From Anaerolineales bacterium (GTDB lineage: Bacteria; Chloroflexota; Anaerolineae; Anaerolineales; RBG-16-64-43): a stretch of DNA of 64,000 bases. The position numbers were made by a program, and so were the translations under genes. Below the pieces are notes generated by a model that saw nothing but the letters and a program-made list of their open reading frames with translations, was not told where the DNA came from and did no database searches. Location of the stretch: the NCBI GenBank assembly GCA_034430775.1, contig DAOUDU010000248.1, positions 16,120 to 80,119 of the forward strand. The letters are read 5' to 3'. Of the stretch, positions 1 through 64,000 are shown in pieces (position 1 is the stretch's first letter; the number at the start of each line of letters is the position of its first letter).

Positions 1-931
1 GGACGATGTTGTCCCCGGGAAGGATACGGCCCTCGGCGACGGCTTCGCACAGTGCGATCGGGATGGAGGCGGTGGACGTATTGCCATAGCGTTCGATGTT
101 GACAACGAACTTGTCCATCGGCAATCCCAGTTCCTTGGCTGCCGATTCGATTATCCGCCGGTTGGCCTGATGGGGAACGATCAGGCGGATGTCAGCCAGT
201 GTAAGGCCCGCTTTTTCCAGAACCTCGCGGATACCGGAGACGATCACCCGCGTTGCAAACCGGTAGACTCCTCTTCCGTTCATTACGATGGTGTGCTTGT
301 TGTCCTCGATCGTTTCCAACGAGGCCGGCATTTGGCTGCCCCCGGCCGGAACCACCAACAGGTCTCCGCCCGAACCGTCCGCATGCAGCGCAAAGGAAAG
401 CACTCCCCCGGGCTTTTCACTCGCCCGAAGCACAACCGCACCCGCACCGTCACCGAACAGGACGCATGTGGAGCGGTCGTTCCAATCGATCATACGGGAC
501 ATGGTTTCCGAGCCGATTACCAGCGCGTTCGAATACGCTCCGCCGGTGATCATCTGCGATGCGACCGAGAGGGCGTAGGGGAATCCGGAACAAGCCGCCA
601 GCAAATCGAACGCGGCGGCGTCGTTGGCGCCGAGCTGATCCTGCACGACGCAGGCCGTCGAAGGCAGAAGGAATTCCGGCAGGCTGGTGGCGACGATGAT
701 CAGGTCGAGTTTTCTGGCGGGCAAGCCGGCCGTTATCAGCGCCTGGATGGCCGCCTCCACCGCAAGGGTGGCAGTGGATTCGCGCGGTCCGGCGATATGG
801 CGCTCGCGGATCCCCGTCATTGACTGGATCCAATCGTCACTGGTATCCACCATCCCGGCCAAATCCTCGTTGGTCAGGATTTGCTGCGGTACGCTCATTC
901 CCCAGCCGATGATGTGCGCGTTACGCGTCAT
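1..931 (-). CDS. fabH: 3-oxoacyl-[ACP] synthase III (FabH); C-terminal end lies beyond the window start
   Basis: Absent from the ORF track because it runs off the edge. Hand translation from ATG at complement(929..931) gives MTRNAHIIGWGMSVPQQILTNEDLAGMVDTSDDWIQSMTGIRERH...AAFDLLAACSGFPYALSVASQMITGG, the KAS III active-site Cys context. It starts 7 nt after the fabF stop. Confidence 0.9.
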   Translation of the reverse strand, partial: MTRNAHIIGWGMSVPQQILTNEDLAGMVDTSDDWIQSMTGIRERHIAGPRESTATLAVEAAIQALITAGLPARKLDLIIVATSLPEFLLPSTACVVQDQLGANDAAAFDLLAACSGFPYALSVASQMITGGAYSNALVIGSETMSRMIDWNDRSTCVLFGDGAGAVVLRASEKPGGVLSFALHADGSGGDLLVVPAGGSQMPASLETIEDNKHTIVMNGRGVYRFATRVIVSGIREVLEKAGLTLADIRLIVPHQANRRIIESAAKELGLPMDKFVVNIERYGNTSTASIPIALCEAVAEGRILPGDNIV

Positions 932-938
932 GATTCCT

Positions 939-2189
939 CTACAAGGATCCTTCCGGCAGCCGGCTGAATACCAGGGCTGCATTGTGCCCGCCAAATCCGA
1001 AGGAATTCGACATAGCAATGTTGATTGTTTTTTCGCGGGATTGATTGGGCGTGTAATCCAGATCGCAATCCGGATCCGGTGTTTCGTAGTTGATCGTCGG
1101 GGGGATGATTCCGTCCCGGATGGCGAGGACCGAGATCACGGCTTCGAGTCCGCCGGCGGCCCCCAGCAGATGGCCGGTCATGGATTTGGTTGAAGAGACC
1201 GCTACGGAAAAGGCGGAAGCGCCGAACGCATTCTTGATCGCGCGCGTTTCACTTTTATCGTTCAAAAGAGTGCTCGTTCCGTGCGCGTTGATGTAATCCA
1301 CCGCGGCGGGCACAATCCCGGCCTGAACCAGCGCCAGCTGAATGCACAAGGAAGCGCCCGATCCGTCTTCGAGGGGGGCGGAAATGTGATGGGCGTCATC
1401 CGTAGTGCCGTATCCGGTGAGTTCCGCCAGAATGGGGGCTTTCCGTGAACGGGCATGTTCCAGCTCCTCCAGGACAAGGATACCCGCGCCTTCGCCGATG
1501 ATGAAACCGCTGCGGTTTTTATCGAATGGGCGCGACGCGGCGGACGGGGGATCGTTCCGTTCGGATAGGGTACCCATGACACCAAAACCGGCGACGGCAA
1601 TCGGCTGGATCGTCGCCTCCGCGCCGCCGGCGATCATCACATCGGCCGCTCCGCGGCGGATGATCTCCGCCGCTTCGCCGATGGCGTTGGTGCCGCTGGC
1701 GCATGCGGAAACGACGCCATGATTTGGCCCTCGCGCACCGGCATGAATCGCCACTTGGCCGCCGGCGTTGTCGGACAGAGTCATTGGAATCATAAACGGG
1801 CTGACGCGGTTCGGTCCGCTGCGGTGCAGCGTATCCATCTCCGTCACCAGAGTGCCCAATCCGCCAAAGGCGCTTCCGACCATTACCCCTGTGCGTTCGG
1901 GTGACGGGACGGGAAGCGACAAGCCCGCCGCGTGAAGGGCCTCCAAAGCCGCGACGGTGGCGAATTGCGTAAACCGGTCCATCCGCCGGGCATCCTTCCG
2001 CCCGAGGACGGCCGCGGGATCGAATGCTCTCACTTCCGCCGCGATCCGTGTTTTATACGACGCGGCATCGAAGGCGGTGATGTAATCCACGCCGGACCGT
2101 CCGGCGGATATATTTTGCCATGCCGTCGGCACATCATTTCCAACCGGGCATACGCAGCCCAAGCCCGTTACCATCACGCGTTTCGCCAC
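939..2189 (-). CDS. fabF: 3-oxoacyl-[ACP] synthase II (FabF)
   Basis: 416-aa ORF. MAKRVMVTGLGCVCPVGNDV start, VVSACASGTNAIG active-site Cys region, HGTSTLLND and GHLLGAAG C-terminal motifs typical of KAS II. Confidence 0.95.
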   Translation of the reverse strand: MAKRVMVTGLGCVCPVGNDVPTAWQNISAGRSGVDYITAFDAASYKTRIAAEVRAFDPAAVLGRKDARRMDRFTQFATVAALEALHAAGLSLPVPSPERTGVMVGSAFGGLGTLVTEMDTLHRSGPNRVSPFMIPMTLSDNAGGQVAIHAGARGPNHGVVSACASGTNAIGEAAEIIRRGAADVMIAGGAEATIQPIAVAGFGVMGTLSERNDPPSAASRPFDKNRSGFIIGEGAGILVLEELEHARSRKAPILAELTGYGTTDDAHHISAPLEDGSGASLCIQLALVQAGIVPAAVDYINAHGTSTLLNDKSETRAIKNAFGASAFSVAVSSTKSMTGHLLGAAGGLEAVISVLAIRDGIIPPTINYETPDPDCDLDYTPNQSREKTINIAMSNSFGFGGHNAALVFSRLPEGSL

Positions 2190-2334
2190 ATTCCCTCCAG
2201 CCGCCGATTTTACTGCTTTAACACCCCAGTTGGAAGATCGATTCTAAGGAGAAATCACGGATTTTGAGTTGCGGTAAGGTTTTGGATGGTTTATACTCGC
2301 CCTTACAGGCAAACGGCGGAGGAACAACGACCTC

Positions 2335-3294
2335 ATGAAACCGACTTTTTCGGTTGTAATTCCGGTATTCAACGAAGCCGAAAGCATAACCGAATTTCAC
2401 CGGCGGCTGAGCGTAATGACCCGCAAGGCCGGAGATACCTGGGAATTTATTTTTATCAATGATGGAAGCACGGACGCTTCTCCCCAACTTCTAAAACAAT
2501 TCGCCCATGCGGACAAACGCGTAAGGGTCATCGATTTCGTCAGAAATTTTGGGCACCAGATCGCCGTGACGGCGGGGTTGGATATTGCCCAGGGCCGCGC
2601 GGTGATCGTCATCGATGCCGACCTGCAGGATCCGCCGGAAGTGATCCCGGAACTCATTGGGAAATGGCGGGAAGGCAACGAGGTCGTCTACGCCGTGCGA
2701 TCGGAGCGGGAGGGCGAAACCTGGATCAAGGAAATGACGGCGAAGCTGTTTTACCGGGTTATATTCCAGATCACCGATATAAAAATTCCGCTCGATACCG
2801 GCGATTTCCGACTGTTGGACGAAAAAGTGGTCAGTGTTATGCGGCAGATGCGGGAGCGGCACCGTTTTTTGCGCGGAATGGCATCATGGGTCGGGTTCCA
2901 CCAGGTGGGGGTTCCGTATCGGCGACAGGCCCGTTATGCCGGCAAGACCAAATACCCCTTCAGCAAGATGATGCGGCTGGCGCTGAATGCGATCACGTCT
3001 TTTTCCTATTTCCCGCTGCAGCTGGCCACGTATGTCGGGTTCGTATGTGCGGTCGTATCCGCGGTTTCGATTCCGATTGTGATCATCCTCCGTTTTTCCG
3101 GGTCGGGCGCTTTCTTCGGGCAAGCCACAACGTTGATTTCGGTTTTGTTTCTCGGCGGCGTTCAATTGATCTGCCTGGGGATTTTAGGTGAGTATGTCGG
3201 CCGGATTTATGACGAGGTAAAGGGCAGGCCGTTGTATATCGTGCGGGAGCCATCGGCATCCGGGTCGAAATCCCGGCCTGGTAAGAAACGATGA
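2335..3294 (+). CDS. Family 2 glycosyltransferase, polyprenyl-phosphate sugar transferase-like (GtrB/DPM1-type)
   Basis: 319 aa. [20 protein letters not shown] and [10 protein letters not shown] motifs, followed by hydrophobic C-terminal helices. Confidence 0.85.
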
Positions 3295-3452
3295 TATTCC
3301 GCAGAGCCTGGCAGTAGCTTCCGAGGTCGGCGGGAAAAGAACCCGATGAAAATGGGTTTGGGGAATCCAACGCGCATTCGCCGGAGGTTGATGGAGTAGA
3401 TTTTTGCAATTACAATTCCACAGGAAAGAAACACGACAGAATCCAAGGGGGA

Positions 3453-4016
3453 GTGATGATCTATCCAATCGATCTGGTATTAATCGCCGTTCTCAATAAC
3501 CGCCGTGACTTCGAGGTTATCCGGCTGCTCGGGTGGTACCGCATCCCGCTCCGCTTTGCGCCGAAGATCGTCGATGTGGATGCCATCGCGTTCTATCAGA
3601 CGGGGAATTTTAAGGAAGAAAAGTGGAGCATCCGCTACGCCGCGCGGGTCCTGGGAGTGGAATTGGTAAAGCGGGTGGAACTGTTCCGCGAGGAGGAGAA
3701 TCATCCCCGGGCACAGGAGGAATATTACAAACTGCAGCTTGGGCCGCTTGAGGCTCTTCCGCGAATCATCCCCGTCCGTTCCTGGAAACGGCTGACGTTT
3801 GCCTACACGACGGGCGAGCGGTTGATGAACGCTGCGGATATCGGCGACCTGGCGATTCCCGCCGGGGATCGGGAGAGTCTGTGGCGGGCGCTGCGCGATC
3901 GTGCGCACCCGGCGGCCGGGAGTAATTTCTTGCCGGATTCATTCCAGTGGCCGGATACGATTGAATCCTTTTTACAATCCGCGAAGAGCACGAGGGGAGA
4001 ACCCGAAGGGCAGTAA
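3453..4016 (+). CDS. Hypothetical protein (no family recognised)
   Basis: 187-aa ORF with a G-rich SD-like GGGGGAG just upstream. Start could be GTG 3453 or ATG 3456. The composition looks protein-like. Confidence 0.5.
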   Translation: MMIYPIDLVLIAVLNNRRDFEVIRLLGWYRIPLRFAPKIVDVDAIAFYQTGNFKEEKWSIRYAARVLGVELVKRVELFREEENHPRAQEEYYKLQLGPLEALPRIIPVRSWKRLTFAYTTGERLMNAADIGDLAIPAGDRESLWRALRDRAHPAAGSNFLPDSFQWPDTIESFLQSAKSTRGEPEGQ

Positions 4017-4070
4017 TACATATATAGGGACTTACTCCGCTTTGGAAAAAAGTGTTCTGGATGGAAAAAA

Positions 4071-4200
4071 ACACAAAGAACACGAGCACGAAGCCCTTTT
4101 CTTGTCCCGCGTGCCTTGGGGTCTTCGTGGTTTACAAAATGGTCTTTGGAATGCTGCAAAACCCAAATCAAACTCAATATTCATCACCAAGACACGAAGG
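4071..4200. repeat. Cluster of TCTTCGTG-type octamer motifs (repeat family B) forming an imperfect hairpin
   Basis: cacgaagc at 4087-4094, tcttcgtg at 4122-4129 (followed by gttt), cacgaag at 4193-4199. 4087-4096 can pair with 4119-4129 with one bulge. Lies between convergent genes. Confidence 0.6.
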
Positions 4201-4251
4201 AATAGGTGATAGAAACCTCTACCTTAGGACGCATGTGCCCTTCTTGGATTC

Positions 4252-4665
4252 TCAACCTTCAATTATTTTCACAATGACATGCCGCTCGCGCGGACCGTCG
4301 AATTCCGCCAGGAATATGCCCTGCCACGCGCCAAGGACAAGGCGGCCGTCCTCGATAAGAACGGACTGGCTGACTCCCAATAGGGAGGAACGAACGTGTG
4401 CGGGGGAATTCCCCTCGGCGTGCATATGCGCCGGGGAGGAGGGTGCGGTTTGGGTCTTAAGGGTGTGGAGGATGTCCGCGGGTACGGCGGGGTCCCAGTT
4501 TTCATTCAACGTCAGCGCGGCGGTCGTATGTGGAAGAAACAGGAAACACAGGCCGCTTTTTACGCCGCTGCGGTCTACCTGCGTTTGCACCTGTCCGGTG
4601 ATGTCGATGAATTGTTGAGCGGTGCGCGAGGAAACGAAGAATGCGTTTTTAAACGGATCGGTCAT
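4252..4665 (-). CDS. yjbQ: YjbQ/UPF0047 family (secondary thiamine-phosphate synthase-like) protein
   Basis: 137 aa. FLPHTTAALTLNENWDPAV and AEGNSPAHVRSSLLG motifs characteristic of UPF0047. Confidence 0.85.
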   Translation of the reverse strand: MTDPFKNAFFVSSRTAQQFIDITGQVQTQVDRSGVKSGLCFLFLPHTTAALTLNENWDPAVPADILHTLKTQTAPSSPAHMHAEGNSPAHVRSSLLGVSQSVLIEDGRLVLGAWQGIFLAEFDGPRERHVIVKIIEG

Positions 4666-4669
4666 CGGG

Positions 4670-5131
4670 TTACCGGTGGTAGGTCCCCATCAGCGAACCC
4701 GAATCCAACAGGTGGCTCTGCATCACCTGCCGTAGTTGACCGGCAGTACAATCACCGGGCAGATCCAGGATCCGGTCAATGGCGAAAAGTTTAAAATAAT
4801 AACGGTGAGGCTTCCCCGGAGGCGGGCATGGGCCGTAATACCCATGGGTTAGGGCGTCGTTGATTCCCTGGCATCCGATACCGGGAACGTCTGGTTTTAC
4901 CGTAATGCCTTCGGGGAGGTCGGTCCGATCGGGGTAAATATTAAACAGGACCCAGTGCACAAAAGTACCGGAAGGCGCATCCGGATCCTCCACCGTCAAG
5001 GCGTAGCATTTAACCGCCATCGGGGATTTTGTCCATGCGAGGGCGGGGGAAAGATTTTCGCCGTTACAGGCGTGCCGTCGGGGAATCGCCGCACCCTCGG
5101 AAAATGCGGAAGAGGTCAGGGGAATGGGCAT
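4670..5131 (-). CDS. YbhB/YbcL family PEBP (Raf kinase inhibitor-like) protein
   Basis: 153 aa. DPDAPSGTFVHWV and PPPGKPHRYYFKLFALD-like (HRYYFKLFAID) motifs. Confidence 0.85.
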   Translation of the reverse strand: MPIPLTSSAFSEGAAIPRRHACNGENLSPALAWTKSPMAVKCYALTVEDPDAPSGTFVHWVLFNIYPDRTDLPEGITVKPDVPGIGCQGINDALTHGYYGPCPPPGKPHRYYFKLFAIDRILDLPGDCTAGQLRQVMQSHLLDSGSLMGTYHR

Positions 5132-5170
5132 GTTAACCTCCTTTTTGTGCCTATGTAACCATAATTATAC

Positions 5171-5310
5171 ATCGTGTCTTTGTGTCTTCGTTTTATTTTT
5201 TATTATTTCAACCCCCTAGCAAAACTTTTTAAAAAATAATGTCAGTTTCTCTTATTAAATTTTCACATAAAGCCAAATAAAACCACTAAGACACGAAGAC
5301 ACAAAACGGA
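5171..5310. repeat. Family B unit: inverted arms flanking a ~90-nt AT-rich core (MITE-like layout)
   Basis: Left arm cgtgtctttgtgtcttcgt (5173-5191). Right arm aaccactaagacacgaagacacaaaacg (5281-5308). 13 nt of the arms are exactly complementary. The reverse complement of 5281-5302 matches 38695-38716 at 20/22 positions. Confidence 0.6.
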
Positions 5311-5316
5311 TCTCCC

Positions 5317-5673
5317 TTAATACAGCAATCCCCAATCCGCGCCGGTATCCTCCTCCATCATCGATTGTTGCCAGGCCTCGTCGCCCATTTCCATGACCAC
5401 CGGCAATTCCAACGCCTTCTCCGCTTTTTGACGGGCATTTTCCATGAGGGCCGGGCCGTACGGGCAAAAGGGAGTGGTAAGGATCATCCGGATGGAAACA
5501 CTTTTTTCCTGGATTTCCACCGCGCGAATCATTCCCAATTGAATGATGCTTAATCCCAATTCCGGGTCCATAACTTCGCCCAGAGCCTTTCGCAGAGAAT
5601 CCGCTTTCTGCGGATGCGATCTATCGGCTTGCCAAAGTGTCTTGGAGGGGGGTGTGTCAGCGGATTCAGCCAT
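5317..5673 (-). CDS. DUF59/MIP18-family Fe-S assembly protein (SufT/PaaD-like)
   Basis: ORF 5317..5718 trimmed to MAESADTP (ATG at complement 5671-5673). DPELGLSIIQLGMIRAVEI and TTPFCPYG motifs. Overlaps the sufR stop by 8 nt. Confidence 0.7.
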   Translation of the reverse strand: MAESADTPPSKTLWQADRSHPQKADSLRKALGEVMDPELGLSIIQLGMIRAVEIQEKSVSIRMILTTPFCPYGPALMENARQKAEKALELPVVMEMGDEAWQQSMMEEDTGADWGLLY

Positions 5674-6316
5674 CTTCGGATTCCTTTTCCACTTCGGTAA
5701 TGGAATATACACACGCATCCGAACCGGTGCGGATGCAGGAAGTCCTTTCCACCGGTATGCCCAGCGCCCGTGAGATCATGGATGCGTCCAATGCACAGAT
5801 TTCCGGATGGGAAAGGCTTATGCGCGAATAGGGACAGGCCAGTTCGGTAAGGCAATACTGCCCGGCGCCGGTGCTTTCCACGCGCGCCACGAATCCCTCG
5901 TCGGTTAGCAATTCGACCAGGCGTTCCAAACGACGAGGCAATGGAAGTAAATCCAGTTCCGTTTTCCATTCTCCCGCCATGCTGGAGGCGACCTCCATAA
6001 GAATGTTTTCCACCACATCCGGAGGGAGGTGCACCTTCAACTGATCCAGAAGCAGGGTGGTGAATTGAAAATACCGGGAAGTGTCCCGGTCAAGAGCGAT
6101 CGGGGTTAATTTATAGATCTGGCGGGGCCGGCCGACGCCATGCCGTTCCTCGCGGACTTCGATCATCCCCTCCGCCTGTAATGCCGTCAGGTGATGACGC
6201 ACGGCTATCGGGGTGATCTCGACCGCAGACGACAGTTCAGAGACCGTCATCTGTCCCTGAGTCCGCAAGGTCTGAAAAATCCTTTCTTTCGTTGGTTCCG
6301 CTCCAGAAGCGTTCAT
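5666..6316 (-). CDS. sufR: SufR-like transcriptional regulator (winged HTH plus Cys-rich C-terminal sensor domain)
   Basis: ORF 5666..6409 trimmed to MNASGAEPTKERIF (ATG at complement 6314-6316). HTH region MTVSELSSAVEITPIAVRHHLTALQAEGMI. Five Cys in the last ~60 aa. Divergent from sufCBD. Confidence 0.7.
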   Translation of the reverse strand: MNASGAEPTKERIFQTLRTQGQMTVSELSSAVEITPIAVRHHLTALQAEGMIEVREERHGVGRPRQIYKLTPIALDRDTSRYFQFTTLLLDQLKVHLPPDVVENILMEVASSMAGEWKTELDLLPLPRRLERLVELLTDEGFVARVESTGAGQYCLTELACPYSRISLSHPEICALDASMISRALGIPVERTSCIRTGSDACVYSITEVEKESEDG

Positions 6317-6323
6317 TTTAGCT

Positions 6324-6352
6324 ATTCTATTGATAATATTATAATTAGTCAA
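6324..6352 (-). promoter_or_regulatory. Sigma70-type promoter for sufR-sufT
   Basis: On the minus strand: -35 TTGACT (complement 6347-6352), 17-nt spacer, -10 TAGAAT (complement 6324-6329). Only 7 nt separate the -10 from the sufR ATG. Confidence 0.55.
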
Positions 6353-6383
6353 TATATAATATAAATATATAATATATTGACTA
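6346..6383. promoter_or_regulatory. 38-bp palindromic operator candidate between sufR and sufC
   Basis: tagtcaatatat (6346-6357) is the exact reverse complement of atatattgacta (6372-6383). The arms extend to 17 nt with one mismatch. Centre is aaat. Confidence 0.65.
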
Positions 6384-6406
6384 TCTAGCGATAAAAATGC
6401 TATACT
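6377..6406 (+). promoter_or_regulatory. Sigma70-type promoter for sufCBD-orf-SU
   Basis: -35 TTGACT (6377-6382), 18-nt spacer, -10 TATACT (6401-6406). The -35 lies inside the right palindrome arm. Confidence 0.6.
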
Positions 6407-6429
6407 CAATCGAATTTAATGAGGTCTCC

Positions 6430-7215
6430 ATGCCTAGTCTTCTTGAAATACAGGATTTGCACGTAAGTATCGGAGAAAAGCCCCTACTTAAAGGCGTCAG
6501 CCTTGACATCCATCAGGGTGAAGTGCATGCGCTAATGGGGCCGAACGGAACCGGAAAATCCACATTGGCCTATGCGCTGATGGGCCATCCCGGCTATACC
6601 GTAACGAGCGGAAAAATCCTTCTTGATGGAACCAATATCCTCGCGCTGACGACGGATGAAAGGGCTAGGCTGGGCTTGTTCCTTGCTTTTCAATACCCGG
6701 TGGCCATCCCGGGTGTCTCGGTCGCGAATTTTCTGCGCACTGCGATCAACGCGCGGCGCAGGGCGCTGGATCCGCAGGATAAGGGGATACCCGTTCCGGA
6801 ATTTCGAAAAATGTTAAAGGCCAAGCTTGAGATGCTGCAGATTCCGGTCGAATTTGCCGGCCGGTATTTAAACGACGGATTTTCCGGCGGCGAAAAAAAG
6901 CGGGTCGAGGTGCTTCAACTGGCGGTTCTGTTGCCCAAATTCGCCGTCTTGGATGAAACGGATTCCGGACTCGATATCGACGCCCTGCGGATCGTCGCCG
7001 GCGGCGTGGATGCCATCTCCGGACCTGATCTGGGCGTGCTGGTGATCACCCATTACCAGCGGATCCTCAATTACATTAAACCGCAATTCGTGCACGTGAT
7101 GTTCGATGGACGGATTGTAGAATCCGGCGGCGCGGATCTGGCTGTGCGTTTGGAAGAGCAGGGCTACGATTGGATCCGCGAAAAGTACGCTGCCGCCGGA
7201 GGGGGAAAGAGCTGA
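6430..7215 (+). CDS. sufC: Fe-S cluster assembly ATPase SufC
   Basis: ORF 6397..7215 trimmed to [10 protein letters not shown] (GAGG SD 6 nt upstream). Walker [10 protein letters not shown], signature FSGGEKKR, Walker [12 protein letters not shown]. Confidence 0.95.
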
Positions 7216-7216
7216 T

Positions 7217-8626
7217 ATGACGCCGAACGGGAAACCGCAGTGGGAAGGTCCCGGCGAGTATCCGTACGGGTTCCGCGATCCAGAGGAGTACCTCTACCGC
7301 TCGCGTCCGGGGTTACACCGGGAGGAAATCGAGGAGATATCCGCCCAGAAGAACGAGCCGGACTGGATGCGCAAGCTCCGTCTGGAGGCGTTCGACCATT
7401 TTCTCGCGCGGCCGATGCCCACCTGGGGCGGCAATCTCGCAGATCTGAATTTCAACGACATTACTTTCTACATCCGCCCGAGCGACCGCACGCAGGTGTC
7501 GTGGGATGAAGTGCCGGAAGCGATCAAGCGAACCTTCGACCGCTTGGGCATCCCCGAAGCCGAGCGCAAGCTGCTGGCCGGAGTCGGCGCGCAGTATGAA
7601 TCCGAAATGGTGTATCACAACGTTCAACAGGCACTGGAAAAAAAGGGAGTGATCTTTCTCTCCAGCGATGAAGGCTTGAAAAAACACCCGGACGTTTTCA
7701 AGGAATTTTTCGGCACGGTGGTGCCGCATACCGATAATAAATTCGCCGCGCTCAATACGGCCTTCTGGTCCGGCGGATCCTTTGTCTATGTTCCGCCGGG
7801 AGTACACGTGGATCTGCCGCTCCAGGCGTACTTCCGGTTAAACGCCCAGGGCGTGGGTCAGTTTGAGCGGACGCTGATCCTTGTCGATGAAGGCGCTTCC
7901 GTCCATTATGTCGAGGGATGCACGGCGCCGGTGTATACCAGGGATTCGCTGCACAGCGGCGTGATCGAAATCATCGTGCGGCGGGGCGCACGTATGCGCT
8001 ATACGACGATCCAGAATTGGTCCACCAATGTGTACAACCTGGTCACCCAGCGCGCGCTGGTCGGGGAAGATGCGGTCATGGAGTGGGTGGATTCCAACCT
8101 CGGCAGCCGGCTGACAATGAAGTACCCGACCTGTATCCTGCAGGGAAAAGGCGCGCATGGGGAGATTCTCTCCATGGCGTTTGCCGGCCAAGGGCAGCAC
8201 CAGGATGCCGGCGGAAAAATGATCCACCTCGCCCCGGGGACGAGCAGCAAGATCACCTCCAAATCGATCAGCAAAGCCGGCGGGCGGTCGTCCTATCGCG
8301 GTTTGGTGAGGATCCTTCACGGCGCGGCGGGTTCCAAATCCAAGGTGGTGTGCGATGCACTGCTTCTGGACTCGGATGCCCGGACGGATACGTATCCGAC
8401 GATCCTCACCGAGGAAGCGCGGGTGGACATCGGGCACGAGGCGACGGTCAGCAAGATCGGCCAGGAGCAGCTCTTCTACCTTCGCAGCCGCGGACTTACC
8501 GAAGAGGAAGCCGTTACCATGGTGGTCTCAGGTTTTATCGAACCGTTGGTCAAGGAACTCCCGATGGAATATGCGATCGAAATGAACCGCCTTGTTCAAA
8601 TGCAAATGAGCGGATCGGTGGGTTAG
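7217..8626 (+). CDS. sufB: Fe-S cluster assembly scaffold SufB
   Basis: 469 aa. Typical SufB length and motifs ([36 protein letters not shown]-like). Confidence 0.95.
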
Positions 8627-8633
8627 GCGAGCC

Positions 8634-10061
8634 ATGGCGCGAAAATCAGAACGGGCATCGGGTAGCAGCGATACGATTGCGGTCAAACCGCCGGCTCTGA
8701 CCGACATTCAGGTGGAAGCCATCGGCCGCGAAACGGGAGAACCCGGATGGATGGTGGATTCGCGCCGGGCGGCGTTTGAGCACTACCGGCGGATGAACAT
8801 GCCCTCGCCAACCGACGAAGCCTGGCGCCGCACGGAGTTGTCGCAGTTCCCGTATTCCGAATTGGATCTGGACGCGTTGGCGGTTTCCGGGAAGGCCAAA
8901 CGCATTCCGGCTTCCTGGCTGAAGCCTGTGGCCGGCGCGCGGACCGCCGGGAAATTGGTGCTGGAAGACCGGGGCGTGCATACCGCAACATTGGACGAAG
9001 AGCTTTCCCGCTCGGGCGTGATCTTTATGCCATTCTCCCAAGCGGTCCGGGATCATCCGGATCTCGTGCGCGACCTGATGGGAAGCGTGATCCCTTCCAC
9101 GGTGGATGTGTTCACCGCATTAACATCAATCATCTTCGACAGCGGCTTCCTGCTGCACATCCCAAAGGGGATCCGGATCGACAGACCGCTGCAATCGCTC
9201 CTGTGGTCCTCCGGCGAGGGCTTGCGCGCCTGGCGGCTTCTGGTAAACCTCGAGGAGGATGCGGAGGTAAGTCTGCTGCACGAGGTGGCTTCGCCTGATC
9301 GCTCGGTGCATGCCGCGCGGTTGGATGTTGTGGAGTTGATCGTTCGGCCCGGTGCCACCCTGCGCTTCTTTATGACCCAGGCGTGGGGGGGAAATGTCGT
9401 CCGCGTCGCGCACGAAAAGGCGGTCGTGCATAGGGATGGCCGGCTGATCTGGGGCAATGCCAACTACGGCGCCCAATCCACCAAGGTATTTACCACAATG
9501 GATTTAACGGAGCAGGGCGCTGCCGCGCAATGGTCCGGGCTGCACGTGCTGGATGGAGACCAGCGGGCGGACAGTTCCACCGCGCAAAATCACCTTGCCC
9601 CGAAAACCAGCTCCGATCTACTGAGCAAGGGGGTGCTGCTAGGCGCCGCGCAATCCCACGCGAGCGGCATGATCCGGGTGGAACCCGACGCCGCCGGCGC
9701 CGACGGATACCAGGGGAACCGGATTCTGATCCTTTCGGACCGGGCCAAAGCGGAAGCATTACCGGGCTTGGAGATCCTCTCGGATGATGTGCGTTGTACC
9801 CACGGCGTTTCGATCGGCGGATTGGACCAGGAAGAGCTCTTCTATATCCGCTCCAGAGGAATACCGGAGGAAGAATCCAAAGCGTTGCTGGTCGAAGGGT
9901 TCCTGGAAGGGGTGTTGAGACGGGTTCCGGAGGAGGAAATCCGGCAGCGGGTACATCTTGCCGTGGGGGCTAAAATGAAGACAATGGAAGCAGGGCATCT
10001 TCAGATGAAAGAATCCGTCCGGAAGCAGGCGGAGCCGGACGCACAGGGAGCACATTCATGA
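8634..10061 (+). CDS. sufD: Fe-S cluster assembly protein SufD
   Basis: 475 aa. Position after sufB; C-terminal SufBD beta-helix motifs (CTHGVSIGGLDQEELFYIRSRGI). Confidence 0.9.
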   Translation: MARKSERASGSSDTIAVKPPALTDIQVEAIGRETGEPGWMVDSRRAAFEHYRRMNMPSPTDEAWRRTELSQFPYSELDLDALAVSGKAKRIPASWLKPVAGARTAGKLVLEDRGVHTATLDEELSRSGVIFMPFSQAVRDHPDLVRDLMGSVIPSTVDVFTALTSIIFDSGFLLHIPKGIRIDRPLQSLLWSSGEGLRAWRLLVNLEEDAEVSLLHEVASPDRSVHAARLDVVELIVRPGATLRFFMTQAWGGNVVRVAHEKAVVHRDGRLIWGNANYGAQSTKVFTTMDLTEQGAAAQWSGLHVLDGDQRADSSTAQNHLAPKTSSDLLSKGVLLGAAQSHASGMIRVEPDAAGADGYQGNRILILSDRAKAEALPGLEILSDDVRCTHGVSIGGLDQEELFYIRSRGIPEEESKALLVEGFLEGVLRRVPEEEIRQRVHLAVGAKMKTMEAGHLQMKESVRKQAEPDAQGAHS

Positions 10062-10408
10062 CCTACGTAGCGGTTTACATCGGAGATATCGTTGAAGTGT
10101 TTTGCGATCACAAGCACAGCGGACGAAGGGTGCGTGACTGGGTCGAAGGAGTCGTGGTGCATGCCGACGACCGGATGACGGCGATCCAGTTTCGCAACGA
10201 CGTCTACCTGACGGACGGATGGATGGTTCCCGACCGGATCCTGTGGTTCAACAAAGGATCGGTGAAAATCCGGTTGGCGAAGAAAAGCCGCGGATCCGCC
10301 GTCTCCCAGAAATCCGGCGCTTCCGCCGCTGTGCGGAATCATATACCCGCCTCCCGGACACGCAAGCCGGCGGATACCCGCCGTCCCGTTCGGCGCGGGA
10401 AAAAATAG
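10058..10408 (+). CDS. Hypothetical 116-aa protein embedded in the suf operon (beta-rich N-domain plus basic tail)
   Basis: ATG overlaps the sufD TGA (ATGA at 10058-10061). GGGAG SD 8 nt upstream. Ends 15 nt before sufS. No family recognised. Confidence 0.55.
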   Translation: MTYVAVYIGDIVEVFCDHKHSGRRVRDWVEGVVVHADDRMTAIQFRNDVYLTDGWMVPDRILWFNKGSVKIRLAKKSRGSAVSQKSGASAAVRNHIPASRTRKPADTRRPVRRGKK

Positions 10409-10423
10409 GAAACGGGAAAGCGC

Positions 10424-11683
10424 ATGAGAGCTATAAAAGCCGAAACCGCCGCAAATCAATACCTGATCGATATTCAACGAATCCGTGCCGATTTCCCGAT
10501 ACTGAAACGTGAAATCAAGCCCGGAATTCCGCTGATCTACCTCGATTCCGCAGCAACGTCACAGAAACCGAACGCCGTAATCGACTCAATGTCGGAGTAT
10601 TACAGGAATCATAACGCCAATATCCACCGCGCGGTTCATACATTGGCCGAGGAAGCCACCGCCATGTACGAAGCGGGGCGGGCGAAGGTCGCCGCTTGCA
10701 TCGCAGCGCAACCCGAAGAGCTCATCTTTACACGCAATGCGACTGAGGCCATCAACCTGGTGGCGCAATCCTGGGGAAGAGCCCGCCTGCAGGCGGGCGA
10801 CCGGATTCTGCTGTCGGAACTGGAACACCACAGCAATCTGGTGCCTTGGCAGATCCTGGCAAAAGAGAGGGACCTGCAGTTGGATTTTATTCCTATGACC
10901 GGCAGCGGCGAACTGGACCTCGACACATGCGAAAAACTTCTTGCCCGCGGCCCAAAACTGGTGGCGCTGACTCAAATGTCTAATGTGATGGGAACCATCG
11001 TTCCGATCCGCGACATTACCCGTTCCGCGCACCGCGCGGGAGCCCGGGTGCTGGTCGATGCCGCGCAAGCCGCTCCGCATAAGGCGATCGATGTGCATGA
11101 TCTGGATGCGGACTTCCTGGCACTCTCGGCTCACAAAATGTGCGGTCCAACCGGGATCGGAGCTTTATACGGGAAGGTCGAAATCCTACACGCCATGCCG
11201 CCGTTCCTTGGCGGGGGCGATATGATCCGCAAGGTCGATTGGCGGTCGTTCGAACCGAACGACCTGCCCCATAACTTCGAAGCGGGCACGCCGGCCATCG
11301 CCGAGGCGGTAGGCTGGGGGGCGGCAATCGATTATTTAAACGCGATAGGATTCGATGCCATTCACCGGCACGAAAAGGCCCTCGCGGCCTACGCGATGGA
11401 ATCCCTGCGAGAGATCCCCGGTGTGACGGTACTCGGGCCTGAACCTTCCAAACGGGGAGGGCTGGTCTCCTTTACGCTGGAAGGCATCCATCCGCACGAT
11501 ATCGCGCAGATCCTCGATTCCTACGGGATCGCCGTACGCGCCGGGCACCATTGCGCCATGCCGCTGCATACCAAACTTGGTCTTTCCGCGACCACCCGGG
11601 CTTCGTTTTACCTGTACACCACATTTGAGGAAATCGACGCGTTGGCAGAAGGTTTGCAGAAAACGCGCGCGCTTTTCGCTTGA
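10424..11683 (+). CDS. sufS: Cysteine desulfurase SufS (class V aminotransferase, group II)
   Basis: 419 aa. LDSAATSQKP, SAHKMCGPTGIGALYG (PLP Lys), RAGHHCAMPL (active-site Cys loop). Confidence 0.9.
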   Translation: MRAIKAETAANQYLIDIQRIRADFPILKREIKPGIPLIYLDSAATSQKPNAVIDSMSEYYRNHNANIHRAVHTLAEEATAMYEAGRAKVAACIAAQPEELIFTRNATEAINLVAQSWGRARLQAGDRILLSELEHHSNLVPWQILAKERDLQLDFIPMTGSGELDLDTCEKLLARGPKLVALTQMSNVMGTIVPIRDITRSAHRAGARVLVDAAQAAPHKAIDVHDLDADFLALSAHKMCGPTGIGALYGKVEILHAMPPFLGGGDMIRKVDWRSFEPNDLPHNFEAGTPAIAEAVGWGAAIDYLNAIGFDAIHRHEKALAAYAMESLREIPGVTVLGPEPSKRGGLVSFTLEGIHPHDIAQILDSYGIAVRAGHHCAMPLHTKLGLSATTRASFYLYTTFEEIDALAEGLQKTRALFA

Positions 11684-11690
11684 GGCAGAC

Positions 11691-12080
11691 GTGGACGATC
11701 TCTACCGCCAGCAAATCATCGACCGATACAAGCATCCGCTTAAACGAGGTGTGCTCGAGCCGCACGATATCACCTTTGAGGACGAAAACCCGCTCTGCGG
11801 CGACCGGCTGCGGATCGATCTGCGCGTCGGCCCGGACGGAAAGATCACCCAGGCGGCTTTTTCAGGTGACGGCTGCGCCATTTCGCAGGCATCCGCAGAT
11901 CTGCTGGCCGAGTATATCGAAGGCAAGCCGCTTGAGGAAGTCCGCGCGCTTTCCAAAGAGGATATCCTGGATCTGCTGGGAATCGAACTTAGCCCGATCC
12001 GTTTGAAGTGCGCGCTGCTTTCGCTAAAAGTACTAAAGGCGGGGGCGTATGGGATGAAAGATCTGAAAGAAGCGGAGTAA
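11691..12080 (+). CDS. sufU: SufU/IscU-type sulfur acceptor/scaffold
   Basis: ORF 11577..12080 trimmed to GTG 11691 (VDDLYRQQIIDRYKHP). NPLCGD, GDGCAISQASA and KCALLS Cys motifs. Confidence 0.85.
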   Translation: MDDLYRQQIIDRYKHPLKRGVLEPHDITFEDENPLCGDRLRIDLRVGPDGKITQAAFSGDGCAISQASADLLAEYIEGKPLEEVRALSKEDILDLLGIELSPIRLKCALLSLKVLKAGAYGMKDLKEAE

Positions 12081-12091
12081 AAAACCGTTTT

Positions 12092-12387
12092 ATGACGATT
12101 GTCATTCCCGCGCCTGCACTGCGCAGCGGTGTGACCTTAGCGGGAATCCATGACTGATAAAAACACAACAATACTCAAAGAAAAATTAAGCCCCTGGATT
12201 CCAGCTTAAACCATGCGGACATGACGAACAACGAGACTATTGTCATCCCGGTGCGGCCATGGCCGGGATCTAGGAATAAACTCGTTTCAACACATCTCTG
12301 ACCTTTTACAACATCTCGATGCCGGCTAAGTGCACGCCGGCAGAATATTCTCGGCATCCCGGCGTGATCTTTATCGGAATCCATAAC
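12092..12387. repeat. Cluster of degenerate REP-like palindromic units (repeat family A, GTCATTCCCGC...GCGGGAATCC type)
   Basis: Unit 1 is 12092-12155 (gtcattcccgcg...gcgggaatccatgac). A half-site ctggattcc lies at 12195-12203. Unit 2 is 12238-12274 (tgtcatcccgg...ccgggatc). Unit 3 is 12353-12387 (gcatcccgg...cggaatcc). Confidence 0.65.
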
Positions 12388-12613
12388 AAACACGTACCAA
12401 AACATCTCAGATTCTTCTGGCGGACCGCTAAAAAAACACTCGCTGGGCAATGCATTCCCACGGTGAAACCCGATTCGAACTGGAACGTTCTGTAAGCGCA
12501 GGCGCAGGCAGGATGATCCCAACCAGCTTCAAGAAGGCTTTTTTCTCCGCCGTGGTAAAATTATTGGCTGTTACGAACCTATAATTTCAATCTCCCGAAA
12601 GGAGCAATTCAGA

Positions 12614-15391
12614 ATGTCTGCAGCAAAAAAGAAGGTCCCGACTGTCAAGCGTGCGAAGAAAACCTCTTCGTCCACCGCCAAAACCCGGAAGTGGGTATAT
12701 CTTTTCAGTGAAGTAGCCCAAGCCGAGAAGTACGCCAAATCCTGGGAGGGTGTACGCGCCCTGCTGGGCGGTAAAGGCGCCGGACTGGCGGATATGAACC
12801 GCGGCGGACTGCCGGTTCCACCCGGCTTTACCGTCACGACGGAAGCCTGCAACGCCTACCTCGCGGCCGGTGAGAAGTTCCCTTCCGGGATGTGGAATCA
12901 GGAAGTGGCCGCGATGCGTCAGGTGGAGAAGCAAACCGGGAAGAAATTCGGGGATCCGAAGAATCCGCTGCTTGTCTCCTGCCGCTCCGGTGCGAAATTC
13001 TCCATGCCCGGAATGATGGACACGGTCCTCAATATCGGATTGAACGACGAAACCGCGGAAGGAATGACCGCCCTGACCAAGAACGAACGCTTCGTTTACG
13101 ACGCCTACCGCCGGCTGGTGCAGATGTTCTCCTCGGTGGTGATGGGCGTATCAAAGGATGATTTCGAGAAGGTGCTCGAGTCCTACCGTCACACACGGAA
13201 CGTCGCCAGCGACCCCGAATTGCCGGTAGAAGATCTTAAGGCCATCACGGCGGAATTCAAGAAGATCGTCGTTCAGAAAACCGGACACGAATTCCCGAAC
13301 GATCCAATGGAGCAGCTGAAACTGGCGACCGAGGCGGTTTTTAAATCCTGGAACGGGAAGCGCGCGGTGGATTACCGCAACGCGGCCAAAATCGCCCATG
13401 ATCTTGGCACGGCGGTCAATATCGTCACCATGGTGTTCGGGAACATGGGCGAGGAAAGCGGCACGGGCGTGCTGACCACCCGTAACGTCTCCGACGGCAC
13501 AAAGGTGATCGAAGGAGATTTCCTGATAAACGCCCAGGGGGAAGATGTCGTCTCAGGCTCGCGGCAAACCATGCCCATCGCCGAGATGAAGACCGTCATG
13601 CCGAAGATGTACGCCGAGCTGGAAAAATACGGCAAACGACTTGAAAAATATTACCATGAGACGCAGGATATCGAATTCACCGTCGAGCGCGGCAAACTGT
13701 GGATGCTCCAGACCCGCAATGCCAAGCGTACCGCCCAGGCCGCGATCCGGATCGCCGTGGACCTGGCCGAGGAAAAACTGATCACCAAGCAAGAAGCGGT
13801 CTGGCGTGTCCAACCCGAGCATGTCGATTTCTACCTGCACCCCCAGTTCGACATCGCTGAGAAGAAATATGCCTCCTCGCGCGGCGACCAGATCGCCAAA
13901 GGCCTGAACGTTTCCCCGGGTGCGGCCGTCGGCCAGATCACATTCGACGCCGATACCGCGGAAAAATGGTCCAAAGAAGATAAAAAGGCCGTCATCATGG
14001 TCCGCCCGGAAACGACCCCTAACGACGTGCACGGTATGCTTGCCGCCAAAGGCATTCTCACCAGCCGCGGCGGCCGCACCTCGCACGCCGCACTGGTCGC
14101 CCGTCAGTTCGGCATCCCGGCCGTGGTCGGTGTGGCAACGATGGACGTGGATGTCGAACGCCGCCAGTTCACCGTGGCCGGCAAGGTGTACCACGAAGGG
14201 GATTGGATTTCGCTCGACGGCACAACCGGGGAGATCTTCTCCGGAAAAATCAAGACCGCCGAACCTTCCTTCGACGAACCGTACTTGCTTAAGCTGCTTT
14301 CCTGGGCGGACGGCATCCGCAAACTTGGGATCTGGGCCAATGCAGATTACCCGCGTGATGCACGCCGCGCTCGAACCTTCGGCGCCGAAGGGATCGGGCT
14401 TTGCCGAACCGAGCATATGTTCTTCGAGACGGAACGGCTGCCGATTGTTCAGAAGATGATCCTCGCCAAATCCACCGTAGAGCGCAAGGGCGAGCTCGAC
14501 AAGATTCTCCCCTTCCAACGCAGCGATTTTGACGGCCTGTTCCGCGCGATGGATGGATTGCCGGTTACCATCCGCCTGATCGACCCGCCGATGCATGAGT
14601 TCCTGCCCTCCCAGACCACGCTGCTGCAGGAAGTGATCGAGCTGCGGATTAAGGGCAACGATCCCGTATTGCTGAAGGAAAAGGAAAAGCTGCTGACGGC
14701 GGTGGAAGGCCTGCATGAAGCGAATCCGATGCTTGGGTTGCGCGGCGTCCGCCTGGGCATCCATATTCCCGAACTGACCCGCATGCAGGTACGCGCGATC
14801 TTCGAAGCCGCATGCCAGTGCGCCAAGGAAGGGATCGACGTGCATCCCAAGATCATGATCCCACTGACGTCGCACGTCAACGAGTTGAAGGTTCAGCAAA
14901 CGGCGCTCGAGGATGAAGCCCGCAAGGTTATGGAAGAACAGGGAATCAAAATCGATTACCAGTTCGGAACCATGATCGAGATTCCGCGCGCCGCGCTGAC
15001 CGCCGGACAGATCGCGGAAATGGCCCAATTCTTCTCGTTTGGCACCAACGATCTGACCCAGATGACCTTTGGCATCTCGCGCGACGACGCCGAAAAGGGC
15101 TTCCTGATCGAATACATCGACAAGAAGATCCTTCCGGAGAATCCGTTTGCCTCGATCGATGAAGACGGGGTTGGAAAACTTATGGACATGGCCGTACGCG
15201 ACGGCCGCGCCACCCGCAAGACGCTCGATGTTGGGATATGCGGAGAACACGGCGGCGATCCGAAATCCATTAACTTCTGTCACAAGATCGGGTTGAACTA
15301 TGTATCCTGCTCACCCTTCCGGGTCCCGATCGCCCGGCTGGCCGCGGCCCATGCTGTGGTTGCCGAAAAGATGGCCAAAAAAGGGAAATAG
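12614..15391 (+). CDS. ppdK: Pyruvate, phosphate dikinase
   Basis: 925 aa. AAAGGAG SD. KWVYLFSE, GGKGAGLADM, TSRGGRTSHAALVARQFGIP (phospho-His), GICGEHGGDP. Carries a ~26-aa Lys-rich N-terminal extension. Confidence 0.95.
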   Translation: MSAAKKKVPTVKRAKKTSSSTAKTRKWVYLFSEVAQAEKYAKSWEGVRALLGGKGAGLADMNRGGLPVPPGFTVTTEACNAYLAAGEKFPSGMWNQEVAAMRQVEKQTGKKFGDPKNPLLVSCRSGAKFSMPGMMDTVLNIGLNDETAEGMTALTKNERFVYDAYRRLVQMFSSVVMGVSKDDFEKVLESYRHTRNVASDPELPVEDLKAITAEFKKIVVQKTGHEFPNDPMEQLKLATEAVFKSWNGKRAVDYRNAAKIAHDLGTAVNIVTMVFGNMGEESGTGVLTTRNVSDGTKVIEGDFLINAQGEDVVSGSRQTMPIAEMKTVMPKMYAELEKYGKRLEKYYHETQDIEFTVERGKLWMLQTRNAKRTAQAAIRIAVDLAEEKLITKQEAVWRVQPEHVDFYLHPQFDIAEKKYASSRGDQIAKGLNVSPGAAVGQITFDADTAEKWSKEDKKAVIMVRPETTPNDVHGMLAAKGILTSRGGRTSHAALVARQFGIPAVVGVATMDVDVERRQFTVAGKVYHEGDWISLDGTTGEIFSGKIKTAEPSFDEPYLLKLLSWADGIRKLGIWANADYPRDARRARTFGAEGIGLCRTEHMFFETERLPIVQKMILAKSTVERKGELDKILPFQRSDFDGLFRAMDGLPVTIRLIDPPMHEFLPSQTTLLQEVIELRIKGNDPVLLKEKEKLLTAVEGLHEANPMLGLRGVRLGIHIPELTRMQVRAIFEAACQCAKEGIDVHPKIMIPLTSHVNELKVQQTALEDEARKVMEEQGIKIDYQFGTMIEIPRAALTAGQIAEMAQFFSFGTNDLTQMTFGISRDDAEKGFLIEYIDKKILPENPFASIDEDGVGKLMDMAVRDGRATRKTLDVGICGEHGGDPKSINFCHKIGLNYVSCSPFRVPIARLAAAHAVVAEKMAKKGK

Positions 15392-15420
15392 AGAAATAGT
15401 GACATATGGATAAGATAACA

Positions 15421-15453
15421 AAAAGCTGCCGGTGAGGCGGCTTTTTGTTTTTA
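15421..15453 (+). terminator. Intrinsic terminator after ppdK (also usable from the minus strand)
   Basis: agctgcc/ggcggct 7-bp stem (one G-U pair) flanked by an A-tract and ttttgttttt. A second 8-bp hairpin tatagacc...ggtctata lies at 15453-15473. Confidence 0.7.
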
Positions 15454-15499
15454 TAGACCGACGTGGTCTATAAACCCGCGTCGGTCTCGTGTCTTATTT

Positions 15500-16003
15500 C
15501 TACCACCCCTCCAGATACGAACGCCATTCACCATTTTCCATTAAATAATGTCCGAACAGGTACAACGCTGAAGACGGAGGTTCCTTGGGGGTGCGTTTCA
15601 GACGCATGTGGACTTCTTCGGGCAACCGGCCGCCTTTTTTCCGGTTGCACGGCGGACAGGCAGCGACCAGATTGCTCCAGACGTGCGCTCCGCCGCGGAA
15701 CCGGGGCAGGACGTGATCAACGGTCAGGTGCATCGTCTGCCGTCCGCAATACTGGCAGGTGTAATCGTCCCGACGGAATACTTCCCGTTTCGAAAGGTGC
15801 GGGTACGGGCGCGGTGGATGGATCATTTTTTGAAGTTGGATGACGGAAGGGATCGGGTACGACATCCGGACGGTGCGGATCTCGCCGCGCCCGTTGGCCA
15901 CAAGCCGGGCTTTTCCCCCGATGATCAGATGCAAAGCCCTCCGCGTGTCGCACACGTGGAGCGGTTGAAAGTTTGCATTCAACACCAGAACCGGCGTCTT
16001 CAT
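15500..16003 (-). CDS. HNH endonuclease family protein
   Basis: ORF 15500..16051 trimmed to MKTPVLVLNANFQPL. CQYCG...LTVDHVLPRFRGG...NLVAACPPCNRKKG (HNH with two CxxC pairs). Start is uncertain. Confidence 0.8.
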   Translation of the reverse strand: MKTPVLVLNANFQPLHVCDTRRALHLIIGGKARLVANGRGEIRTVRMSYPIPSVIQLQKMIHPPRPYPHLSKREVFRRDDYTCQYCGRQTMHLTVDHVLPRFRGGAHVWSNLVAACPPCNRKKGGRLPEEVHMRLKRTPKEPPSSALYLFGHYLMENGEWRSYLEGW

Positions 16004-16064
16004 GGTTGGCGCAATCGCGCGGGAGTATAGCACCATCCGCCGGATGCGCAAGTTTGGTTAAGTG

Positions 16065-17078
16065 TTACGGATGGATCGACTGGCGGAGGGAAGCCAGCCG
16101 CGCCTCCGCCAAACCGGGATTCCGCTCCAAAGCATACAACCCGCCGAGCCCCTCCATCGCCAGCGAGGCGGAGATGCAGCCGACAAGTGCGGATTCCACC
16201 GGGTTATAGGTCGACCGCCACGTCACGAGGAATCCGCCGCAGAAGGAATCCCCGATGGCGAGCGGATTTATCATGTCCACCGGATAGAACGGAATGAAAT
16301 GCGCCTGGCGGGAATCCGCATCATAAACATGGACGCCCTGATATTCCCGCTGGAGAAGGATGATCTTCGGCCCCCATCGCGAAATATACTCCGAGAGCGC
16401 GATGGCATCCGCATCCTCCCGGCCGACGAAGGTCCGCAGGGAGGATTCACGGGCAAAGAGCAGGTCAATCCCGTGCAGCAATTCACGCATCTGGGGGCGA
16501 AATGCTGGATGGAGCAATCCATCCGGCGGTGAAAGTAAAAGAACCCCGACCCCGTGCCGGCGCAGTGTAACCGACAAAGTGACCTGGCTTTGATAATGGC
16601 AGGGGGTGATGTGCGCCGCGCGCGCGTGCAGATAGTGCGTCGGCAAGTCTTCACTACGGACGGCGGATACGGGAAAGGGATGGATGGTTTTTTCAGAGCG
16701 GGAAGGGGAAACGTAATCCAGCAATTCATCCGGACACGGTAGATGATATTTGGCAAAATGCTTTACCGGATTCCAATCGATGTGTTGGTCCCATGTTTCA
16801 AAATAATGAAACCCGAGGCTGGGCGCGCCTTCGGGGAGGATCCGGACACCGGAGGTATCAATTCCCCGGCTTTGGATCGTACGAAGTGTTTGCGATGAAA
16901 TATTTTTGCCCACGCGTGCCACAAGGCCGATCCCGTCCCGGGTCCACGGTCTGGCTCCCGCAGCGGCGTACAGCGCCGGGCCGCCTGGAAGCAGGAAATG
17001 GCTGGTACCGTCCGGCAGCAGAAAATATTCCATCTGGACCGGTCCGGCAAAGATCAAAGTGGGAATCTCAACGGCCAT
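16065..17078 (-). CDS. PfkB-family carbohydrate/nucleoside kinase
   Basis: 337 aa. C-terminal INPLAIGDSFCGGF (PfkB signature 2-like) and an N-terminal GGPALYAA glycine-rich region. Confidence 0.75.
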   Translation of the reverse strand: MAVEIPTLIFAGPVQMEYFLLPDGTSHFLLPGGPALYAAAGARPWTRDGIGLVARVGKNISSQTLRTIQSRGIDTSGVRILPEGAPSLGFHYFETWDQHIDWNPVKHFAKYHLPCPDELLDYVSPSRSEKTIHPFPVSAVRSEDLPTHYLHARAAHITPCHYQSQVTLSVTLRRHGVGVLLLSPPDGLLHPAFRPQMRELLHGIDLLFARESSLRTFVGREDADAIALSEYISRWGPKIILLQREYQGVHVYDADSRQAHFIPFYPVDMINPLAIGDSFCGGFLVTWRSTYNPVESALVGCISASLAMEGLGGLYALERNPGLAEARLASLRQSIHP

Positions 17079-17244
17079 ATAATCGTATCGGTGCGACGCG
17101 GACGATCGGATGATGGTTGTGGCGCCGTCCGCTTGCGCCGCTTTGCCAATCAGCGATATAATGACTATGCGGTCGCACTTACCTCTGCGGTTCGATCGTC
17201 AACCGATGAGGTTTTTCACTTCCGGCAAAACCAATCATATCACT

Positions 17245-17922
17245 ATGACTCCTGCCAAAGTTCTTCTAATTGAATCGGACCGCACGACTGTCCCATCGCA
17301 CAGCTCGGCATTATTGAAAAAGGGTTTTGCCCTTTTTGTTGAGAATTCACCGCGTAAAGCGGCCGATCGCGCACGTGCAACCAAACCGGATGTGATTGTG
17401 CTCGACGCGACTTCCCTTCGTACTTCGGGGATTCGCCTGTGCCGGCATTTGCGCAAGGAAGTCGGCAACTGTCCCATTGTCCTGATCACACGCGCAATAC
17501 TATCCGACCCGGAAGAAATCGGCGCCCAATCCGTCCTTGTCCCGCCTTTCACACCGCGTAAACTGCTGAACGCTGTCCAGCGCCAGCTGCCCAGCGATGA
17601 GGAAAGTTCGATCCAAGCCGGGCCGATCCGAATCAACACCAAACAGAGGAAAATTTCCTGCGGCGGCAGAGAGGATCAGGTCACTCCGAAGGAGGCTCAG
17701 CTGCTTGAGGTTTTCCTTCGCCACCCCGGGATCCTGTTAACCAGAAAATTTCTCATCAAGGCCGTGTGGGATACGGATTACACTGGAGACACACGCACGC
17801 TTGATGTGCATATTTCCTGGTTGCGGCAAATACTGGAACCGGATCCTTCCTCGCCGAGGTATTTAAAAACCCTCCGGGGGCAGGGGTACCGTCTGGATAT
17901 CCCCGAGACCGGTAAAAAGTGA
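17245..17922 (+). CDS. OmpR-family response regulator (atypical receiver), orphan
   Basis: ORF 17110..17922 trimmed to MTPAKVLLIESD. Receiver with DVIVLDATS. Winged-helix LTPKEAQLLEVF...RTLDVHISWLRQIL...LKTLRGQGYRL. Confidence 0.8.
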   Translation: MTPAKVLLIESDRTTVPSHSSALLKKGFALFVENSPRKAADRARATKPDVIVLDATSLRTSGIRLCRHLRKEVGNCPIVLITRAILSDPEEIGAQSVLVPPFTPRKLLNAVQRQLPSDEESSIQAGPIRINTKQRKISCGGREDQVTPKEAQLLEVFLRHPGILLTRKFLIKAVWDTDYTGDTRTLDVHISWLRQILEPDPSSPRYLKTLRGQGYRLDIPETGKK

Positions 17923-17985
17923 CGCCCGGGTTTCCATGTAAGAAATCATCGTTTTCAAGTGAGTCGATAAAAGGATCATTATCGT

Positions 17986-18047
17986 TTTCGTCATTCCCGC
18001 CCAACCGTAAAAAGGCCAGCCACGGACAGGCCGGCAGGACGATCATT
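17986..18047. repeat. Degenerate family A palindromic unit
   Basis: gtcattcccgcc (17990-18001) ... ggcaggacgatcatt (18033-18047), between the convergent RR and methyltransferase genes. Confidence 0.4.
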
Positions 18048-18075
18048 TCAAAGCTTATCATACCTACGCCGGGTT

Positions 18076-19404
18076 TTATTTAATCTCGACTCTCTTCTCA
18101 GCCGTCGCCACTGCACCATTGGAACAAATGGCACGAAGGAATATCCGATAGGAACCCTTGCGGGAATATACATGGGAAAGTGAAGTTTCCGACGAACCTT
18201 TCCTCCAGGGTCTGGCCGCCTGTTTTTGGCTGCGGATGACGCCGTCCTGGTAATTAAAATCCGATTCCCAATAGTCCAACGAAGCAGGGAACCCGTCCGG
18301 GAGACAGGGGGATAATCCGGTGAGCGTTACGGTCACCCGGCGTGTTTCCGTGCGGATTTTGGCATCCAATTGGATGCGCTTGGCCGGCATCGGCAGGGTT
18401 CGGGCAAGCGAGTCGACGGCATACGGATGCGATCGGCCGAGCGCCAGCCGCCGCTGACAGATGGAAATCGAATGCGGAAGGATATCGCATCCGATCCAGC
18501 GCCGGGAGAGTGAATCGGCGATGCGCAGGGTGGTCCCCGACCCGCAGAAAAAATCCCCCACCAGATCCCCTTTCTGGCTTGACGCCTCAAGGATCCGTTC
18601 CAGCAGCGCCTCCGGCTTCTGGGTTGGGTAACCCGTCCGCTCGTTGTGGAGGCGTGCAATTACGGGGAAGTACCACCAATCCTCCGGAATCTTTCCACGC
18701 AGTAGATCCGGCTGTTTGCCGAATCCGGCTTTCGGAGATGATGCAAATGTACGGTGGGTGCTCGGGTTATACGGAATGCGGATTCGATCGGGGAAAAAGG
18801 CCCGTTTTTTCCCGCGGCCGTAGACAAGAATGGTGTCGTGCTTGCGGTTGAAGTAGGATTTTACGGGGGAAGGGCCGTGGTAGATCCAAATAATCTCGTT
18901 GATGAAATTCTCGGCGCCAAAAAGTTCGTCCAGCAGCACTTTCGCGAAATGCACCGCCCGCCAGTCAAGATGCAGATACAGCGTTCCTTCTGTGGAAAGC
19001 AAATCCCGCATCCGGATCAGCCGAGGATACAACATGGATAAGTATGCCTCGATCGAAGTCCATGAATCGGTGTATCCTTCGCCGAGACACCAGGTTTCCG
19101 GCTTCCGGGAATCTTCACCCCGGCCGATACGGCGCGAGAAACCCTTGCCGGTGGCGAAGGGCGGGTCACAGTAGATCAGGCGGAATTTTCCGCGCAGTTC
19201 CTCGAGCAAGGTATCCATCACGGTGAGATTGTCGCCGAGGATCAGGCGGTTGAAATCAGTGGATTTCTTTTGGATCCGGGGACCCGAGGGGAAAACTTCC
19301 ATTAACCGGTGAAGCGGGGCGGGGTGCGGAGAAGGAACCACGTCTTTTCCATTCCATACCAGACGGACGGAAGGCGTTTTTCCTTTTCCTTTGTGGATGG
19401 GCAT
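18076..19404 (-). CDS. Site-specific DNA methyltransferase (beta-class N6A/N4C, DPPF) with a C-terminal PKD-like domain
   Basis: ORF 18076..19605 trimmed to MPIHKGKG (ATG at complement 19402-19404), because upstream codons overlap the argS 3' end. Motif IV LIYCDPPFATG precedes motif I DFFCGSGTT. The last ~99 aa are an extra domain. Confidence 0.85.
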   Translation of the reverse strand: MPIHKGKGKTPSVRLVWNGKDVVPSPHPAPLHRLMEVFPSGPRIQKKSTDFNRLILGDNLTVMDTLLEELRGKFRLIYCDPPFATGKGFSRRIGRGEDSRKPETWCLGEGYTDSWTSIEAYLSMLYPRLIRMRDLLSTEGTLYLHLDWRAVHFAKVLLDELFGAENFINEIIWIYHGPSPVKSYFNRKHDTILVYGRGKKRAFFPDRIRIPYNPSTHRTFASSPKAGFGKQPDLLRGKIPEDWWYFPVIARLHNERTGYPTQKPEALLERILEASSQKGDLVGDFFCGSGTTLRIADSLSRRWIGCDILPHSISICQRRLALGRSHPYAVDSLARTLPMPAKRIQLDAKIRTETRRVTVTLTGLSPCLPDGFPASLDYWESDFNYQDGVIRSQKQAARPWRKGSSETSLSHVYSRKGSYRIFLRAICSNGAVATAEKRVEIK

Positions 19405-19438
19405 GTCGGATCGATTCTTTGCCGGAAAAACCGGCGGA

Positions 19439-21250
19439 TTACATTGCCCGCGGCGCCTGGATTCCCAGCAGCCTGAGGCTGTTCGCCAGCGTCTGACGGG
19501 TTGCGGCCACAATCGCCAAGCGTACGTCCCGGATACCGGCTTCCGCGGAGAGTACCGGGCATTCGCGGTAGAAATCCGTAAACGCCTTGGCCAGAAAATA
19601 TGCATAGTTGGCCATATACAGCGGTTTGTATTCCTCTGCCGCTCGATCCACTTCGTCGGGGAACCGCGAAATCCAGTCGATCAGCGTGATTTCCGAAGGA
19701 TGCAGTTCATAGGCGGGGAGAGCCGCGTGTGGAACCACCGCGGCTTTTTCAAGGATGCTCCCGGCCCGGACATGGGCATATTGGATGTACGGCGCAGCCT
19801 GACCGTCGAAACTCAGCGCAGTATCCCAGGAAAAGACGATCTGCTTGGTGTTGTCCACCGCCAGCATGACGTACTTCATCGCGCCGATCCCGACTTGGTC
19901 GGCGGTCGCCTCGCGTTCCGCGCCGGTCAGGTTCGGATTCTTTTCGGCAATGATTGCTGAAATCCTCCGCCGGGCTTCTTCGGCGACATCCAGATAATAG
20001 ATGATGTTTCCCTTCCGCGAAGACATGGTTCCTTCCGGGAGGGTGACGATCTCATACGCCAGATGGAAACATTTCGACGCCTGCGGGAATCCCCACAACT
20101 CGAGTATCTTGAAGGCCTGTTGGAAATGCAGGCTTTGGCGGACATCGACAACGTATACGGAACGGTCGACGTGATATTGCTCGAATTTAATCTTCGCCAG
20201 TGCCAGGTCCTTCGTGAGGTACAGGCTGGTGCCATCCGACCGCAGGATCACCGCAACCCGGTACGTTTCCTTCTTCAATCCGAGTTTCTCATCGATGCGG
20301 ACAATTACCGGACCGCCGGTCGGACGCTCATCCTCGGCGATCCCGCGCGCGATCAGTTCGTCGACGATCGACTTGCCCAATGCGTCGGCCTGGCTTTCGA
20401 AGAAAAACACATCGATCGGGATGTCCAACTGGGCAAGTACCGCATCCAATTCGTCCAGGCTCCATTGCCGGGTGCGTTCCCATAGCGCGCGGATTTTCTC
20501 ATCGCCGGTATCCCAAAGCCGGTAAAGCTCACGCACCTCGGCGTCGTATCCCTCGCGTGTTGCGCGCTCGGTTTCGGTTTCGTCCGCGTGCGGTTCGAGC
20601 AGGGTGGACGCCTCGGTGTACACCTGTCCCAGCCAACGCCCGCGTTCAAGCGCCCCGGCCGGTTCCTCGCCGGCGTGGAATTTCTGATATCCCCACATGC
20701 ACTTCACCACACCCAGACCGATATCTCCCGGGTAGGCGGCCCGGATCGTTTTATATCCGGCGAATTCGGTCAGACGGGCGAGGGATTCCCCGAGCACCAC
20801 GTTTCGAAAATGCCCGATATGGATGGAATGATGGGTATTGGGGTTGGCGTGCTCCACCATCACCGTTTCGGTTTTGGGAGACCCGCGGCCATAATCTCCG
20901 CCGAGGGAAAGCACCGCGTCGAGAACCTTCCGGACATACGGATGGGTTTCGAAGGAAATGTTCAGATAGCCGCGGACGGCCTCGATTCGCGCAAATCCCG
21001 CAGGCAACGTAATTTCGGAGGCGATTTGCTCGGCAAGTTGCTGGGCTTGTTGAGGAACGGACAGGGTGCTTTTTTTGCTGCGGACGAGGAATGCCGCCGC
21101 TTTAATACAACCGGAGGTTCCCAAGCCCCATTGGCCGGAAAAAGGAATCGGCGACCATTCGATCGCGGCAGGATCGGAAATGCCGCGGCGGGCAAACCCG
21201 GCGAGGATTTGCCGCCCGATGGAATCCACTTCTTCGCTGTAAATTCTCAT
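19439..21250 (-). CDS. argS: Arginine--tRNA ligase
   Basis: 603 aa. HANPNTHHSIHIGHFRN (HIGH), DALR-type anticodon-binding C-terminus ending in M. Confidence 0.95.
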   Translation of the reverse strand: MRIYSEEVDSIGRQILAGFARRGISDPAAIEWSPIPFSGQWGLGTSGCIKAAAFLVRSKKSTLSVPQQAQQLAEQIASEITLPAGFARIEAVRGYLNISFETHPYVRKVLDAVLSLGGDYGRGSPKTETVMVEHANPNTHHSIHIGHFRNVVLGESLARLTEFAGYKTIRAAYPGDIGLGVVKCMWGYQKFHAGEEPAGALERGRWLGQVYTEASTLLEPHADETETERATREGYDAEVRELYRLWDTGDEKIRALWERTRQWSLDELDAVLAQLDIPIDVFFFESQADALGKSIVDELIARGIAEDERPTGGPVIVRIDEKLGLKKETYRVAVILRSDGTSLYLTKDLALAKIKFEQYHVDRSVYVVDVRQSLHFQQAFKILELWGFPQASKCFHLAYEIVTLPEGTMSSRKGNIIYYLDVAEEARRRISAIIAEKNPNLTGAEREATADQVGIGAMKYVMLAVDNTKQIVFSWDTALSFDGQAAPYIQYAHVRAGSILEKAAVVPHAALPAYELHPSEITLIDWISRFPDEVDRAAEEYKPLYMANYAYFLAKAFTDFYRECPVLSAEAGIRDVRLAIVAATRQTLANSLRLLGIQAPRAM

Positions 21251-21351
21251 TCCGGGTGTTGGAAGTGCGGATCGACGATCATCCGGTTTTCATGAGCAAA
21301 AACCCCCTGTGGAAGGGGGCATTGCGGGCGATGGATCATCCGATGGCGAAT

Positions 21352-21675
21352 CTAGACTTTTTTCTTGGAAGGTGCTTTCTTCTTGGCAGGTGCTTTCTTC
21401 TTGACAGGTTCCTTCACGGCCGGCTCCTTCATGGTGTTCAACTCGCGCAAGAGCCTGCTCTTTCTGCGTGCGGCATTGTTCTTGTGGATGACGCCTTTCG
21501 AAGCGGCCTTATCCAACTCGCGGATCGCCGTCCGGATGGCGGCTTCCTTGGTTTCTTTGCCGGCGGTTTTGGCAATGCTGACCGCGGACCGCGTCCGGGT
21601 CCGGATGATGCGATTCTGCACCCGTTTGCGCTCGTTGCTGCGGATGCGTTTGATTGCGGATTTTAAATTAGCCAA
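21352..21675 (-). CDS. rpsT: 30S ribosomal protein S20 with Lys-rich C-terminal extension
   Basis: ORF 21352..21873 trimmed to TTG at complement 21673-21675, preceded by AGGAGG. ANLKSAIKRIRSNERKRVQN is the canonical S20 N-terminus. Confidence 0.9.
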   Translation of the reverse strand: MANLKSAIKRIRSNERKRVQNRIIRTRTRSAVSIAKTAGKETKEAAIRTAIRELDKAASKGVIHKNNAARRKSRLLRELNTMKEPAVKEPVKKKAPAKKKAPSKKKV

Positions 21676-21703
21676 CCTAGCCTCCTGAAATTGAATGCAT
21701 GCT

Positions 21704-21732
21704 ATTATACCCTCCCTGTTTCCATGCTGTAA
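21704..21732 (-). promoter_or_regulatory. Candidate rpsT promoter
   Basis: Minus strand: -35 TTACAG (complement 21727-21732), 17-nt spacer, -10 TATAAT (complement 21704-21709). Confidence 0.5.
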
Positions 21733-21781
21733 AGGTTCGCGCGGACCGCGCCTGATGCGGACCAAACATGAAAAAAAGGAA

Positions 21782-21810
21782 TTGACATCTGAGAATTTCC
21801 TGAGTACACT
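21782..21810 (+). promoter_or_regulatory. Candidate plsY promoter with a ~135-nt leader
   Basis: -35 TTGACA (21782-21787), 17-nt spacer, -10 TACACT (21805-21810). Confidence 0.45.
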
Positions 21811-21953
21811 TTCTTCTTCCCCGGGCACTTTGAAGACTCGAAGCGGCGGCTGACGAAGACACGAGGGATGCAAGGAGAGTCCCCGGCTGTCCCGGGAACT
21901 ATTTATCTGATCCAGTGTTATAAAAGCAAATCCTTCACAGGAGAAAGTCTGTA

Positions 21954-22694
21954 ATGATTTTTTTATTGCCCGTCGTTTTGACGGTGATGGGATATTTGAT
22001 GGGATCGATCCCCAACGGGATGCTGATGGTCCGGCTGATTACCGGTAGGGATATCCGGCAAGTCGGCAGCGGCCGCACCGGAGGGACCAACGCCATGCGC
22101 GCCGGCGGATCCTTGGCCGGGGTGGCAACGGGAATCCTGGATGTGCTGAAAAGCCTTCTCGCGGTGGAAATCAGCCGCTCGATCATGCCCGGCAATTACT
22201 GGCTGGAAATCCTGGTCGGATTGGCCGCCGTCATCGGGCATAATTACTCGATTTTCAGCATCGACTGGAAGGAAACACGATTCGGGAAAATCCCGATATT
22301 TCACGGCGGGGCAGGCGGCGCGCCCACCATGGGCGCGGCAATCGCTTTTTGGTTCCCCAGTCTGTATATCATCCTGCCGTTCGGGTTGTTGGTTTTCCTG
22401 ATCGTTGGATACGCGTCCGTCACCACCCTGGTGGGCGGCTTGACCGTGATTGTTATTTTTTCCGTCCGCGCGGCACTCGGGTATTCGTCCAAATGGTATG
22501 TGGTTTTTGGAGTGGTTTCGCTGGGCCTGATGATCTGGTCACTGCGCCCGAACATCGACCGGTTGATTCATGGGACGGAACGGGTGGTGGGGCTTCGGGC
22601 ATGGTGGCATAAGCGGCATAACCCCGCCGACGGAAAGCAACCGCTAACGGCCGATAAACAAAACCAGAACGAGAACGGCGATCGCGTCAATTAG
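21954..22694 (+). CDS. plsY: Glycerol-3-phosphate acyltransferase PlsY
   Basis: 246 aa. GYLMGSIPNG, GSGRTGGTNAMRAGG, multiple TM helices, AGGAGA SD. Has a ~40-aa polar C-terminal tail. Confidence 0.9.
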   Translation: MIFLLPVVLTVMGYLMGSIPNGMLMVRLITGRDIRQVGSGRTGGTNAMRAGGSLAGVATGILDVLKSLLAVEISRSIMPGNYWLEILVGLAAVIGHNYSIFSIDWKETRFGKIPIFHGGAGGAPTMGAAIAFWFPSLYIILPFGLLVFLIVGYASVTTLVGGLTVIVIFSVRAALGYSSKWYVVFGVVSLGLMIWSLRPNIDRLIHGTERVVGLRAWWHKRHNPADGKQPLTADKQNQNENGDRVN

Positions 22695-23486
22695 GAAATA
22701 TTCCAGCAGTATGGACTTGTTTTTTGGATCTTTCGAACGAATTTGCGCAACGCCAACCGCGGTGTGGGCCGCCAAAGTCAATACCAGGCCGAACGTCACA
22801 GACGAGACGGGGAGATAAAAGAGCGGCAGCGCCAGTTCCGAAATAAGGAGCCCGATCCCCGCCGCGTAGTATCGCTTCATCGAATTGCCCGGTTCCAATA
22901 AATCCAACAATCGCAAGGCAATCGCCGCCACGCAGACCGCAATGACCGGCAGAGCGAACGTTAGCCGTGTCTGGCTGGCATGGATCGCGTTCAGCAAAAT
23001 GGCCAGCACGGTCAGGCCGAGGATATTCAATCCCACCGACGCCAGATCGTAGCGGATCCCTTCTTTTTCGATCGTAAGATATTCGCACACGATGCTGAAG
23101 ATCAGCAATCCGGTCACCAGGACCAGCCCAAACCACCAGCGCGGGCCCGGCGGGTACATGTTTACGGCTGCGCTCCCCCCAAACGCGGTGATCCCGGGCA
23201 GGATCCAGTGGATGGCCGTAGCGGTGTCCGGTTTTCCATCGGAAGTGCCGGAAAGGGCGGGATGCGTTCGCAGGATGCTTTCGGTTCCGATAACGACCAG
23301 CAACGCCAGCAGGAGCATGAACAGCAAGTTGCCGTTCAGCTCGATCACCCATTGAATGTTCATCACCGTTACGCGAATGCCGCGGCTGGGTATCTCCACA
23401 AAACGGGAGATCCCGTTCACCAGGAGAATGACCGCTGAGATGGTGCTTAAATGCCGGATGTCAATTTTTAATTTATAATTGTTCAC
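22644..23486 (-). CDS. Hypothetical polytopic membrane protein
   Basis: 280-aa ORF (GTG start) with ~8 hydrophobic segments. No family recognised; start uncertain. Confidence 0.5.
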   Translation of the reverse strand: MNNYKLKIDIRHLSTISAVILLVNGISRFVEIPSRGIRVTVMNIQWVIELNGNLLFMLLLALLVVIGTESILRTHPALSGTSDGKPDTATAIHWILPGITAFGGSAAVNMYPPGPRWWFGLVLVTGLLIFSIVCEYLTIEKEGIRYDLASVGLNILGLTVLAILLNAIHASQTRLTFALPVIAVCVAAIALRLLDLLEPGNSMKRYYAAGIGLLISELALPLFYLPVSSVTFGLVLTLAAHTAVGVAQIRSKDPKNKSILLEYFLIDAIAVLVLVLFIGR

Positions 23487-23561
23487 ATCCGGATTTTATC
23501 ACGGGAAAATCGCCGAAGGTTTCCCCGCGTTCGGAAATCGGCCGAATCCTCGAGGCATTGC

Positions 23562-24371
23562 ATGATCCTCATTGCGGTTTTGCTCGGATGGATTTTCGCC
23601 GTGGCAGTCAACGGTTTGGCGGATAATCTCCTGCGGGAAGACGACGTGCCGCTCCGTTGGGTATGTATCCCGCGCTGCCAATATTGCGATTCCCCGCGCA
23701 AGATGCCGGATTGGTCGGCCATCCTCTCCACCTTGTTTTTTTCCGGCCGCTGTCTGCGCTGTAGCGCTCCCCGGCCGCTGCGGGACCTCGCGGCGGAAGC
23801 ACTCCTATGGCTCGGGGTCCCCATCATTTGGATGATCGGCCGCCCCGACGCCCATGCACTGTTCACCGGAGGGGTGGTTCTTTCGGCATGCCTCCTTTTT
23901 ACCATCATCGATTTCGAACACCGTGCCGTTTTGGTCGAATCCGTTGCGCTTGTATCGCTTGCACTGCTGTTGGATGGTCTGACAAGCGGAACGGAAATAC
24001 CCCTTCGCATGCTTTTAGGCGGATTGGGCGGATTCTCCATTTTTATGCTGCTTTTCCTGCTGGGGAAACTGCTGGCGGTTATGTTCAGAATCGGAGGGGA
24101 TATCGAACCGCTCGGATTCGGAGACGTCATCCTCGCGGCGTTCGTCGGTTTTATTACCGGTTGGCCGGCCATTCTCCTCGCTATTTTTGTTTCAATCTTC
24201 CTCGGAGGGATAGCCGGTGTGGGTTTGGTCATCATTATGTCAGTTAAAAGGTCTTCACTTAATAATGCGACCATGGCTTACGGCCCCTATCTGCTGATGG
24301 CCGGACTGCTGATTTACTTCTTTGGAACACCGTTCCTGGGGGGCCTATTGAATTTATTAAATGCCTTTTAG
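23562..24371 (+). CDS. Prepilin peptidase (A24 family)
   Basis: 269 aa. N-terminal CxxC...CxxC (CQYCDSP, CLRCSAP), IIDFEHR and GFGDVILAAFVG catalytic Asp contexts, AYGPYLL. Confidence 0.8.
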   Translation: MILIAVLLGWIFAVAVNGLADNLLREDDVPLRWVCIPRCQYCDSPRKMPDWSAILSTLFFSGRCLRCSAPRPLRDLAAEALLWLGVPIIWMIGRPDAHALFTGGVVLSACLLFTIIDFEHRAVLVESVALVSLALLLDGLTSGTEIPLRMLLGGLGGFSIFMLLFLLGKLLAVMFRIGGDIEPLGFGDVILAAFVGFITGWPAILLAIFVSIFLGGIAGVGLVIIMSVKRSSLNNATMAYGPYLLMAGLLIYFFGTPFLGGLLNLLNAF

Positions 24372-24621
24372 GCCGGATTCTCCCCGATGTATTGTCAAAA
24401 AAACAGTAATCGAATTGCATCTACTCAGCCAGACTTCTTCCTTTGTATACGGATGCACCGCAAAGAGCCGAGCATTGCTCCGGGCACGCACATAGGAATT
24501 ATTCCAAGTATTAAATGGAAGCGAATATGCTTCGGAAAATAATTGGCTCTTTGTACATGTTGTGGTTATCACTTTCAGCTGGGATTCGCCAATTGAATCT
24601 ACAACGGGAAAAAACGGGTGA

Positions 24622-24660
24622 ATAAAAAAAAGGGGGGCTGATCCATTGATGGATCAGCCC
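24622..24660 (-). terminator. Intrinsic terminator of secDF
   Basis: Perfect 12-bp arms gggctgatccat/atggatcagccc (24635-24660). On the minus strand they are followed by a T-run (plus-strand A-run 24623-24631). The secF stop lies 22 nt upstream. Confidence 0.8.
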
Positions 24661-24681
24661 TCTTTGGGCTAAAAATAATTG

Positions 24682-25626
24682 TCAGGCTTTGGCGTTCGAA
24701 GGGCGGCGAAACCTTGAAAACCATTTTTCCCATTCGCGATTTTCCCAGACCACCAGGATGGCCGCCGCGTTGAAGATGGAGGAGTACGCGCCGCTGGCCA
24801 TTCCGACCAGGAGAATAACAATGAAATGCCGGGTGGTGACGCCGCCGAAAAGCACCATCGCCAGCAGCGTAAACAGCACGGTCAGGGTCGTGTTGATGGA
24901 CCGGTCGAGTGTCTGCACGATACTGTGATTGACGACGGTTTCAAAGGGAGCATATTTGTGTTTCACGCGGTTTTCCCGGATCCGGTCGAAAACGACGATC
25001 GTATCGTGAACGGAAAAACCGATGACGGTCAGCAATGCCGTCAGGAAGAGGGCGTCGGCTTCCCAGCCCAGCACCAGCCCCAGGATGGCTTCCAGACCAA
25101 GAAGGACCAGGACGTCGTGAACGAGCGAGAAAACCGCCGCCATGCCGTAGCGGGAGGCGTTGGGGAGTTTGCGGAACGCAAACCATACATAGAGCGCGAT
25201 CCCGATGGCCGCCAGGGCAACGGCGCCGGCCGCCCGCTGGGCGACCTCGCCGCCCACCGCCGCGCCGACGTTATCGGCCATATTCAATGTCACCCCGTCG
25301 AATGCCTCAGACAGCGTGGCGATGATTGAGTCGATGGTTGCTTGGTCTATCTGCTGGACCCGCAGGACAATCCCGTCCGCGCCCAGCGTCTGAATTTGTA
25401 TATTTTCCAGCTTCTCGCCCGGCGCGGCGATCGAGACGTTTTCCAGCGCCGTCCGTATTTCATCAGGCGTGGGAGCCTTTCCGGAATTGAACAGGATTTC
25501 CAGCATCGTTCCGCCGGTGAAATCGATTGACGGTCGAAGCCCGCCCAGGGCCAGCGCAATGATCCCGGGGATGATGATCAGCAGTGAAAGACCGAAGAAC
25601 CAGTACCGCTTGCCGATGATATTCAT
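24682..25626 (-). CDS. secF: Protein translocase subunit SecF
   Basis: 314 aa. IDFTGGT, GFSVHDTIVVFDRIREN motifs. 4-nt overlap with secD. Confidence 0.9.
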   Translation of the reverse strand: MNIIGKRYWFFGLSLLIIIPGIIALALGGLRPSIDFTGGTMLEILFNSGKAPTPDEIRTALENVSIAAPGEKLENIQIQTLGADGIVLRVQQIDQATIDSIIATLSEAFDGVTLNMADNVGAAVGGEVAQRAAGAVALAAIGIALYVWFAFRKLPNASRYGMAAVFSLVHDVLVLLGLEAILGLVLGWEADALFLTALLTVIGFSVHDTIVVFDRIRENRVKHKYAPFETVVNHSIVQTLDRSINTTLTVLFTLLAMVLFGGVTTRHFIVILLVGMASGAYSSIFNAAAILVVWENREWEKWFSRFRRPSNAKA

Positions 25627-27125
25627 CCCGCACTCTCCGTGTTCGAGGTGTTTTCATCCCAAATGCCGAACCAGGAATGCCGTTCCGAAAAATCGACACG
25701 GTCCAGCACGAGATGCAGCAGATTGCGGGTGACCAAAATGGCCGTAAACATACTGACCAGAACACCCACCGCAAGGGTGATCGCAAAACCTTTTACGATA
25801 TTGGCGCCGAAGGTTCCGCCGAACCAGATCAGGATCCCGCAGGTGATCAGGGTGGAAATGTTGGAATCCCGGATCGAAAGCCAGGCCCGAGAGAAACCCA
25901 TCTCCACCGCATCACGCAGCGCCTTGCCCCCCCGTAATTCCTCCTTCATCCGTTCAAAGATCAGGACGTTCGCATCCACCGCCATGCCAACGGAAAGGAT
26001 GAACCCGGCGATGCCGGGCAGAGTGAAGGTAACCGGGATCAACCGGTAGATGGTCAGGCTGGTCAGGGCATACAGGATCAGGGCCACATCGGCCAGCGCG
26101 CCCGGCAGCCGGTAATACAGCAGCATAAAGAGCGCCACCGCGAGCAGTCCGATCGCGCCGGCGATCAGCGAGTGGCGGAGTGAATCCTGACCGAGGGTCG
26201 GGCCGATCGTCTGTTCGCGGATGACTTTCAAAGGGACTGGCATCGCACCGTAGGTGAGCAGAATGGCCAGCTGTTTGGCTTGCGCGGCCGTGAAGCTTCC
26301 GGAGATGCTCCCGCTGCCGCCTAAAATCGGTTCGCTGACCGTCGGGCAGGAAATCACCACTTTATCCAGGGCGATCGCCAGATACCAACCGACGTGGTTT
26401 GTCGTGTACTCGGCGAATATTTTCGCGCCGTTGTCGGAAAGGAGAAAATCCACGCTCGGTTTGTTGGCGGCATCCCGCCCCACCTGTGCGCTCTGCAGGT
26501 CCGCGCCGGTCATGATGGTGTGGTACACGGTTCCGGGATCAGCCGCGGGAGTCGCGATAGGCGTCGTTTGCAGGTTCAATCCCCCCGCGCCTTCCTCGGT
26601 CGCGATCACGACAAACCCGGTCGTGGCGGTCGCGGTCGGTTCAGGGGTGTTCGTCAAGAAGGGTGTAAGGAGCGATGAGGGAGTTCCAGTGCCGGTCAGG
26701 CCGGGGCCGGAGGAGGTGAGATGGTCTGTGGCAATCGTCGTGCTCTCATCAATCCGGTATTGCGTTTCTACAAATTCCAGCAAACCTGTGTTTTGGATGA
26801 GCTTGCGGGCTTCCTCCGGGTTATCGTACCCGGGAAGTTCGACGACAATTCGACGCGGCAGGGAAATCTGGACGACGGCTTCACTGACACCAAGCGCGTT
26901 CACGCGGTTCTCGATGACCCCGGCGGCGACTTCCAATGATTGGGCGGGAATTTCCTGATCCGCCGGAAGATCGGCCTCCAGCAGAATCTGCTGTCCGCCC
27001 TGGAGGTCCAGGCCCTGACGAATGCGCGTTTCTTGGCCGAACACCAAAATGTTCTTCGGTATATTGACGACCATGATCGCTATCGCCATGATAATGACTG
27101 TAACCCACGTTATGGCCCGACTCAT
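25623..27125 (-). CDS. secD: Protein translocase subunit SecD
   Basis: ORF 25623..27164 trimmed to MSRAITWV. LGLDLQGG-like QGLDLQGG, GPTLGQDS, GMAVDANVLIFERMKEE. Confidence 0.9.
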   Translation of the reverse strand: MSRAITWVTVIIMAIAIMVVNIPKNILVFGQETRIRQGLDLQGGQQILLEADLPADQEIPAQSLEVAAGVIENRVNALGVSEAVVQISLPRRIVVELPGYDNPEEARKLIQNTGLLEFVETQYRIDESTTIATDHLTSSGPGLTGTGTPSSLLTPFLTNTPEPTATATTGFVVIATEEGAGGLNLQTTPIATPAADPGTVYHTIMTGADLQSAQVGRDAANKPSVDFLLSDNGAKIFAEYTTNHVGWYLAIALDKVVISCPTVSEPILGGSGSISGSFTAAQAKQLAILLTYGAMPVPLKVIREQTIGPTLGQDSLRHSLIAGAIGLLAVALFMLLYYRLPGALADVALILYALTSLTIYRLIPVTFTLPGIAGFILSVGMAVDANVLIFERMKEELRGGKALRDAVEMGFSRAWLSIRDSNISTLITCGILIWFGGTFGANIVKGFAITLAVGVLVSMFTAILVTRNLLHLVLDRVDFSERHSWFGIWDENTSNTESAG

Positions 27126-27203
27126 CCCATCTACCTCCAAACAACAAAATATCTGCCGCGGCAAAAACGCCCATCGCCGGTCCAGGCAGACGCGGACATT
27201 ATA

Positions 27204-28034
27204 TCATCCGACGGAGTGCTTCCCGCGCGCCGTCCATACCGCCTGAAGAGCGGGTAAGTCGTCAATCACCCATGTTGGGCGAATCCCGCTTTTTCCAAGC
27301 TCTTTGCGGCTGGTGACACCGGTCAGAATTAAAAGGCTTTTCAACCCGGCATTTGTCGCCCCAAGAATATCGGTTTCCAGCCGGTCGCCCACAGCGGCGA
27401 CCCGCGCCTTGGGCAACCCAAGCCGGGCCACCGCCATTTGCATGATGGCCGGATACGGTTTCCCGATTATCTTTGGCTGGATGCCGCTGGCTGCGGTCAG
27501 CGCGGCCAGAATCGCCCCGTTCCCGTGCGCGATACCCCGTTCCGTTGGGAAGGTGACATCGCCGTTGGTGCCGATGAAGCGCGCACCGCGGTGCAGAGTA
27601 ATTGTGGCATTGGCGAGTTTGTCCCAGGTCAGGTTACGGTCCATTCCGCAGATGACATATTCCGCATTCAGCGAGTCCGTCGCCACCTGCACCCCGGCCG
27701 ATTCCACCGCTCGGATCAGGCCTTCCTCGCCGATAACATACGCGCGTTCTCCCGGCCGGCAAACGGATTTTAAATACTCCGCGGTCGCCGTGGCCGAGGT
27801 GAGGATCTCCTCCGGCGCAATCGCAACCCCCATCCGCGCAAGTTTTTGTATGTAGCTTGCGATCGTCAGGCTTGCATTGTTGGTGGCAAGGACGAAACGG
27901 ATCCCCCGTTCACGCAGGAAATGGAAAAAATCCGGCATCCCCGGGAGGGGAGACTCTCCCGCCCAAAGGACTCCGTCCATATCCAAGATTAAGCCGCGCA
28001 ATGCGGAGAGGTCCGGGGACTTGGGCGCGGGCAT
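27204..28034 (-). CDS. HAD-IIA family hydrolase (NagD-like sugar phosphatase)
   Basis: ORF trimmed to MPAPKSPDL (ATG at complement 28032-28034). LILDMDGVLW motif I, LATNNAS, GDRLETDILG motif IV. Confidence 0.75.
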   Translation of the reverse strand: MPAPKSPDLSALRGLILDMDGVLWAGESPLPGMPDFFHFLRERGIRFVLATNNASLTIASYIQKLARMGVAIAPEEILTSATATAEYLKSVCRPGERAYVIGEEGLIRAVESAGVQVATDSLNAEYVICGMDRNLTWDKLANATITLHRGARFIGTNGDVTFPTERGIAHGNGAILAALTAASGIQPKIIGKPYPAIMQMAVARLGLPKARVAAVGDRLETDILGATNAGLKSLLILTGVTSRKELGKSGIRPTWVIDDLPALQAVWTARGKHSVG

Positions 28035-28047
28035 GGTTGCGGCGCGC

Positions 28048-28698
28048 CTACTTGGCGCTCTTGGCCGCCTTATCCGGCTTTTCCGTACTGAGCACCTGGT
28101 CGACGAATCCGTACGTGATCGCGGCTTGGGCATCAAGGTAGAAGTCCCTTTCCGTATCGCGTTCGATGACTTCCAGTGGCTGGCCGGTATGCTTTACGAG
28201 AATCTGATTAAGCGCGCTTCGCAGGCGCAGGATCTCCTTGGCCTGGATTTCCACATCGGTGGCCTGCCCCTGGGCGCCGCCCAGCGGCTGATGGACATGG
28301 ATTGTGGCATGGGGCAGCGCGAAGCGGAAGCCCTTGGTTCCCGCCGCCAGCAGAACGGTTCCAAACGACGCCGTAACCCCGATGGCGTACGTATAGATGG
28401 GGTTGGTCATCTGGACCTGCTGCATCGTATCGTAGATGGCCAAGCCGGAATAAACCTGCCCTCCGGGGCTGTTGATATACATGTGGATTTCTCTTTCGGA
28501 ATCCTCTTTTTTAAGAAACAGCAGTTCCGCCACAATCAGGTTGGCGACGACGTCATTGATCGGCGTGCCCACGAAGATGATTCGTTCCTTCAAGAGCAGG
28601 GAAAAAATATCATAGGCGCGCTCGCCGCGGGCATTGGTTTCAATAATATGGGGCACGAAGATCGGCACACCTTCGGAAGACGGTTCATTTATCGGCAT
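28048..28698 (-). CDS. clpP: ATP-dependent Clp protease proteolytic subunit
   Basis: 216 aa. [23 protein letters not shown], catalytic His context IHVHQPLGG. Confidence 0.95.
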
Positions 28699-28724
28699 GT
28701 TTTTCCTCCAAGGGAATACGGGTT

Positions 28725-30053
28725 CTAGGATTCCGGGAGCGCCGGAGCCGCGCCTTTTCCGATTTCAACCACCCGCTGGACGATTAAGCGCGACATCACG
28801 TCGTTGGCGGCCAGTTGGCGCAGCGTTTCTTCCATCGATTGCTTGTTCTTGTTTTTCCCGGTGCTTTCGGCAAACACCGATTGATAGACTTCGACCTGTT
28901 TGTTAATGGCTTCCTCGGACGGTTCAAGCTTTTCCTTTTTCACCAGTTCCGTCAGGAGCAGGCGGCGGATGAGTTTCCGGCGGGCATCCGGTTCGAGCTG
29001 CGCCCGCAAGCCTTTCATTCCTTCCGGAACGGTCCGCAGATATACCTCCAGAGAGGTTTTCCGCTGTTCCAGCCGGCGCGCCAGGGTCTGAATCTCTTCG
29101 TCGATTTCCTCTTCGAGCATCGCCGGCGGAAAAGTGATGGACGACCCCTCGATCATTTTTTCGATCACGCTGTCCGCGTATTCTTCCTCTTTGGATTCCA
29201 CCGCCCGATTCTCGAGGCGTGAACGCACTTCACTGCGCAGCTCATCGACCGTGCTGAATTTACTAACCGCCTTTACCAAATCCTCGTTCCAATCCGGAAG
29301 CTTCCGGATCTTTACGCCCAGGCACTTGACGGTCAGCTGGGCTTGCAGGCCTTTCAGACGGGCGATCGGGAAGCTGTCCGGAAACTGGACCGCAACGGTC
29401 CGGGTTTCACCTTCGGAGATTCCCTCCAGCGCCGGTCCAGCGCCGGGGTAGCGCCCGCCGAGATTGTCATCGAGATCCAAATCCTGCGGGTTGGTCTCGC
29501 CCTCGAACGTCAGCGGCTGGAGTTTGCCGTCTGGGGACAGAATTCCGGCTTTTAAATCGACCGTCAGCACATCACCTTTTTGCGCAGGGCGCGTCACCGG
29601 CTCGAGCAGGGATTGCGACTCACGCAGTTGTTCCAACGCCCGCTCGACATCCTCATCGGGAATGGCCGGTGATTCAAACGGCACGCGTGCGGAACGGTAG
29701 TCGCTGATTTCCACGACCGGCTGCACCGGAACGAGGAATTCAAGCGTCAGCGGCCGGCGCGTGACAATCCGCTTCATGGTTCCCACGGCCGAAGGCTCGA
29801 GCTTTTCCTGCTCGAGCGCCTGGCGGTAGGCGTCGGGTCCAATCGTATCCAGCGCCTCGTCCAGAATGGCGTCCTCTCCCCAGGTCTGCAGTACAACGGA
29901 ATAGGGGGCTTTGCCTTTTCGAAATCCGGGAAAGTTCTGCTTCTCCGATATTCGCCGCGCCGCCTTTTGCATCGCGGATTCGACGGCGGCGGAATCCACC
30001 TCGACCGTGACCAATGCCTCACAGGATTCTTTCCGCTCGACCTGTATTTTCAT
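28725..30053 (-). CDS. tig: Trigger factor
   Basis: ORF 28725..30185 trimmed to [15 protein letters not shown] (ATG at complement 30051-30053; upstream codons would overlap the tRNA). [10 protein letters not shown] ribosome-binding motif. Confidence 0.9.
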
Positions 30054-30109
30054 GAAAAAGGGGTTCCTTCCTATGGAAAAATCACACATCCGGCTTTCCG
30101 GAATGGGTG

Positions 30110-30191
30110 TGGGGAAGGAGGGACTTGAACCCTCACGCCTTGCGGCACATGATCCTAAGTCATGCCTGTCTGCCAGTTCCAGCACTTCCCC
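30110..30191 (-). tRNA. tRNA-Leu, anticodon UAG
   Basis: Reverse complement is GGGGAAGTGCTGGAACTGGCAGACAGGCATGACTTAGGATCATGTGCCGCAAGGCGTGAGGGTTCAAGTCCCTCCTTCCCCA. 7-bp acceptor GGGGAAG/CTTCCCC, anticodon loop CTTAGGA, long variable arm, GGTTCAAGTCC T-loop. CCA is not encoded. Confidence 0.9.
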
Positions 30192-30235
30192 GGCGGCCGG
30201 ATTATAGCGCGAGGGGGATTTTCAGGAAAGATGCG

Positions 30236-30264
30236 TTGACACGCCTTTGCGCATCCCGTATCAT
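30236..30264 (+). promoter_or_regulatory. Candidate gyrA promoter
   Basis: -35 TTGACA (30236-30241), 17-nt spacer, -10 TATCAT (30259-30264). Confidence 0.5.
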
Positions 30265-30335
30265 TCCCCCGCCGGTCGCTCCCTCTTCCGCCGGCATGTT
30301 CTCATCTCCGCCGACCCTGCCATTGCGAGGTACAT

Positions 30336-32873
30336 GTGAAGACAATTCCTGGGACCGTTCGAAAAGTGGATATCGACCAAGAAGTTCAGCAATCCTATCT
30401 GGATTATGCAATGAGTGTGATTGTGGCGCGGGCGCTGCCGGATGCGCGCGATGGATTGAAGCCCGTCCAACGGCGTATCCTCTTTGCGATGAACGATATG
30501 AGCCTCTCGGCATCGAATGCCTATAAGAAATCCGCCCGCATCGTCGGGGAAGTGCTGGGAAAGTACCACCCGCACGGCGATATGGCGGTTTACGAAACGA
30601 TGGCCCGCATGGCGCAGGATTTTTCGATGCGCTACCTGCTGGTCGACGGCCAGGGAAATTTCGGTTCGGTGGACGGCGACCCGCCCGCGGCGATGCGGTA
30701 CACCGAAGCGCGCCTGTCCCCGCTTTCAATGGAAATCCTGACGGATCTGGAGAAGGATACCGTCGCCTATTCGCAGAATTTCGACGGGTCGCTCCGCGAG
30801 CCCGACGTCCTCCCGGCGGCTGTACCGAATTTACTGGTCAACGGAGCTACGGGCATCGCCGTCGGTATGGCAACCTCTATCCCGCCCCATAATCTGGGCG
30901 AAGTGTGCGATGCCCTGGTGTTCATGCTGCGCTCATGGACCCGGTTGGAGGAGATCTCGGTCAAGGAACTCACCCGCCACATTTCCGGTCCGGATTTCCC
31001 TACCGGCGGTCTGATCTTGGATCCGGCCGGAAGCGAGGAGGGCCTGCTTGCGGCGTACGGTTCCGGACGCGGAAAAATCACCGTCCGGGCACGAACTCAT
31101 GTGGAGGAAACCACCCGCGGACGGTCGCGGATTCTTGTCACCGAGCTGCCCTACCAGGTAAACAAGGCTGCGCTGCTCGAACGGATCGCCGATCTTGTAC
31201 GCAGCGGCACCGTCGCGGGAATCGCCGACCTGCGGGACGAATCCGACCGGCGCGGGATGCGGGTGGTGATCGACCTGTTGCGCACTTCGGACGCCCGGCA
31301 AGTCCTGCGCGACCTCTATAAGCGAACCCCGATGGAAACGACTTTCAGCATCAACCTGCTGGCGCTGGTGAACAACGAACCGCGGATGCTGACGTTGAAG
31401 CAGGCGTTGCGGGTGTTCCTGGAGCATCGGCTGGATGTCATCCGCAAACGCAGCGCGTACGACCTGGCGCGCGCCAAAGAACGCGCCCACATCCTCGAGG
31501 GGTTGCGCATCGCGCTGAAGAACCTTGACGAAGTAATCCGGCTTATCCGAGGGGCGAAGGATACTGACGATGCCCGCGCCAAACTGCGGAAGCGGTTCAA
31601 GCTGAGCGAAATCCAGGCCAACGCCATCCTGGATATGCCGCTGAAGCGGCTGGCGGCACTCGAACGCGAGAAGATTGAACTCGAATACAAGGAAAAAACC
31701 GCGTTGATCAAGCGGCTGGAAAAAGTCCTCGCCTCGCCCAAGCTCCTGCGCCAGGTGCTGGTTGACGATCTTCTTCGCGTAAAAAAACAATATGTCGATC
31801 CGCGGCGCAGCATCATCGTCCACGGCTGGGAAGCCGAGCCGAAGGCGCCGGTCACGGCCGAAACCGCCGAGCCGGTGACGGAATCCTGGATTGTCCTCCT
31901 GCGCGGCGGGGAACTCTCGCGCCTTGCCGCAACCAAACCTCCAGCGGTATATGCGAAGAACCCACCCCGGTTTATCGTAAAAGCCTCCTCGCGGGATATC
32001 CTTTACCTTTTCACCGAGAAAGGCCGCGCAGCTTCGATCCCGGTTCATACCATCCCCGCGCGTGAGGACCCCAAGGACGGCGTCCCGTTCTCCACGCTTT
32101 GCGCGCTGGAAGCCCGCAGCCGGGTGAGAGCCGGATTGGCTGTCTCACCCGCCGAGGCGGGATCGGGCGAGGACACCCGCTCGATATTATTGTCCACCCA
32201 CAAAGGATTGGTGAAGAAAACACTGGTTCAAGATCTGCCGGGGTCGTCGTCGCAGGTGCTTCAGGCGATGAAAGTTGCGCCGGAAGACTCCGTTGGCTGG
32301 GCTCTTCTGCTTACCGGGAAGTCTGAAATTTTACTGGCGACCAGCACCGGGATGAGCATCCGCTTCCGCGAGAACGAGATCCGTCCGACCGGATGGGGTA
32401 CATCCGGGGTAATGGGGATCCGCCTTACGCGTCCCGACGAGCAAATCGTCATGACCGCCGCACCCGCGGCCCGCGAGGATATCCTGCTTGTCTCGGATAC
32501 CGGACAGGCCAAACGGACGCCCGCCGCGCAATATCCGGTCCAGGGACGTTACGGTGTGGGAATCGCCACCTGGAAGACCGGTGTAAAAACGCGGCTGCTC
32601 GGTGGATTTTCCGGGACGCAGCAGGATAAGCTGGCGCTGGTTTGGAAGGACGGACAATCCAGGGTGCTCTCCCTGGACGAAGTTCCGAAGCGCGGACGCC
32701 CGGGAGTCGGGAAATCGATCATTCCGAAGAAAATGGCAGGCATTCTGGATGCAGTCGTCCCGATCCTTATTAAGAGCAAACCGGCTTCAAAAAGGAAGAA
32801 GAAGCCGTCCAAGCCTGTCCGTAAGCCGGTGCGGAAATCCGTGAAGAAAATAAAGCGCCGGAAGAAGAAATGA
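30336..32873 (+). CDS. gyrA: DNA gyrase subunit A with Lys/Arg-rich C-terminal tail
   Basis: 845 aa, GTG start with [45 protein letters not shown]. Tail is [33 protein letters not shown]. Confidence 0.95.
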
Positions 32874-32929
32874 GTGGCTCCAGTTCGATTTACCGGATTG
32901 TTGAAGAAGGAATGTATTGGAAATGACCG

Positions 32930-34369
32930 ATGAAGAAACCGTCTGACATTCTAAAAACCGTCAAGTGTTTTATCCGGCGTAAAGAGCTCTTCGGCCCGGG
33001 GGAAAAGATCCTCGCGGCCGTCTCCGGCGGCGCCGACAGCCTTTGTCTGGCGCTGGTGGTAAAGCAATTGGGTTATCCTCTTCACATCGCCCATTTTGAT
33101 CACTGTTTGCGGCCGGAAAGCGGCCGGGAGGCCGAGATGGTTTGCCGGGCGGCGGAGCGGCTGGGCATTCCCTTCAGCCTCGGGCGGGGGGATGTGTCCA
33201 GCCATGCCGCCCGGAACCGGATGACAACGGAGGAGGCGGCCAGAGACCTGCGGTATGCGTTCCTGCTGCAAACGGCAAAGACATTGCGCATCACCACAAT
33301 CGCCACCGGCCATACTCTGGACGATCAGGCAGAAACCATCCTGATGCATCTTATCCGCGGATCGGGATTGAAAGGGCTTGGCGGAATACGGCCGGCCGGG
33401 ACGGTTCCCTTACCTCTTAAAAATGCTGTCGATGCAGCTGTCCGCATCGTCCGCCCGTTGTTGTGTTTGACGCATGCGGATACCAGCGGGTATTGCGCGC
33501 AAGAGGATTGGACTCCCCTCGACGATCCAACCAATCGGGATTCCGCGTTCACCCGCAACAGAATCCGGCTGGAATTATTACCGCTTCTGAAGGAGTACAA
33601 CGCATCGATCATCGAGGTATTGGCGCGGCTTGCGGAAGTTGCCCGCGCGCAGGATGATTTCCTCGCGAAAACCGCAGACAATTTATGGAAAAAATCATCC
33701 GTCGAATTGGCACCGGGATTGGTGCGATTCCCGTTGAAAATTTTCCGGAGCGAATCGGTGGCCGTCCGGCAGTCGCTTCTCCGGCGCGCTGTACAGCATT
33801 TGACAGGTACGCTGGAAGATCTGGCTTTTCAGCAGGTGGAACGCGTTCTGGAATTTGTAGGAACTCCATCCGGTCCACATCGGATGGACCTGGCGCTTGG
33901 CGTTGGTGTATCGATTGAACGAGAATGGCTGGTGTTCCGATTTCAAGCGGATTTGCCCGAAGCGCCGGAATGGGAAGCAGCCGAGCTTCCATGTCCTGGG
34001 AGCTTCTCTATCCATTACCCCGAATGGAGAATCGTCACTTCGTTCTCGGAACTTCCCAGGCCTGCGCAGATGGAACCGGCAGCCGGTCCATGGAATATCT
34101 GGATTGATGCGGACTGCATCCGACCGCCATTGTCACTTCGGAAGCGAAAAACGGGAGATTTATTCCTTCCGACGGGCATGGCGGAGCCCGTTTCCCTGAA
34201 CGGGTTCCTCTCCTCCCATCACCTATCCTTAAGCGAAAGGGATCATTGGCCGCTCGTTTGCGATGCGGAAGGAATTATCTGGATACCGGGGTACCGCCTG
34301 AAAAAGGGAATTGCTCCATCTGAAGGAACCCGTCGATTCATAAGGATTAATATTGACCGGTTCGAATGA
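32930..34369 (+). CDS. tilS: tRNA(Ile)-lysidine synthase
   Basis: 479 aa. AAVSGGADSLCLA PP-loop, ATGHTLDDQAETILMHLIRG. Confidence 0.9.
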   Translation: MKKPSDILKTVKCFIRRKELFGPGEKILAAVSGGADSLCLALVVKQLGYPLHIAHFDHCLRPESGREAEMVCRAAERLGIPFSLGRGDVSSHAARNRMTTEEAARDLRYAFLLQTAKTLRITTIATGHTLDDQAETILMHLIRGSGLKGLGGIRPAGTVPLPLKNAVDAAVRIVRPLLCLTHADTSGYCAQEDWTPLDDPTNRDSAFTRNRIRLELLPLLKEYNASIIEVLARLAEVARAQDDFLAKTADNLWKKSSVELAPGLVRFPLKIFRSESVAVRQSLLRRAVQHLTGTLEDLAFQQVERVLEFVGTPSGPHRMDLALGVGVSIEREWLVFRFQADLPEAPEWEAAELPCPGSFSIHYPEWRIVTSFSELPRPAQMEPAAGPWNIWIDADCIRPPLSLRKRKTGDLFLPTGMAEPVSLNGFLSSHHLSLSERDHWPLVCDAEGIIWIPGYRLKKGIAPSEGTRRFIRINIDRFE

Positions 34370-34736
34370 TTTTCGATGCCAACTGTATCATTTAGCATTT
34401 AAAATAAATCGATTGGAATGATCAACCGCCAGACTTAATTTATATTCAAAAATAGGTGGAAAAAAGCACAAATAGGTAGACTATGCGAAAAATATCCTGA
34501 AATCGGGTTTTCTGATCTTTGCACGAAGACGAGTAAGGAAAGGAGTTTTTTTCAAATGAACTGAACGGGTTTCGGAAGGGGGGAGACGGGGGAAATCCGA
34601 TATTGTGCAGCGATGTATAAATGGAATCCCGATTAACTTTTCACAGAGTGCAACAGGCCTTCACTGTTTGTTAAAAAAAGTTTTTTCGCCTGTGAAAAAA
34701 GCTTTCGCAAACGGAGTCCGGATTATTAAAACGAAA

Positions 34737-34782
34737 CCGGGGTGAGAATCCTGCCCAATCCTTCACCCCGGTGCGATATAAC
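34737..34782 (-). terminator. Intrinsic terminator of the Zn-ribbon/K-rich gene
   Basis: ccggggtga (34747-34755) pairs with tcaccccgg (34773-34781). On the minus strand the hairpin is followed by tttcgtttt. Confidence 0.7.
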
Positions 34783-34800
34783 CTAAAGTGCATGGCCGTT

Positions 34801-35484
34801 TTATTTTCGGCTCTTTTTCTTTGTGCTCTTCTTGATGACTTTCTTGGCTTTCTTGACGGGTTTCTTCGCGGCCTTCTTGACCGGTTTCTTAATAGCTTTT
34901 TTAACGGGTTTCTTCGCGGCCTTCTTAACCGGTTTCTTTGCGGCCTTCTTGACTTTCTTGACAGGTTTCTTTGCGGCTTTCTTTACTTTTTTAACCGGCT
35001 TCTTTGTGACTTTCTTTGGCTTCTTTACGACCTTCTTGACAACCGGTTTGGGTGAAACCGGCGCGGGAGCCGGGAGCTCAATAATGGGCATAGGCATAGC
35101 TATAGGTGCAGGCTTGGGAGCCTCCGGCTGAGGAGTCACCGGTTGGGGATACGCCGGCTGGGGAACCGCAGGCTTGGGGGCCTCCGGCTCGGGAGCCGCA
35201 GGCTCGACGGGCGGAAAAGGAGCGGGAATGTCTGTCATTGGCTTCTTGTCCTCCTGAAAGGATTGGCTGTGAATGGGTGTCGAGAACGTGGCAGGGGCAC
35301 TCAAAGGTGCATGATGGCGCAATTGATCCACAGGTATCTTCAGCGCCTTTCGGCACCGTGGGCAGTGTTCAACGTGATGCCTTGCCTGTGTGGCATCCGC
35401 GGCGGCGAGGGCAGACGCAACCGCATCGGAACTCATCTGAAAAGCACAACTGCAATATTGGCATCTCCACGAAAACGCTGACAT
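34801..35484 (-). CDS. Zn-ribbon protein with Pro-rich linker and histone-H1-like KKPVKKAA-repeat tail
   Basis: ORF 34801..35760 trimmed to MSAFSWRCQYC (ATG at complement 35482-35484, perfect AGGAGG SD 5 nt upstream). CQYC...CPRC. PEPEAPKPAVPQP linker. 82-aa Lys-rich C-terminus. Confidence 0.65.
   Translation of the reverse strand: MSAFSWRCQYCSCAFQMSSDAVASALAAADATQARHHVEHCPRCRKALKIPVDQLRHHAPLSAPATFSTPIHSQSFQEDKKPMTDIPAPFPPVEPAAPEPEAPKPAVPQPAYPQPVTPQPEAPKPAPIAMPMPIIELPAPAPVSPKPVVKKVVKKPKKVTKKPVKKVKKAAKKPVKKVKKAAKKPVKKAAKKPVKKAIKKPVKKAAKKPVKKAKKVIKKSTKKKSRK
34804..35049. repeat. Imperfect tandem DNA repeat (24- and 33-nt periods) encoding the KKPVKK(V/A)(K/A)... tail
   Basis: Recurrent cttcttgac(c/g)ggtttcttcgcggc units on the plus strand. 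Lies entirely inside the CDS. Confidence 0.85.
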
Positions 35485-35801
35485 CAACGCCTCCTGTGTG
35501 TTTCCAATATACACAAAATTACCAGAAATGCAAATGCCAAAAAGGAATTGTTCCATCTGGTATTCCGGCAATCTGACGGAGGCTCCTGCCCCCGTGGATT
35601 GCGTCACTCCAACCTGCTCGATGATCCCTGCCATACGATTATCCACCTTGCAGACAACTTGGCACCGGCGCCGGATCCACCATTCCGGACCCGTTGCCGG
35701 AACAGACAGGATCATAATAGCTGTCCGGGGAAAACCAATGGGATCAAATTCATATACCAATCCTTTTTGGAATAAAACCCGACCATAATTATCCGGATTT
35801 C

Positions 35802-35830
35802 TTGACAGCTCATCATTTAGACGCTACAAT
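35802..35830 (+). promoter_or_regulatory. sodA promoter
   Basis: -35 TTGACA (35802-35807), 17-nt spacer, -10 TACAAT (35825-35830), ~90 nt upstream of the ATG. Confidence 0.6.
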
Positions 35831-35926
35831 CGTTACTCTCACAGTTGAGATTCTTCGTTGAATGATATTTATTCGCACCGGAAATGGTTTTTCCGGTGTC
35901 GACGGCAAGCAGGAAGGAGCATCCTC

Positions 35927-36535
35927 ATGCCGTACGAACTCCCGCCGCTTCCGTATCCCTCCAACGCCCTCGAACCGCATATCGACGAACAAACACTCCG
36001 GCTGCATCACGACAAGCATCATAAAGCGTACATTGACGGACTGAACAATGCTGAAGCGAAACTGGCAGAAGCGCGCGAGAAGTCTGATTTTGCGCTGATC
36101 AAGCATTGGGCGCGTGAGCTTGCATTCCATGGATCGGGTCATATTCTGCACTCGCTGTACTGGTCGACAATGGCGCCGGCCGGTAAAGGCGGCGGCCAAC
36201 CTGAAGGGGAATTACTGCGGCAGATAGCTTCCGATTTCGGATCCTTCGAATTGTTCGCCAAACAGTTTTCCGCCTCGGCAGCCGCCGTGGAAGGTTCCGG
36301 CTGGGCGGTGCTGACTCTGTCGCCGATCGGCAAAAAGCTGGAAATTCTCACCGCTGAAAAGCATCAGGATCTGACTCAGTGGGGGGCAATGCCCATCTTA
36401 ACCATTGATGTTTGGGAACACGCATACTATTTGAAATATCAAAACCGCCGGGCGGAGTACATCACCGCCTGGTGGAATGTGGTTAATTGGCAGGAAGTGG
36501 CTTCCCGGTTAACCGCGGCCTTGAAGCGGATGTGA
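35927..36535 (+). CDS. sodA: Fe/Mn superoxide dismutase
   Basis: ORF trimmed to MPYELPPLPY (AGGAAGGAG SD). LHHDKHH, DVWEHAYYLKYQN. Confidence 0.95.
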   Translation: MPYELPPLPYPSNALEPHIDEQTLRLHHDKHHKAYIDGLNNAEAKLAEAREKSDFALIKHWARELAFHGSGHILHSLYWSTMAPAGKGGGQPEGELLRQIASDFGSFELFAKQFSASAAAVEGSGWAVLTLSPIGKKLEILTAEKHQDLTQWGAMPILTIDVWEHAYYLKYQNRRAEYITAWWNVVNWQEVASRLTAALKRM

Positions 36536-36612
36536 AATCCGGGAGTGGCCGGAGAAAAGAACTATCGGCAGCCCGGCTTGCTACTTCCTTTTTTTTCGGG
36601 AGGAGTTAATCC

Positions 36613-37008
36613 ATGCCCCATATCATCACCAGCCTGTGTTTGCGCGACGGGGGATGCAAAGATGTCTGCCCGGTAGATTGTATTATCCCCGGCAAGCCAG
36701 AAACCGAGTGGCCCTGGTATTACATCGATCCGGACGTCTGCATCGATTGCGGCGCCTGTGTGGCGGAATGCCCGTTCGAGGCGATCTTTCCAGACAGCGA
36801 TGTGCCCGCTGCGCATATTGCCAAAGACGGCCAGCGTCTTTCGCGTTCGGAAGGCACCGTTGCGTACGATGGCACCGACCACGACAAGAAACCGGTCCAT
36901 CTCGAACATACGATCGTGCTGAAAGCCGGAGAGACGGTTGATCTGCGGCCGGATATTCCGATCAACGCAAAATTCTTCAAAGACGGCCCCGGATACTCGG
37001 CGAAATAG
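36613..37008 (+). CDS. Ferredoxin (7Fe-type Cys pattern) with C-terminal extension
   Basis: 131 aa. CKDVCPVDCI and CIDCGACVAECP motifs. GGAGG SD. Confidence 0.85.
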   Translation: MPHIITSLCLRDGGCKDVCPVDCIIPGKPETEWPWYYIDPDVCIDCGACVAECPFEAIFPDSDVPAAHIAKDGQRLSRSEGTVAYDGTDHDKKPVHLEHTIVLKAGETVDLRPDIPINAKFFKDGPGYSAK

Positions 37009-37223
37009 AACCGAGTCGGAATCGAAAAGGGGCCCGGTCCGGTTTTAAAGTGATGAGAAAGCTGGACCTTGTCATTGCGCGGCCTGCCCCGGTTACCCCC
37101 GCTCGCGAAGTTCTTACGTCGGGAGATTGTCGGCGCTCCTCAATTTTTTTCGGTCGCCGCCATAACAAAAAAAAGTTTTTAGGGCTTGCACTGGATCTTG
37201 CATTTCCGCGCCCGGAGGAAGGC

Positions 37224-38654
37224 ATGGAAGTTTTTCGAATTGAAAAGGATTCGCTGGGTGAAGTGCGAGTCCCCAAGAATGCTATGTATGGAGCGCAGAC
37301 CCGGCGCGCGATGGAAAATTTTCCCATAACCGGAAAACGACCGTACCAGGCTTTCATTTGGTCGGTGGCGACGATCAAACGCGCCGCAGCCGAAGTCAAC
37401 GGCGGGCTGGGCTTGCTTGACGCGGCGAAATCAGCGGCGATCGCGCGGGCGGCGGAAGAAACGGCGGGGGGGATGTGGGACGCCGAATTTGTCGTTGATC
37501 CGTTTCAAGCCGGGGCCGGCACCAGCCATAACATGAACGCCAACGAAGTCATCGCCAACCGGGCCACCCAGCTCTTGGGCGGAGCGCTCGGGGAATACCG
37601 CATCAGCCCGAATGACGAAGTCAACATGGCGCAATCCACCAACGATGTGATCCCCTGCGCGATCCGGCTCGGCATCCTTTGGCGGCAGAAAGAATTAATG
37701 GCGGCGGTCGATGGGTTGAGCCGGTCGCTTGCGGAAAAGGCGGCCGAATGGGACGGCGTGATTAAATCCGGCCGGACCCATCTTCAGGATGCCGTTCCCA
37801 TCCGTCTTGGCCAGGAATTCGGAGGGTATGCGGAAGCCGTCAAACGCGACCGGGAAAGGTTGCGGTCAGCGGGGCAGTCACTCTTCCAACTCGGGATTGG
37901 TGGAACGGCAACCGGGACCGGTTTGAACGCCCACTCCGATTTCCCCAGGAGAATGGTGGAGCGCTTGGCGCAGCTCACCGGATGGAAGCTTAGGGAGGCT
38001 GAAAACAGGTTTGAAGCCATGCAATCGATGGCCGACGTGGCACATTTCTCGGGGTCGATGCGAACCCTCGCGCTAACCCTGATCCGGATCGCCAACGACC
38101 TGCGACTTCTGGCGTCCGGCCCCGCCACCGGTTTCGATGAAATACGTTTCGCGCCTCTTCAGCCGGGATCTTCGATCATGCCCGGCAAGGTGAATCCGGT
38201 GATGGCCGAAATGCTCAATATGGCGATGTATCACGTGATCGGACTGGATACGGCGGTCATGCTCGCAACCCAAGCCGGGCAGCTGGAATTAAACGTGATG
38301 ATGCCGCTGATCGCGAACGATGTATTCGAGATGATGCAGGTGACCATAGGGGCGATCAACGCCTTCACCGAAAAAGGGATTAAGACCCTGCAGGCCAATC
38401 CCGCCAAGGCCGAAGCGTGGCTTGTCCGCAATGCCGCAATTGCCACAGTGTTAAACCCATTGATCGGGTATCTCGCGGCGGCCGAACTGGTCAAGGAAGC
38501 GAACGGACAGGAACGCACCATCCGCGAGCTGGCGCTGGAAAAAGCGGCGGCGTCGAAGCTGACGCATAAGGATCTTCACCGTCCGGTAACCGTCGGTGAA
38601 GTGGAAGAGGCGTTGGGAAATTCGCGGAAAATGACTGAAGGCGGGATATTGTAA
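37224..38654 (+). CDS. Aspartate ammonia-lyase / class II fumarate hydratase family enzyme (AspA-like)
   Basis: ORF 37050..38654 trimmed to MEVFRIEKDSLGEVRVP (GGAGGAAGG SD). YGAQTRRAMENFPITG, GSSIMPGKVNP signature. Confidence 0.85.
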   Translation: MEVFRIEKDSLGEVRVPKNAMYGAQTRRAMENFPITGKRPYQAFIWSVATIKRAAAEVNGGLGLLDAAKSAAIARAAEETAGGMWDAEFVVDPFQAGAGTSHNMNANEVIANRATQLLGGALGEYRISPNDEVNMAQSTNDVIPCAIRLGILWRQKELMAAVDGLSRSLAEKAAEWDGVIKSGRTHLQDAVPIRLGQEFGGYAEAVKRDRERLRSAGQSLFQLGIGGTATGTGLNAHSDFPRRMVERLAQLTGWKLREAENRFEAMQSMADVAHFSGSMRTLALTLIRIANDLRLLASGPATGFDEIRFAPLQPGSSIMPGKVNPVMAEMLNMAMYHVIGLDTAVMLATQAGQLELNVMMPLIANDVFEMMQVTIGAINAFTEKGIKTLQANPAKAEAWLVRNAAIATVLNPLIGYLAAAELVKEANGQERTIRELALEKAAASKLTHKDLHRPVTVGEVEEALGNSRKMTEGGIL

Positions 38655-38692
38655 GATTTCTACAATGGAGATCCGAAAAAGAAATCATTCCT

Positions 38693-38816
38693 AGTGTCTT
38701 CGTGACTTCGTGGTTAAGCTTGAGATGCAAAACGAGAATAATAGTAAACCACTAAGAAATAAAAAATTCCTGCTTCTTCGTGCCCCTCGGTTTTTTCGTA
38801 TTCTTCGTGCAAAAGG
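38693..38816. repeat. Family B cluster with four TCTTCGTG-type octamers
   Basis: tcttcgtg at 38697-38704 is directly followed by acttcgtg at 38705-38712, then ggtt. aaaccactaag (38747-38757) is complementary to 38706-38715 at 9/10 positions. Further tcttcgtg copies at 38775-38782 and 38802-38809. Confidence 0.7.
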
Positions 38817-38817
38817 A

Positions 38818-39582
38818 TTATTCCGCGGGCAATAATCCAATCGTCCCATCCGGTAATTGCCACGGGATCGCGTCATCCATGATCCGGAAGATAACGGAGC
38901 CTTGCAGGTAAGGGCCGCGCTTGCGGCATTCGGCGACGAGTGCATCCGGCGCGAGTGTGGAAAGCAGGTGCTCCGGGTTCAATCCCGCCAGCGAGGATTC
39001 ACTAGGGCAGGGACCTGCGGCGAATAGGGCTTTTACGACTCGCAACTCCTGGCGGAGGCCGGCAATCGGATCAGGACCACCCTGGGACAGGAACGCGAAC
39101 AGGTCGTCTCCGCGCAGGTAATGGCCGTCGATTGGAATGCCGCCCGTGCGGTTAACCACCGTGGAAAAACCCTGTCGGTCGATCGACACCACGATCGAGG
39201 GCTGCGGGATGTAAGGAATTTGCGGGATCCGGGCGGAAGCTCCGTATGGATCGGCGAGAAAATCGCGAAGCACGGCGGGCTGGCCTACTGCCGTGGTGAT
39301 CACCAGGGCGGGAGAGATGCCCCGGAATTCCGCGCCGCCGTTTCCGTCCAATGTAAGGACCCACACCGACGATAACGCGGCGGGGGTTTGAAAGGAGTCG
39401 TACCCGAGGTAGACGAGGGAGAAGGGGGGGTGTTTGGGCTCGGCCGGGGATGCGGTTTTTCCGCCGGTCCACGATCCCAGCGCGATTCCGGTGACCAAAC
39501 AAACCGCGATCACCAGGAGAAAGGGGATGATCCGGCTGCCGGTCTTTCGGTCCCGTTCCATGTCCGCCGCATCGAGAGTCAC
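38818..39582 (-). CDS. Membrane-anchored hypothetical protein, possibly a divergent LytR-CpsA-Psr (LCP)-like domain
   Basis: 254 aa. One N-terminal TM helix. Pattern SVWVLTLD...ISPALVI...VVSIDRQGFSTVVNRTGGIPID...LRGDDLFAFL resembles the LCP core by eye only. Confidence 0.45.
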   Translation of the reverse strand: MTLDAADMERDRKTGSRIIPFLLVIAVCLVTGIALGSWTGGKTASPAEPKHPPFSLVYLGYDSFQTPAALSSVWVLTLDGNGGAEFRGISPALVITTAVGQPAVLRDFLADPYGASARIPQIPYIPQPSIVVSIDRQGFSTVVNRTGGIPIDGHYLRGDDLFAFLSQGGPDPIAGLRQELRVVKALFAAGPCPSESSLAGLNPEHLLSTLAPDALVAECRKRGPYLQGSVIFRIMDDAIPWQLPDGTIGLLPAE

Positions 39583-39608
39583 GTCTTACGCCTTATTGGG
39601 ATGGTCTT

Positions 39609-40889
39609 TTATACCACTACGCGTTGAATATCCGCGCCCAATGCCTTTAGCTTCACATCGATCTGTTCATATCCCCGGTCGATCTGTGATATGTTTCGGA
39701 TCTTCGAGGCGCCCTTGGCCGCCAGCGCGGCCAGGATCAGTGACATGCCGGCCCGGATGTCCGGGCTTTCCAAATACTCGCCCTCTAATTCGTTTTTCCC
39801 CTGCACGATCGCCCGGTGTGGATCGCAAAGGATGATCCGGGCACCCATGCTGACAAGTTTGTCGGTGAAGTACATGCGGCTGGGAAACATCCAGTCATGG
39901 AATAGGACTGTCCCTTGGGCCTGCGTGGCAACGGTGATGGCGATACTGGTGAGGTCCGTCGGGAACGCCGGCCAGACGTTGGTCTTGATTTCCGGGATAG
40001 CCCCGCCCAGATCCTGTTCGATGGTCATACGCTGCGAGTCTGAAACGAGAATATCGCTTCCGTCGATCTCCCAATCCACTCCCAGCCGCCGGAAGACAAG
40101 CCGGGACATGGCCAGGTGCTGAGGTTGCGCGTTCCGGATGCGGATCTCTCCTCCGGTGACCGCGGCCGCCCCGATGAAGCTGACCACTTCGAGATAGTCC
40201 GCTCCGAGCGTGTATTCCCCGCCATGCAGTGATTCGACGCCCTCGATCTTGAGCACGTTGGACCCGATATGTTGGATCCGTGCGCCCAGTGCGTTGAGAA
40301 ACTGGCATAAGTCCTGAACATGCGGTTCCGAAGCGGCGTTGCGAAGGATGGTGTTACCCCTGGCGAGCACGGCCGCCAAGATCGTGTTTTCAGTCGCGGT
40401 GACGGAAGCTTCATCCAGAAGGATGTCTGCGCCCTCCAGGCGATCCGCCTGCATATCAAACATCCGCTGGTAGGTAACCTTCGCGCCGAGCGCCTGCAGC
40501 GCCAGAATGTGCGTATCCACCCGCCGCCGCCCGATGACGTCGCCGCCCGGTGTGGGCAGGCGGATCTTTCCTTCACGTGCCAGCATCGGCCCGGCCAGCA
40601 GGATGGACGCCCGAATCCTTCGGCAGATATCCGTATCCAGATCCTTCGGACTCACATCAACAGCCTGAATCCTCCACGAATGGGGATCCAGCGACTCGAA
40701 TCGCACGCCGAGCTGCTGCAAGAGCTCGATCATGCATTGCACGTCACGGATGTCGGGGACGTTATGCAGAATGACCGGGTCGGATGTGAGCAGGCAACCG
40801 GCCAGCATCGGCAGCGCGGCATTTTTATTGCCCGAAGGTGTGACCTCGCCGCGCAGCGGTTTTTGTCCATTGATGATCAGTTGTTCCAT
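39609..40889 (-). CDS. murA: UDP-N-acetylglucosamine 1-carboxyvinyltransferase
   Basis: 426 aa. LRGEVTPSGNKNAALP, GGDVIGRRRVDTH, typical MurA length. Confidence 0.95.
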   Translation of the reverse strand: MEQLIINGQKPLRGEVTPSGNKNAALPMLAGCLLTSDPVILHNVPDIRDVQCMIELLQQLGVRFESLDPHSWRIQAVDVSPKDLDTDICRRIRASILLAGPMLAREGKIRLPTPGGDVIGRRRVDTHILALQALGAKVTYQRMFDMQADRLEGADILLDEASVTATENTILAAVLARGNTILRNAASEPHVQDLCQFLNALGARIQHIGSNVLKIEGVESLHGGEYTLGADYLEVVSFIGAAAVTGGEIRIRNAQPQHLAMSRLVFRRLGVDWEIDGSDILVSDSQRMTIEQDLGGAIPEIKTNVWPAFPTDLTSIAITVATQAQGTVLFHDWMFPSRMYFTDKLVSMGARIILCDPHRAIVQGKNELEGEYLESPDIRAGMSLILAALAAKGASKIRNISQIDRGYEQIDVKLKALGADIQRVVV

Positions 40890-40896
40890 GCAAACC

Positions 40897-41922
40897 TCAT
40901 TCGACGGTTTTCAGATGCACAACGGCTCCGGGTTGGAGTGCAGCGGCTTCGCCGCCAACCGGCCTATTCCAGGATGCTATTTCGAGAAGCCCGCTGCCGC
41001 CGATAAGAGCGATCGCTCCCGGGTCGCCTTTCGCGTCCGCATAGGTCCGTCGAAGCGGGAGAAGGGTACCGTCTGCAAGCAGGACACGTGTTGGAGCCGG
41101 TATCTTTCCCGCACGTGCACCCGTTCGCAGCCAGGGAGCGATGGACTGTCCCTCATCGGAAAACTGCCCGATGCTGGTGATCGCGTTCCCGAAATGGTCG
41201 ATATATAAAATTTCGCCGTCCCAGCCGGTGCTTGCCTCTCCACGAAGAAGCGGGAGAGGGAGTGTCGACGGGGAAACGAGTGTGGAACCCAGTTCGCGAA
41301 GGCAGCCCTCTCGAAACAACTTGGCGGCCGCCGGGGCGAACAGATCTCTTCCATGAAAGGTGTTGCTGATCGGTCCCACACTCACCTGCTGCGGATCGAT
41401 CTCCACGGCGTCGAACACGGGGAACCGTTCGATCAGGAAGGTCGGTAATCCGTTATCCGGGCAGATCACACTGCAGCGGGGAAACCGGAATGCGGCAGGA
41501 CGCCGCGCGCTACCCACACCGGGATCCACCACAACCAGGAAAACGGTCCCGTCGGGGAAGGACGGCTGCACTTCCCACAACATGATCGCCGCGCGCCGGA
41601 TATCACCCGCCGGAATCTCGTGGGAAATATCGACCATCGGGGTTCCCGGCAGCAGCGAAGCCAGCACGCCGTGAAGCGCTCCGGCATAGTAATCCCTCGA
41701 ACCGAAGTCGGTGATGCACGCTACCACGGATTCATTGCCCACAAAAAGGATTGTATTCGCAACGTTAAGAAACGGCAAGATGACCCGCTGCGGCCGGACC
41801 CGTACGGCCGATGCGATCCGGGCAGCGTGCGAGAAAATATTACTATGTGACTTTGCCGGCAGGCGAAGATACCAGAGCAGCCCTCTTCCGTTTCCTGAAA
41901 ATAGGAGGTGGTTTCGTCCCAT
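40897..41922 (-). CDS. SAM hydrolase / SAM hydroxide adenosyltransferase family protein (DUF62)
   Basis: ITDFGSRDYYAGALHGV, VVDPGVGS, PDNGL, TFHGRDLFAPAAA. The true start is probably internal (e.g. the GTG of VGNESVVACITDFG), so the N-terminus is uncertain. Confidence 0.75.
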   Translation of the reverse strand: MGRNHLLFSGNGRGLLWYLRLPAKSHSNIFSHAARIASAVRVRPQRVILPFLNVANTILFVGNESVVACITDFGSRDYYAGALHGVLASLLPGTPMVDISHEIPAGDIRRAAIMLWEVQPSFPDGTVFLVVVDPGVGSARRPAAFRFPRCSVICPDNGLPTFLIERFPVFDAVEIDPQQVSVGPISNTFHGRDLFAPAAAKLFREGCLRELGSTLVSPSTLPLPLLRGEASTGWDGEILYIDHFGNAITSIGQFSDEGQSIAPWLRTGARAGKIPAPTRVLLADGTLLPLRRTYADAKGDPGAIALIGGSGLLEIASWNRPVGGEAAALQPGAVVHLKTVE

Positions 41923-42018
41923 CGCTGCATTACCCCCGACACGGCGCAGCCGGAGCAGGGCTCGCCATGACTTTGAAGGGATGAAAAATACTTACGAGGA
42001 AAACATGAAAAAGACAAA

Positions 42019-43077
42019 ATGGTAGTAAAGAATCCGGACCTCATCTGGTATAATTTTTTCATGGAGAAAATTACAATCGACGGGCCGAAAGCACCCATCG
42101 GATTTTTATCCTCGGTCTGGAAAGGGATCGAATACATCAATGCACACCCGGGAGTTCTCGTGATCCCGGTCATTTTGGATGCATTTTTATGGTTTGGACC
42201 ACATCTTTCGGTCTACGCGCTGGTGGATCCGGTAATCGATTCCATGACCTTTGCCGCGCTTTCCAATCCGGCGAACACAACCATGATCGACGCCCTGAAA
42301 CTGGCGGCGGAGAAATTCAACCTTTTCTCGCTTCTGGCCCTCATCCCCCTGGTTCCGCCGAGTTTGATGTCCGGCATTTCGCCGGATCGGACCCCGTTTG
42401 GAAACCCGCTCATCCTGCCGGTCGAAAATTGGCTGGTGGTCATCCTTCTGGCAGCGGGATTGATCGTACTCTCGCTGCTTATCGGCTCGGTGTACTGGGT
42501 CTGGGCGGGCAGCGCAACCCAGACGGCATCCTGGAAGTTGAAAGATTTGCTGGGCCGTTGGATACGGACGGTCCTGATGATGTTTTTACTCTGTATGGCT
42601 TTTTTACTCGTTATCCTGGTTTTTATGATCCCGGTTTTGTTCCTCATTTCGCTGGTTGCTCTGGCGTCGCCGGGGATCGGGGCTGTCCTCTCCCAATTGT
42701 TCTTTTTCCTGGGAGGCGGATTTTTATTTTGGGTCATACTGTTTTTCATGTTTTCCATGCACGGGACGGCTCTTTACCGCGATGGTATGATGGCGGCCGT
42801 CTGGAACAGTATCAACACGTCACGCTGGATGTACCCGATGTCGATCTGGATCCCGTTGCTACTGGTCCTCCTGAATTTCCTGACCTCATCGATCTGGTCG
42901 CTGGCGCCGGATAACAGCTGGGCCGGGGCGGTGGGTGTCCTGGGGAATGCTTACACCAGTACGGTGGTGGTCTTGGCCAGCATGGCCTATTACATCGACA
43001 AGCGCCGCTGGATCGAAGAAGTGCGAACCTACCTGCAAACCCGCATGGCGGACAAGATCCCGCCCGGTGCGGTCTGA
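42019..43077 (+). CDS. Hypothetical polytopic membrane protein
   Basis: 352-aa ORF with ~7 hydrophobic segments. Alternative start ATG 42061. No family recognised. Confidence 0.5.
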
Positions 43078-43084
43078 GGAGATC

Positions 43085-45022
<1,938 letters not shown>

Positions 45023-45037
45023 ATCTTCGTTGCATTC

Positions 45038-45077
45038 GAAACCCAAAAGCCCGGCGTACGCCGGGCTTTTGGGTTTC
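45038..45077. terminator. Bidirectional hairpin between gyrB and htrA
   Basis: Perfect 19-nt arms gaaacccaaaagcccggcg / cgccgggcttttgggtttc around a 2-nt centre. Internal A4/T4 tracts. Flanked by the 8-nt direct repeat tcgttgca (45027-45034 and 45078-45085). Confidence 0.75.
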
Positions 45078-45103
45078 TCGTTGCACAAGGGATCTCCCGG
45101 TGA

Positions 45104-46270
45104 TTAGGAAAGCGGCGTGAAGGTGACTTGCACCGTTTGCGGATGGCCGTCGCGCAGGATCGTCACTTCCATCGTATCGCCGATCTTCTTGTTGAGGAAC
45201 ATGTAACGGATCAGTTCCTCGAAGCCGGTGATGGCGTTCCCGTCGGCGGCGGTGATGATGTCTCCGCCAACCGTCGTTTGGAATCCCCGGATGGTCACCG
45301 CTTTCGTGCTTCCGCGAAGGCCCGCCTTATCCGCAGGGCCCCCGGGTTGGATTTCCGCGATCAGCAACCCGTGTGTGTTCGGGTCCAGCCCCATCGCCGA
45401 CGCCAGATCCGGGATGAGCATGCCCCCGGAAATTCCCAGGTATGCGTGCAGATAACCGCCGGTGGAGATCAGAGTGGGGACTTCCATTTTGACGATATTG
45501 GAGGGAATGGCGAAACCCACTCCCGCAGAAGATCCGGAGGTTGATATATTCGCTGAAGGAACGCCAATGACCTCACCCGTATCATTCACCAGCACTCCCC
45601 CGGAATTGCCCGGGTTGATCGGCGCGTCGGTTTGGATGACGTCGGGGATGGAATAGGACATCCCGCTCCCGTCGGACGCGCTCACAGGAAGCAGCCGGGA
45701 AAGGCCGCTGACAATCCCGGAGGTCATGGTGCTGTCCAACCCGAAGGGGTATCCGATGACGATGGCGATCTGGCCGACCTGGACCGCGTCGGAATCCTCC
45801 AGCGTCACCGGTTTGAGCAGGGAGGGATCCGCCCCCACGCGGATGACAGCCAGGTCGCTTCCCGGATCGGTGCCAATGAGCTTGGCGTCCATCGGCGCGC
45901 CGCCCGGGAAAGTTACCTGGATCGCATCGGCGTTTTCCACGACGTGGTTGTTTGTCACGATATTTCCAAGGGTATCCCAAACAAATCCCGATCCCGAAGC
46001 CACCGCTGGCCCGTTCGCCGAAGCCGAGGCCGTCCCGCTGCCGGGTTTCAGAAATACGGTGATGAGAACGACGGAGGGGCTTACGTGCCGATAGACGTCT
46101 TCCAGGCTCATATCCAGCGCCGCTGCGGCGCCATCGGCGTAAACCGGTGCGATGGCCGGCGTGGGGGATGGGACGGGGGTTAGGATGACGGCGGGGGCGG
46201 TAAGGAGTCCGCATCCAAAAAGGATCATCGACGCAAGAATCGGAAACACGATCCGGATTTTTGTCTTCAT
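45104..46270 (-). CDS. HtrA/DegP-family serine protease with PDZ domain
   Basis: ORF trimmed to MKTKIRIVFPIL (GGGAGGAA SD). TNNHVV, DLAVIRV, NPGNSGGVLVN triad contexts. C-terminal PDZ. Confidence 0.9.
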   Translation of the reverse strand: MKTKIRIVFPILASMILFGCGLLTAPAVILTPVPSPTPAIAPVYADGAAAALDMSLEDVYRHVSPSVVLITVFLKPGSGTASASANGPAVASGSGFVWDTLGNIVTNNHVVENADAIQVTFPGGAPMDAKLIGTDPGSDLAVIRVGADPSLLKPVTLEDSDAVQVGQIAIVIGYPFGLDSTMTSGIVSGLSRLLPVSASDGSGMSYSIPDVIQTDAPINPGNSGGVLVNDTGEVIGVPSANISTSGSSAGVGFAIPSNIVKMEVPTLISTGGYLHAYLGISGGMLIPDLASAMGLDPNTHGLLIAEIQPGGPADKAGLRGSTKAVTIRGFQTTVGGDIITAADGNAITGFEELIRYMFLNKKIGDTMEVTILRDGHPQTVQVTFTPLS

Positions 46271-46381
46271 GGTTCCTCCCAGTAACGGAAATTCCGAAAA
46301 ATCCAACAGGTTATTATTGAGTCAACGTACTCCAAATAGCGTTAATAACGGGTTAGCTGAACCTTATAGGAGGATTAATAA

Positions 46382-46501
46382 ATGATTGCGGTAAATCTCT
46401 CGTGGAATCTGGAGAAAATCCACGCCGGAAAATTAAAACGTAAAAATCGCGTATTTCGAAAGCCCATATCATCCGAATGCAAAAATTACAATAGGCGGTA
46501 A
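46382..46501 (+). CDS. Candidate 39-aa basic small protein
   Basis: Hand-found: AGGAGG (46368-46373), 8-nt spacing, then ATG. MIAVNLSWNLEKIHAGKLKRKNRVFRKPISSECKNYNRR*. A hairpin lies at 46537-46570 downstream. Below the ORF-track length cutoff. Confidence 0.25.
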   Translation: MIAVNLSWNLEKIHAGKLKRKNRVFRKPISSECKNYNRR

Positions 46502-46603
46502 GGGGTGATTCGACTGGCCGAGCATGTGGATATTACGCGGAAGGGCGGTTCAGAGAACCGCCCTTCCGCCTGAAGACCGACCGGGCCGACAGCCCGGCGT
46601 GGC

Positions 46604-47896
46604 TTAACGGGAAAACAACGGGAACCAAAATACATACAGGATCGAGATCACGGCGCACGTCCCGAGCATCACTGGCAGGCCGCGTTTATTCCACAGTTTG
46701 GAGGTGATCGGCGAGCGGGTGCGTTCCGAGAGAGTCACCACGATGATGTTGGCGGTCGAGCCGATGATCGTGCCGTTGCCGCCCAGGCCGGCGCCGAAGG
46801 CCAGCGCCCACCACAGCGGCGCAATGTTGACGCCGTTTTGACCCAACTGATGAATGACGGGAATGAGCGCGATAGTGATGGGGATGTTATCCACCAGGGC
46901 CGACAGGATGGCGATAACCCAAATGATCACCAACCCAAATACCACAGGCGGAACTCCCACCTGGATTTGAATGACCAGATCTGCAAGCCAGCGAAGCACG
47001 CCGGCCGATTCCAGCCCGCCGACCATGACAAACAATGCCGCGAAAAACAACAGAACATTCCATTCGATCAGCTCCAGCATCTTTTTCATGGGCGGCTGGA
47101 TCCAGATCATGGCGACGGAGGCCGCGCTCAGGGCGATGAAGGCCGGGCTGACATTTAATGGTTCCTGAATGAAAAATAAAAGGATGGCCGTTCCCAACAC
47201 GATTAGTACTCGCTGAGCCTTCTTGGGCTCTTCCAATGCTTCGACCGGGTTTAGTTTCGACACGGCATCGGTGTTTGTTGGACGGACCGCCAACTCCTTC
47301 CGGAATAAAAGGCGCAGAATTAACAGTGCCACCAGCCAAACAACCACAATCAGGGGAAGTGAGTTGACGAGAAAGTCGTTGAAGGAAAGTCCGGCGGCGG
47401 AGGCGATCAGGATATTGGGGGGATCACCCACCAGGGTGGCCACGCCGCCCGTATTGGCCAACAACGCTTCCGCCATAAGGAACGGCACAGGGTGTATGCC
47501 CAGGATTTCGCTGATGAGGATGGTAACGGGCGCAATCAGGACGACGGTTGTGACGTTGTCCAGGAACATCGAAAGGATAGTGGTCACCAATCCCAACAGG
47601 ACAAGCAGCCGCACAGGGCTTCCTTTGGAAATGCGTCCCGCCCAGACGGCGAGAAATTGGAAGAACCCCGTCGGCTCCAGAATGGCCACGAGAATCATCA
47701 TCCCCAGCAGCAATCCGAGCGTGTTGAAATCCACTGCTGCGATGGCCGTCGCTTCCGAGTAGAACCCGAGTATCTTTCCCGCCGCAACCATGAGAATGGC
47801 CCCGGCGATGGCAGTCGATGTGCGGTGGATTTTTTCTGTGAAGATGATCGCCAGGCAGGCGAGGAAAATTACGGCCGCAATAATTTCACTGATCAT
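46604..47896 (-). CDS. ArsB/NhaD-superfamily (citrate-transporter-like) permease
   Basis: 430 aa, ~11 TM segments. SMFLDNVTTVVL and GDPPNILI motifs typical of the ArsB/NhaD/YbiR group. Confidence 0.8.
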   Translation of the reverse strand: MISEIIAAVIFLACLAIIFTEKIHRTSTAIAGAILMVAAGKILGFYSEATAIAAVDFNTLGLLLGMMILVAILEPTGFFQFLAVWAGRISKGSPVRLLVLLGLVTTILSMFLDNVTTVVLIAPVTILISEILGIHPVPFLMAEALLANTGGVATLVGDPPNILIASAAGLSFNDFLVNSLPLIVVVWLVALLILRLLFRKELAVRPTNTDAVSKLNPVEALEEPKKAQRVLIVLGTAILLFFIQEPLNVSPAFIALSAASVAMIWIQPPMKKMLELIEWNVLLFFAALFVMVGGLESAGVLRWLADLVIQIQVGVPPVVFGLVIIWVIAILSALVDNIPITIALIPVIHQLGQNGVNIAPLWWALAFGAGLGGNGTIIGSTANIIVVTLSERTRSPITSKLWNKRGLPVMLGTCAVISILYVFWFPLFSR

Positions 47897-48366
47897 GTTG
47901 CCTTCCCCTCGGGTTCCTGCCAGGTGGAAAGTACCGCGGTCGCCACATCAGCCCGGGAAGCAATTCCGACAAGGATGCCGTTAGAATCCGTTACCGGGAT
48001 GTCGTGCAAATCATCCTTCAGCATCAGGGAATACGCGCGCAGCAGCCCGCAGCCTTCCCCGACGGTCGTGATGGATTGCATGAGCGTGGTCACCGGCCGG
48101 GCCAGAACGTCGGGTGCAGGACGGGTGTTTTCCACCGCGCCGAAATCGTGGACAAAATCCACATCCCCCACCAAGCTTACAAAATCCGGCAATTCCAGTG
48201 CAAGCAGATCGCTCAAGCGGAGAATCCCGACCGGTTTGCCCTCTGTGTTTACTACCGGCAGCACGCCGATATGGTATTTTACAAAAACCGAAGCCGCCTC
48301 GGCGGTTGTCGCCGTTTCGGGTATAGATACCACATTCCGTTTCATGCAATCCTTGATGTGTGTCAT
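47893..48366 (-). CDS. CBS-pair domain protein
   Basis: 157 aa. Two CBS motifs (HIGVLPVVNTEGKPVGILRLSDL; LHDIPVTDSNGILVGIASRADV). 4-nt overlap with the permease start. Confidence 0.8.
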   Translation of the reverse strand: MTHIKDCMKRNVVSIPETATTAEAASVFVKYHIGVLPVVNTEGKPVGILRLSDLLALELPDFVSLVGDVDFVHDFGAVENTRPAPDVLARPVTTLMQSITTVGEGCGLLRAYSLMLKDDLHDIPVTDSNGILVGIASRADVATAVLSTWQEPEGKAT

Positions 48367-48443
48367 GCGCCGTTCCTCTCATTCGCCAGAATGGCCGGCC
48401 GCGCGGGACATCCCCGCCGGGTAAACCGCGTATCCGCACCGCA

Positions 48444-50249
48444 TCATTTCTTTTGAGACTGTGCGTCCTGATATTCGGGGATGTCAATCATTGGCGGCCG
48501 TTCGGCTTCGATGATCTCTTCGATGTCCAGGGAATAGACACCCGCGGTCTGCCGGATCAGCTTCATGGATTTGTTGACATCCTCCACCAACCGAAGCCCA
48601 TACCGTTTTTCCAGCTTGCGCAGGAAGGCCTGCAGGATAATGAACGACATCTTGCTGAGCGCTTCGAGCGGCTGGTTATGATGCACGCGTTCCAACAAAT
48701 CCACCTGGGCGATGGCGGATAAGCCGTGTCGCTCGAAGGCGTCAATCAGCAGGCCGGTTTCCACGCCGTAACTGGAAAAGAAAGGAACCTGTTCGAGAAA
48801 GCCGCGCCGGGCGCCGTATTCCCCCGATAGGGGTTGGATGATTCCCGACAACTCCGGATAGAACAGGTTGATCAGCGGCCGTGCGGTGAGCTCGGTGACC
48901 CGTCCTCCTCCTCCGGCTTGGGTCTTGCTTCCCACTCGCAGCGGCCGGCGATAGAACGCCTTGACGAATTGAATGCGCGGATTTTGCAGCAACGGTCCCA
49001 GGACCCCATAAACAAACCGCGGATGAATGTTGACAATGTCGGTGTCGATCCATAGAACAATATCCCCTTTGGTCACCAACAGGCTCTTCCAAAGTGCCTC
49101 GCCTTTTCCGTCGCGGGGTGTCAACCCCGGCAGAAGTTCCTGGTGTATGAAAACGGGGATTCCCTGCTGGCGGGCGATTTCCCTTGTCCGGTCGGAGGAA
49201 TTTGAATCGATGAGGATGATTTCATCCAAGAGGGGCGTCTCCGTCAATAATTCCTTCTTGATGATCCGGACCACCCGGCCGACCGTTTCCTCCTCGTTCA
49301 GCGCGGGCAGGGCCAGGCTGACGGTTACCCCCTGACTTTTCTTCAACGCCATCAACTTGTCGAGATCGGAAAACTCATCCGCATGGTACGTATTTTCAGC
49401 AAACCATTTGTCGACCAGGATGGAAATCGCCTGGGCGCCGGCGGCTTCATCCAGGATCCCCACCGGAGCCGGACGCCGGCTCTTTACCGCCAGCACGGCT
49501 GCGGTGGATTCCTGAAGGATTTTATCCGCTACGGGGCCCAGCGAGACCGAACTCCTTAAGGGCTGGGATGTCGTTCCAATAATAATCAGGTTGCATCCGC
49601 CGTATTCCTGCAATATCGACTGCGCCGGATCGTGCGTTACAAGGAACCGTTTCTCCACTTCAGGCAATTGGGAAAGAACCCGATTCAATCCGCGGAAGGG
49701 CGCATCCGATTGCGAACCGGTTTTTTCCTCCGTTTGCAAATGCAGTGTGGTGATCTGCCGGTCCGTCATACTGAGTCCGGTCCGCAGCGCCAACTCGGCG
49801 TGCGGGCCGCCGCGGAGCGGGATCAGGATGCGCAGCGCCCCATCCGGAAATGGACCGCGAATTACGCCGACATTGCACGGTGGCCGCGCAAGCGCATCCT
49901 CGGGCGGAATTCCCAATGCATCAAAATGTCCGCCCCATTCCAGAAGCAGCAGATCCGGTTCGTTTTCCTCAATCAACCGGCGGAGGTCGAGCCAGGGATT
50001 GTGTGAAACGTGCACCAAAGACCTGGACCGGACCTTTTTTCCGTCGACCAGTATGCGCATCCGGTGACGCACTTTGCGGGCCATCGACGCGCCGATGCTC
50101 AGGGATTTCCCGTGTGGAACAGGCACCAATCCGACCAGGATGACGTTCGCATCCAGAGCAAGCGCAGCTTTTAATGCCGATTTACCGCGGCATCCGTAAA
50201 CCACCGGGACGAGAACAGTCCGAAAGGAGGAAAACTTCTGGGGCTTCAT
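48444..50249 (-). CDS. Fusion protein: tandem universal-stress-protein-like domains plus glucosyl-3-phosphoglycerate synthase-like GT81 domain
   Basis: 601 aa. N-terminal ~280 aa has two USP-like halves (TVLVPVVYG...; ILIPLRGGPHAE...GPVADKILQESTAAVLAVK). C-terminal half has LPALNEEETVG, IDTDIV, GGGRVTELTARPL, QPLSGEY, GVETGLLID, VHHNQPL. Confidence 0.8.
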   Translation of the reverse strand: MKPQKFSSFRTVLVPVVYGCRGKSALKAALALDANVILVGLVPVPHGKSLSIGASMARKVRHRMRILVDGKKVRSRSLVHVSHNPWLDLRRLIEENEPDLLLLEWGGHFDALGIPPEDALARPPCNVGVIRGPFPDGALRILIPLRGGPHAELALRTGLSMTDRQITTLHLQTEEKTGSQSDAPFRGLNRVLSQLPEVEKRFLVTHDPAQSILQEYGGCNLIIIGTTSQPLRSSVSLGPVADKILQESTAAVLAVKSRRPAPVGILDEAAGAQAISILVDKWFAENTYHADEFSDLDKLMALKKSQGVTVSLALPALNEEETVGRVVRIIKKELLTETPLLDEIILIDSNSSDRTREIARQQGIPVFIHQELLPGLTPRDGKGEALWKSLLVTKGDIVLWIDTDIVNIHPRFVYGVLGPLLQNPRIQFVKAFYRRPLRVGSKTQAGGGGRVTELTARPLINLFYPELSGIIQPLSGEYGARRGFLEQVPFFSSYGVETGLLIDAFERHGLSAIAQVDLLERVHHNQPLEALSKMSFIILQAFLRKLEKRYGLRLVEDVNKSMKLIRQTAGVYSLDIEEIIEAERPPMIDIPEYQDAQSQKK

Positions 50250-51508
50250 ATTCCGTCTCCCAGGTTCGCGGTTCCGTTCCGGACCTCAGCCAGCAGGGGG
50301 CCGATGCGGTCCCTGTATATCCGGTCCCAATTAAACTCCCGACGGACCTTCTCCGCCAGTTGGAAAACCGGATCGTCCCGCAGTCGCCCGGCGATGAGTG
50401 ATGCCACATGCCCGGGTTCATCTTCCGAAGAAAAATACGTTACGTTTTCTTCGCCTAATTCGCGCAGGGCCGGCAGGTCAGCGCAGAATACAGGGCTGTG
50501 GGTCAATCCCGCCTCCAAAACGGGAATGCCGAATCCTTCTTCGCGGCTTGGTAGGAACAGCGCATCAGCCAGGCGATAAAAATCGGCAATGACGGAATCC
50601 GGTAAAAAGGAATCACTTAACTCCGCCAAAAAAAAGGCGGATGCATCCAAACCAAGCCTGCCGCGCAGCGCCAGCAACTCGCGGAAATAGACTATGTTTT
50701 CAGGGTTGTGAGCGCCGACCGGGCCGGTGACGATCATGACGGCGTTTGGGAAAACATCCCGAAGCCGGGCAAGCGTGGTTAACGCCAACTCCAGGTTTTT
50801 CCGCCGCGTGATCCTTACCGGAACCAGAAGGATGGGGGCGGCCTGCCACAGGTCCAGTTCAGCAATAAAGCCGATGGTCGTTTTTTCAAGTTTGAGAAAA
50901 TCCTCAGCCAGAATGCCGTTGGGAATGACACGGATATTTTCCAGGGGGATTTCCGCCAGATCGGAAAGCTCTTGTTGCCGTGAGGCGGATATCGTCACTT
51001 GGACGGCGCCCGGCCAGTCGATGCGTAAAAGATCCCAGGGATGACCGCTGTGTAATTCCGGGAGGTAGCGCGGTGCTTTCCACGCCAAATCATGATGCCA
51101 GAGAATGAGACGGGGGAAACCCGGTTCGCGATAAAGTTGATGCAGGGCTTCGGTTAATACAAGGTTCTTGTTCAGAGAACAGACATTATGCGCAATCAAG
51201 ATATCGGCAGATTTCAGGGCGGGACGCAATTGATCCATCAGCCGGTTGACAAGGAGCGCAAAGGCGGGTGGAACACGGCCGGCATCCAATTCTTTTTTCA
51301 CCGCGAGAATTTCCGGGTCCAGCGAGTCGACCAGCGGCAGGCGGAGAAAACCGATCTTTTCATTTTGCGGCTCGCCGCGGGCAGCCAGGATCTGCACGGC
51401 ATGACCCGCGCCAGAGATCAGCCTGGCCTGATGCGCCAGGACGCTTTCCACCCCTCCGACGATCGGCGGGGCGGAATAATGCATCAGGATGATTTTCATC
51501 CGCGTCAT
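50246..51508 (-). CDS. GT4-family glycosyltransferase
   Basis: 420 aa. GGVESV N-terminal motif, EX7E motif PSREEGFGIPVLEA. Confidence 0.8.
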   Translation of the reverse strand: MTRMKIILMHYSAPPIVGGVESVLAHQARLISGAGHAVQILAARGEPQNEKIGFLRLPLVDSLDPEILAVKKELDAGRVPPAFALLVNRLMDQLRPALKSADILIAHNVCSLNKNLVLTEALHQLYREPGFPRLILWHHDLAWKAPRYLPELHSGHPWDLLRIDWPGAVQVTISASRQQELSDLAEIPLENIRVIPNGILAEDFLKLEKTTIGFIAELDLWQAAPILLVPVRITRRKNLELALTTLARLRDVFPNAVMIVTGPVGAHNPENIVYFRELLALRGRLGLDASAFFLAELSDSFLPDSVIADFYRLADALFLPSREEGFGIPVLEAGLTHSPVFCADLPALRELGEENVTYFSSEDEPGHVASLIAGRLRDDPVFQLAEKVRREFNWDRIYRDRIGPLLAEVRNGTANLGDGI

Positions 51509-51510
51509 AC

Positions 51511-52866
51511 CTATACCGCCTCGCCCAGACAGTCCGAAAGGAGATGGCGCAGCCGCCTTCGCAGGACGGAGAAGGAATAATACCGCCTCGCCAAGAGGTA
51601 ATTTTTATCGGCCCAGTTTTCGGTTTCCTCCGGATGGAGCAGGCAGTGGCGCACATTTTCCAAAGTGGCTTCATCAATGAAGCCGTTGAACTCGATCACG
51701 GAAAAACCTTTCGGTTTGATATCCACTTCGTAGATGGAATAGTTATTTACCACGATCGGCCGCCGGTAATAGACAGCCTCCAGGAAGGCATTTCCGAATC
51801 CTTCACTGCTGGAAGGATACGTCACCAGATCAGCCTGGGGATAAATATCCGCCAACGTGAAGATATTCCGGCCGTCGGGAGACAGGCCGCGATTTTCCTG
51901 TATGATATTCGCTTCAAAACCCACCTGGATATCGAGCAATTTGGCGAATTCCCGGACCCGGCGTTCATAATCCGTGCCTTCATCGCCCGCCGCGTGCGAG
52001 ATGACCAGCTTGGCGGGAATTCCCACCCGGCGGGTCAGTTCAATAGCGTGCTCGATACCTTTGCGCTGAATGATGCGGGTCGGCTGGAGAAACAACTTCT
52101 CTCCGTCGGCGACGCCAAGATTGGCGCGGATATTCATGGCGTAGGCATCCGGAGGTTTGGGGGGCTGTTCGAAATCCATGACATTCGGTATCACAACCGC
52201 CGAAATACCGGTCCGCGACGCCAGCTGGTGGGCCGCAACCGAGCTGATCACTACATGCCGGATGGAAGGCAGATGGGGCGGGAACGCGGCGGCAATGTAA
52301 TCTTTGACGCAGTTGACCTTAAAGCGACGGCGTTCCCAATGGAAGTCGTGATGGTGGGCAATCGTTGGGAATCCGGTTTCCGCGATGAATTCGGTAATCG
52401 CCAAACCCAAAGGCAGGTTCAGCGGAATAGTCAGTGCGTTCTCGACAATGAGAATATTCAGCGAGAAATCCTTGGCGAAGGCATACAGGCGCTCCTTAAA
52501 CATATCCTTCAACCCTTGGATCTGAAGCGACATTTGCGGGGGTCGGATATATATGGAGAAGTAATCCTTGTACAGGGGTGAGATCTCCGGATGCGCTGCG
52601 CGGGCCTGCGCGGTGGCGGACCAATCCCCCGCATAGGCAGTCCGGTTCATCGCGTTGATGACGGGGTGGCGGTAGAACGCTTCCGGTATCACACAGCTGC
52701 GATCTGCAGGTCGATCGGAAAGCCCTGAAAAGTAGAAGCAGGTATGACCCAATTGTTCGAGTACCTGCGCCCATTTGGATGTTTCCAGCGAGACACCATC
52801 GGTCCCTGCGAACCGGGTGGAGATGAAACCGATATGTGAGGGTTGGGAGAAGGGACTCGTGCTCAT
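51511..52866 (-). CDS. GT4-like glycosyltransferase (second, divergent)
   Basis: 451 aa. ISTRFAGTDGVSLE N-terminus, PSSSEGFGNAFLEA EX7E-type motif. Confidence 0.7.
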   Translation of the reverse strand: MSTSPFSQPSHIGFISTRFAGTDGVSLETSKWAQVLEQLGHTCFYFSGLSDRPADRSCVIPEAFYRHPVINAMNRTAYAGDWSATAQARAAHPEISPLYKDYFSIYIRPPQMSLQIQGLKDMFKERLYAFAKDFSLNILIVENALTIPLNLPLGLAITEFIAETGFPTIAHHHDFHWERRRFKVNCVKDYIAAAFPPHLPSIRHVVISSVAAHQLASRTGISAVVIPNVMDFEQPPKPPDAYAMNIRANLGVADGEKLFLQPTRIIQRKGIEHAIELTRRVGIPAKLVISHAAGDEGTDYERRVREFAKLLDIQVGFEANIIQENRGLSPDGRNIFTLADIYPQADLVTYPSSSEGFGNAFLEAVYYRRPIVVNNYSIYEVDIKPKGFSVIEFNGFIDEATLENVRHCLLHPEETENWADKNYLLARRYYSFSVLRRRLRHLLSDCLGEAV

Positions 52867-54722
52867 GCGGAATTATCCTTTTCCATTTTCGGCAGCGGTG
52901 ATTCTTCGGAGAGCGTAAGCCAGCAGGCCTGGTATGGCTCCAGACGGAACGGATCCGCCGCGGCAAGGGAAAATCGCCTGCCGCTGACCAGATCGACCAG
53001 CGCCCGATCCGGCGTAATCGGGCCGAAAATCGATTTTACATCCAGTTCAAGCGTTTGCTTCATACCAGAAACCTCGTGCAGGCAAAGTACGCGACGTCCG
53101 GTTTTCGAATGGGTTCGCAACAGGGCGAATACGGCGCTGCCACACGATACCATCTGCTGGGGGCTGAATGGGTCGAAGGCGGGCGTACTTGCCCTGGCGC
53201 GTATCAGACCGGTTAGTCCAGAAAAAACACGGCTGCGGATGCCGGTTTCCTCTGCAAGTTCGCGTTCCAGTTCCGCGCGTTCATTTTTTTGACGGTTGAT
53301 AACCCGGTTTCGTCCGCTTTGCCGGACTCCATCCCGCCAACCCCTGGATCCGAACAGACTATGAAAGTATAGCGCGGGAACTCCTGCCAGGCTGAGCAGG
53401 ATGGCATGCGCGCCGAGGAACCGCGCGATCGACCGGTCGCGCGGTTCCTCCCCGAAGGGATTGGAGAGCGCATCGAAATAATTAATATTCAATTCATAGG
53501 GTTCCGCTGTGCCGTCCGGCATCCGCCTGCATGAGACGTATCCACCGTGATCCTGTGTTGTCTGGATCAATCTTTGCAGTTCCGCTTCCGTCAGGATTTC
53601 TCTGGCCGCATTAAGACCGATACCGTCATGCGAAGCGAGGAAATTCAGGAAAGCCGTCTTCCGGCCGGGATTGGAGCGCCCACCCGCCCACTGCGAAAGG
53701 GTTTGCGCGTCTCCGGTCAGGAAGGTGTGCCATACCAGCGGGGGAAGTGCGAAGTTGTAGATTAACTGCGCTTCGTTTTCGCCGTTCCCGGCATAAGAAA
53801 TATTTTCCGCGTGCGAAACGTTCGTTTCGGTGGCAAGCAGGACGCCCGGCGCAGCTTCCTCCACAACAGCGCGCAGCAACTGGACGATTCGATGAGTCCG
53901 GGGAAGATTAATGCAGGGCGTCCCGGCTTCCTTCCAGAGATAGGCGGCGGCATCCAGCCGGATGATTGACGCGCCCCGCTCCGCATAGAAGAGCAGGAGG
54001 TCCGCCATCTGTAACAGGACGCGGGGATTTCTATAATTTAAATCCGCCTGGTCTTCACTGAATGTCGTCCAGACCGTCTTTTCCAGCGGGGGTGTGCCCA
54101 CCCGGTGAAAAAGCGGCGAGGTTCGCGGACGGACCACGTTCTCAAGTCGCGACAGATCCTTGCGTTCGATGAAGAAATCGCGGTACGGTTCCTCACCCCG
54201 GAGAAATGCCTGGAACCAAGCGCTTCGCACAGAGGCGTGATTGAGGACCGCATCGATCATCAGGCCGAATTTTTCGGACAGACGGGAGATATCATCCCAT
54301 GTTCCAAACGCCGGATCCACCTGGCGATAATCCGTGACAGAAAAACCATCGTCGGAGGTGGAGGGATAAAAAGGCAGAATATGCAAGTACCGGATGAGTC
54401 CCTGAAGTTCTCTTTGGCAGAAATCCTCAAGGACTGTAAGGGGAGGAAGACCTTCCGCGCGCAACTGATCCGGATAGGTGATCAGAATAACGTCCCGGCC
54501 GCTAAGAGGCGCCTTCCGGCTGCCGTGGAAGGTTCCTTTTTCGCGATGGCGAATCACCAGTGCGGAAAACTCATCCGCGATCCGGCCGCTGTCCGGTGCG
54601 CCATAAAGGTCTTGTAGGATTTTTTTCAATCGTGCAGTGATCGGGTTAATCGTCAAAAGTTCTCGCTCCCGGTTTTTCAGGATCGCCGGCCGGAAGTACG
54701 GCCAAAAAAAGGCGGCCTCCAA
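52863..54722 (-). CDS. GH13 sucrose-phosphorylase-like sugar phosphorylase (GH13_18-like)
   Basis: 619-aa ORF with TTG start. A more likely start is TTG at complement 54654-54656 (LTINPITARL, GGGAGCGAG upstream). ILPFYPSTSDDGFSVTDY, DAVLNHAS, IIRLDAAAYLWKE, FLASHDGIGL. Confidence 0.8.
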   Translation of the reverse strand: MEAAFFWPYFRPAILKNRERELLTINPITARLKKILQDLYGAPDSGRIADEFSALVIRHREKGTFHGSRKAPLSGRDVILITYPDQLRAEGLPPLTVLEDFCQRELQGLIRYLHILPFYPSTSDDGFSVTDYRQVDPAFGTWDDISRLSEKFGLMIDAVLNHASVRSAWFQAFLRGEEPYRDFFIERKDLSRLENVVRPRTSPLFHRVGTPPLEKTVWTTFSEDQADLNYRNPRVLLQMADLLLFYAERGASIIRLDAAAYLWKEAGTPCINLPRTHRIVQLLRAVVEEAAPGVLLATETNVSHAENISYAGNGENEAQLIYNFALPPLVWHTFLTGDAQTLSQWAGGRSNPGRKTAFLNFLASHDGIGLNAAREILTEAELQRLIQTTQDHGGYVSCRRMPDGTAEPYELNINYFDALSNPFGEEPRDRSIARFLGAHAILLSLAGVPALYFHSLFGSRGWRDGVRQSGRNRVINRQKNERAELERELAEETGIRSRVFSGLTGLIRARASTPAFDPFSPQQMVSCGSAVFALLRTHSKTGRRVLCLHEVSGMKQTLELDVKSIFGPITPDRALVDLVSGRRFSLAAADPFRLEPYQACWLTLSEESPLPKMEKDNSA

Positions 54723-54740
54723 TGAGCGACCGCCTCCACC

Positions 54741-55175
54741 GTGTTATTAAAAAAATCGATTCGCCGAATATTTCAAGTCGACTATATCAAAAACTCCTTT
54801 AAAAGGCCAGTGCCATCACGATGCTTCGAATGCATGGCGATTGGATTCTGCAGCCCGACGGATATACGCTGTCGCGGTTTGTCGGTTCCTCCGGAAGAAA
54901 ATTACATATTCTATTCCAAAGGAGTCGCCAGGGGCTCGATCGTCTGGGAAGGAAGTTCACCCGTGATTATTGACCGTACCCCGAATTATTCCTATAGTAT
55001 CGGGGTTTTCGATCTGTTCGGCGTGATGGCGTGCCTGGCCATCCTGTGCGCCCTGTCGATTCACATTCCATCTGACCGCTATTCTGCATCGTACCATCGG
55101 CCTTTTGGATACAACCGGCCGGGACGAAAATATTCCCGTGGAGTATGCATTGGATTGGGGTTGTATGCGTCCTGA
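54741..55175 (+). CDS. Low-confidence ORF in low-GC spacer (Cys-rich N-part, one hydrophobic segment)
   Basis: 144-aa ORF with GTG start. No SD and no recognisable family. Overlaps the next ORF in another frame. Confidence 0.25.
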   Translation: MLLKKSIRRIFQVDYIKNSFKRPVPSRCFECMAIGFCSPTDIRCRGLSVPPEENYIFYSKGVARGSIVWEGSSPVIIDRTPNYSYSIGVFDLFGVMACLAILCALSIHIPSDRYSASYHRPFGYNRPGRKYSRGVCIGLGLYAS

Positions 55176-55374
55176 TGTATTTAGGGATCCAAACGTTTAC
55201 TCCCCGGTCATCGTCGGATATTGCATCAACCCATTTCCTCCGCTTGGATTCATTGAAAAATCGTCAAAGGATTCTTATCATGCCTATACGGTATGGGTTG
55301 TTGTTTTCCCAAATACCTCATGGTACCTTAGTACTGTCTTGGTTCTGCTTTATAAATTACAACCTTATTACTGA
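55105..55374 (+). CDS. Low-confidence ORF in low-GC spacer (aromatic-rich)
   Basis: 89-aa ORF (TTG start; internal ATG at 55165). Ends ~50 nt before a plus-strand terminator. Confidence 0.25.
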   Translation: MDTTGRDENIPVEYALDWGCMRPDVFRDPNVYSPVIVGYCINPFPPLGFIEKSSKDSYHAYTVWVVVFPNTSWYLSTVLVLLYKLQPYY

Positions 55375-55425
55375 AAAAAACCTTTTCGCGGTGATTGGAC
55401 ATTTGAGTAATTGTCGTTTATTTAC

Positions 55426-55466
55426 AGCCTTCTCCAGATCTGAGAAGGCTCGGTGGTTATTTTTTC
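55426..55466 (+). terminator. Plus-strand intrinsic terminator candidate
   Basis: agccttctc (55426-55434) pairs with gagaaggct (55442-55450), 7-nt loop, then cggtggttattttttc. Confidence 0.5.
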
Positions 55467-55490
55467 TGGTGGATTTTATTGCCAGTTAAC

Positions 55491-56351
55491 CTACGAGATG
55501 GTAGTCTCGGAAGGTGTGAAGTCCGGTGCCAAAAAAGGGGTTGCCGTTGGCGGGGGAACCGGGGTTTCGGTAGGGGTGAGGGTTTGAGTCCACTGCGGGG
55601 GAAGGGGGAGGTCGACCGTGCTGACGGGAGCACGCGTCGGTGTGGGTGTGGCGAGTAATGTATTAAGCGCTGGTCCCAGGACACCGTAATATAAAATCAC
55701 TGCGGCGATGATCAGGACAAGCGCAACGAGAGCGATCGTTAAAATCCTGAACCACTTTCCGGCAAAAAGGGGTTTTTTCCCGGGTGGCGGCATGTGGTCA
55801 GCAGATATGACCGGAACAACCTGAGTTGGGCTGATCGGTTCCGGCTGAGCTGGGCTGATCGGTTCCGGACGAGAGGCGGGTTTTCGCTCGAAAACCGATT
55901 TTTGCACAGGCCGAAGCGGTTCGGTCGGCTGTACATCGGCGGGTTTGGGCGATGAGATGGGTGAGGGTTTAAGCTCGGGTTTAGGTTTTAGATCGAGTTC
56001 GGGTTTGGGCGCGGGTTCGGGTTCCAACGCGGGCTCGGGTTTGGGAGCAGGGGTTTGTGGCGGCCTTACGCTTTTTTTAAAAAGCTCCTCCGTCCTCCGG
56101 CCTAGAAGATGCGCCAGCTTTGATTGTGCAACCGTGTTATTGGGATTGATCTTCAGCACCCGCTCCAGACAGTCTTTCTGCTTGGCGGGGTCGGAGAGGA
56201 CATAGCTCATCAACAGCCAGGCCTGCTCCGAGGAGGGGTTCTTCATAAGGTACTGCATGAGCGTTTCCCGCGCCTGTTCCAGACGGCCGTTTTTCACCAT
56301 TTGCGTGGCGGTGTTCAGGGCGTCGGCGGGAGGCGGATTGGAATCGCTCAT
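55491..56351 (-). CDS. TPR-like / Pro-rich single-pass membrane protein
   Basis: 286 aa. N-terminal TPR-like helices (AWLLMSYVLSDPAKQKDCLERVLKINPNN), PEP/PKP-rich linker, one TM helix (ILTIALVALVLIIAAVILYY), Thr/Pro-rich exterior. Confidence 0.6.
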   Translation of the reverse strand: MSDSNPPPADALNTATQMVKNGRLEQARETLMQYLMKNPSSEQAWLLMSYVLSDPAKQKDCLERVLKINPNNTVAQSKLAHLLGRRTEELFKKSVRPPQTPAPKPEPALEPEPAPKPELDLKPKPELKPSPISSPKPADVQPTEPLRPVQKSVFERKPASRPEPISPAQPEPISPTQVVPVISADHMPPPGKKPLFAGKWFRILTIALVALVLIIAAVILYYGVLGPALNTLLATPTPTRAPVSTVDLPLPPQWTQTLTPTETPVPPPTATPFLAPDFTPSETTIS

Positions 56352-56537
56352 TAGGTTTTACCGTCCGGTATAGACCGGGTTAAGTATGGCACAAGGTGGG
56401 TGAAGTTGTCAAAAGGCAATTCCCGGAAGGCCCGCCGCCGGGTGGCATGGATTTGAGGGCCGGGTTTGATATAATTTTCTTTTGATCGTAAGCGCATTAT
56501 TACGGCGGATAATCCGTCCGAGGTTTTTGAGGAGATC

Positions 56538-58580
56538 ATGACGCTGGAAAAAGGTTATTTGCTTTACGGAAGGTATCGGATCGAATCGATCCTCGGACGC
56601 GGCGGGATGGGATCGGTTTATAAATCACTTGACGAGAACCTCGGCATCCCGGTAGCCGTTAAGGAAAACCTCTTTACCACGGAAGAGTACGCCCGCCAGT
56701 TTCGGCGTGAAGCCACTATTCTGGCCGGTCTACGCCACTCCAACCTTCCCCGCGTCACCGACCACTTCGTCATCGCCGGTCAGGGCCAATACCTGGTAAT
56801 GGATTACATCGACGGCGACGATCTACACACACGAATTGAAAAGGGGAATCTCCCCAGCGAGCGTCTGGCTGTAGACTGGGCGCGGCAAATCTGCGACGCG
56901 CTAAACTATCTCCATACCAGACAACCGCCTGTCGTCCACCGGGATATCAAGCCCGGCAATATCCGGATTACATCCGAGGGGCGTGCCGTTCTGGTCGATT
57001 TCGGCTTGGCGCGCCTAATGGAGGGGCCGACGACAACCACCGGCGCGAAAGCCATGACCCCGGGATATTCTCCGCCCGAACAATACGGCGCCAGCCGAAC
57101 CGATTCACGCACAGATATTTATGCGCTTGCCGCCACGATGTACACGCTGTTGACCGGCGCGATGCCGGAAGACGGCTTGGAACGCGCGCTCGGACAACGC
57201 ACCCTGACGCGTCTCCGAGCCCGGAATCCCAAAATTTCCGCAGGAGTCGCGGCCGCGATCGAAAAAGCTCTGGAAGTCCTGCCCGAGAACAGGTTCCAAC
57301 TGATCGGAGATTTTCAAAAGGCACTGGCATTATCCGTTCCGCCGACTCCGCAAGCATCAACCGTATCCTCACCAGTAAAAGTGCGGCCGCCTGCCGCTGC
57401 GGCACCGCCGCCGAAGGCACCACCTCCCAAACCCAGGAAGCCGGCAGCTTCGGCATCCTCTCAGCCGCAAAGAGGTTTCCCCTGGGGTTGCGCATTGAGC
57501 GGATTATTCGTACTGATTCTATTCATCGCCGGAGGATTACTTTTCGGAAACGATATTCGCGCGATGATCCAATCGATTGCTCAGGGAACCCGGCCGGATA
57601 TCGCCATATCCCAAACCCAGACGGCGCTGATTCCCGTGTATACCGTAACGGCAACCGAGGCGGAGAATCCCACCTCGGCCGTGGGCACCGACTCGCCCGA
57701 ACCAACGGCTACCGCCACCTCGATCATCACCCCCGACGGGCGCGCCCGTTCGATTGCATTCGCCTCCGATCGTACGGGGATCCCTCAAATATATATCATG
57801 GACGTCGACGGCCAAAACCTGCTGCAGCTTACCAACGAAGCGGAAGGAGCCTGCCAGCCGGACTGGTCACCGGATGGGGAAAGATTGGTCTTTACCTCGC
57901 CCTGCAAGTCGCTCGAAGACGCATTCCTTAAAACCTCCATCTTTCGGATCAATGCCGATGGTTCCGGACGGACCTCCCTGACCAAGGTTCCCGGCGGAGA
58001 TTACGATCCCGCCTGGTCGCCGGATGGAAAACGGATCCTCGTGACATCGCTGCAAGATGGACGGAAGCACATCTACGTAATGGATATTAACGGGGATAAT
58101 CGGGTCCTCATCTCGAGCACAGCCGGCGCGGTGGATTATCAGGCGCGTTGGGCGCCCGACGGCGAACGGATTATCTTCGTTACATTGGCCGGCAGTCATC
58201 CGATTATTTTTACCGGCGCGATTAATCCCCTGAATGCAAAGCGTCAAGAGTTCTCCACCGTTACCTATGCCACAATGAGCCCGGATTGGTCGATTGACAA
58301 TTACATTATCTACATTCTGGGCCCGCGCGGGCAGGTTGTCATTTGCCCATTGGATTTGCGGTTCACCTGTCCGAAAAACGAATTAACCCCCGAGTACCAG
58401 GGCACAACCGTCGCCCGATTCTCCCCGGACGGGCAATGGGTTTTGTTCGATATGAATATCAAGAACAACCGCGACATTTACCTCCTGCCCATCGTCGGCG
58501 CCCGGGAGCCACGTCGGATCACCTCCGACCTCTCAGCAGAGACAGATCCCGCGTGGAGGCCGATTGCCTCGGTATCTTAA
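56538..58580 (+). CDS. Ser/Thr protein kinase with TM helix and TolB-like beta-propeller sensor domain
   Basis: 680 aa. GRGGMGSVY, VAVK, HRDIKPGNI, DFGLA, TPGYSPPE. Then Pro-rich linker, TM helix and five WSPDG-type (PD40) repeats. Confidence 0.9.
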   Translation: MTLEKGYLLYGRYRIESILGRGGMGSVYKSLDENLGIPVAVKENLFTTEEYARQFRREATILAGLRHSNLPRVTDHFVIAGQGQYLVMDYIDGDDLHTRIEKGNLPSERLAVDWARQICDALNYLHTRQPPVVHRDIKPGNIRITSEGRAVLVDFGLARLMEGPTTTTGAKAMTPGYSPPEQYGASRTDSRTDIYALAATMYTLLTGAMPEDGLERALGQRTLTRLRARNPKISAGVAAAIEKALEVLPENRFQLIGDFQKALALSVPPTPQASTVSSPVKVRPPAAAAPPPKAPPPKPRKPAASASSQPQRGFPWGCALSGLFVLILFIAGGLLFGNDIRAMIQSIAQGTRPDIAISQTQTALIPVYTVTATEAENPTSAVGTDSPEPTATATSIITPDGRARSIAFASDRTGIPQIYIMDVDGQNLLQLTNEAEGACQPDWSPDGERLVFTSPCKSLEDAFLKTSIFRINADGSGRTSLTKVPGGDYDPAWSPDGKRILVTSLQDGRKHIYVMDINGDNRVLISSTAGAVDYQARWAPDGERIIFVTLAGSHPIIFTGAINPLNAKRQEFSTVTYATMSPDWSIDNYIIYILGPRGQVVICPLDLRFTCPKNELTPEYQGTTVARFSPDGQWVLFDMNIKNNRDIYLLPIVGAREPRRITSDLSAETDPAWRPIASVS

Positions 58581-58604
58581 GGCGCGACCACAGGTTGCGA
58601 TTCC

Positions 58605-59159
58605 ATGCGGGTGATTTCCGGTTCAGCCAAAGGAAGAAGATTAAAATCCGTCCCCGGCGATTCCACCCGTCCGATCACTGACCGGGTGAAGGTGGCGCTG
58701 TTCGACATCCTTGCTCCCGATTTACGGGACTGTCTGTTTCTAGACCTGTTTGCGGGAACCGGCGGGGTGGGGATCGAGGCGCTTTCCCGCGGTGCCCGGC
58801 GCGCTGTTTTTGTGGATATCGACCCTAAATCCGTACAGACGATTCGCGATAATTTGGAAATCACACGCCTAAACGGAAAGTCGTCCGTGATACGATCGGA
58901 TTCATTTCACTACCTGGACCGGACGGAGCGCGAACCCTTCGATATAATTTATATCGCGCCTCCGCAATACAAAGGAATGTGGAGCCGGGCTTTACAGGCT
59001 ATCGATCATCACGCCGGCTGGCTTTCGCCGGACGGGATTGCCGTCGTCCAGGTCGACCCCAAGGAATCCCGTGAGATTCCATTGGATACTCTAAAGGAGT
59101 TCGACCGGCGCCAGTATGGCAGCACGCTTTTGTGGTTTTTTGAAAAACCCGGTGAGTGA
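58605..59159 (+). CDS. rsmD: 16S rRNA (guanine966-N2)-methyltransferase RsmD
   Basis: 184 aa. MRVISGSAKGRRL, TRPITDRVKVALFDIL, DLFAGTGGVGIEALSRGA, YIAPPQY. Confidence 0.85.
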   Translation: MRVISGSAKGRRLKSVPGDSTRPITDRVKVALFDILAPDLRDCLFLDLFAGTGGVGIEALSRGARRAVFVDIDPKSVQTIRDNLEITRLNGKSSVIRSDSFHYLDRTEREPFDIIYIAPPQYKGMWSRALQAIDHHAGWLSPDGIAVVQVDPKESREIPLDTLKEFDRRQYGSTLLWFFEKPGE

Positions 59160-59362
59160 CTTCCTTCTCTGGTTCCCCTTGCTAAGTCAATGACCGCCCA
59201 TCCCGGCTCCGCCTGGCGTGCCATGGGCGTCCAGAATGGACACGGTATATGGGGTTTCACCATGGGTTTTTGGTAGAATACCTTTCCAAGCAATTGGTCC
59301 GGCGGAAATACCGTATCCGTTGGATAGACCGGGGTTCACTGCAGTCGTCCAGCTTCCCTCCC

Positions 59363-61456
59363 ATGCACACTCTCTTACGAAAGTTAACTCACCCGTTGGC
59401 AGCCCTCCTGCTGACCCTGTTGTTGCTTTCCGGCTGCCGGAATAATTCCTCTCCGGAAGCCGCCGGCGGTGTCGCGGCATTTCCATCCAATCGACAGGGA
59501 ACATCACTCCAGACCGGGGGGATTCCCAGCACACAATCCGCGTTGGGCGATACCGCCCCGACGTTCGATGGGTCGGGCACGCCGCCATCGGCCGTCGCTA
59601 CATATTCCGCCGGTTACTCTTCGCCGACGACCGAGGTGGACTGGCGATATGTCCCCGTAATGCCCGAAATCGGGCAGCATGTGATGGATATTTTCCACGA
59701 TGGTCAGGGGCAAGGGCGCAATCCGCATAATTTTTCGGTCATCGGCGATTGCCAGGCAATCCCATTGGTGTTCCTTGGGCCTTTCGAACGAGGCGAGCAG
59801 CAATTGGACAGTTCGGAAAGCTATCTTTGGAATGCCATCCGCCAATACCAAGGATCCTTTTCGCGCACAGGGATGGCCGTGCGGGGCGGGTTCAATGCCG
59901 CGTCAATTTTCAGCCCGCTGCAAGCCGATCCCCACTACTGTCTGTCCGGCGAGACCCCGTTGACTTGTGAGTATCGCCTTCATAATCCCGCTATTGTGTT
60001 TATTACGCTGGAAACCTGGTTGGACCCGAAAACCATTGACCGTTATGAGGCCTATCTTCGGCAAATCCTGGATTATGTAATTAAAAATGGGTCCGTTCCG
60101 ATTCTCATGACCAAGGCCGATATGGCGGAAATGGGGAATGGTATCCCCATTATCAATCCCGCCATCGTTCGGGTGGCCCGGGATTATGACGTGCCCTTGA
60201 TCAACTTCTGGCGATCCGCTCAAAACCTTGAGAACGGCGGAATTGACCCGAACCGCGAAGGATTTCATTTAAGCCCGGAAGGATTTGAACTCAAGAATAT
60301 CCTGGCCCTTCGGACTCTGTATAAGCTGTGGACCCAGGTTGAAAAAGAGGATGAGAACCACGACCCCACGAAGCGTCCAGGGACTCCGACCGTCACCCCG
60401 ACCCTCACTACCATTCCCACGACCCCAGATGGTTTGCCCATCACGATTCCGGATTGCACCGGCGGCTGTATCTACATGGGAACAGCCATTGCACGCGACG
60501 GCGTAGTGATTTCCCATGGGATTCTGGCTTTTAACCTCCTGACCAGGGAGTTAACGCAGATGCTGGGGGAAGGCTTTGACCTGCAAGACGTAAGCGAGGA
60601 CGGGCGGCGGATACTGGTGAATAATGCAAACAACCTTTACGAAATCGGTCTGGGCGACAAATCAATCCGCCTGATCAGCGATTCGTTTTTCGCGTTTGGA
60701 AAACAAGATGCCTATTGGAACGCGGATGACAGCCGGGTGGTTTTCCTCGACCGGGATCGTCCCATTCGAACGGAAACGGGTGATGCCTTCAATCTTTTTC
60801 CTTCCGCCCGCGACGGAGAAATTTATTTTGAAAGCGGTTCCTGTACGGGCAAGGCGAATTGCCAATCCGGAGGGGTATACCGCCTCGATTCATACCAAAA
60901 CATTGTACGTATGGATTCCTACTCCCAAATGGTTTTTTCCCGGAATGGGGAATGGACGGCATTCCTGAATCCCTCTGCGGCGACGAAGGATAATTATTTC
61001 CATATCCCGTATCTGCTGCTGGAAGAAGTGGAACAGGGGGCCAAGAGCCGGAAGGAAATCTATTTTCCGAGCGAGAAGGGATTTATGGTAAATCCTGATA
61101 TACGGGATTTTGCGTTCTCACCGGAAAATGACAAGCTCTTCATCCTTTTCGATGTTTACAGCGATTATTATGAGCGATCACTGCGACTACAAACATATGT
61201 TTATGACCTTCCGACACGAATTCTATCTTACTTTGGAGAGGTTACCGGTGCCAGCGGTTCGCAAAATCCGCATGTGGTCTGGGCGCCGCACGAAAATAAA
61301 ATCCTTCTCTTCCTGACCGACCTTAATCCCAATGGACACTATTCGCTGAGTGTATACGAGGCCAACGTGGAGAAGGAGCAGGGTGTGAAGCCTTTTGCGG
61401 CGGAGATCATGACCAGCGGTGATTATCTTTATCTAACCAATCTGTTCTGGCGGTAG
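59363..61456 (+). CDS. Lipoprotein with SGNH-hydrolase-like N-domain (GDC variant) and beta-propeller-like C-domain
   Basis: ORF 59249..61456 trimmed to MHTLLRKLTHPLAALLLTLLLLSGC (lipobox LSGC). FSVIGDCQA, ...EGFHLS. Thr/Pro linker, then a repeat-like C-terminal half. Confidence 0.6.
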   Translation: MHTLLRKLTHPLAALLLTLLLLSGCRNNSSPEAAGGVAAFPSNRQGTSLQTGGIPSTQSALGDTAPTFDGSGTPPSAVATYSAGYSSPTTEVDWRYVPVMPEIGQHVMDIFHDGQGQGRNPHNFSVIGDCQAIPLVFLGPFERGEQQLDSSESYLWNAIRQYQGSFSRTGMAVRGGFNAASIFSPLQADPHYCLSGETPLTCEYRLHNPAIVFITLETWLDPKTIDRYEAYLRQILDYVIKNGSVPILMTKADMAEMGNGIPIINPAIVRVARDYDVPLINFWRSAQNLENGGIDPNREGFHLSPEGFELKNILALRTLYKLWTQVEKEDENHDPTKRPGTPTVTPTLTTIPTTPDGLPITIPDCTGGCIYMGTAIARDGVVISHGILAFNLLTRELTQMLGEGFDLQDVSEDGRRILVNNANNLYEIGLGDKSIRLISDSFFAFGKQDAYWNADDSRVVFLDRDRPIRTETGDAFNLFPSARDGEIYFESGSCTGKANCQSGGVYRLDSYQNIVRMDSYSQMVFSRNGEWTAFLNPSAATKDNYFHIPYLLLEEVEQGAKSRKEIYFPSEKGFMVNPDIRDFAFSPENDKLFILFDVYSDYYERSLRLQTYVYDLPTRILSYFGEVTGASGSQNPHVVWAPHENKILLFLTDLNPNGHYSLSVYEANVEKEQGVKPFAAEIMTSGDYLYLTNLFWR

Positions 61457-61467
61457 GCATTCCGGCG

Positions 61468-61494
61468 CTCAATGGTTTCCTCAGAACCATTGAG
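61468..61494 (+). other. Hairpin just after the lipoprotein stop
   Basis: ctcaatggtt / aaccattgag 10-bp stem, 7-nt loop, no T-run. Confidence 0.35.
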
Positions 61495-61536
61495 GATGTC
61501 ATCCTGCTACTCAGCATGACAATCATTGGGATCCAT
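61495..61536. repeat. Degenerate family A unit
   Basis: gatgtcatcctgc...catgacaatcattgggatcc, similar to the 12092-12387 units. Confidence 0.35.
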
Positions 61537-61548
61537 TATGAAGTAAAA

Positions 61549-61580
61549 GCTAAAGGCCGTTCTAAAGAACGGCCTTTAGC
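61549..61580 (-). terminator. Intrinsic terminator of the aldolase gene
   Basis: Perfect 14-bp stem gctaaaggccgttc / gaacggcctttagc, 4-nt loop. On the minus strand it is followed by ttttactt. Confidence 0.8.
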
Positions 61581-61606
61581 GAGATGTCTACATTCCGGAA
61601 TGCGGG

Positions 61607-63034
61607 TTAATCCGCAAGATCCTTGACGGCGCTGGCATCCTCCGCGCCTACGGCGCCGAAATCAGACAGCGATTTGTGAATGGCGACCGGCTTGATGATT
61701 TTTTCCATTATGCTGCGGGTGTCATTTACCTGTAGTTGATCGAAAAGGAAACCGAATTTCTTCTCCCAAGCCGCGTTTAGCGCTTTACGATTTTCGGCGG
61801 GCATGTTCCAAAAGGCTTTCTTGAATGGTCCCACCGCTTTCTTGCGGGATTTATATAGGAACTGTTCCTCGGTGTCTTTCTCCTTGCGCTCATCCGCGCA
61901 ATTCTTCATAACCCATGCGTTGACTTCCGCGTGCAGATCCGAAGGTGCATGCTCGAAGGCGATGTTCTGGAAATTCGTCGCCAGGTGCACCTCGCAGGTT
62001 TCGTTCTCGGGGAATTTTTGGAAGGCGGTTTCCGGGAGAGTGGACGCGCCGTGCTGAACCGCGCCGCCCAGACCGTAATCCTTGCGCGAGATGAGCGAAA
62101 GTTTCTTAAGCGTCTCGAAGTCGACCGCCACCTGGGCGATGGTTCCATCGGGCAGGACCACGCCGCCATGCGACGTTCCGGTCTGCAGGCTGATCTTGCT
62201 CAACCCGACCGCCTTGGGGTCCATGCGCTTCAATTCCTCGTCATACAATTCGAGGAAGGCCCGCAACTCCTCTTCCGTGCTGTTGTGGCCGCCGACTTCC
62301 CCGATCTCGCCGCCGACGGATATCTGCATTCCGGTCGGTTGATGCGAGCGGATGAAAGCGGTGAAATCCGCGCACAATTTGCTGTTAACCGCCTGTTGCT
62401 CGCGGATCGTGGTTTTGGTCAGGTCCACGGTGGTCGAAGTATCGATATCGATATTGTAAAAACCCGCCGCGACCGCCTCCCGGATGAGGTCTTCAATGGC
62501 TTTGACCTCGGGCTTCGGATTGGCGGTATATTTCTTGACCGACACCTGGAAATGATCGCCTTGGATGAATACCGGCCCCTTCCAGCCTTCGGCGATTGCC
62601 GCGGCGAGGATCGAGGAGGTATATTCGGATGGCCGCTGGTCGGTGTAGGTCATTTCCGAACGGGCGATCTCGAAAATTAGCGGGCCGACCTGCCGGCTCA
62701 GGGCCGCGCGGAAAGCCGCCCGCGCGGAATCAAACCCCATCACACGCAGGTTCATCGCCGGGACGGTGAAGGGCTTGGCTATCTCGCCCTTGCCGCGGGC
62801 GATGTATAGATCGTTGATCGAGGATGGGAAAACGCCCAACGCCAGCGCGGTTTCCCAGATCAGCCAGCGCGCCGGGTTACGCTCGGCGTCCGTCCCAAGG
62901 GCGGATGCGCGGGCAAGCGGCTCCGCCTGCGCCGCGACCCTGGCGGTGTCGCGCACGGCGAGGGTGCCATTCTTGCCGATGGAAGCGGCATCCCCATAGT
63001 ATTTCTTAACAATTTGCTGCGGACTTACAGACAT
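61607..63034 (-). CDS. Class II fructose-bisphosphate aldolase family protein (long form)
   Basis: ORF trimmed to MSVSPQQIVKKYYG (GGAGG SD). FIQGDHFQ, QTGTSHGG, VQHGASTLP metal/substrate motifs. Confidence 0.8.
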   Translation of the reverse strand: MSVSPQQIVKKYYGDAASIGKNGTLAVRDTARVAAQAEPLARASALGTDAERNPARWLIWETALALGVFPSSINDLYIARGKGEIAKPFTVPAMNLRVMGFDSARAAFRAALSRQVGPLIFEIARSEMTYTDQRPSEYTSSILAAAIAEGWKGPVFIQGDHFQVSVKKYTANPKPEVKAIEDLIREAVAAGFYNIDIDTSTTVDLTKTTIREQQAVNSKLCADFTAFIRSHQPTGMQISVGGEIGEVGGHNSTEEELRAFLELYDEELKRMDPKAVGLSKISLQTGTSHGGVVLPDGTIAQVAVDFETLKKLSLISRKDYGLGGAVQHGASTLPETAFQKFPENETCEVHLATNFQNIAFEHAPSDLHAEVNAWVMKNCADERKEKDTEEQFLYKSRKKAVGPFKKAFWNMPAENRKALNAAWEKKFGFLFDQLQVNDTRSIMEKIIKPVAIHKSLSDFGAVGAEDASAVKDLAD

Positions 63035-63110
63035 CTTTACCTCCAACGGAATTGGAAATCGTTTTGGGATATGAAAACGTCGGTGTCAGATTATACCGCA
63101 GGGTTGTCCT

Positions 63111-63824
63111 TCAATCCTCCAGCAGCCCGTGCTGCGCGAGAAGTATCCTGTTGGCAAGGATTTCATCCGTCGGCCCATCGCCCGCGATATGCCCCGAATC
63201 CAGGATCAGGGTTCGCCCGCAGATTTTGCGCACAAGGGCGAGATCGTGCGTCGCCACCAGCATCGTTTGCTTCAATTCGCCTAATAAATGGATGAAGTTA
63301 CGGCGCGCCTGAGGATCCAGCCCGGCGGAGGGCTCATCCAGAATCAGAATCTCGGGGTTCATCGAGAGAACGGTGGCGATGGCGATCCGCTTTTTCTCCC
63401 CAACGCTCAAATGGTGCGAGACCCGGTGGGTGTAGGCCTCCATATGAACGGCGGCCAGCGCATCCCGAACCCGCTCCCGGATTTCTTCCGGCGAGCAGCC
63501 CTGGTAAATAGGGCCAAAGGCAACATCGTCAAATACCGTCGGCGAAAATAATTGGTCATCCGGATTTTGGAACACCAGCCCAACCGCCCTCCGAACGGCC
63601 CGCAGCGTTGCCTCCCCAAGTTCCATCCCGCACAACCGGATCGTCCCGGATTCCGCGCGCAGGATGCCGTTGAGATGCAGCATAAGCGTGGATTTGCCGG
63701 CGCCATTGGGACCCACCAGCCCAATTCGTTCCCCGGCTTCAATATGAAAAGTAATATCATCCAAAACGGCAGGCCGGTTCGGATAACGGAAAGTCAGATG
63801 TTCCACATCGATCGTATGATGCAT
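63111..63824 (-). CDS. ECF/cobalt-type ABC transporter ATP-binding protein (CbiO/EcfA-like)
   Basis: ORF trimmed to MHHTIDVEHLTF. GPNGAGKST, FQNPDDQLF, LSVGEKKRIAIA, ILDEPSAGLD. Confidence 0.85.
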   Translation of the reverse strand: MHHTIDVEHLTFRYPNRPAVLDDITFHIEAGERIGLVGPNGAGKSTLMLHLNGILRAESGTIRLCGMELGEATLRAVRRAVGLVFQNPDDQLFSPTVFDDVAFGPIYQGCSPEEIRERVRDALAAVHMEAYTHRVSHHLSVGEKKRIAIATVLSMNPEILILDEPSAGLDPQARRNFIHLLGELKQTMLVATHDLALVRKICGRTLILDSGHIAGDGPTDEILANRILLAQHGLLED

Positions 63825-63835
63825 GACGGTAACCT

Positions 63836-64000
63836 CTAACGGATCAAAATTGCGAGCAGAAGAATCATCACCATCCATGTTCCGCCCGCTGTAAGCACTG
63901 TATATTGCCCGGGGGTGAGCGGCGGTGCGGGCAGGGCCCGGGTTTCACCGTCATAACCGCGGGCCAGCATTGCGGCGTACACTCTGTCGGCTCGGTCAAA
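63836..64000 (-). CDS. ECF/cobalt transporter transmembrane component (CbiQ/EcfT-like), C-terminal fragment; N-terminus beyond the window
   Basis: Hand translation of the minus strand: FDRADRVYAAMLARGYDGETRALPAPPLTPGQYTVLTAGGTWMVMILLLAILIR*. Stop at complement 63836-63838, 11 nt before the ATPase start. Confidence 0.7.
   Translation of the reverse strand, partial: FDRADRVYAAMLARGYDGETRALPAPPLTPGQYTVLTAGGTWMVMILLLAILIR

Follow-up and report, generated by a model that had tools for sequence, protein, structure and literature searches.

Intergenic foldback repeats built of tandem octamers and their association with GxxExxY nuclease genes in an Anaerolineales bacterium

REPIN/RAYT systems (Bertels & Rainey 2011, PMC3116915; PMC3337134) are short extragenic inverted doublets able to fold into hairpins, present as several sequence families per genome and in clusters of alternating copies. 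Each family has a single cognate protein gene, which lies among repeats of the same family, and the systems have largely vertical inheritance and a patchy phyletic distribution. The repeats examined here, in a 64,000-nt stretch of an Anaerolineales genome (the window) and throughout that genome, resemble them in all these respects, GxxExxY replacing RAYT by analogy only. They differ in that the partner is a putative 125-aa PD-(D/E)xK nuclease (GxxExxY, PF13366) and not an HUH tyrosine transposase, and in that each arm consists of tandem 8-nt units and not of a single imperfect palindrome.

The only partial description that we found in the literature is that of the Geobacter "paired octanucleotide sites". 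In Geobacter metallireducens, paired "global regulator binding sites" of classes 1-3, with the unit consensuses GTTGCTYN, TCTCCGTS and MTYCTGA, were read as IHF/HU or regulator sites, and the text describing these sites makes no mention of a GxxExxY gene (Aklujkar et al. 2009, PMC2700814). As far as that description goes, the sites are like ours in being intergenic and numbering tens per genome, in consisting of three to five octa- or heptanucleotide units arranged in tandem, and in occurring as pairs on opposite strands, a variable distance apart. Unlike the units given there for the three classes, the unit of our repeats is YCTTNGYG; classes 2 (TCTCCGTS) and 3 (MTYCTGA) resemble two other arm families that were observed in the genome studied here, CTCCGTG and ATCCTGT.

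Two further systems share some of these features. The ORF-bearing intervening sequences of 23S rRNA in Leptospira and Coxiella carry a small ORF of the PF05635 family within long inverted repeats, whose stem is processable at the RNA level, and gene-less versions exist. The arms described here likewise enclose a small ORF (GxxExxY), but the elements identified do not lie in rRNA and the genome has no PF05635 gene, which in several related Anaerolineales is multi-copy. The STRR of filamentous cyanobacteria are dispersed intergenic head-to-tail arrays of a very short unit, as here, with unknown function; they belong to another phylum and their units are heptamers, whereas the period here is 8. 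To our knowledge, STRR are not characteristically paired as inverted arms and no cognate protein gene is known for them.

Octamer, arm and hairpin

The original prediction held that the octamer TCTTCGTG belongs to a non-random intergenic family, to be refuted by a genome-wide comparison of intergenic and coding counts. Once this count was run, the family survived it, with 87 intergenic copies against 14.1 expected under an order-3 Markov model and an intergenic density 5.3 times the coding density of 0.031 per kb, the split resting on a crude gene calling of ours that gave 3426 genes and 86% coding DNA. The window alone holds 9 copies, compared with 2.3 ± 1.6 in dinucleotide shuffles, of which 1 in 100 reached 9. 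Period-8 arrays of at least two units numbered 133 in intergenic and 38 in coding DNA (a 21-fold density difference), those of at least three units 65 and 1, and tandem dimers of the form C[AG]C.AAG.C[AG]C.AAG 132 and 4, compared with 1 and 3 for the reversed-pattern control. An inverted partner was present on the 5′ side, within 130 nt, in 72 of the 133 arrays and in 1 case in a random control. That chance or low-complexity matches without common origin make up the family is hardly credible against the octamer excess, the dimer counts, the intergenic location of 65 of the 66 longer arrays and the frequency of inverted partners, and we reject it for the family as a whole, even though the lone copies at 34522, 35851, 28570, 28654 and 41241 are at chance level.

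The octamer is one form of an 8-nt unit with the consensus YCTTNGYG, whose unbiased logo carries 0.59, 1.52, 1.22, 1.27, 0.24, 1.44, 1.25 and 1.60 bits at successive positions; six to seven positions are thus fixed and one (position 5) is free, irrespective of pairing. An arm comprises two to four tandem units, in the typical case three, and a pair of inverted arms makes up a hairpin, ACC-[CACNAAGA]3-loop-[TCTTNGTG]3-GGT, in which ACC...GGT caps the foldback element and the loop is 4-38 nt long and unconserved. The genome contains about 130 intergenic arms and at least 51 clean hairpins, the best copy folding at -49.2 kcal/mol (z -12.5), and the arms fall by sequence into three subfamilies, GTG-8, GCG-8 and a 9-nt "type c". 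Lone arms without a partner also exist, while in some clusters the arms alternate in orientation, and nesting was seen as well. The variable base of the unit is complementary between arms in a fraction of 0.52, compared with 0.48 ± 0.04 by chance, so that hairpin pairing is not the sole constraint and possibly not the main one. Comparison of loops among dispersed copies revealed no conservation, and hence no recent copying of whole elements is apparent beyond the local clusters. No U-tract was found after the stems, the consensus ending in GTGGT(a/t)aa with no T run, and no terminator-like site was detected in the repeat spacers of the window. An Rfam 15 scan of the whole window gave a tRNA at 30110-30191 as its sole scoring match and none for the repeats.

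Copies in the window

The following copies, arms and isolated units were identified in the window.

3975..4016, + strand: C-terminal codons of gene 3453-4016, ccgcgaagagcacgaggggagaacccgaagggcag
4072..4132, no strand: hairpin 1, in the convergent spacer 4017-4251, partly decayed; left arm 4072-4094, CACAAAGA-acacgag-CACGAAGC, then a 19-nt loop; right arm 4114-4132, CCTTGGGG-TCTTCGTG-gtt
4185..4247, no strand: hairpin 2, in the same convergent spacer; left arm 4185-4200, CACCAAGA-CACGAAGG; right arm 4222-4247, decayed, CCTTAGGA-CGCATGTG-CCCTTCTTGG, abutting the stop of the UPF0047 gene
5169..5192, + strand: forward arm, ACATCGTG-TCTTTGTG-TCTTCGTT, immediately 5′ (in gene sense) to the PEBP gene 4670-5131 (- strand)
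5284..5307, - strand: inverted partner arm, CACTAAGA-CACGAAGA-CACAAAAC, adjoining the stop of the FeS-assembly gene 5317-5673 (- strand)
21852..21867, - strand: degenerate arm of two units standing alone, GACGAAGA-CACGAGGG, in the spacer between the divergent S20 and PlsY genes
28570-28577 and 28654-28661, - strand: isolated exact octamers, both inside gene 28048-28698
34522..34529, - strand: single exact octamer, lacking both a tandem neighbour and a partner
35851..35858, + strand: isolated 7/8 unit in the SOD leader, not above chance level
38660..38716, no strand: hairpin downstream of the Lyase_1 (fumarase/aspartase-like) gene 37050-38654; left arm decayed, ctacaatggagatccgaaaaagaaatc; right arm 38689-38716 intact, TCCTAGTG-TCTTCGTG-ACTTCGTG-gtt
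38750..38782, no strand: short one-unit foldback, CACTAAGAaa-loop-tTCTTCGTG
38774..38809, + strand: "type c" arm remnant, tTCTTCGTGcccctcggttttttcgtatTCTTCGTG, abutting the stop of gene 38818-39582 (- strand)
41241-41248, - strand: third coding octamer, in gene 40897-41778

The six intergenic exact copies listed in the original prediction (4122+, 5292-, 34522-, 38697+, 38775+ and 38802+) are all present and its 7/8 variants lie where it had placed them, as does tcttcgtgcaaa, common to 38802-38813 and the reverse complement of 34518-34529. The single coding copy that it reported (28570-) is real, but two more, at 28654- and 41241-, had been missed; all three are at chance level and outside the family. 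A 22-mer match likewise holds at 20 of 22 positions, its true location being 38694-38715, one base away from the one given.

Most copies in the window are old and decayed. Hairpin 1 folds weakly (-17.8 kcal/mol, z -0.35) and is found at the same place in two congeners (G003 and G005) and absent from two others (G006 and G007). In the congeners, the counterpart of the right arm of hairpin 2 is the "type c" arm CCTTCGTG..CCTTCGTGcTCTTCGTGGA, and in a by-eye alignment of the orthologous spacers of G005, G006 and G007 the codons at 3975..4016 match their outer left "type c" arm tcCACGAAGAaCACGAAGAagacctgaaggacacg; judging from this alignment, the coding sequence of gene 3453-4016 may have absorbed a repeat arm. 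The arms at 5169-5192 and 5284-5307 pair over a 91-nt AT-rich interior, and this long-range stem folds at -27.9 kcal/mol (z -5.3). The second of them has orthologues in G003, G005, G006 and G007, with a nested GC hairpin there in G005 and G007. A partner for the arm at 21852..21867 was sought and none was found. The hairpin at 38660..38716 has no significant fold, and neither has the foldback at 38750..38782 (-3.7 kcal/mol). In another species (L001), the left arm of the former is still CCACGAAGAtCCGAAGAAGA at this site. At the position orthologous to 38774..38809, CCTTCGTGtCCTTCGGGtttcCCTTCGTGtCCTTCGTG and CCTTCGTGtCCTTCGTG were found in L002 and L003, respectively. The octamer at 34522..34529 is at chance level or a last relic.

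Nuclease genes between the arms

All 7 GxxExxY (PF13366) genes of the genome have octamer-type units in their flanks. In a scored inverted-repeat test, inverted arms bracketed 31 of 47 genes, namely 4 of these 7 and 27 of the 40 homologues taken from related genomes, the bracketing arms consisting of 8-10-nt tandem units and lying mostly within about 45 nt of start and stop. The encoded protein of 125 aa is predicted to have a PD-(D/E)xK core like that of Cas4 and lambda exonuclease; the E..D..ExK motif is intact in 6 of the 7 proteins, and the AF2 model (pLDDT 92.7) has Cas4 SSO0001 as its best structural match (probability 0.99).

Arm type and protein lineage co-vary. Mapped on the protein tree, arm type changes 12 times compared with 20.8 in shuffles, none of 200 shuffles being as low, and the clustering holds for cassette pairs from different taxonomic families (shared 6-mer fraction 0.147 vs 0.044, p = 1e-7). 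Copy number also tracks gene presence: homologues at least 66% identical to the nuclease of the GTG-8 lineage occur only in 6 genomes, which have 8-71 copies of CACNAAGACACNAAGA, and 49 of the 55 genomes without this lineage have at most 4 copies. The exceptions are six genomes with 5-29 GTG-8 copies and no cognate nuclease lineage, G027 being without any PF13366 gene. Vertical co-inheritance of a static unit could account for the arm-protein co-variation.

As the same arms enclose Cas4-like nuclease genes, the repeats look like a REP-like system with a different partner enzyme and not like regulator sites. We consider it probable that the hairpins belong to a nuclease-associated foldback-repeat system as its gene-less members, the GxxExxY genes between the same arms being the gene-bearing ones. 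The best reading would be a system analogous to REPIN/RAYT and not driven by RAYT, in which a separate nuclease lineage may belong to each arm subfamily, in the way that every REPIN population has a RAYT of its own. The nuclease would read the fixed positions of the unit and ignore position 5, and through this reading, by binding or cleavage and some copying mechanism, arms may be kept homogeneous, spread or swapped at occupied sites. The host, for its part, would tolerate the hairpins or use them as structures at transcript 3′ ends, a co-option that we infer as probable.

Genomic position, conservation and alternative readings

Arrays concentrate at gene 3′ ends, with 25 in convergent spacers against 10 expected (about 3.3-fold enriched, p = 2e-6) and 11 in divergent spacers against 14 expected, that is, without enrichment; no promoter-like sites were detected in the spacers scanned. 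These figures do not support a global-regulator site just downstream of promoters, one of the options in the original prediction; the copy in the sodA leader turned out to be a single 7/8 unit, and that in the plsY leader a degenerate arm of two units standing alone. An operator at promoters is therefore not supported, although the unit does resemble a protein-recognition sequence, its positions being fixed or free independently of pairing; its likeliest reader would be the associated nuclease and not a transcription factor. At orthologous sites, the left arm of spacer 5132-5316 (5169-5192) is 83-96% identical across species (G003, G005 and G007), whereas the interior of the spacer shows no more identity than shuffles do and identity in the flanking coding DNA is 76-79%. 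At C144:35411-35517, a perfect GTG-8 hairpin stands where five congeners have GCG-type hairpins with different terminal flanks, a whole arm family having been swapped at this site. GTG-8 hairpins are nested in the loop of an outer hairpin in G000, G003 and G005, and not in G006 or G007.

Alternatively, the hairpins could be host elements at transcript 3′ ends (terminator substitutes, 3′-exonuclease barriers or RNase III sites), kept by selection, where GxxExxY genes merely lodge; similar 3′-end roles have been proposed for REP sequences in E. coli. We regard this as a possible but rather unlikely main explanation. The convergent enrichment agrees with it, as do the conservation of orthologous arms while adjacent spacer sequence randomises, the classical GC-stem and T-run terminator that takes the place of the hairpin at two sites in hairpin-less congeners (G001; G004), the hairpin being the only strong structure in the 107-nt spacer C144:35411-35517, and a compensatory pair of substitutions seen once at a fixed position (CAT...ATG). 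On the other hand, the stems lack a U-tract, the window spacers have no terminator and the window copies have decayed to non-significant folds. Moreover, selection for pairing alone would not leave one position per unit free and unpaired in half of the units, and distinct sequence families, each travelling with its own nuclease lineage, are left unaccounted for. The sense-strand excess of G.U over A.C (38 vs 24) is not significant, which weakens both this explanation and the RNA-level element that had been proposed earlier; with the arrays at gene 3′ ends, an RNA-level role is possible as a secondary effect. A 3′-end role is compatible with the nuclease-associated system as a secondary, co-opted one.

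The interpretation given to the G. metallireducens sites, binding by a host protein (a global regulator, or a nucleoid protein of the IHF/HU kind), appears improbable to us for the arrays. It would fit unit positions that are fixed or free irrespective of pairing, the occurrence of lone arms, the fixed positions kept across species and the architecture shared with the Geobacter class 1-3 sites as described in PMC2700814. Against it, the arrays lie at gene 3′ ends and not at promoters, the arm family is exchangeable at a fixed site, and copy number varies between 0 and 71 among members of one genus, with none in three sister genera, unlike a conserved regulon. An 8-bp period also sets successive sites on different faces of duplex DNA. 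Even less probable is an ordinary REP/REPIN mobilised by a RAYT (IS200-like tyrosine transposase), despite the extragenic inverted hairpin doublets, the clusters alternating in orientation as in BIMEs and the two PF01797 genes in the genome: on either side of the RAYT-like gene C126:5079-5660 stands another palindrome, cttaagaccgagtcggtcttaag, GC hairpins of its own accompany the IS200-like gene at C223, neither gene has an octamer array in its flanks, and PF01797 presence does not track octamer counts across 61 genomes.

Of the three options in the original prediction, the core of a small mobile repeat comes closest to the nuclease-associated foldback system, since the family is a dispersed foldback repeat with subfamilies, alternating clusters, nesting and site replacement; no clean empty site came to light from which a target-site duplication could have been read, and no such duplication was seen. 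Synteny across the genus holds for the C227 cassette and for the majority of copies, and mobility, if any, is slow. The elements are like MITEs in their small size, their lack of genes, the inverted repeats at their ends, their dispersal and their nesting within one another, and unlike them in their unconserved interior, their internally repetitive arms and the lack of a related DDE transposase element. A MITE derived from a transposase-encoding autonomous IS was rejected, as gene-bearing copies encode only the 125-aa putative PD-(D/E)xK protein. The distribution is patchy across relatives and the phylum, and 65 stretches with the three-unit pattern were found in viral contigs.

Abundance and anatomy of the octamer arrays

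The assembly comprises 3.81 Mb in 261 contigs (59.6% GC; contigs are denoted here by C and a number), with the window lying at C248:16120-80119; among named genomes, its nearest relatives are Anaerolineales MAGs (Chloroflexota). In the window, TCTTCGTG/CACGAAGA occurs exactly 9 times as against 2.3 ± 1.6 in dinucleotide shuffles, and every copy listed in the original prediction was found. The single coding copy noticed there exists, although two others, at 28654 and 41241, had been overlooked, while the reported 22-mer does match at 20 of 22 positions but starts and ends at 38694-38715, one base away from where it had been placed. Using crude gene calls from a dicodon model (3426 genes, 86% coding), the proposed intergenic enrichment was borne out throughout the assembly, with 87 intergenic octamers where an order-3 Markov model expects 14.1; the coding DNA, at 6.2 times the intergenic amount, holds 101. 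Among all 8-mers ranked by intergenic excess, the octamer is the 12th, with its relatives CACAAAGA, CGCAAAGA, ACACGAAG and CCACGAAG likewise close to the top. Intergenic DNA holds 133 arrays of at least two units and 65 of at least three, whereas coding DNA holds 38 and 1, respectively. Tandem dimers of the form C[AG]C.AAG.C[AG]C.AAG were found 132 times in intergenic and 4 times in coding DNA; the reversed pattern, used as a control, gave 1 and 3. The octamer family is real and non-random.

An 8-nt period is seen in the flanks of the 87 intergenic copies. The unit logo, taken from the middle unit of triplets with the outer units fixed and hence unbiased, reads Y C T T N G Y G (0.59, 1.52, 1.22, 1.27, 0.24, 1.44, 1.25 and 1.60 bits), with position 5 (N) essentially free. 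Two to four units in tandem make an arm, and an inverted partner within 130 nt is present on the 5′ side of 72 arrays and on the 3′ side of 31 (random control, 1). The canonical hairpin is ACC-(CACNAAGA)x3-loop(4-38 nt)-(TCTTNGTG)x3-GGT, and its CAC/GTG form is referred to as GTG-8, next to two further subfamilies:

GCG-8: tcaCCGCAAAGgCGCAAAGa...TCTTTGCGtCTTTGCGGtga
Type c: 9-nt units, including a CCTGAAGG unit

No loop homology was found among dispersed copies except within local clusters. At five loci (C216, C21, C196, C203 and C95) the arms alternate in clusters with two alternating linker types, which resembles BIMEs. Complementarity of the variable base N between arms is not above chance (0.52 vs 0.48 ± 0.04) and the fixed positions are complementary at 0.89-0.94, so that about half of the units carry a stem mismatch at a constant unit position.

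GTG-8 was detected in 7 of the 8 genomes of the genus (0-71 copies) and in none of three sister genera; across other families of the order it is patchy. Of 300 other Chloroflexota genomes, only 4 carry the three-unit form, which is also present in 65 IMG/VR stretches, where 45 of 83 matches have an inverted arm within 80 nt.

Genomic position and orthologous sites

Convergent, co-oriented and divergent spacers hold 25, 34 and 11 arrays, respectively, while 10.1, 46.0 and 13.9 are expected from spacer length (chi-square p = 2e-6). The promoter-proximal placement suggested earlier does not agree with this preference for convergent spacers and with 11 divergent arrays against 13.9, and array position rules out a promoter-proximal operator. 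A classical terminator is ruled out as well, since the stems have no U-tract. Neither sigma-70-like promoter nor intrinsic-terminator patterns were found when the window spacers were scanned, and comparison with Rfam matched the arrays to no family. In 24 co-oriented hairpins, the sense strand showed 38 G.U vs 24 A.C pairs, which is not significant. The window copies are mostly decayed, and the only significant stem there is formed by the pair 5169-5192 / 5284-5307 (z -5.3); for four further folds, z was about -0.4. The strongest copy genome-wide, at C144:35430-35488, folds at -49.2 kcal/mol (z -12.5).

Among the congeners compared (G001-G007, with G000 apparently this genome), four have arrays at matching positions in the window spacers 4017-4251 and 5132-5316. 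In the latter, the left arm shows 83-96% identity (compared in G003, G005 and G007), with 76-79% for the flanking coding DNA and an interior that exceeds shuffles by about 2 sd. Arm changes between species fall mostly at unit position 5. In the first spacer, two GTG-8 hairpins are nested in the loop of an outer type-c hairpin in G000, G003 and G005, and only the outer hairpin is present in G006 and G007. The last ~13 codons of the neighbouring gene 3453-4016 (window 3975-4016) look like the remains of a repeat arm that is translated, and its congener orthologues likewise end within an arm (tcCACGAAGAaCACGAAGAag...). Arrays 3′ of the gene 37050-38654 are found in three other species too, with differing unit numbers, and the GTG-8 hairpin at C95:50435 is common to three species, with a compensatory CAT...ATG change in this genome.

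At C144:35411-35517, the element begins 17-21 nt past the same stop codon in G000, G003, G005, G006 and G007, with a similar arrangement in G004. This genome has a perfect GTG-8 hairpin there and five congeners a GCG-type one, and the terminal flanks differ in most congeners (cttaaCCAC vs tctcaCCGC). Judged from these sequences, the change is a wholesale replacement and not point mutation. In G001, the same site has a classical terminator and no octamer hairpin. A classical GC stem with a T-run stands at the orthologous convergent junctions at which the octamer hairpin is absent from a congener (loci L159, in G001:C19, and L177:2070-2115, in G004:C8). At C17, a third orthologous locus, the site in G004 is taken up by a different gene and a classical terminator, which is uninformative on mobility. 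Because the arrays are biased to 3′ ends and terminators replace missing hairpins, we infer that the hairpins have plausibly been co-opted at transcript 3′ ends.

Several arrays are located at contig ends (C18:1-160, C147:1-185 and C223:21272), which suggests that the repeats break assembly and may, if so, help account for the fragmented MAG assemblies of such genomes.

GxxExxY genes flanked by octamer-type arms

Among the genes adjoining array clusters, a GxxExxY protein (PF13366, a PD-(D/E)xK nuclease family) was recognised at C216:2403-2795. This genome has seven GxxExxY genes, all seven with octamer-type units in their flanks, arranged as inverted units upstream, a Shine-Dalgarno sequence and the ORF, and then forward units. 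The arms are spelled as follows:

C18: CGCAAAGA
C227 and C216: CACGAAGR
C36: CACGGAGG
C78: ACAGGATN

Six congeners carry the C227 cassette in synteny; it is missing from G002, where the 240 nt of spacer are of unrelated sequence and thus provide no empty site from which insertion boundaries could be read. With 40 homologues from related genomes added to the seven, inverted arms of 8-10-nt tandem units (scored inverted-repeat test, score of at least 27) were called at 31 of 47 genes (27 of 40 homologues and 4 of 7 own), mostly within about 45 nt of start and stop.

Arm type is strongly clustered on the protein tree, with 12 changes vs 20.8 when shuffled and none of 200 shuffles that low; one protein clade corresponds to each of the arm types GTG-8, GCG-8, type c, CACGGAGG and CAGGAT. 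Since clade members are often syntenic orthologues, the arm-protein test was rerun with the pairs restricted to those that span two taxonomic families, where the shared arm 6-mer fraction was 0.147 for proteins at least 50% identical and 0.044 for those below 40% (p = 1e-7, from pairs that are not independent). Of 61 related genomes, only 6, two of them from other families of the order, encode a homologue that shares at least 66% identity with the GTG-8-lineage protein, and these hold 33, 65, 8, 71, 45 and 16 copies of CACNAAGACACNAAGA; in 49 of the 55 genomes without the protein there are at most 4 copies, the exceptions having 29, 10, 7, 7, 6 and 5.

The E..D..ExK residues are intact in 6 of the 7 own proteins. 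A sequence search of the PDB with GxxExxY gave no match; the structures closest to its AF2 model (pLDDT 92.7) were Cas4 SSO0001, lambda exonuclease and MGME1, with only a moderate match (E = 9e-3).

A further arm family, ACAGGATT/AATCCTGT, has 48 intergenic and 12 coding tandem dimers (reversed control, 0) and corresponds to a GxxExxY clade of its own (SH-aLRT support 99%). Examples are:

C78:8700-9200
C242:7369-7571
C3:25554-25620

At C107:13700-14750, several tandem units of ~135 nt, with one GCG-type hairpin each, immediately precede a GxxExxY gene; the longest ORF through them translates as ...NAKTQWRNGAR...FASLRLCV... and is likely a source of mis-annotated N-terminal extensions. If the reading proposed below is right, short ORFs or gene ends that read through arrays should be regarded as artefacts or recent captures, as with FASLRLCV/NAKTQWRN upstream of C107:14749.

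A candidate enzyme for the arrays, and further repeats

Selection for hairpins alone leaves three features unexplained, and these point to sequence-specific recognition: one position per unit is free regardless of pairing, the fixed positions are conserved at static orthologous sites, and there are separate sequence families, each with its own nuclease lineage. The associated GxxExxY nuclease is the obvious candidate for recognising the units. On these grounds, we read the octamer arrays as the probable gene-less part of a foldback-repeat system that is associated with the nuclease. By analogy this system would work like REPIN/RAYT, yet it stands outside that family. A RAYT partner (PF01797, searched in 61 genomes) was rejected, as both own copies, one IS200-like and one RAYT-like, are flanked by other repeats, each between its own distinct palindromes; no PF05635 (IVS protein) gene was found in this genome.

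We tentatively propose, as a possibility that we hold to be rather unlikely, that tandem-octamer foldbacks form a phylum-spanning class whose cognate enzyme is no transposase but a minimal Cas4-like PD-(D/E)xK nuclease. GxxExxY would read the 8-nt units and keep the arms homogeneous through cutting and templated repair. In what may be called 'hairpin homing', it could also replace a resident hairpin by one of its own arm family, and the swap at C144:35411-35517 points that way; the host, meanwhile, would employ the hairpins as 3′-end structures.

In the open-access literature no functional study of PF13366 was found; only PMC2700814 and a survey of the PD-(D/E)xK superfamily, which enters PF13366/GxxExxY as 'Unknown' (PMC3424549), turned up. 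In Geobacter metallireducens, Aklujkar et al. 2009 (PMC2700814) reported pairs of sites composed of tandem octanucleotides, which they took to be putative sites of a global regulator or of IHF/HU; the octamer arrays have the same architecture. If the proposal is true, a large family of unknown function would gain a testable substrate, its own flanking arrays; bacteria would have a second kind of 'repeat plus cognate enzyme' next to REPIN/RAYT; and the Geobacter sites annotated as 'global regulator sites' would be reinterpreted.

Other repeats were noticed as well. CCCGGCCTACCCCAACCGGGGCAGGC, a small GC hairpin of ~27 nt, is inserted within octamer arms where two units meet (AAG|C), at:

C227:9420-9446
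C8:34210-34241
C144:3481-3547
C51:3361-3425

It is highly repeated in the genus, with dozens of 100% identical copies in G007, and GCCTGCCC is among the most over-represented intergenic 8-mers (148 vs 25 expected). The RAYT-like gene C126:5079-5660 has cttaagaccgagtcggtcttaag palindromes on either side (region C126:5040-5710), matching the classical REP/RAYT arrangement, and related gacccttagggtc hairpins are arrayed at a ~100-nt period at C100:29673-30453. The intergenic 8-mers with the greatest over-representation are CTGGGAGA/CTCCCAGC (120 vs 14 expected) and CCTCTCCC, and at least some of them are part of another hairpin repeat (ccttctcccagcttatgctgggagaagg...; C8:30010-30358).

Follow-up and report, generated by a model that had tools for sequence, protein, structure and literature searches.

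The window, a 64-kb stretch of the chromosome of an uncultured Anaerolineales (Chloroflexota) bacterium, carries six minus-strand genes whose reading frames lie exactly at 52863-54722, 51511-52866, 50246-51508, 48444-50249, 47893-48366 and 46604-47896 in the ORF listing. Neighbouring ORFs overlap by 4 nt at 52863-52866, 50246-50249 and 47893-47896, and the remaining gaps measure 2 nt (51509-51510) and 77 nt (48367-48443). By these coordinates, the compact layout described in an earlier, sequence-only reading of this DNA is real, and every motif quoted there (RLDAAAYLWKE, FLASHDGIGL, SSEGFGNAFLEA and REEGFGIPVLEA) was located in the translations. The GC content of the operon is that of the surrounding DNA, and we infer that the six genes are transcribed as one unit. 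Because the gene set, its order and the overlapping junctions recur in contigs of related Anaerolineales, with proteins 59-97% identical, the arrangement is, as judged by sequence comparison, not due to chance.

The first gene (52863-54656, minus strand) encodes a GH13_18 glycoside phosphorylase of 597 aa (PF00128). Its mechanical ORF reaches 54722. Because the homologues are 596-597 aa long, a GGGAG Shine-Dalgarno sequence precedes the TTG at 54656 by 9 nt, and the TTG at 54722 falls within a conserved non-coding hairpin, the gene probably starts at 54656 and not at 54722. The protein matched the characterised glucosylglycerate phosphorylase YcjM of E. coli over its full length (40% identity, 419 bits), compared with ~181 bits for the best sucrose phosphorylase. 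Both published signatures of glucosylglycerate phosphorylases (GGaPs), TETN and the loop-A Glu, are present, the catalytic Asp/Glu/Asp is invariant, and homologues are annotated 'sugar phosphorylase' or 'glucosylglycerate phosphorylase'. The scores and signatures rule out a plain sucrose phosphorylase or amylosucrase and place the protein by sequence in the GGaP clade, in agreement with the type proposed earlier. It thus resembles the GH13_18 GGaPs of Meiothermus silvanus, Spirochaeta thermophila and E. coli in clade and signatures (Franceus et al. 2017; PMC7178133) and shares with known GGaPs a genomic association with gpgS/gpgP (PMC7178133). However, it exceeds YcjM in length by ~40 residues (597 vs 559 aa), and it is co-operonic with two GT4 genes, whereas E. 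coli ycjM lies in a sugar-uptake/catabolic cluster.

The two transferases that follow are GT4-type, as had been proposed, with PF00534 in each. GT4a (51511-52866, minus strand, 451 aa) is an MggS-like retaining GT-B enzyme whose best NCBIfam match is the MggS model NF041101, at 204 bits against an equivalog cut-off of 640; GT4b (50246-51508, minus strand, 420 aa; PF00534 and PF13439) scored 47 bits against the same model. They share 27% identity (E 2e-13) and an HHD(F/L)xW motif, and on these sequence matches we regard them as distant paralogues of the MggS/MggA lineage. The structures nearest to the AF2 model of GT4a (pTM 0.80) were BshA, ManT, SPS, MshA and TreT; the nearest folds thus belong to GT4 enzymes whose acceptors are small and soluble (BshA on L-malate, MshA, SPS and TreT). 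Because GT4a homologues at 51-55% identity in Desulfobacterales have no glucosylglycerate (GG) genes within 10 kb, the acceptor of this family may be broader or different.

The fourth gene encodes a single 601-aa protein in which a tandem universal-stress-protein (USP) domain of ~275 aa (49425-50249, minus strand; PF00582) is fused N-terminally to a GT81 glucosyl-3-phosphoglycerate synthase (GpgS) domain (48444-49424, minus strand). PF00582 was found in the window protein as well as in 19 of 20 homologues, and the USP profile also matched the tandem USPs Rv2623 (2jax/3cis) and 3loq as well as TeaD. The fusion recurs in 31 of the 35 loci that carry GpgS. The earlier GpgS-like assignment holds for the GT81 domain, which passed the cut-off of the NCBIfam GpgS equivalog NF010496 (373.6 vs 262 bits). 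It is of the actinobacterial type, as in Rubrobacter xylanophilus MpgS/GpgS (PDB 3F1Y, 256 bits) and M. tuberculosis GpgS (Rv1208, 228 bits), and the DTD (DxD), GGGRVTEL and HHN motifs are aligned. Because the best structural relative is a dual Man/Glc enzyme, the sugar donor is uncertain.

The last two genes, previously read as a CBS-pair protein and an ArsB/NhaD-superfamily permease, indeed encode a stand-alone CBS-pair protein (47893-48366, minus strand, 157 aa; PF00571 in two stretches) and an ion-transporter (IT)-superfamily permease of the CitMHS/ArsB/DASS-like kind (46604-47896, minus strand, 430 aa; PF03600, 288 bits), with PDB matches to ArsB (63 bits) and VcINDY (57 bits). The CBS protein is always paired with the permease, in nine places comprising the window and the eight loci in which the permease is linked to the cluster (L001, L014, L018, L020, L022, L052, L089 and L090). 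Both are present in 5 of 80 species-representative loci; the pair is an optional extra that recurs, and the widely conserved core comprises only the four CAZyme genes.

Upstream of the GH13 gene, a TTGATATAGT box (54781-54790, minus strand) that fits an extended -10 element (TGnTATAAT-like) is near-identical in the window, L088, L001, L089 and L090, in diverged intergenic DNA; this conservation makes it the probable operon promoter. The 5' leader contains a terminator-like hairpin (54704-54737, minus strand) with a 10-bp stem (GGAGGCGGTC / GGCCGCCUUU), a variable loop and a following U-run, located ~48 nt before the start codon. Across five related loci the stem does not change, whereas the loop does. 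The hairpin occurs once in the window, and no Rfam family matched it. Although its family calls stood, the sequence-only reading had overlooked this hairpin and the tandem USP part of the GpgS fusion protein.

Synteny was counted over the 80 species-representative loci. All four core genes (GH13-GT4-GT4-USP/GpgS) occur in 25 of them, and GH13 adjoins GT4a in 29. GT4b always directly precedes USP-GpgS, in 32 loci with permuted orders included, and GT4b and the GpgS domain co-occur in 30. In the permuted orders (L005, L027, L030, L032 and L046), GH13 keeps GT4a and GT4b keeps USP-GpgS. The exact six-gene order with overlapping junctions was found in two relatives, L089 and L090; the L090 junctions, including GpgS/CBS and CBS/permease, are 4-nt overlaps throughout, except for a 4-nt gap between GT4a and GT4b. 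A His_Phos_1 gene (RHG motif; PF00300, 198 bits) directly follows GpgS in 13 of the 80 loci and belongs to the histidine phosphatase superfamily, as does mycobacterial GpgP Rv2419c (PMC3240985). Directly beside GT4a, 9 of the 80 loci (10 fetched loci) carry a GH63 MGH1-like hydrolase, and other clusters contain inserted ion transporters (ClC-TrkA_C, Na/Ca exchanger). The phosphatase reported as lacking from the operon is absent, as His_Phos_1 or YedP/MPGP type, from the whole window, and also from L001, L002 and L088-L090; the window likewise lacks a GH63 hydrolase. The proposed module of synthesis and phosphorolytic recycling is thus supported, with family calls that hold and synteny that ties the genes functionally, but it is not 'self-contained' as had been claimed, because the phosphatase and, in other lineages, the GH63 hydrolase lie in the relatives' clusters and not here.

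We consider it reasonably probable that the operon serves a GG-based compatible solute, with mannosylglucosylglycerate (MGG) or a near analogue as the likeliest candidate; the GT4 acceptors and the product are predicted. The GT81 domain, a GpgS by family, would convert 3-phosphoglycerate and, presumably, NDP-glucose to glucosyl-3-phosphoglycerate (GPG), and the fused tandem USP domain could gate this first committed step under stress. GT4b, the constant neighbour of GpgS, would add a hexose to GPG in the manner of MggA, and GT4a, the usual neighbour of GH13, would add a hexose to free GG in the manner of MggS, so that the two may serve parallel routes instead of two successive extensions. A phosphatase, encoded right after GpgS in many relatives and presumably elsewhere in this genome, would free the solute. 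Because cellular Pi greatly exceeds Glc1P, the phosphorylase would work catabolically, converting GG to glucose-1-phosphate and glycerate. More speculatively, the anion-type permease and its CBS partner protein might form an optional osmostress accessory that moves an anionic solute, glycerate or ions. Several points count against this reading. The pathway is incomplete as seen, because no such phosphatase is encoded in the window; both GT4 scores lie far below the MggS cut-off; and transcribing a degradative phosphorylase together with the synthases would set up a futile cycle in the absence of post-translational control. The uncertain donor of the GT81 domain, the GT4a homologues of Desulfobacterales and the lack of in vitro activity of the Rhodopirellula baltica MggS homologue (PMC3736172) weigh on the same side.

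By analogy, the cluster appears to merge two separately known modules, gpgS-mggA of Petrotoga and mggS-phosphatase-phosphorylase of Rhodopirellula. Like the operon-like mggS-mggB-spasE cluster of Rhodopirellula baltica, ours links an MggS-like GT4 to a sucrose-phosphorylase-like GH13_18 gene for a GG-derived compatible solute (here a predicted one), and, in the window's relatives only, to a phosphatase (Cunha et al. 2013, PMC3736172). The R. baltica genome also has GpgS and an MggA-type GT4, and its MggS homologue was inactive in vitro (PMC3736172). However, its gpgS and mggA are scattered, its phosphatase is HAD-type and its GH13 enzyme is active on sucrose (PMC3736172), whereas here the four CAZyme genes are translationally coupled, the relatives' phosphatase is His_Phos_1-type, the GH13 protein has GGaP signatures and GpgS carries a USP domain. 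In Petrotoga mobilis, as far as the account in PMC3736172 goes, a GT4 gene likewise adjoins gpgS, for the phosphorylating route GPG -> MGPG -> MGG (Fernandes et al. 2010); the likeness lies in gene position, and the order GT4b before GpgS, the USP fusion and the second GT4 and phosphorylase in the unit set our cluster apart. Mycobacteria use a histidine-phosphatase-superfamily enzyme for GPG (GpgP Rv2419c, PMC3240985), like that next to GpgS in the window's relatives, but their GG primes methylglucose lipopolysaccharide, the genes are unlinked, and there is neither a USP fusion nor a GGaP in the pathway. An MGH1-like GH63 enzyme, of the mannosylglycerate/glucosylglycerate hydrolases (MgH/GgH), gives some relatives' clusters a hydrolytic recycling step, whereas in the window the phosphorylase is the cluster's only degradative enzyme. 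Because these modules are published and GGaP-type GH13_18 genes have already been linked to GG/MGG genes (PMC7178133, PMC3736172, PMC11009771), the concept is established; the cluster is a novel arrangement of enzyme types known from other bacteria, not a novel kind of system. What is new is that GpgS is fused to a USP domain, that the cluster is Chloroflexota-wide and that its leader holds a conserved terminator-like hairpin.

A lesser but credible possibility, implicit in the sequence-only reading, is that GT4a and GT4b act successively on GG, yielding a tri- or oligosaccharide-glycerate (for instance Man-Man-Glc-glycerate, a Glc-Glc-glycerate-type solute or a larger intracellular glycan primer) and not MGG by two routes. 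GG-primed larger molecules exist, namely glucosylglucosylglycerate in Persephonella and MGLP in mycobacteria. The two GT4 genes are same-strand neighbours in 28 of the 80 loci, they occur as a pair with neither GH13 nor GpgS nearby in L028, L029, L033 and L034, and their low mutual identity fits different acceptors. However, no MGLP-type methyltransferase, acyltransferase or branching enzyme was found in the cluster or window, and the partnerships kept in the permuted orders are better explained by two entry points than by a linear chain.

It is unlikely, in our view, that GH13 works biosynthetically, making GG from glucose-1-phosphate and glycerate for GT4a to trap as MGG. Such a phosphatase-independent route would explain the missing phosphatase in the window and the five loci named above, and the 4-nt overlap couples translation of GH13 and GT4a, which are adjacent across phyla. 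With cellular Pi far above Glc1P and free glycerate scarce, however, net phosphorolysis is expected. Although GGaP reactions are reversible (PMC7178133, PMC11009771) and Cunha et al. proposed this route for R. baltica (PMC3736172), the operon retains GpgS, which still needs a phosphatase, and the GH63 hydrolase found with GH13-GT4a in nine loci points to a degradative pairing.

We give little credence to a salvage or catabolic locus in which environmental GG, MGG or glycerate enters through the permease and is broken down by the phosphorylase, with the glycosyltransferases doing no more than remodelling the pool. The permease superfamily does comprise organic and inorganic anion transporters, and ABC sugar importers adjoin ycjM in E. 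coli and a homologue from Spirochaetota (L004), but a genuine GpgS belongs to biosynthesis, as do two NDP-sugar-dependent GT4s, most cluster versions lack the permease, and no glycerate kinase was found in the window or any locus. That the GT4s are coincidental neighbours building an envelope glycan or glycolipid, independently of GpgS and GH13, is highly improbable: generic COG-type names, the JGI label 'glycosyltransferase involved in cell wall biosynthesis' and the Desulfobacterales homologues would fit, but overlapping stop/start codons persist across the 59-97% identity range, 25 species loci share the four-gene block, and the modelled GT4a fold appears nearest to GT4s with soluble acceptors.

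An ORF scan of the interval 46604-54722 returned exactly the six minus-strand genes that the sequence-only reading had described: a GH13 gene (52863-54722 (-), 619 aa from a TTG start), two glycosyltransferase genes, GT4a (51511-52866 (-), 451 aa) and GT4b (50246-51508 (-), 420 aa), a gene for a universal stress protein (USP) fused to glucosyl-3-phosphoglycerate synthase (USP-GpgS, 48444-50249 (-), 601 aa), a CBS-pair gene (47893-48366 (-), 157 aa) and a permease gene (46604-47896 (-), 430 aa). The 4-nt overlaps at 52863-52866, 50246-50249 and 47893-47896 and the gaps of 2 nt (51509-51510) and 77 nt (48367-48443) were reproduced, and all four quoted motifs were present in the translations. The genes lie on one strand, overlap or nearly abut, and keep their order in relatives, as expected of a single operon; promoter- and terminator-like sites were not enriched within the cluster over shuffled sequence. 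The GC content of the cluster (0.56-0.57) equals that of the remaining window, which is chromosomal and carries gyrA, gyrB, secDF, sufBD, argS and the genes for trigger factor and PPDK. By sequence and synteny, the cluster holds a GpgS-type GT81 enzyme, a glucosylglycerate phosphorylase (GGaP)-clade enzyme and two GT4s of the MggS/MggA lineage in co-linear, translationally coupled genes. The proposal that this operon makes and recycles a glycerate-primed glycoside solute was upheld with refinements, in that the family calls were sharpened and the USP domain was added.

The GH13 gene most likely extends over 52863-54656 (-) and encodes 597 aa. We moved the start to the TTG at 54656, leaving 54657-54722 outside the gene, because homologues are 596-597 aa long, this codon aligns with their start, GGGAG lies upstream of it, and the mechanically called TTG at 54722 falls in the loop of a conserved non-coding hairpin. 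The catalytic domain matched PF00128 with 96 bits, and the catalytic residues D (RLDA), E (TETN) and D (SHDG) showed no variation in an 11-sequence alignment with E. coli YcjM. The latter is annotated in RefSeq as glucosylglycerate phosphorylase, is among the characterised GGaPs in a review of GH13_18 (PMC7178133), and shares 40% identity with the window protein from end to end (419 bits). The two signatures that separate GGaP from sucrose phosphorylase, (T/S)ETN at beta-5 and a Glu in loop A (PMC7178133), are both present: TETN occurs in LLATETNV of the window protein as well as in YcjM and all aligned homologues, and PYELNINY aligns with PYEINVTY of YcjM, with Glu in place of the Gln of sucrose phosphorylase (...IYQIN...). 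Both are invariant in the alignment of YcjM with homologues from several phyla. Scores elsewhere were 181 (sucrose phosphorylase 7qqj), 172 (amylosucrase), 153 (GGoP) and 125 bits (SPP), and the sucrose phosphorylase model TIGR03852 gave 181 bits, under its cut-off of 334; the near-equal sucrose phosphorylase and amylosucrase scores indicate that the protein is close to neither. The YcjM score and the two motifs rule out an amylosucrase or a plain sucrose phosphorylase and fit the earlier suggestion of a GGaP within GH13_18, so that the protein is filed, on its sequence, in the GGaP clade (GH13_18, EC 2.4.1.352). A GGaP in the strict sense would phosphorolyse 2-O-alpha-glucosylglycerate and be inactive on sucrose. 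Linkage of 'sucrose phosphorylase-like' GH13_18 genes to glucosylglycerate (GG) genes is also how GGaP was discovered (PMC7178133, PMC11009771).

Residues 279-590 of the fourth gene product scored 373.6 bits with the GpgS equivalog model NF010496 (cut-off 262), which confirms the GpgS-like GT81 domain proposed earlier. Solved structures matched by this domain are the MpgS/GpgS of Rubrobacter, with 256 bits, and the GpgS of M. tuberculosis, with 228 bits. In the alignment with the M. tuberculosis enzyme, DTD corresponds to DSD, GGGRVTEL is identical and RVHHNQPL corresponds to RAHRNRPL; we take DxD to be the metal/donor motif, and GGGRVTEL and H-x-N to be conserved segments of solved GpgS. The best solved relative, from Rubrobacter, was deposited as MpgS, and this MpgS/GpgS has been described as dual-specific (PMC3240985), so that glucose, as against mannose, is an uncertain donor for the window enzyme.

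The first ~275 residues of the same protein, which the sequence-only reading had passed over, form a tandem USP domain. PF00582 matched the second half of this region (39-44 bits) and 19 of 20 homologues, and a profile of the region matched the tandem USPs Rv2623 and 3loq, plus TeaD; the first USP copy is inferred from length and pattern. The USP ATP-binding motif is G-x2-G-x9-G-S/T. At this site the window protein reads G-TT-S-x9-G-P and the family consensus G-AT-A-x9-G-P, and because the motif is degenerate, nucleotide binding by the domain is uncertain. When 1.84 billion cluster representatives were searched exhaustively, only 480 relatives of the USP module reached E<=1e-3; those of full length were mostly USP-GpgS proteins of 600-650 aa, along with a few permease-USP fusions. 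Among the fusion proteins noted (database proteins P0462, P0474, P0494 and P0457), the module occurred in a 1061-aa protein between a ~450-aa GT-A-like N-terminal domain and GpgS (NF010496, 416 bits), and at the C-terminus of APC-type permeases of 750-1059 aa. None of the papers searched named a universal stress protein together with glucosyl-3-phosphoglycerate synthase.

Both GT4 proteins matched PF00534 and carry the EX7E motifs claimed for them (EGFGNAFLE and EGFGIPVLE), and PF13439 was found in GT4b only. They are remote paralogues, with 27% identity at E 2e-13 and a common HHD(F/L)xW motif. NF041101, the mannosylglucosylglycerate synthase (MggS) model, was the top curated match of GT4a, with 204 bits, and gave 47 bits with GT4b; because both scores miss the cut-off of 640 in this only curated membership test, we call the proteins MggS/MggA-like and not MggS or MggA. 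JGI KO-based names for members of both families read 'mannosylglucosylglycerate synthase'. A PDB sequence search with GT4a gave no match, and its structure was compared through an AlphaFold (AF2) model built with 24 homologues and Foldseek. The model has a GT-B fold (pLDDT 77, pTM 0.80) and is nearest to BshA, the M. hassiacum mannosyltransferase ManT, sucrose-phosphate synthase (SPS), MshA and TreT, with E-values of 1e-11 to 1e-15 for BshA, MshA, SPS and TreT; most of these neighbours are GT4s using small soluble acceptors (L-malate for BshA). PF00534, the EX7E motif and the model together mark GT4a as a retaining GT-B enzyme of family GT4. GT4a is probably MggS-like, because NF041101 is its top curated match and its gene constantly adjoins that of the phosphorylase, as in R. 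baltica, and GT4b probably MggA-like, solely by its adjacency to gpgS in 32 loci, as in Petrotoga. MggS is defined by transfer of mannose from GDP-mannose to glucosylglycerate; the MggS homologue of R. baltica had no in vitro activity (PMC3736172).

Over loci L008-L087 of our numbered set of related loci, GT4a is far more conserved than the neighbouring GH13 and GT4b proteins: its identity is 63-97% in most loci of the Chloroflexota, and in Desulfobacterales, Spirochaetes, Verrucomicrobia and Bacteroidota it is 51-55%. Homologues outside Chloroflexota mostly stand alone or form a pair with GH13. In four Desulfobacterales loci (L057, L066, L075, L079) the gene lies beside genes for a CHASE2 Ser/Thr kinase, PP2C and FHA proteins, and Desulfobacterales homologues also adjoin the gene for a 'Gate' membrane protein. 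The latter, a downstream gene of 321 aa, is no HAD protein, and a reading of these GT4a homologues as R. baltica-type MggA beside a HAD-type MggB was rejected. In the window, a Ser/Thr kinase with a fused TolB-like beta-propeller (56538-58580 (+)) and a TPR protein (55491-56351 (-)) are encoded upstream of the cluster, as in all close relatives. The kinase neighbours may hint at control of GT4a by Ser/Thr phosphorylation, or be coincidence.

The nearest homologues of the cluster proteins were in Anaerolineales and other Chloroflexota MAGs, and one JGI metagenome contig (L088) was collinear with the window at ~88% nucleotide identity. A GT4a alignment was scanned against one genome per species (GTDB) and detected relatives in no fewer than 552 species; all cluster proteins were then mapped by tblastn onto the best 80 loci. 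The four CAZyme genes occurred together in 25 of these 80 loci, GH13 adjoined GT4a in 29, and GT4b adjoined USP-GpgS in 32 (30 held both GT4b and the GpgS domain); the USP domain was present on GpgS in 31 of the 35 loci with GpgS. A histidine phosphatase gene directly followed GpgS in 13/80 loci and in L006, an MGH1-like GH63 gene lay directly beside GT4a in 9/80, and the CBS-permease pair followed the cluster in 5/80. Where the order is permuted (L005, L027, L030, L032, L046), GH13 keeps GT4a and GT4b keeps USP-GpgS. By this comparison the cluster is built from two sub-modules, [GH13-GT4a(-GH63)] and [GT4b-USP/GpgS(-HisPhos)].

The assignments of the last two genes to a CBS-pair protein and an ArsB/NhaD-superfamily permease agreed with ours: the permease, preceded by the CBS-pair gene, is CitMHS/ArsB/DASS-like and belongs to the ion-transporter superfamily. 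One relative without both genes (L002) first suggested that they are unrelated neighbours. This was ruled out by L089 and L090 (GH13 identity 69-71%), which have exactly the six genes of the window with overlapping junctions and then HtrA (L090 has 4-nt overlaps at GpgS/CBS and CBS/permease), and by the pair in L014, L018, L020, L022 and L052. We have revised the predicted status of the pair to that of an optional, recurrent accessory. L018 and L020 have a seven-gene form, GH13-GT4a-GT4b-USP/GpgS-HisPhos-CBS-permease; in L001 genes for a P-II-like protein and a Na/Ca exchanger are inserted before CBS, and the clusters of L024 and L025 include a gene for a ClC-TrkA_C chloride channel. The Na/Ca exchanger (Na_Ca_ex) is an insert of L052 too, a baeRF-family protein (baeRF_family3) is one of L018, and an MGH1-like GH63 hydrolase is encoded by a gene of ~590 aa that adjoins GT4a in L036, L039, L041, L042 and L072. 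The cluster behaves as a modular stress island.

The operon had been said to encode no GpgP/MggB-type phosphatase, and neither the histidine phosphatase of L006 nor E. coli YedP, of the MPGP family, had a tblastn match anywhere in the 64-kb window, so that the missing step is genuine there. GarK glycerate kinase, GH63, ClC and Na/Ca exchanger genes were searched for in the window with the same outcome. The only phosphatase-type gene seen there encodes a HAD-IIA-like hydrolase (Hydrolase_6/Hydrolase_like, 27204-28136 (-)). It is flanked by secDF and trigger factor and lies 18 kb away from the cluster; among the fetched loci its single homologue (36% identity) is in L041, ~7 kb upstream of the cluster there. 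The gene is unlinked, nothing ties it to the pathway, and we did not assign it as the pathway phosphatase. The histidine phosphatase of the relatives has the RHG motif (PF00300, 198 bits), and the mycobacterial GPG phosphatase (mGpgP) is from the same superfamily (PMC3240985); their GH63 protein is MGH1-like (PF22422, 281 bits). Relatives complete the predicted pathway with an mGpgP-superfamily phosphatase and a GH63 enzyme resembling mannosyl-/glucosylglycerate hydrolases, and these comparative data make His_Phos_1 the likely pathway phosphatase and GH63 the likely hydrolase in Chloroflexota.

In the proposed pathway, GpgS would make glucosyl-3-phosphoglycerate (GPG), which the MggA-like GT4b would glycosylate before a phosphatase releases the solute; the MggS-like GT4a would glycosylate free GG, and GGaP would return GG to glucose-1-phosphate and glycerate. 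Cellular phosphate greatly exceeds glucose-1-phosphate, and by our own reasoning we therefore take the phosphorylase to be degradative in vivo. For post-translational control of the first step, the obvious candidate is the USP domain, and gating of this kind would also curb the futile cycle that co-transcription implies. Because of the CBS protein and anion-type permease here and the ClC and Na/Ca exchangers in relatives, we regard the locus as an osmostress island. It is plausible but speculative that the permease carries the solute or glycerate, GG and mannosylglucosylglycerate (MGG) being anionic.

Four other explanations were weighed. GT4a and GT4b might elongate sequentially and yield a larger glycerate-primed glycoside, as the GT4a-GT4b pairs that occur alone in L028, L029, L033 and L034 would allow, but this is less consistent with each GT4 tracking a different partner gene. 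A biosynthetic GGaP, that is, the phosphatase-free route to GG proposed by Cunha et al. (PMC3736172), would explain the phosphatase gene missing here; that direction is, however, thermodynamically unfavourable, and GpgS is kept in the cluster. The ABC importers that adjoin ycjM and occur in L004 suggested a salvage locus, which would leave three NDP-sugar transferases unexplained. A coincidence of neighbouring genes is contradicted by the conserved overlapping junctions.

The synthesis and recycling pathway preferred here draws on the enzyme families of the MGG pathways of Petrotoga and Rhodopirellula, which use GpgS, MggA, MggB and MggS (PMC3736172). A gpgS-adjacent GT4 is common to the window (GT4b) and Petrotoga (MggA), and adjacency of a GT4 and a phosphorylase is common to the window and mggS-mggB-spasE of R. 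baltica. In contrast to both systems, the window joins the two modules in one translationally coupled unit, has a tandem USP fused to GpgS and carries the optional CBS-permease pair, and the clusters of its relatives include a GH63 hydrolase and a histidine phosphatase of actinobacterial type. The pathway family is established, and the newness is modest and lies in architecture and regulation; the biology extends a known family and should surprise specialists only modestly. We consider it improbable that the locus combines an undescribed glycerate-primed oligosaccharide solute other than plain GG or MGG, a USP-gated first step, leader-attenuator control, and a GT4a acceptor or regulation (perhaps Ser/Thr phosphorylation) unlike that of characterised MggS.

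Sediments, digesters and the subsurface harbour Anaerolineales in abundance, and almost none of these bacteria have been cultured. None of the papers searched pairs glucosylglycerate with Anaerolinea, and as far as this search found, the stress solutes of Anaerolineales are undescribed. The cluster provides the concrete prediction of a GG/MGG-type solute in this order, and the USP-GpgS fusion suggests that a stress signal could switch the committed step without transcription. Four enzymes from the cluster are also of interest for biocatalysis; GGaP and GT4s are sought for glucosylglycerate-type cosmetic and stabiliser compounds (PMC11009771).

Upstream of the cluster, a leader hairpin at 54704-54737 (-) has a 10-bp stem and a U7 run and lies ~48 nt upstream of the corrected GH13 start; its stem is invariant and its loop variable in five related loci. 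A conserved TTGATATAGT box at 54781-54790 (-), ~45 nt upstream of the hairpin, fits an extended -10 element, and box and hairpin are both conserved in L088, L001, L089 and L090. The hairpin resembles an intrinsic terminator within the leader, which suggests transcription attenuation. However, its stem showed no covariation in the related loci, the leader fold was not unusually stable (z-score = -1.14), and a dispersed repeat was rejected, the hairpin being single copy in the window. A riboswitch found no support either: the compared loci showed no conservation between box and hairpin and hence no sign of an aptamer, and an Rfam scan of the leader at a permissive E-value returned no family beyond a meaningless 17.6-bit sRNA match.

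Beyond the leader, a DUF998 remnant at 55070-55350 (+) has a frame change, and of the protein just the C-terminal ~80 residues can be recognised. The gene is intact and divergently oriented in L001, L002, L089 and L090, and the window is short of ~296 nt at ~55071 relative to L088; DUF998 appears to be decaying in the sub-lineage of the window. Downstream of the cluster, a 622-aa ORF without a family match (42812-44680 (-)) is the shadow of gyrB (42935-45022 (+)), whose plus-strand ORF has DNA_gyraseB, Toprim and HATPase_c domains; gyrA (30336-32873) lies 10 kb from gyrB. The longest trigger factor ORF (28725-30185 (-)) overlaps the window's single tRNA gene (30110-30191 (-)), and because the Trigger_N match begins at residue 45 of this ORF, the true trigger factor start lies downstream of the tRNA.
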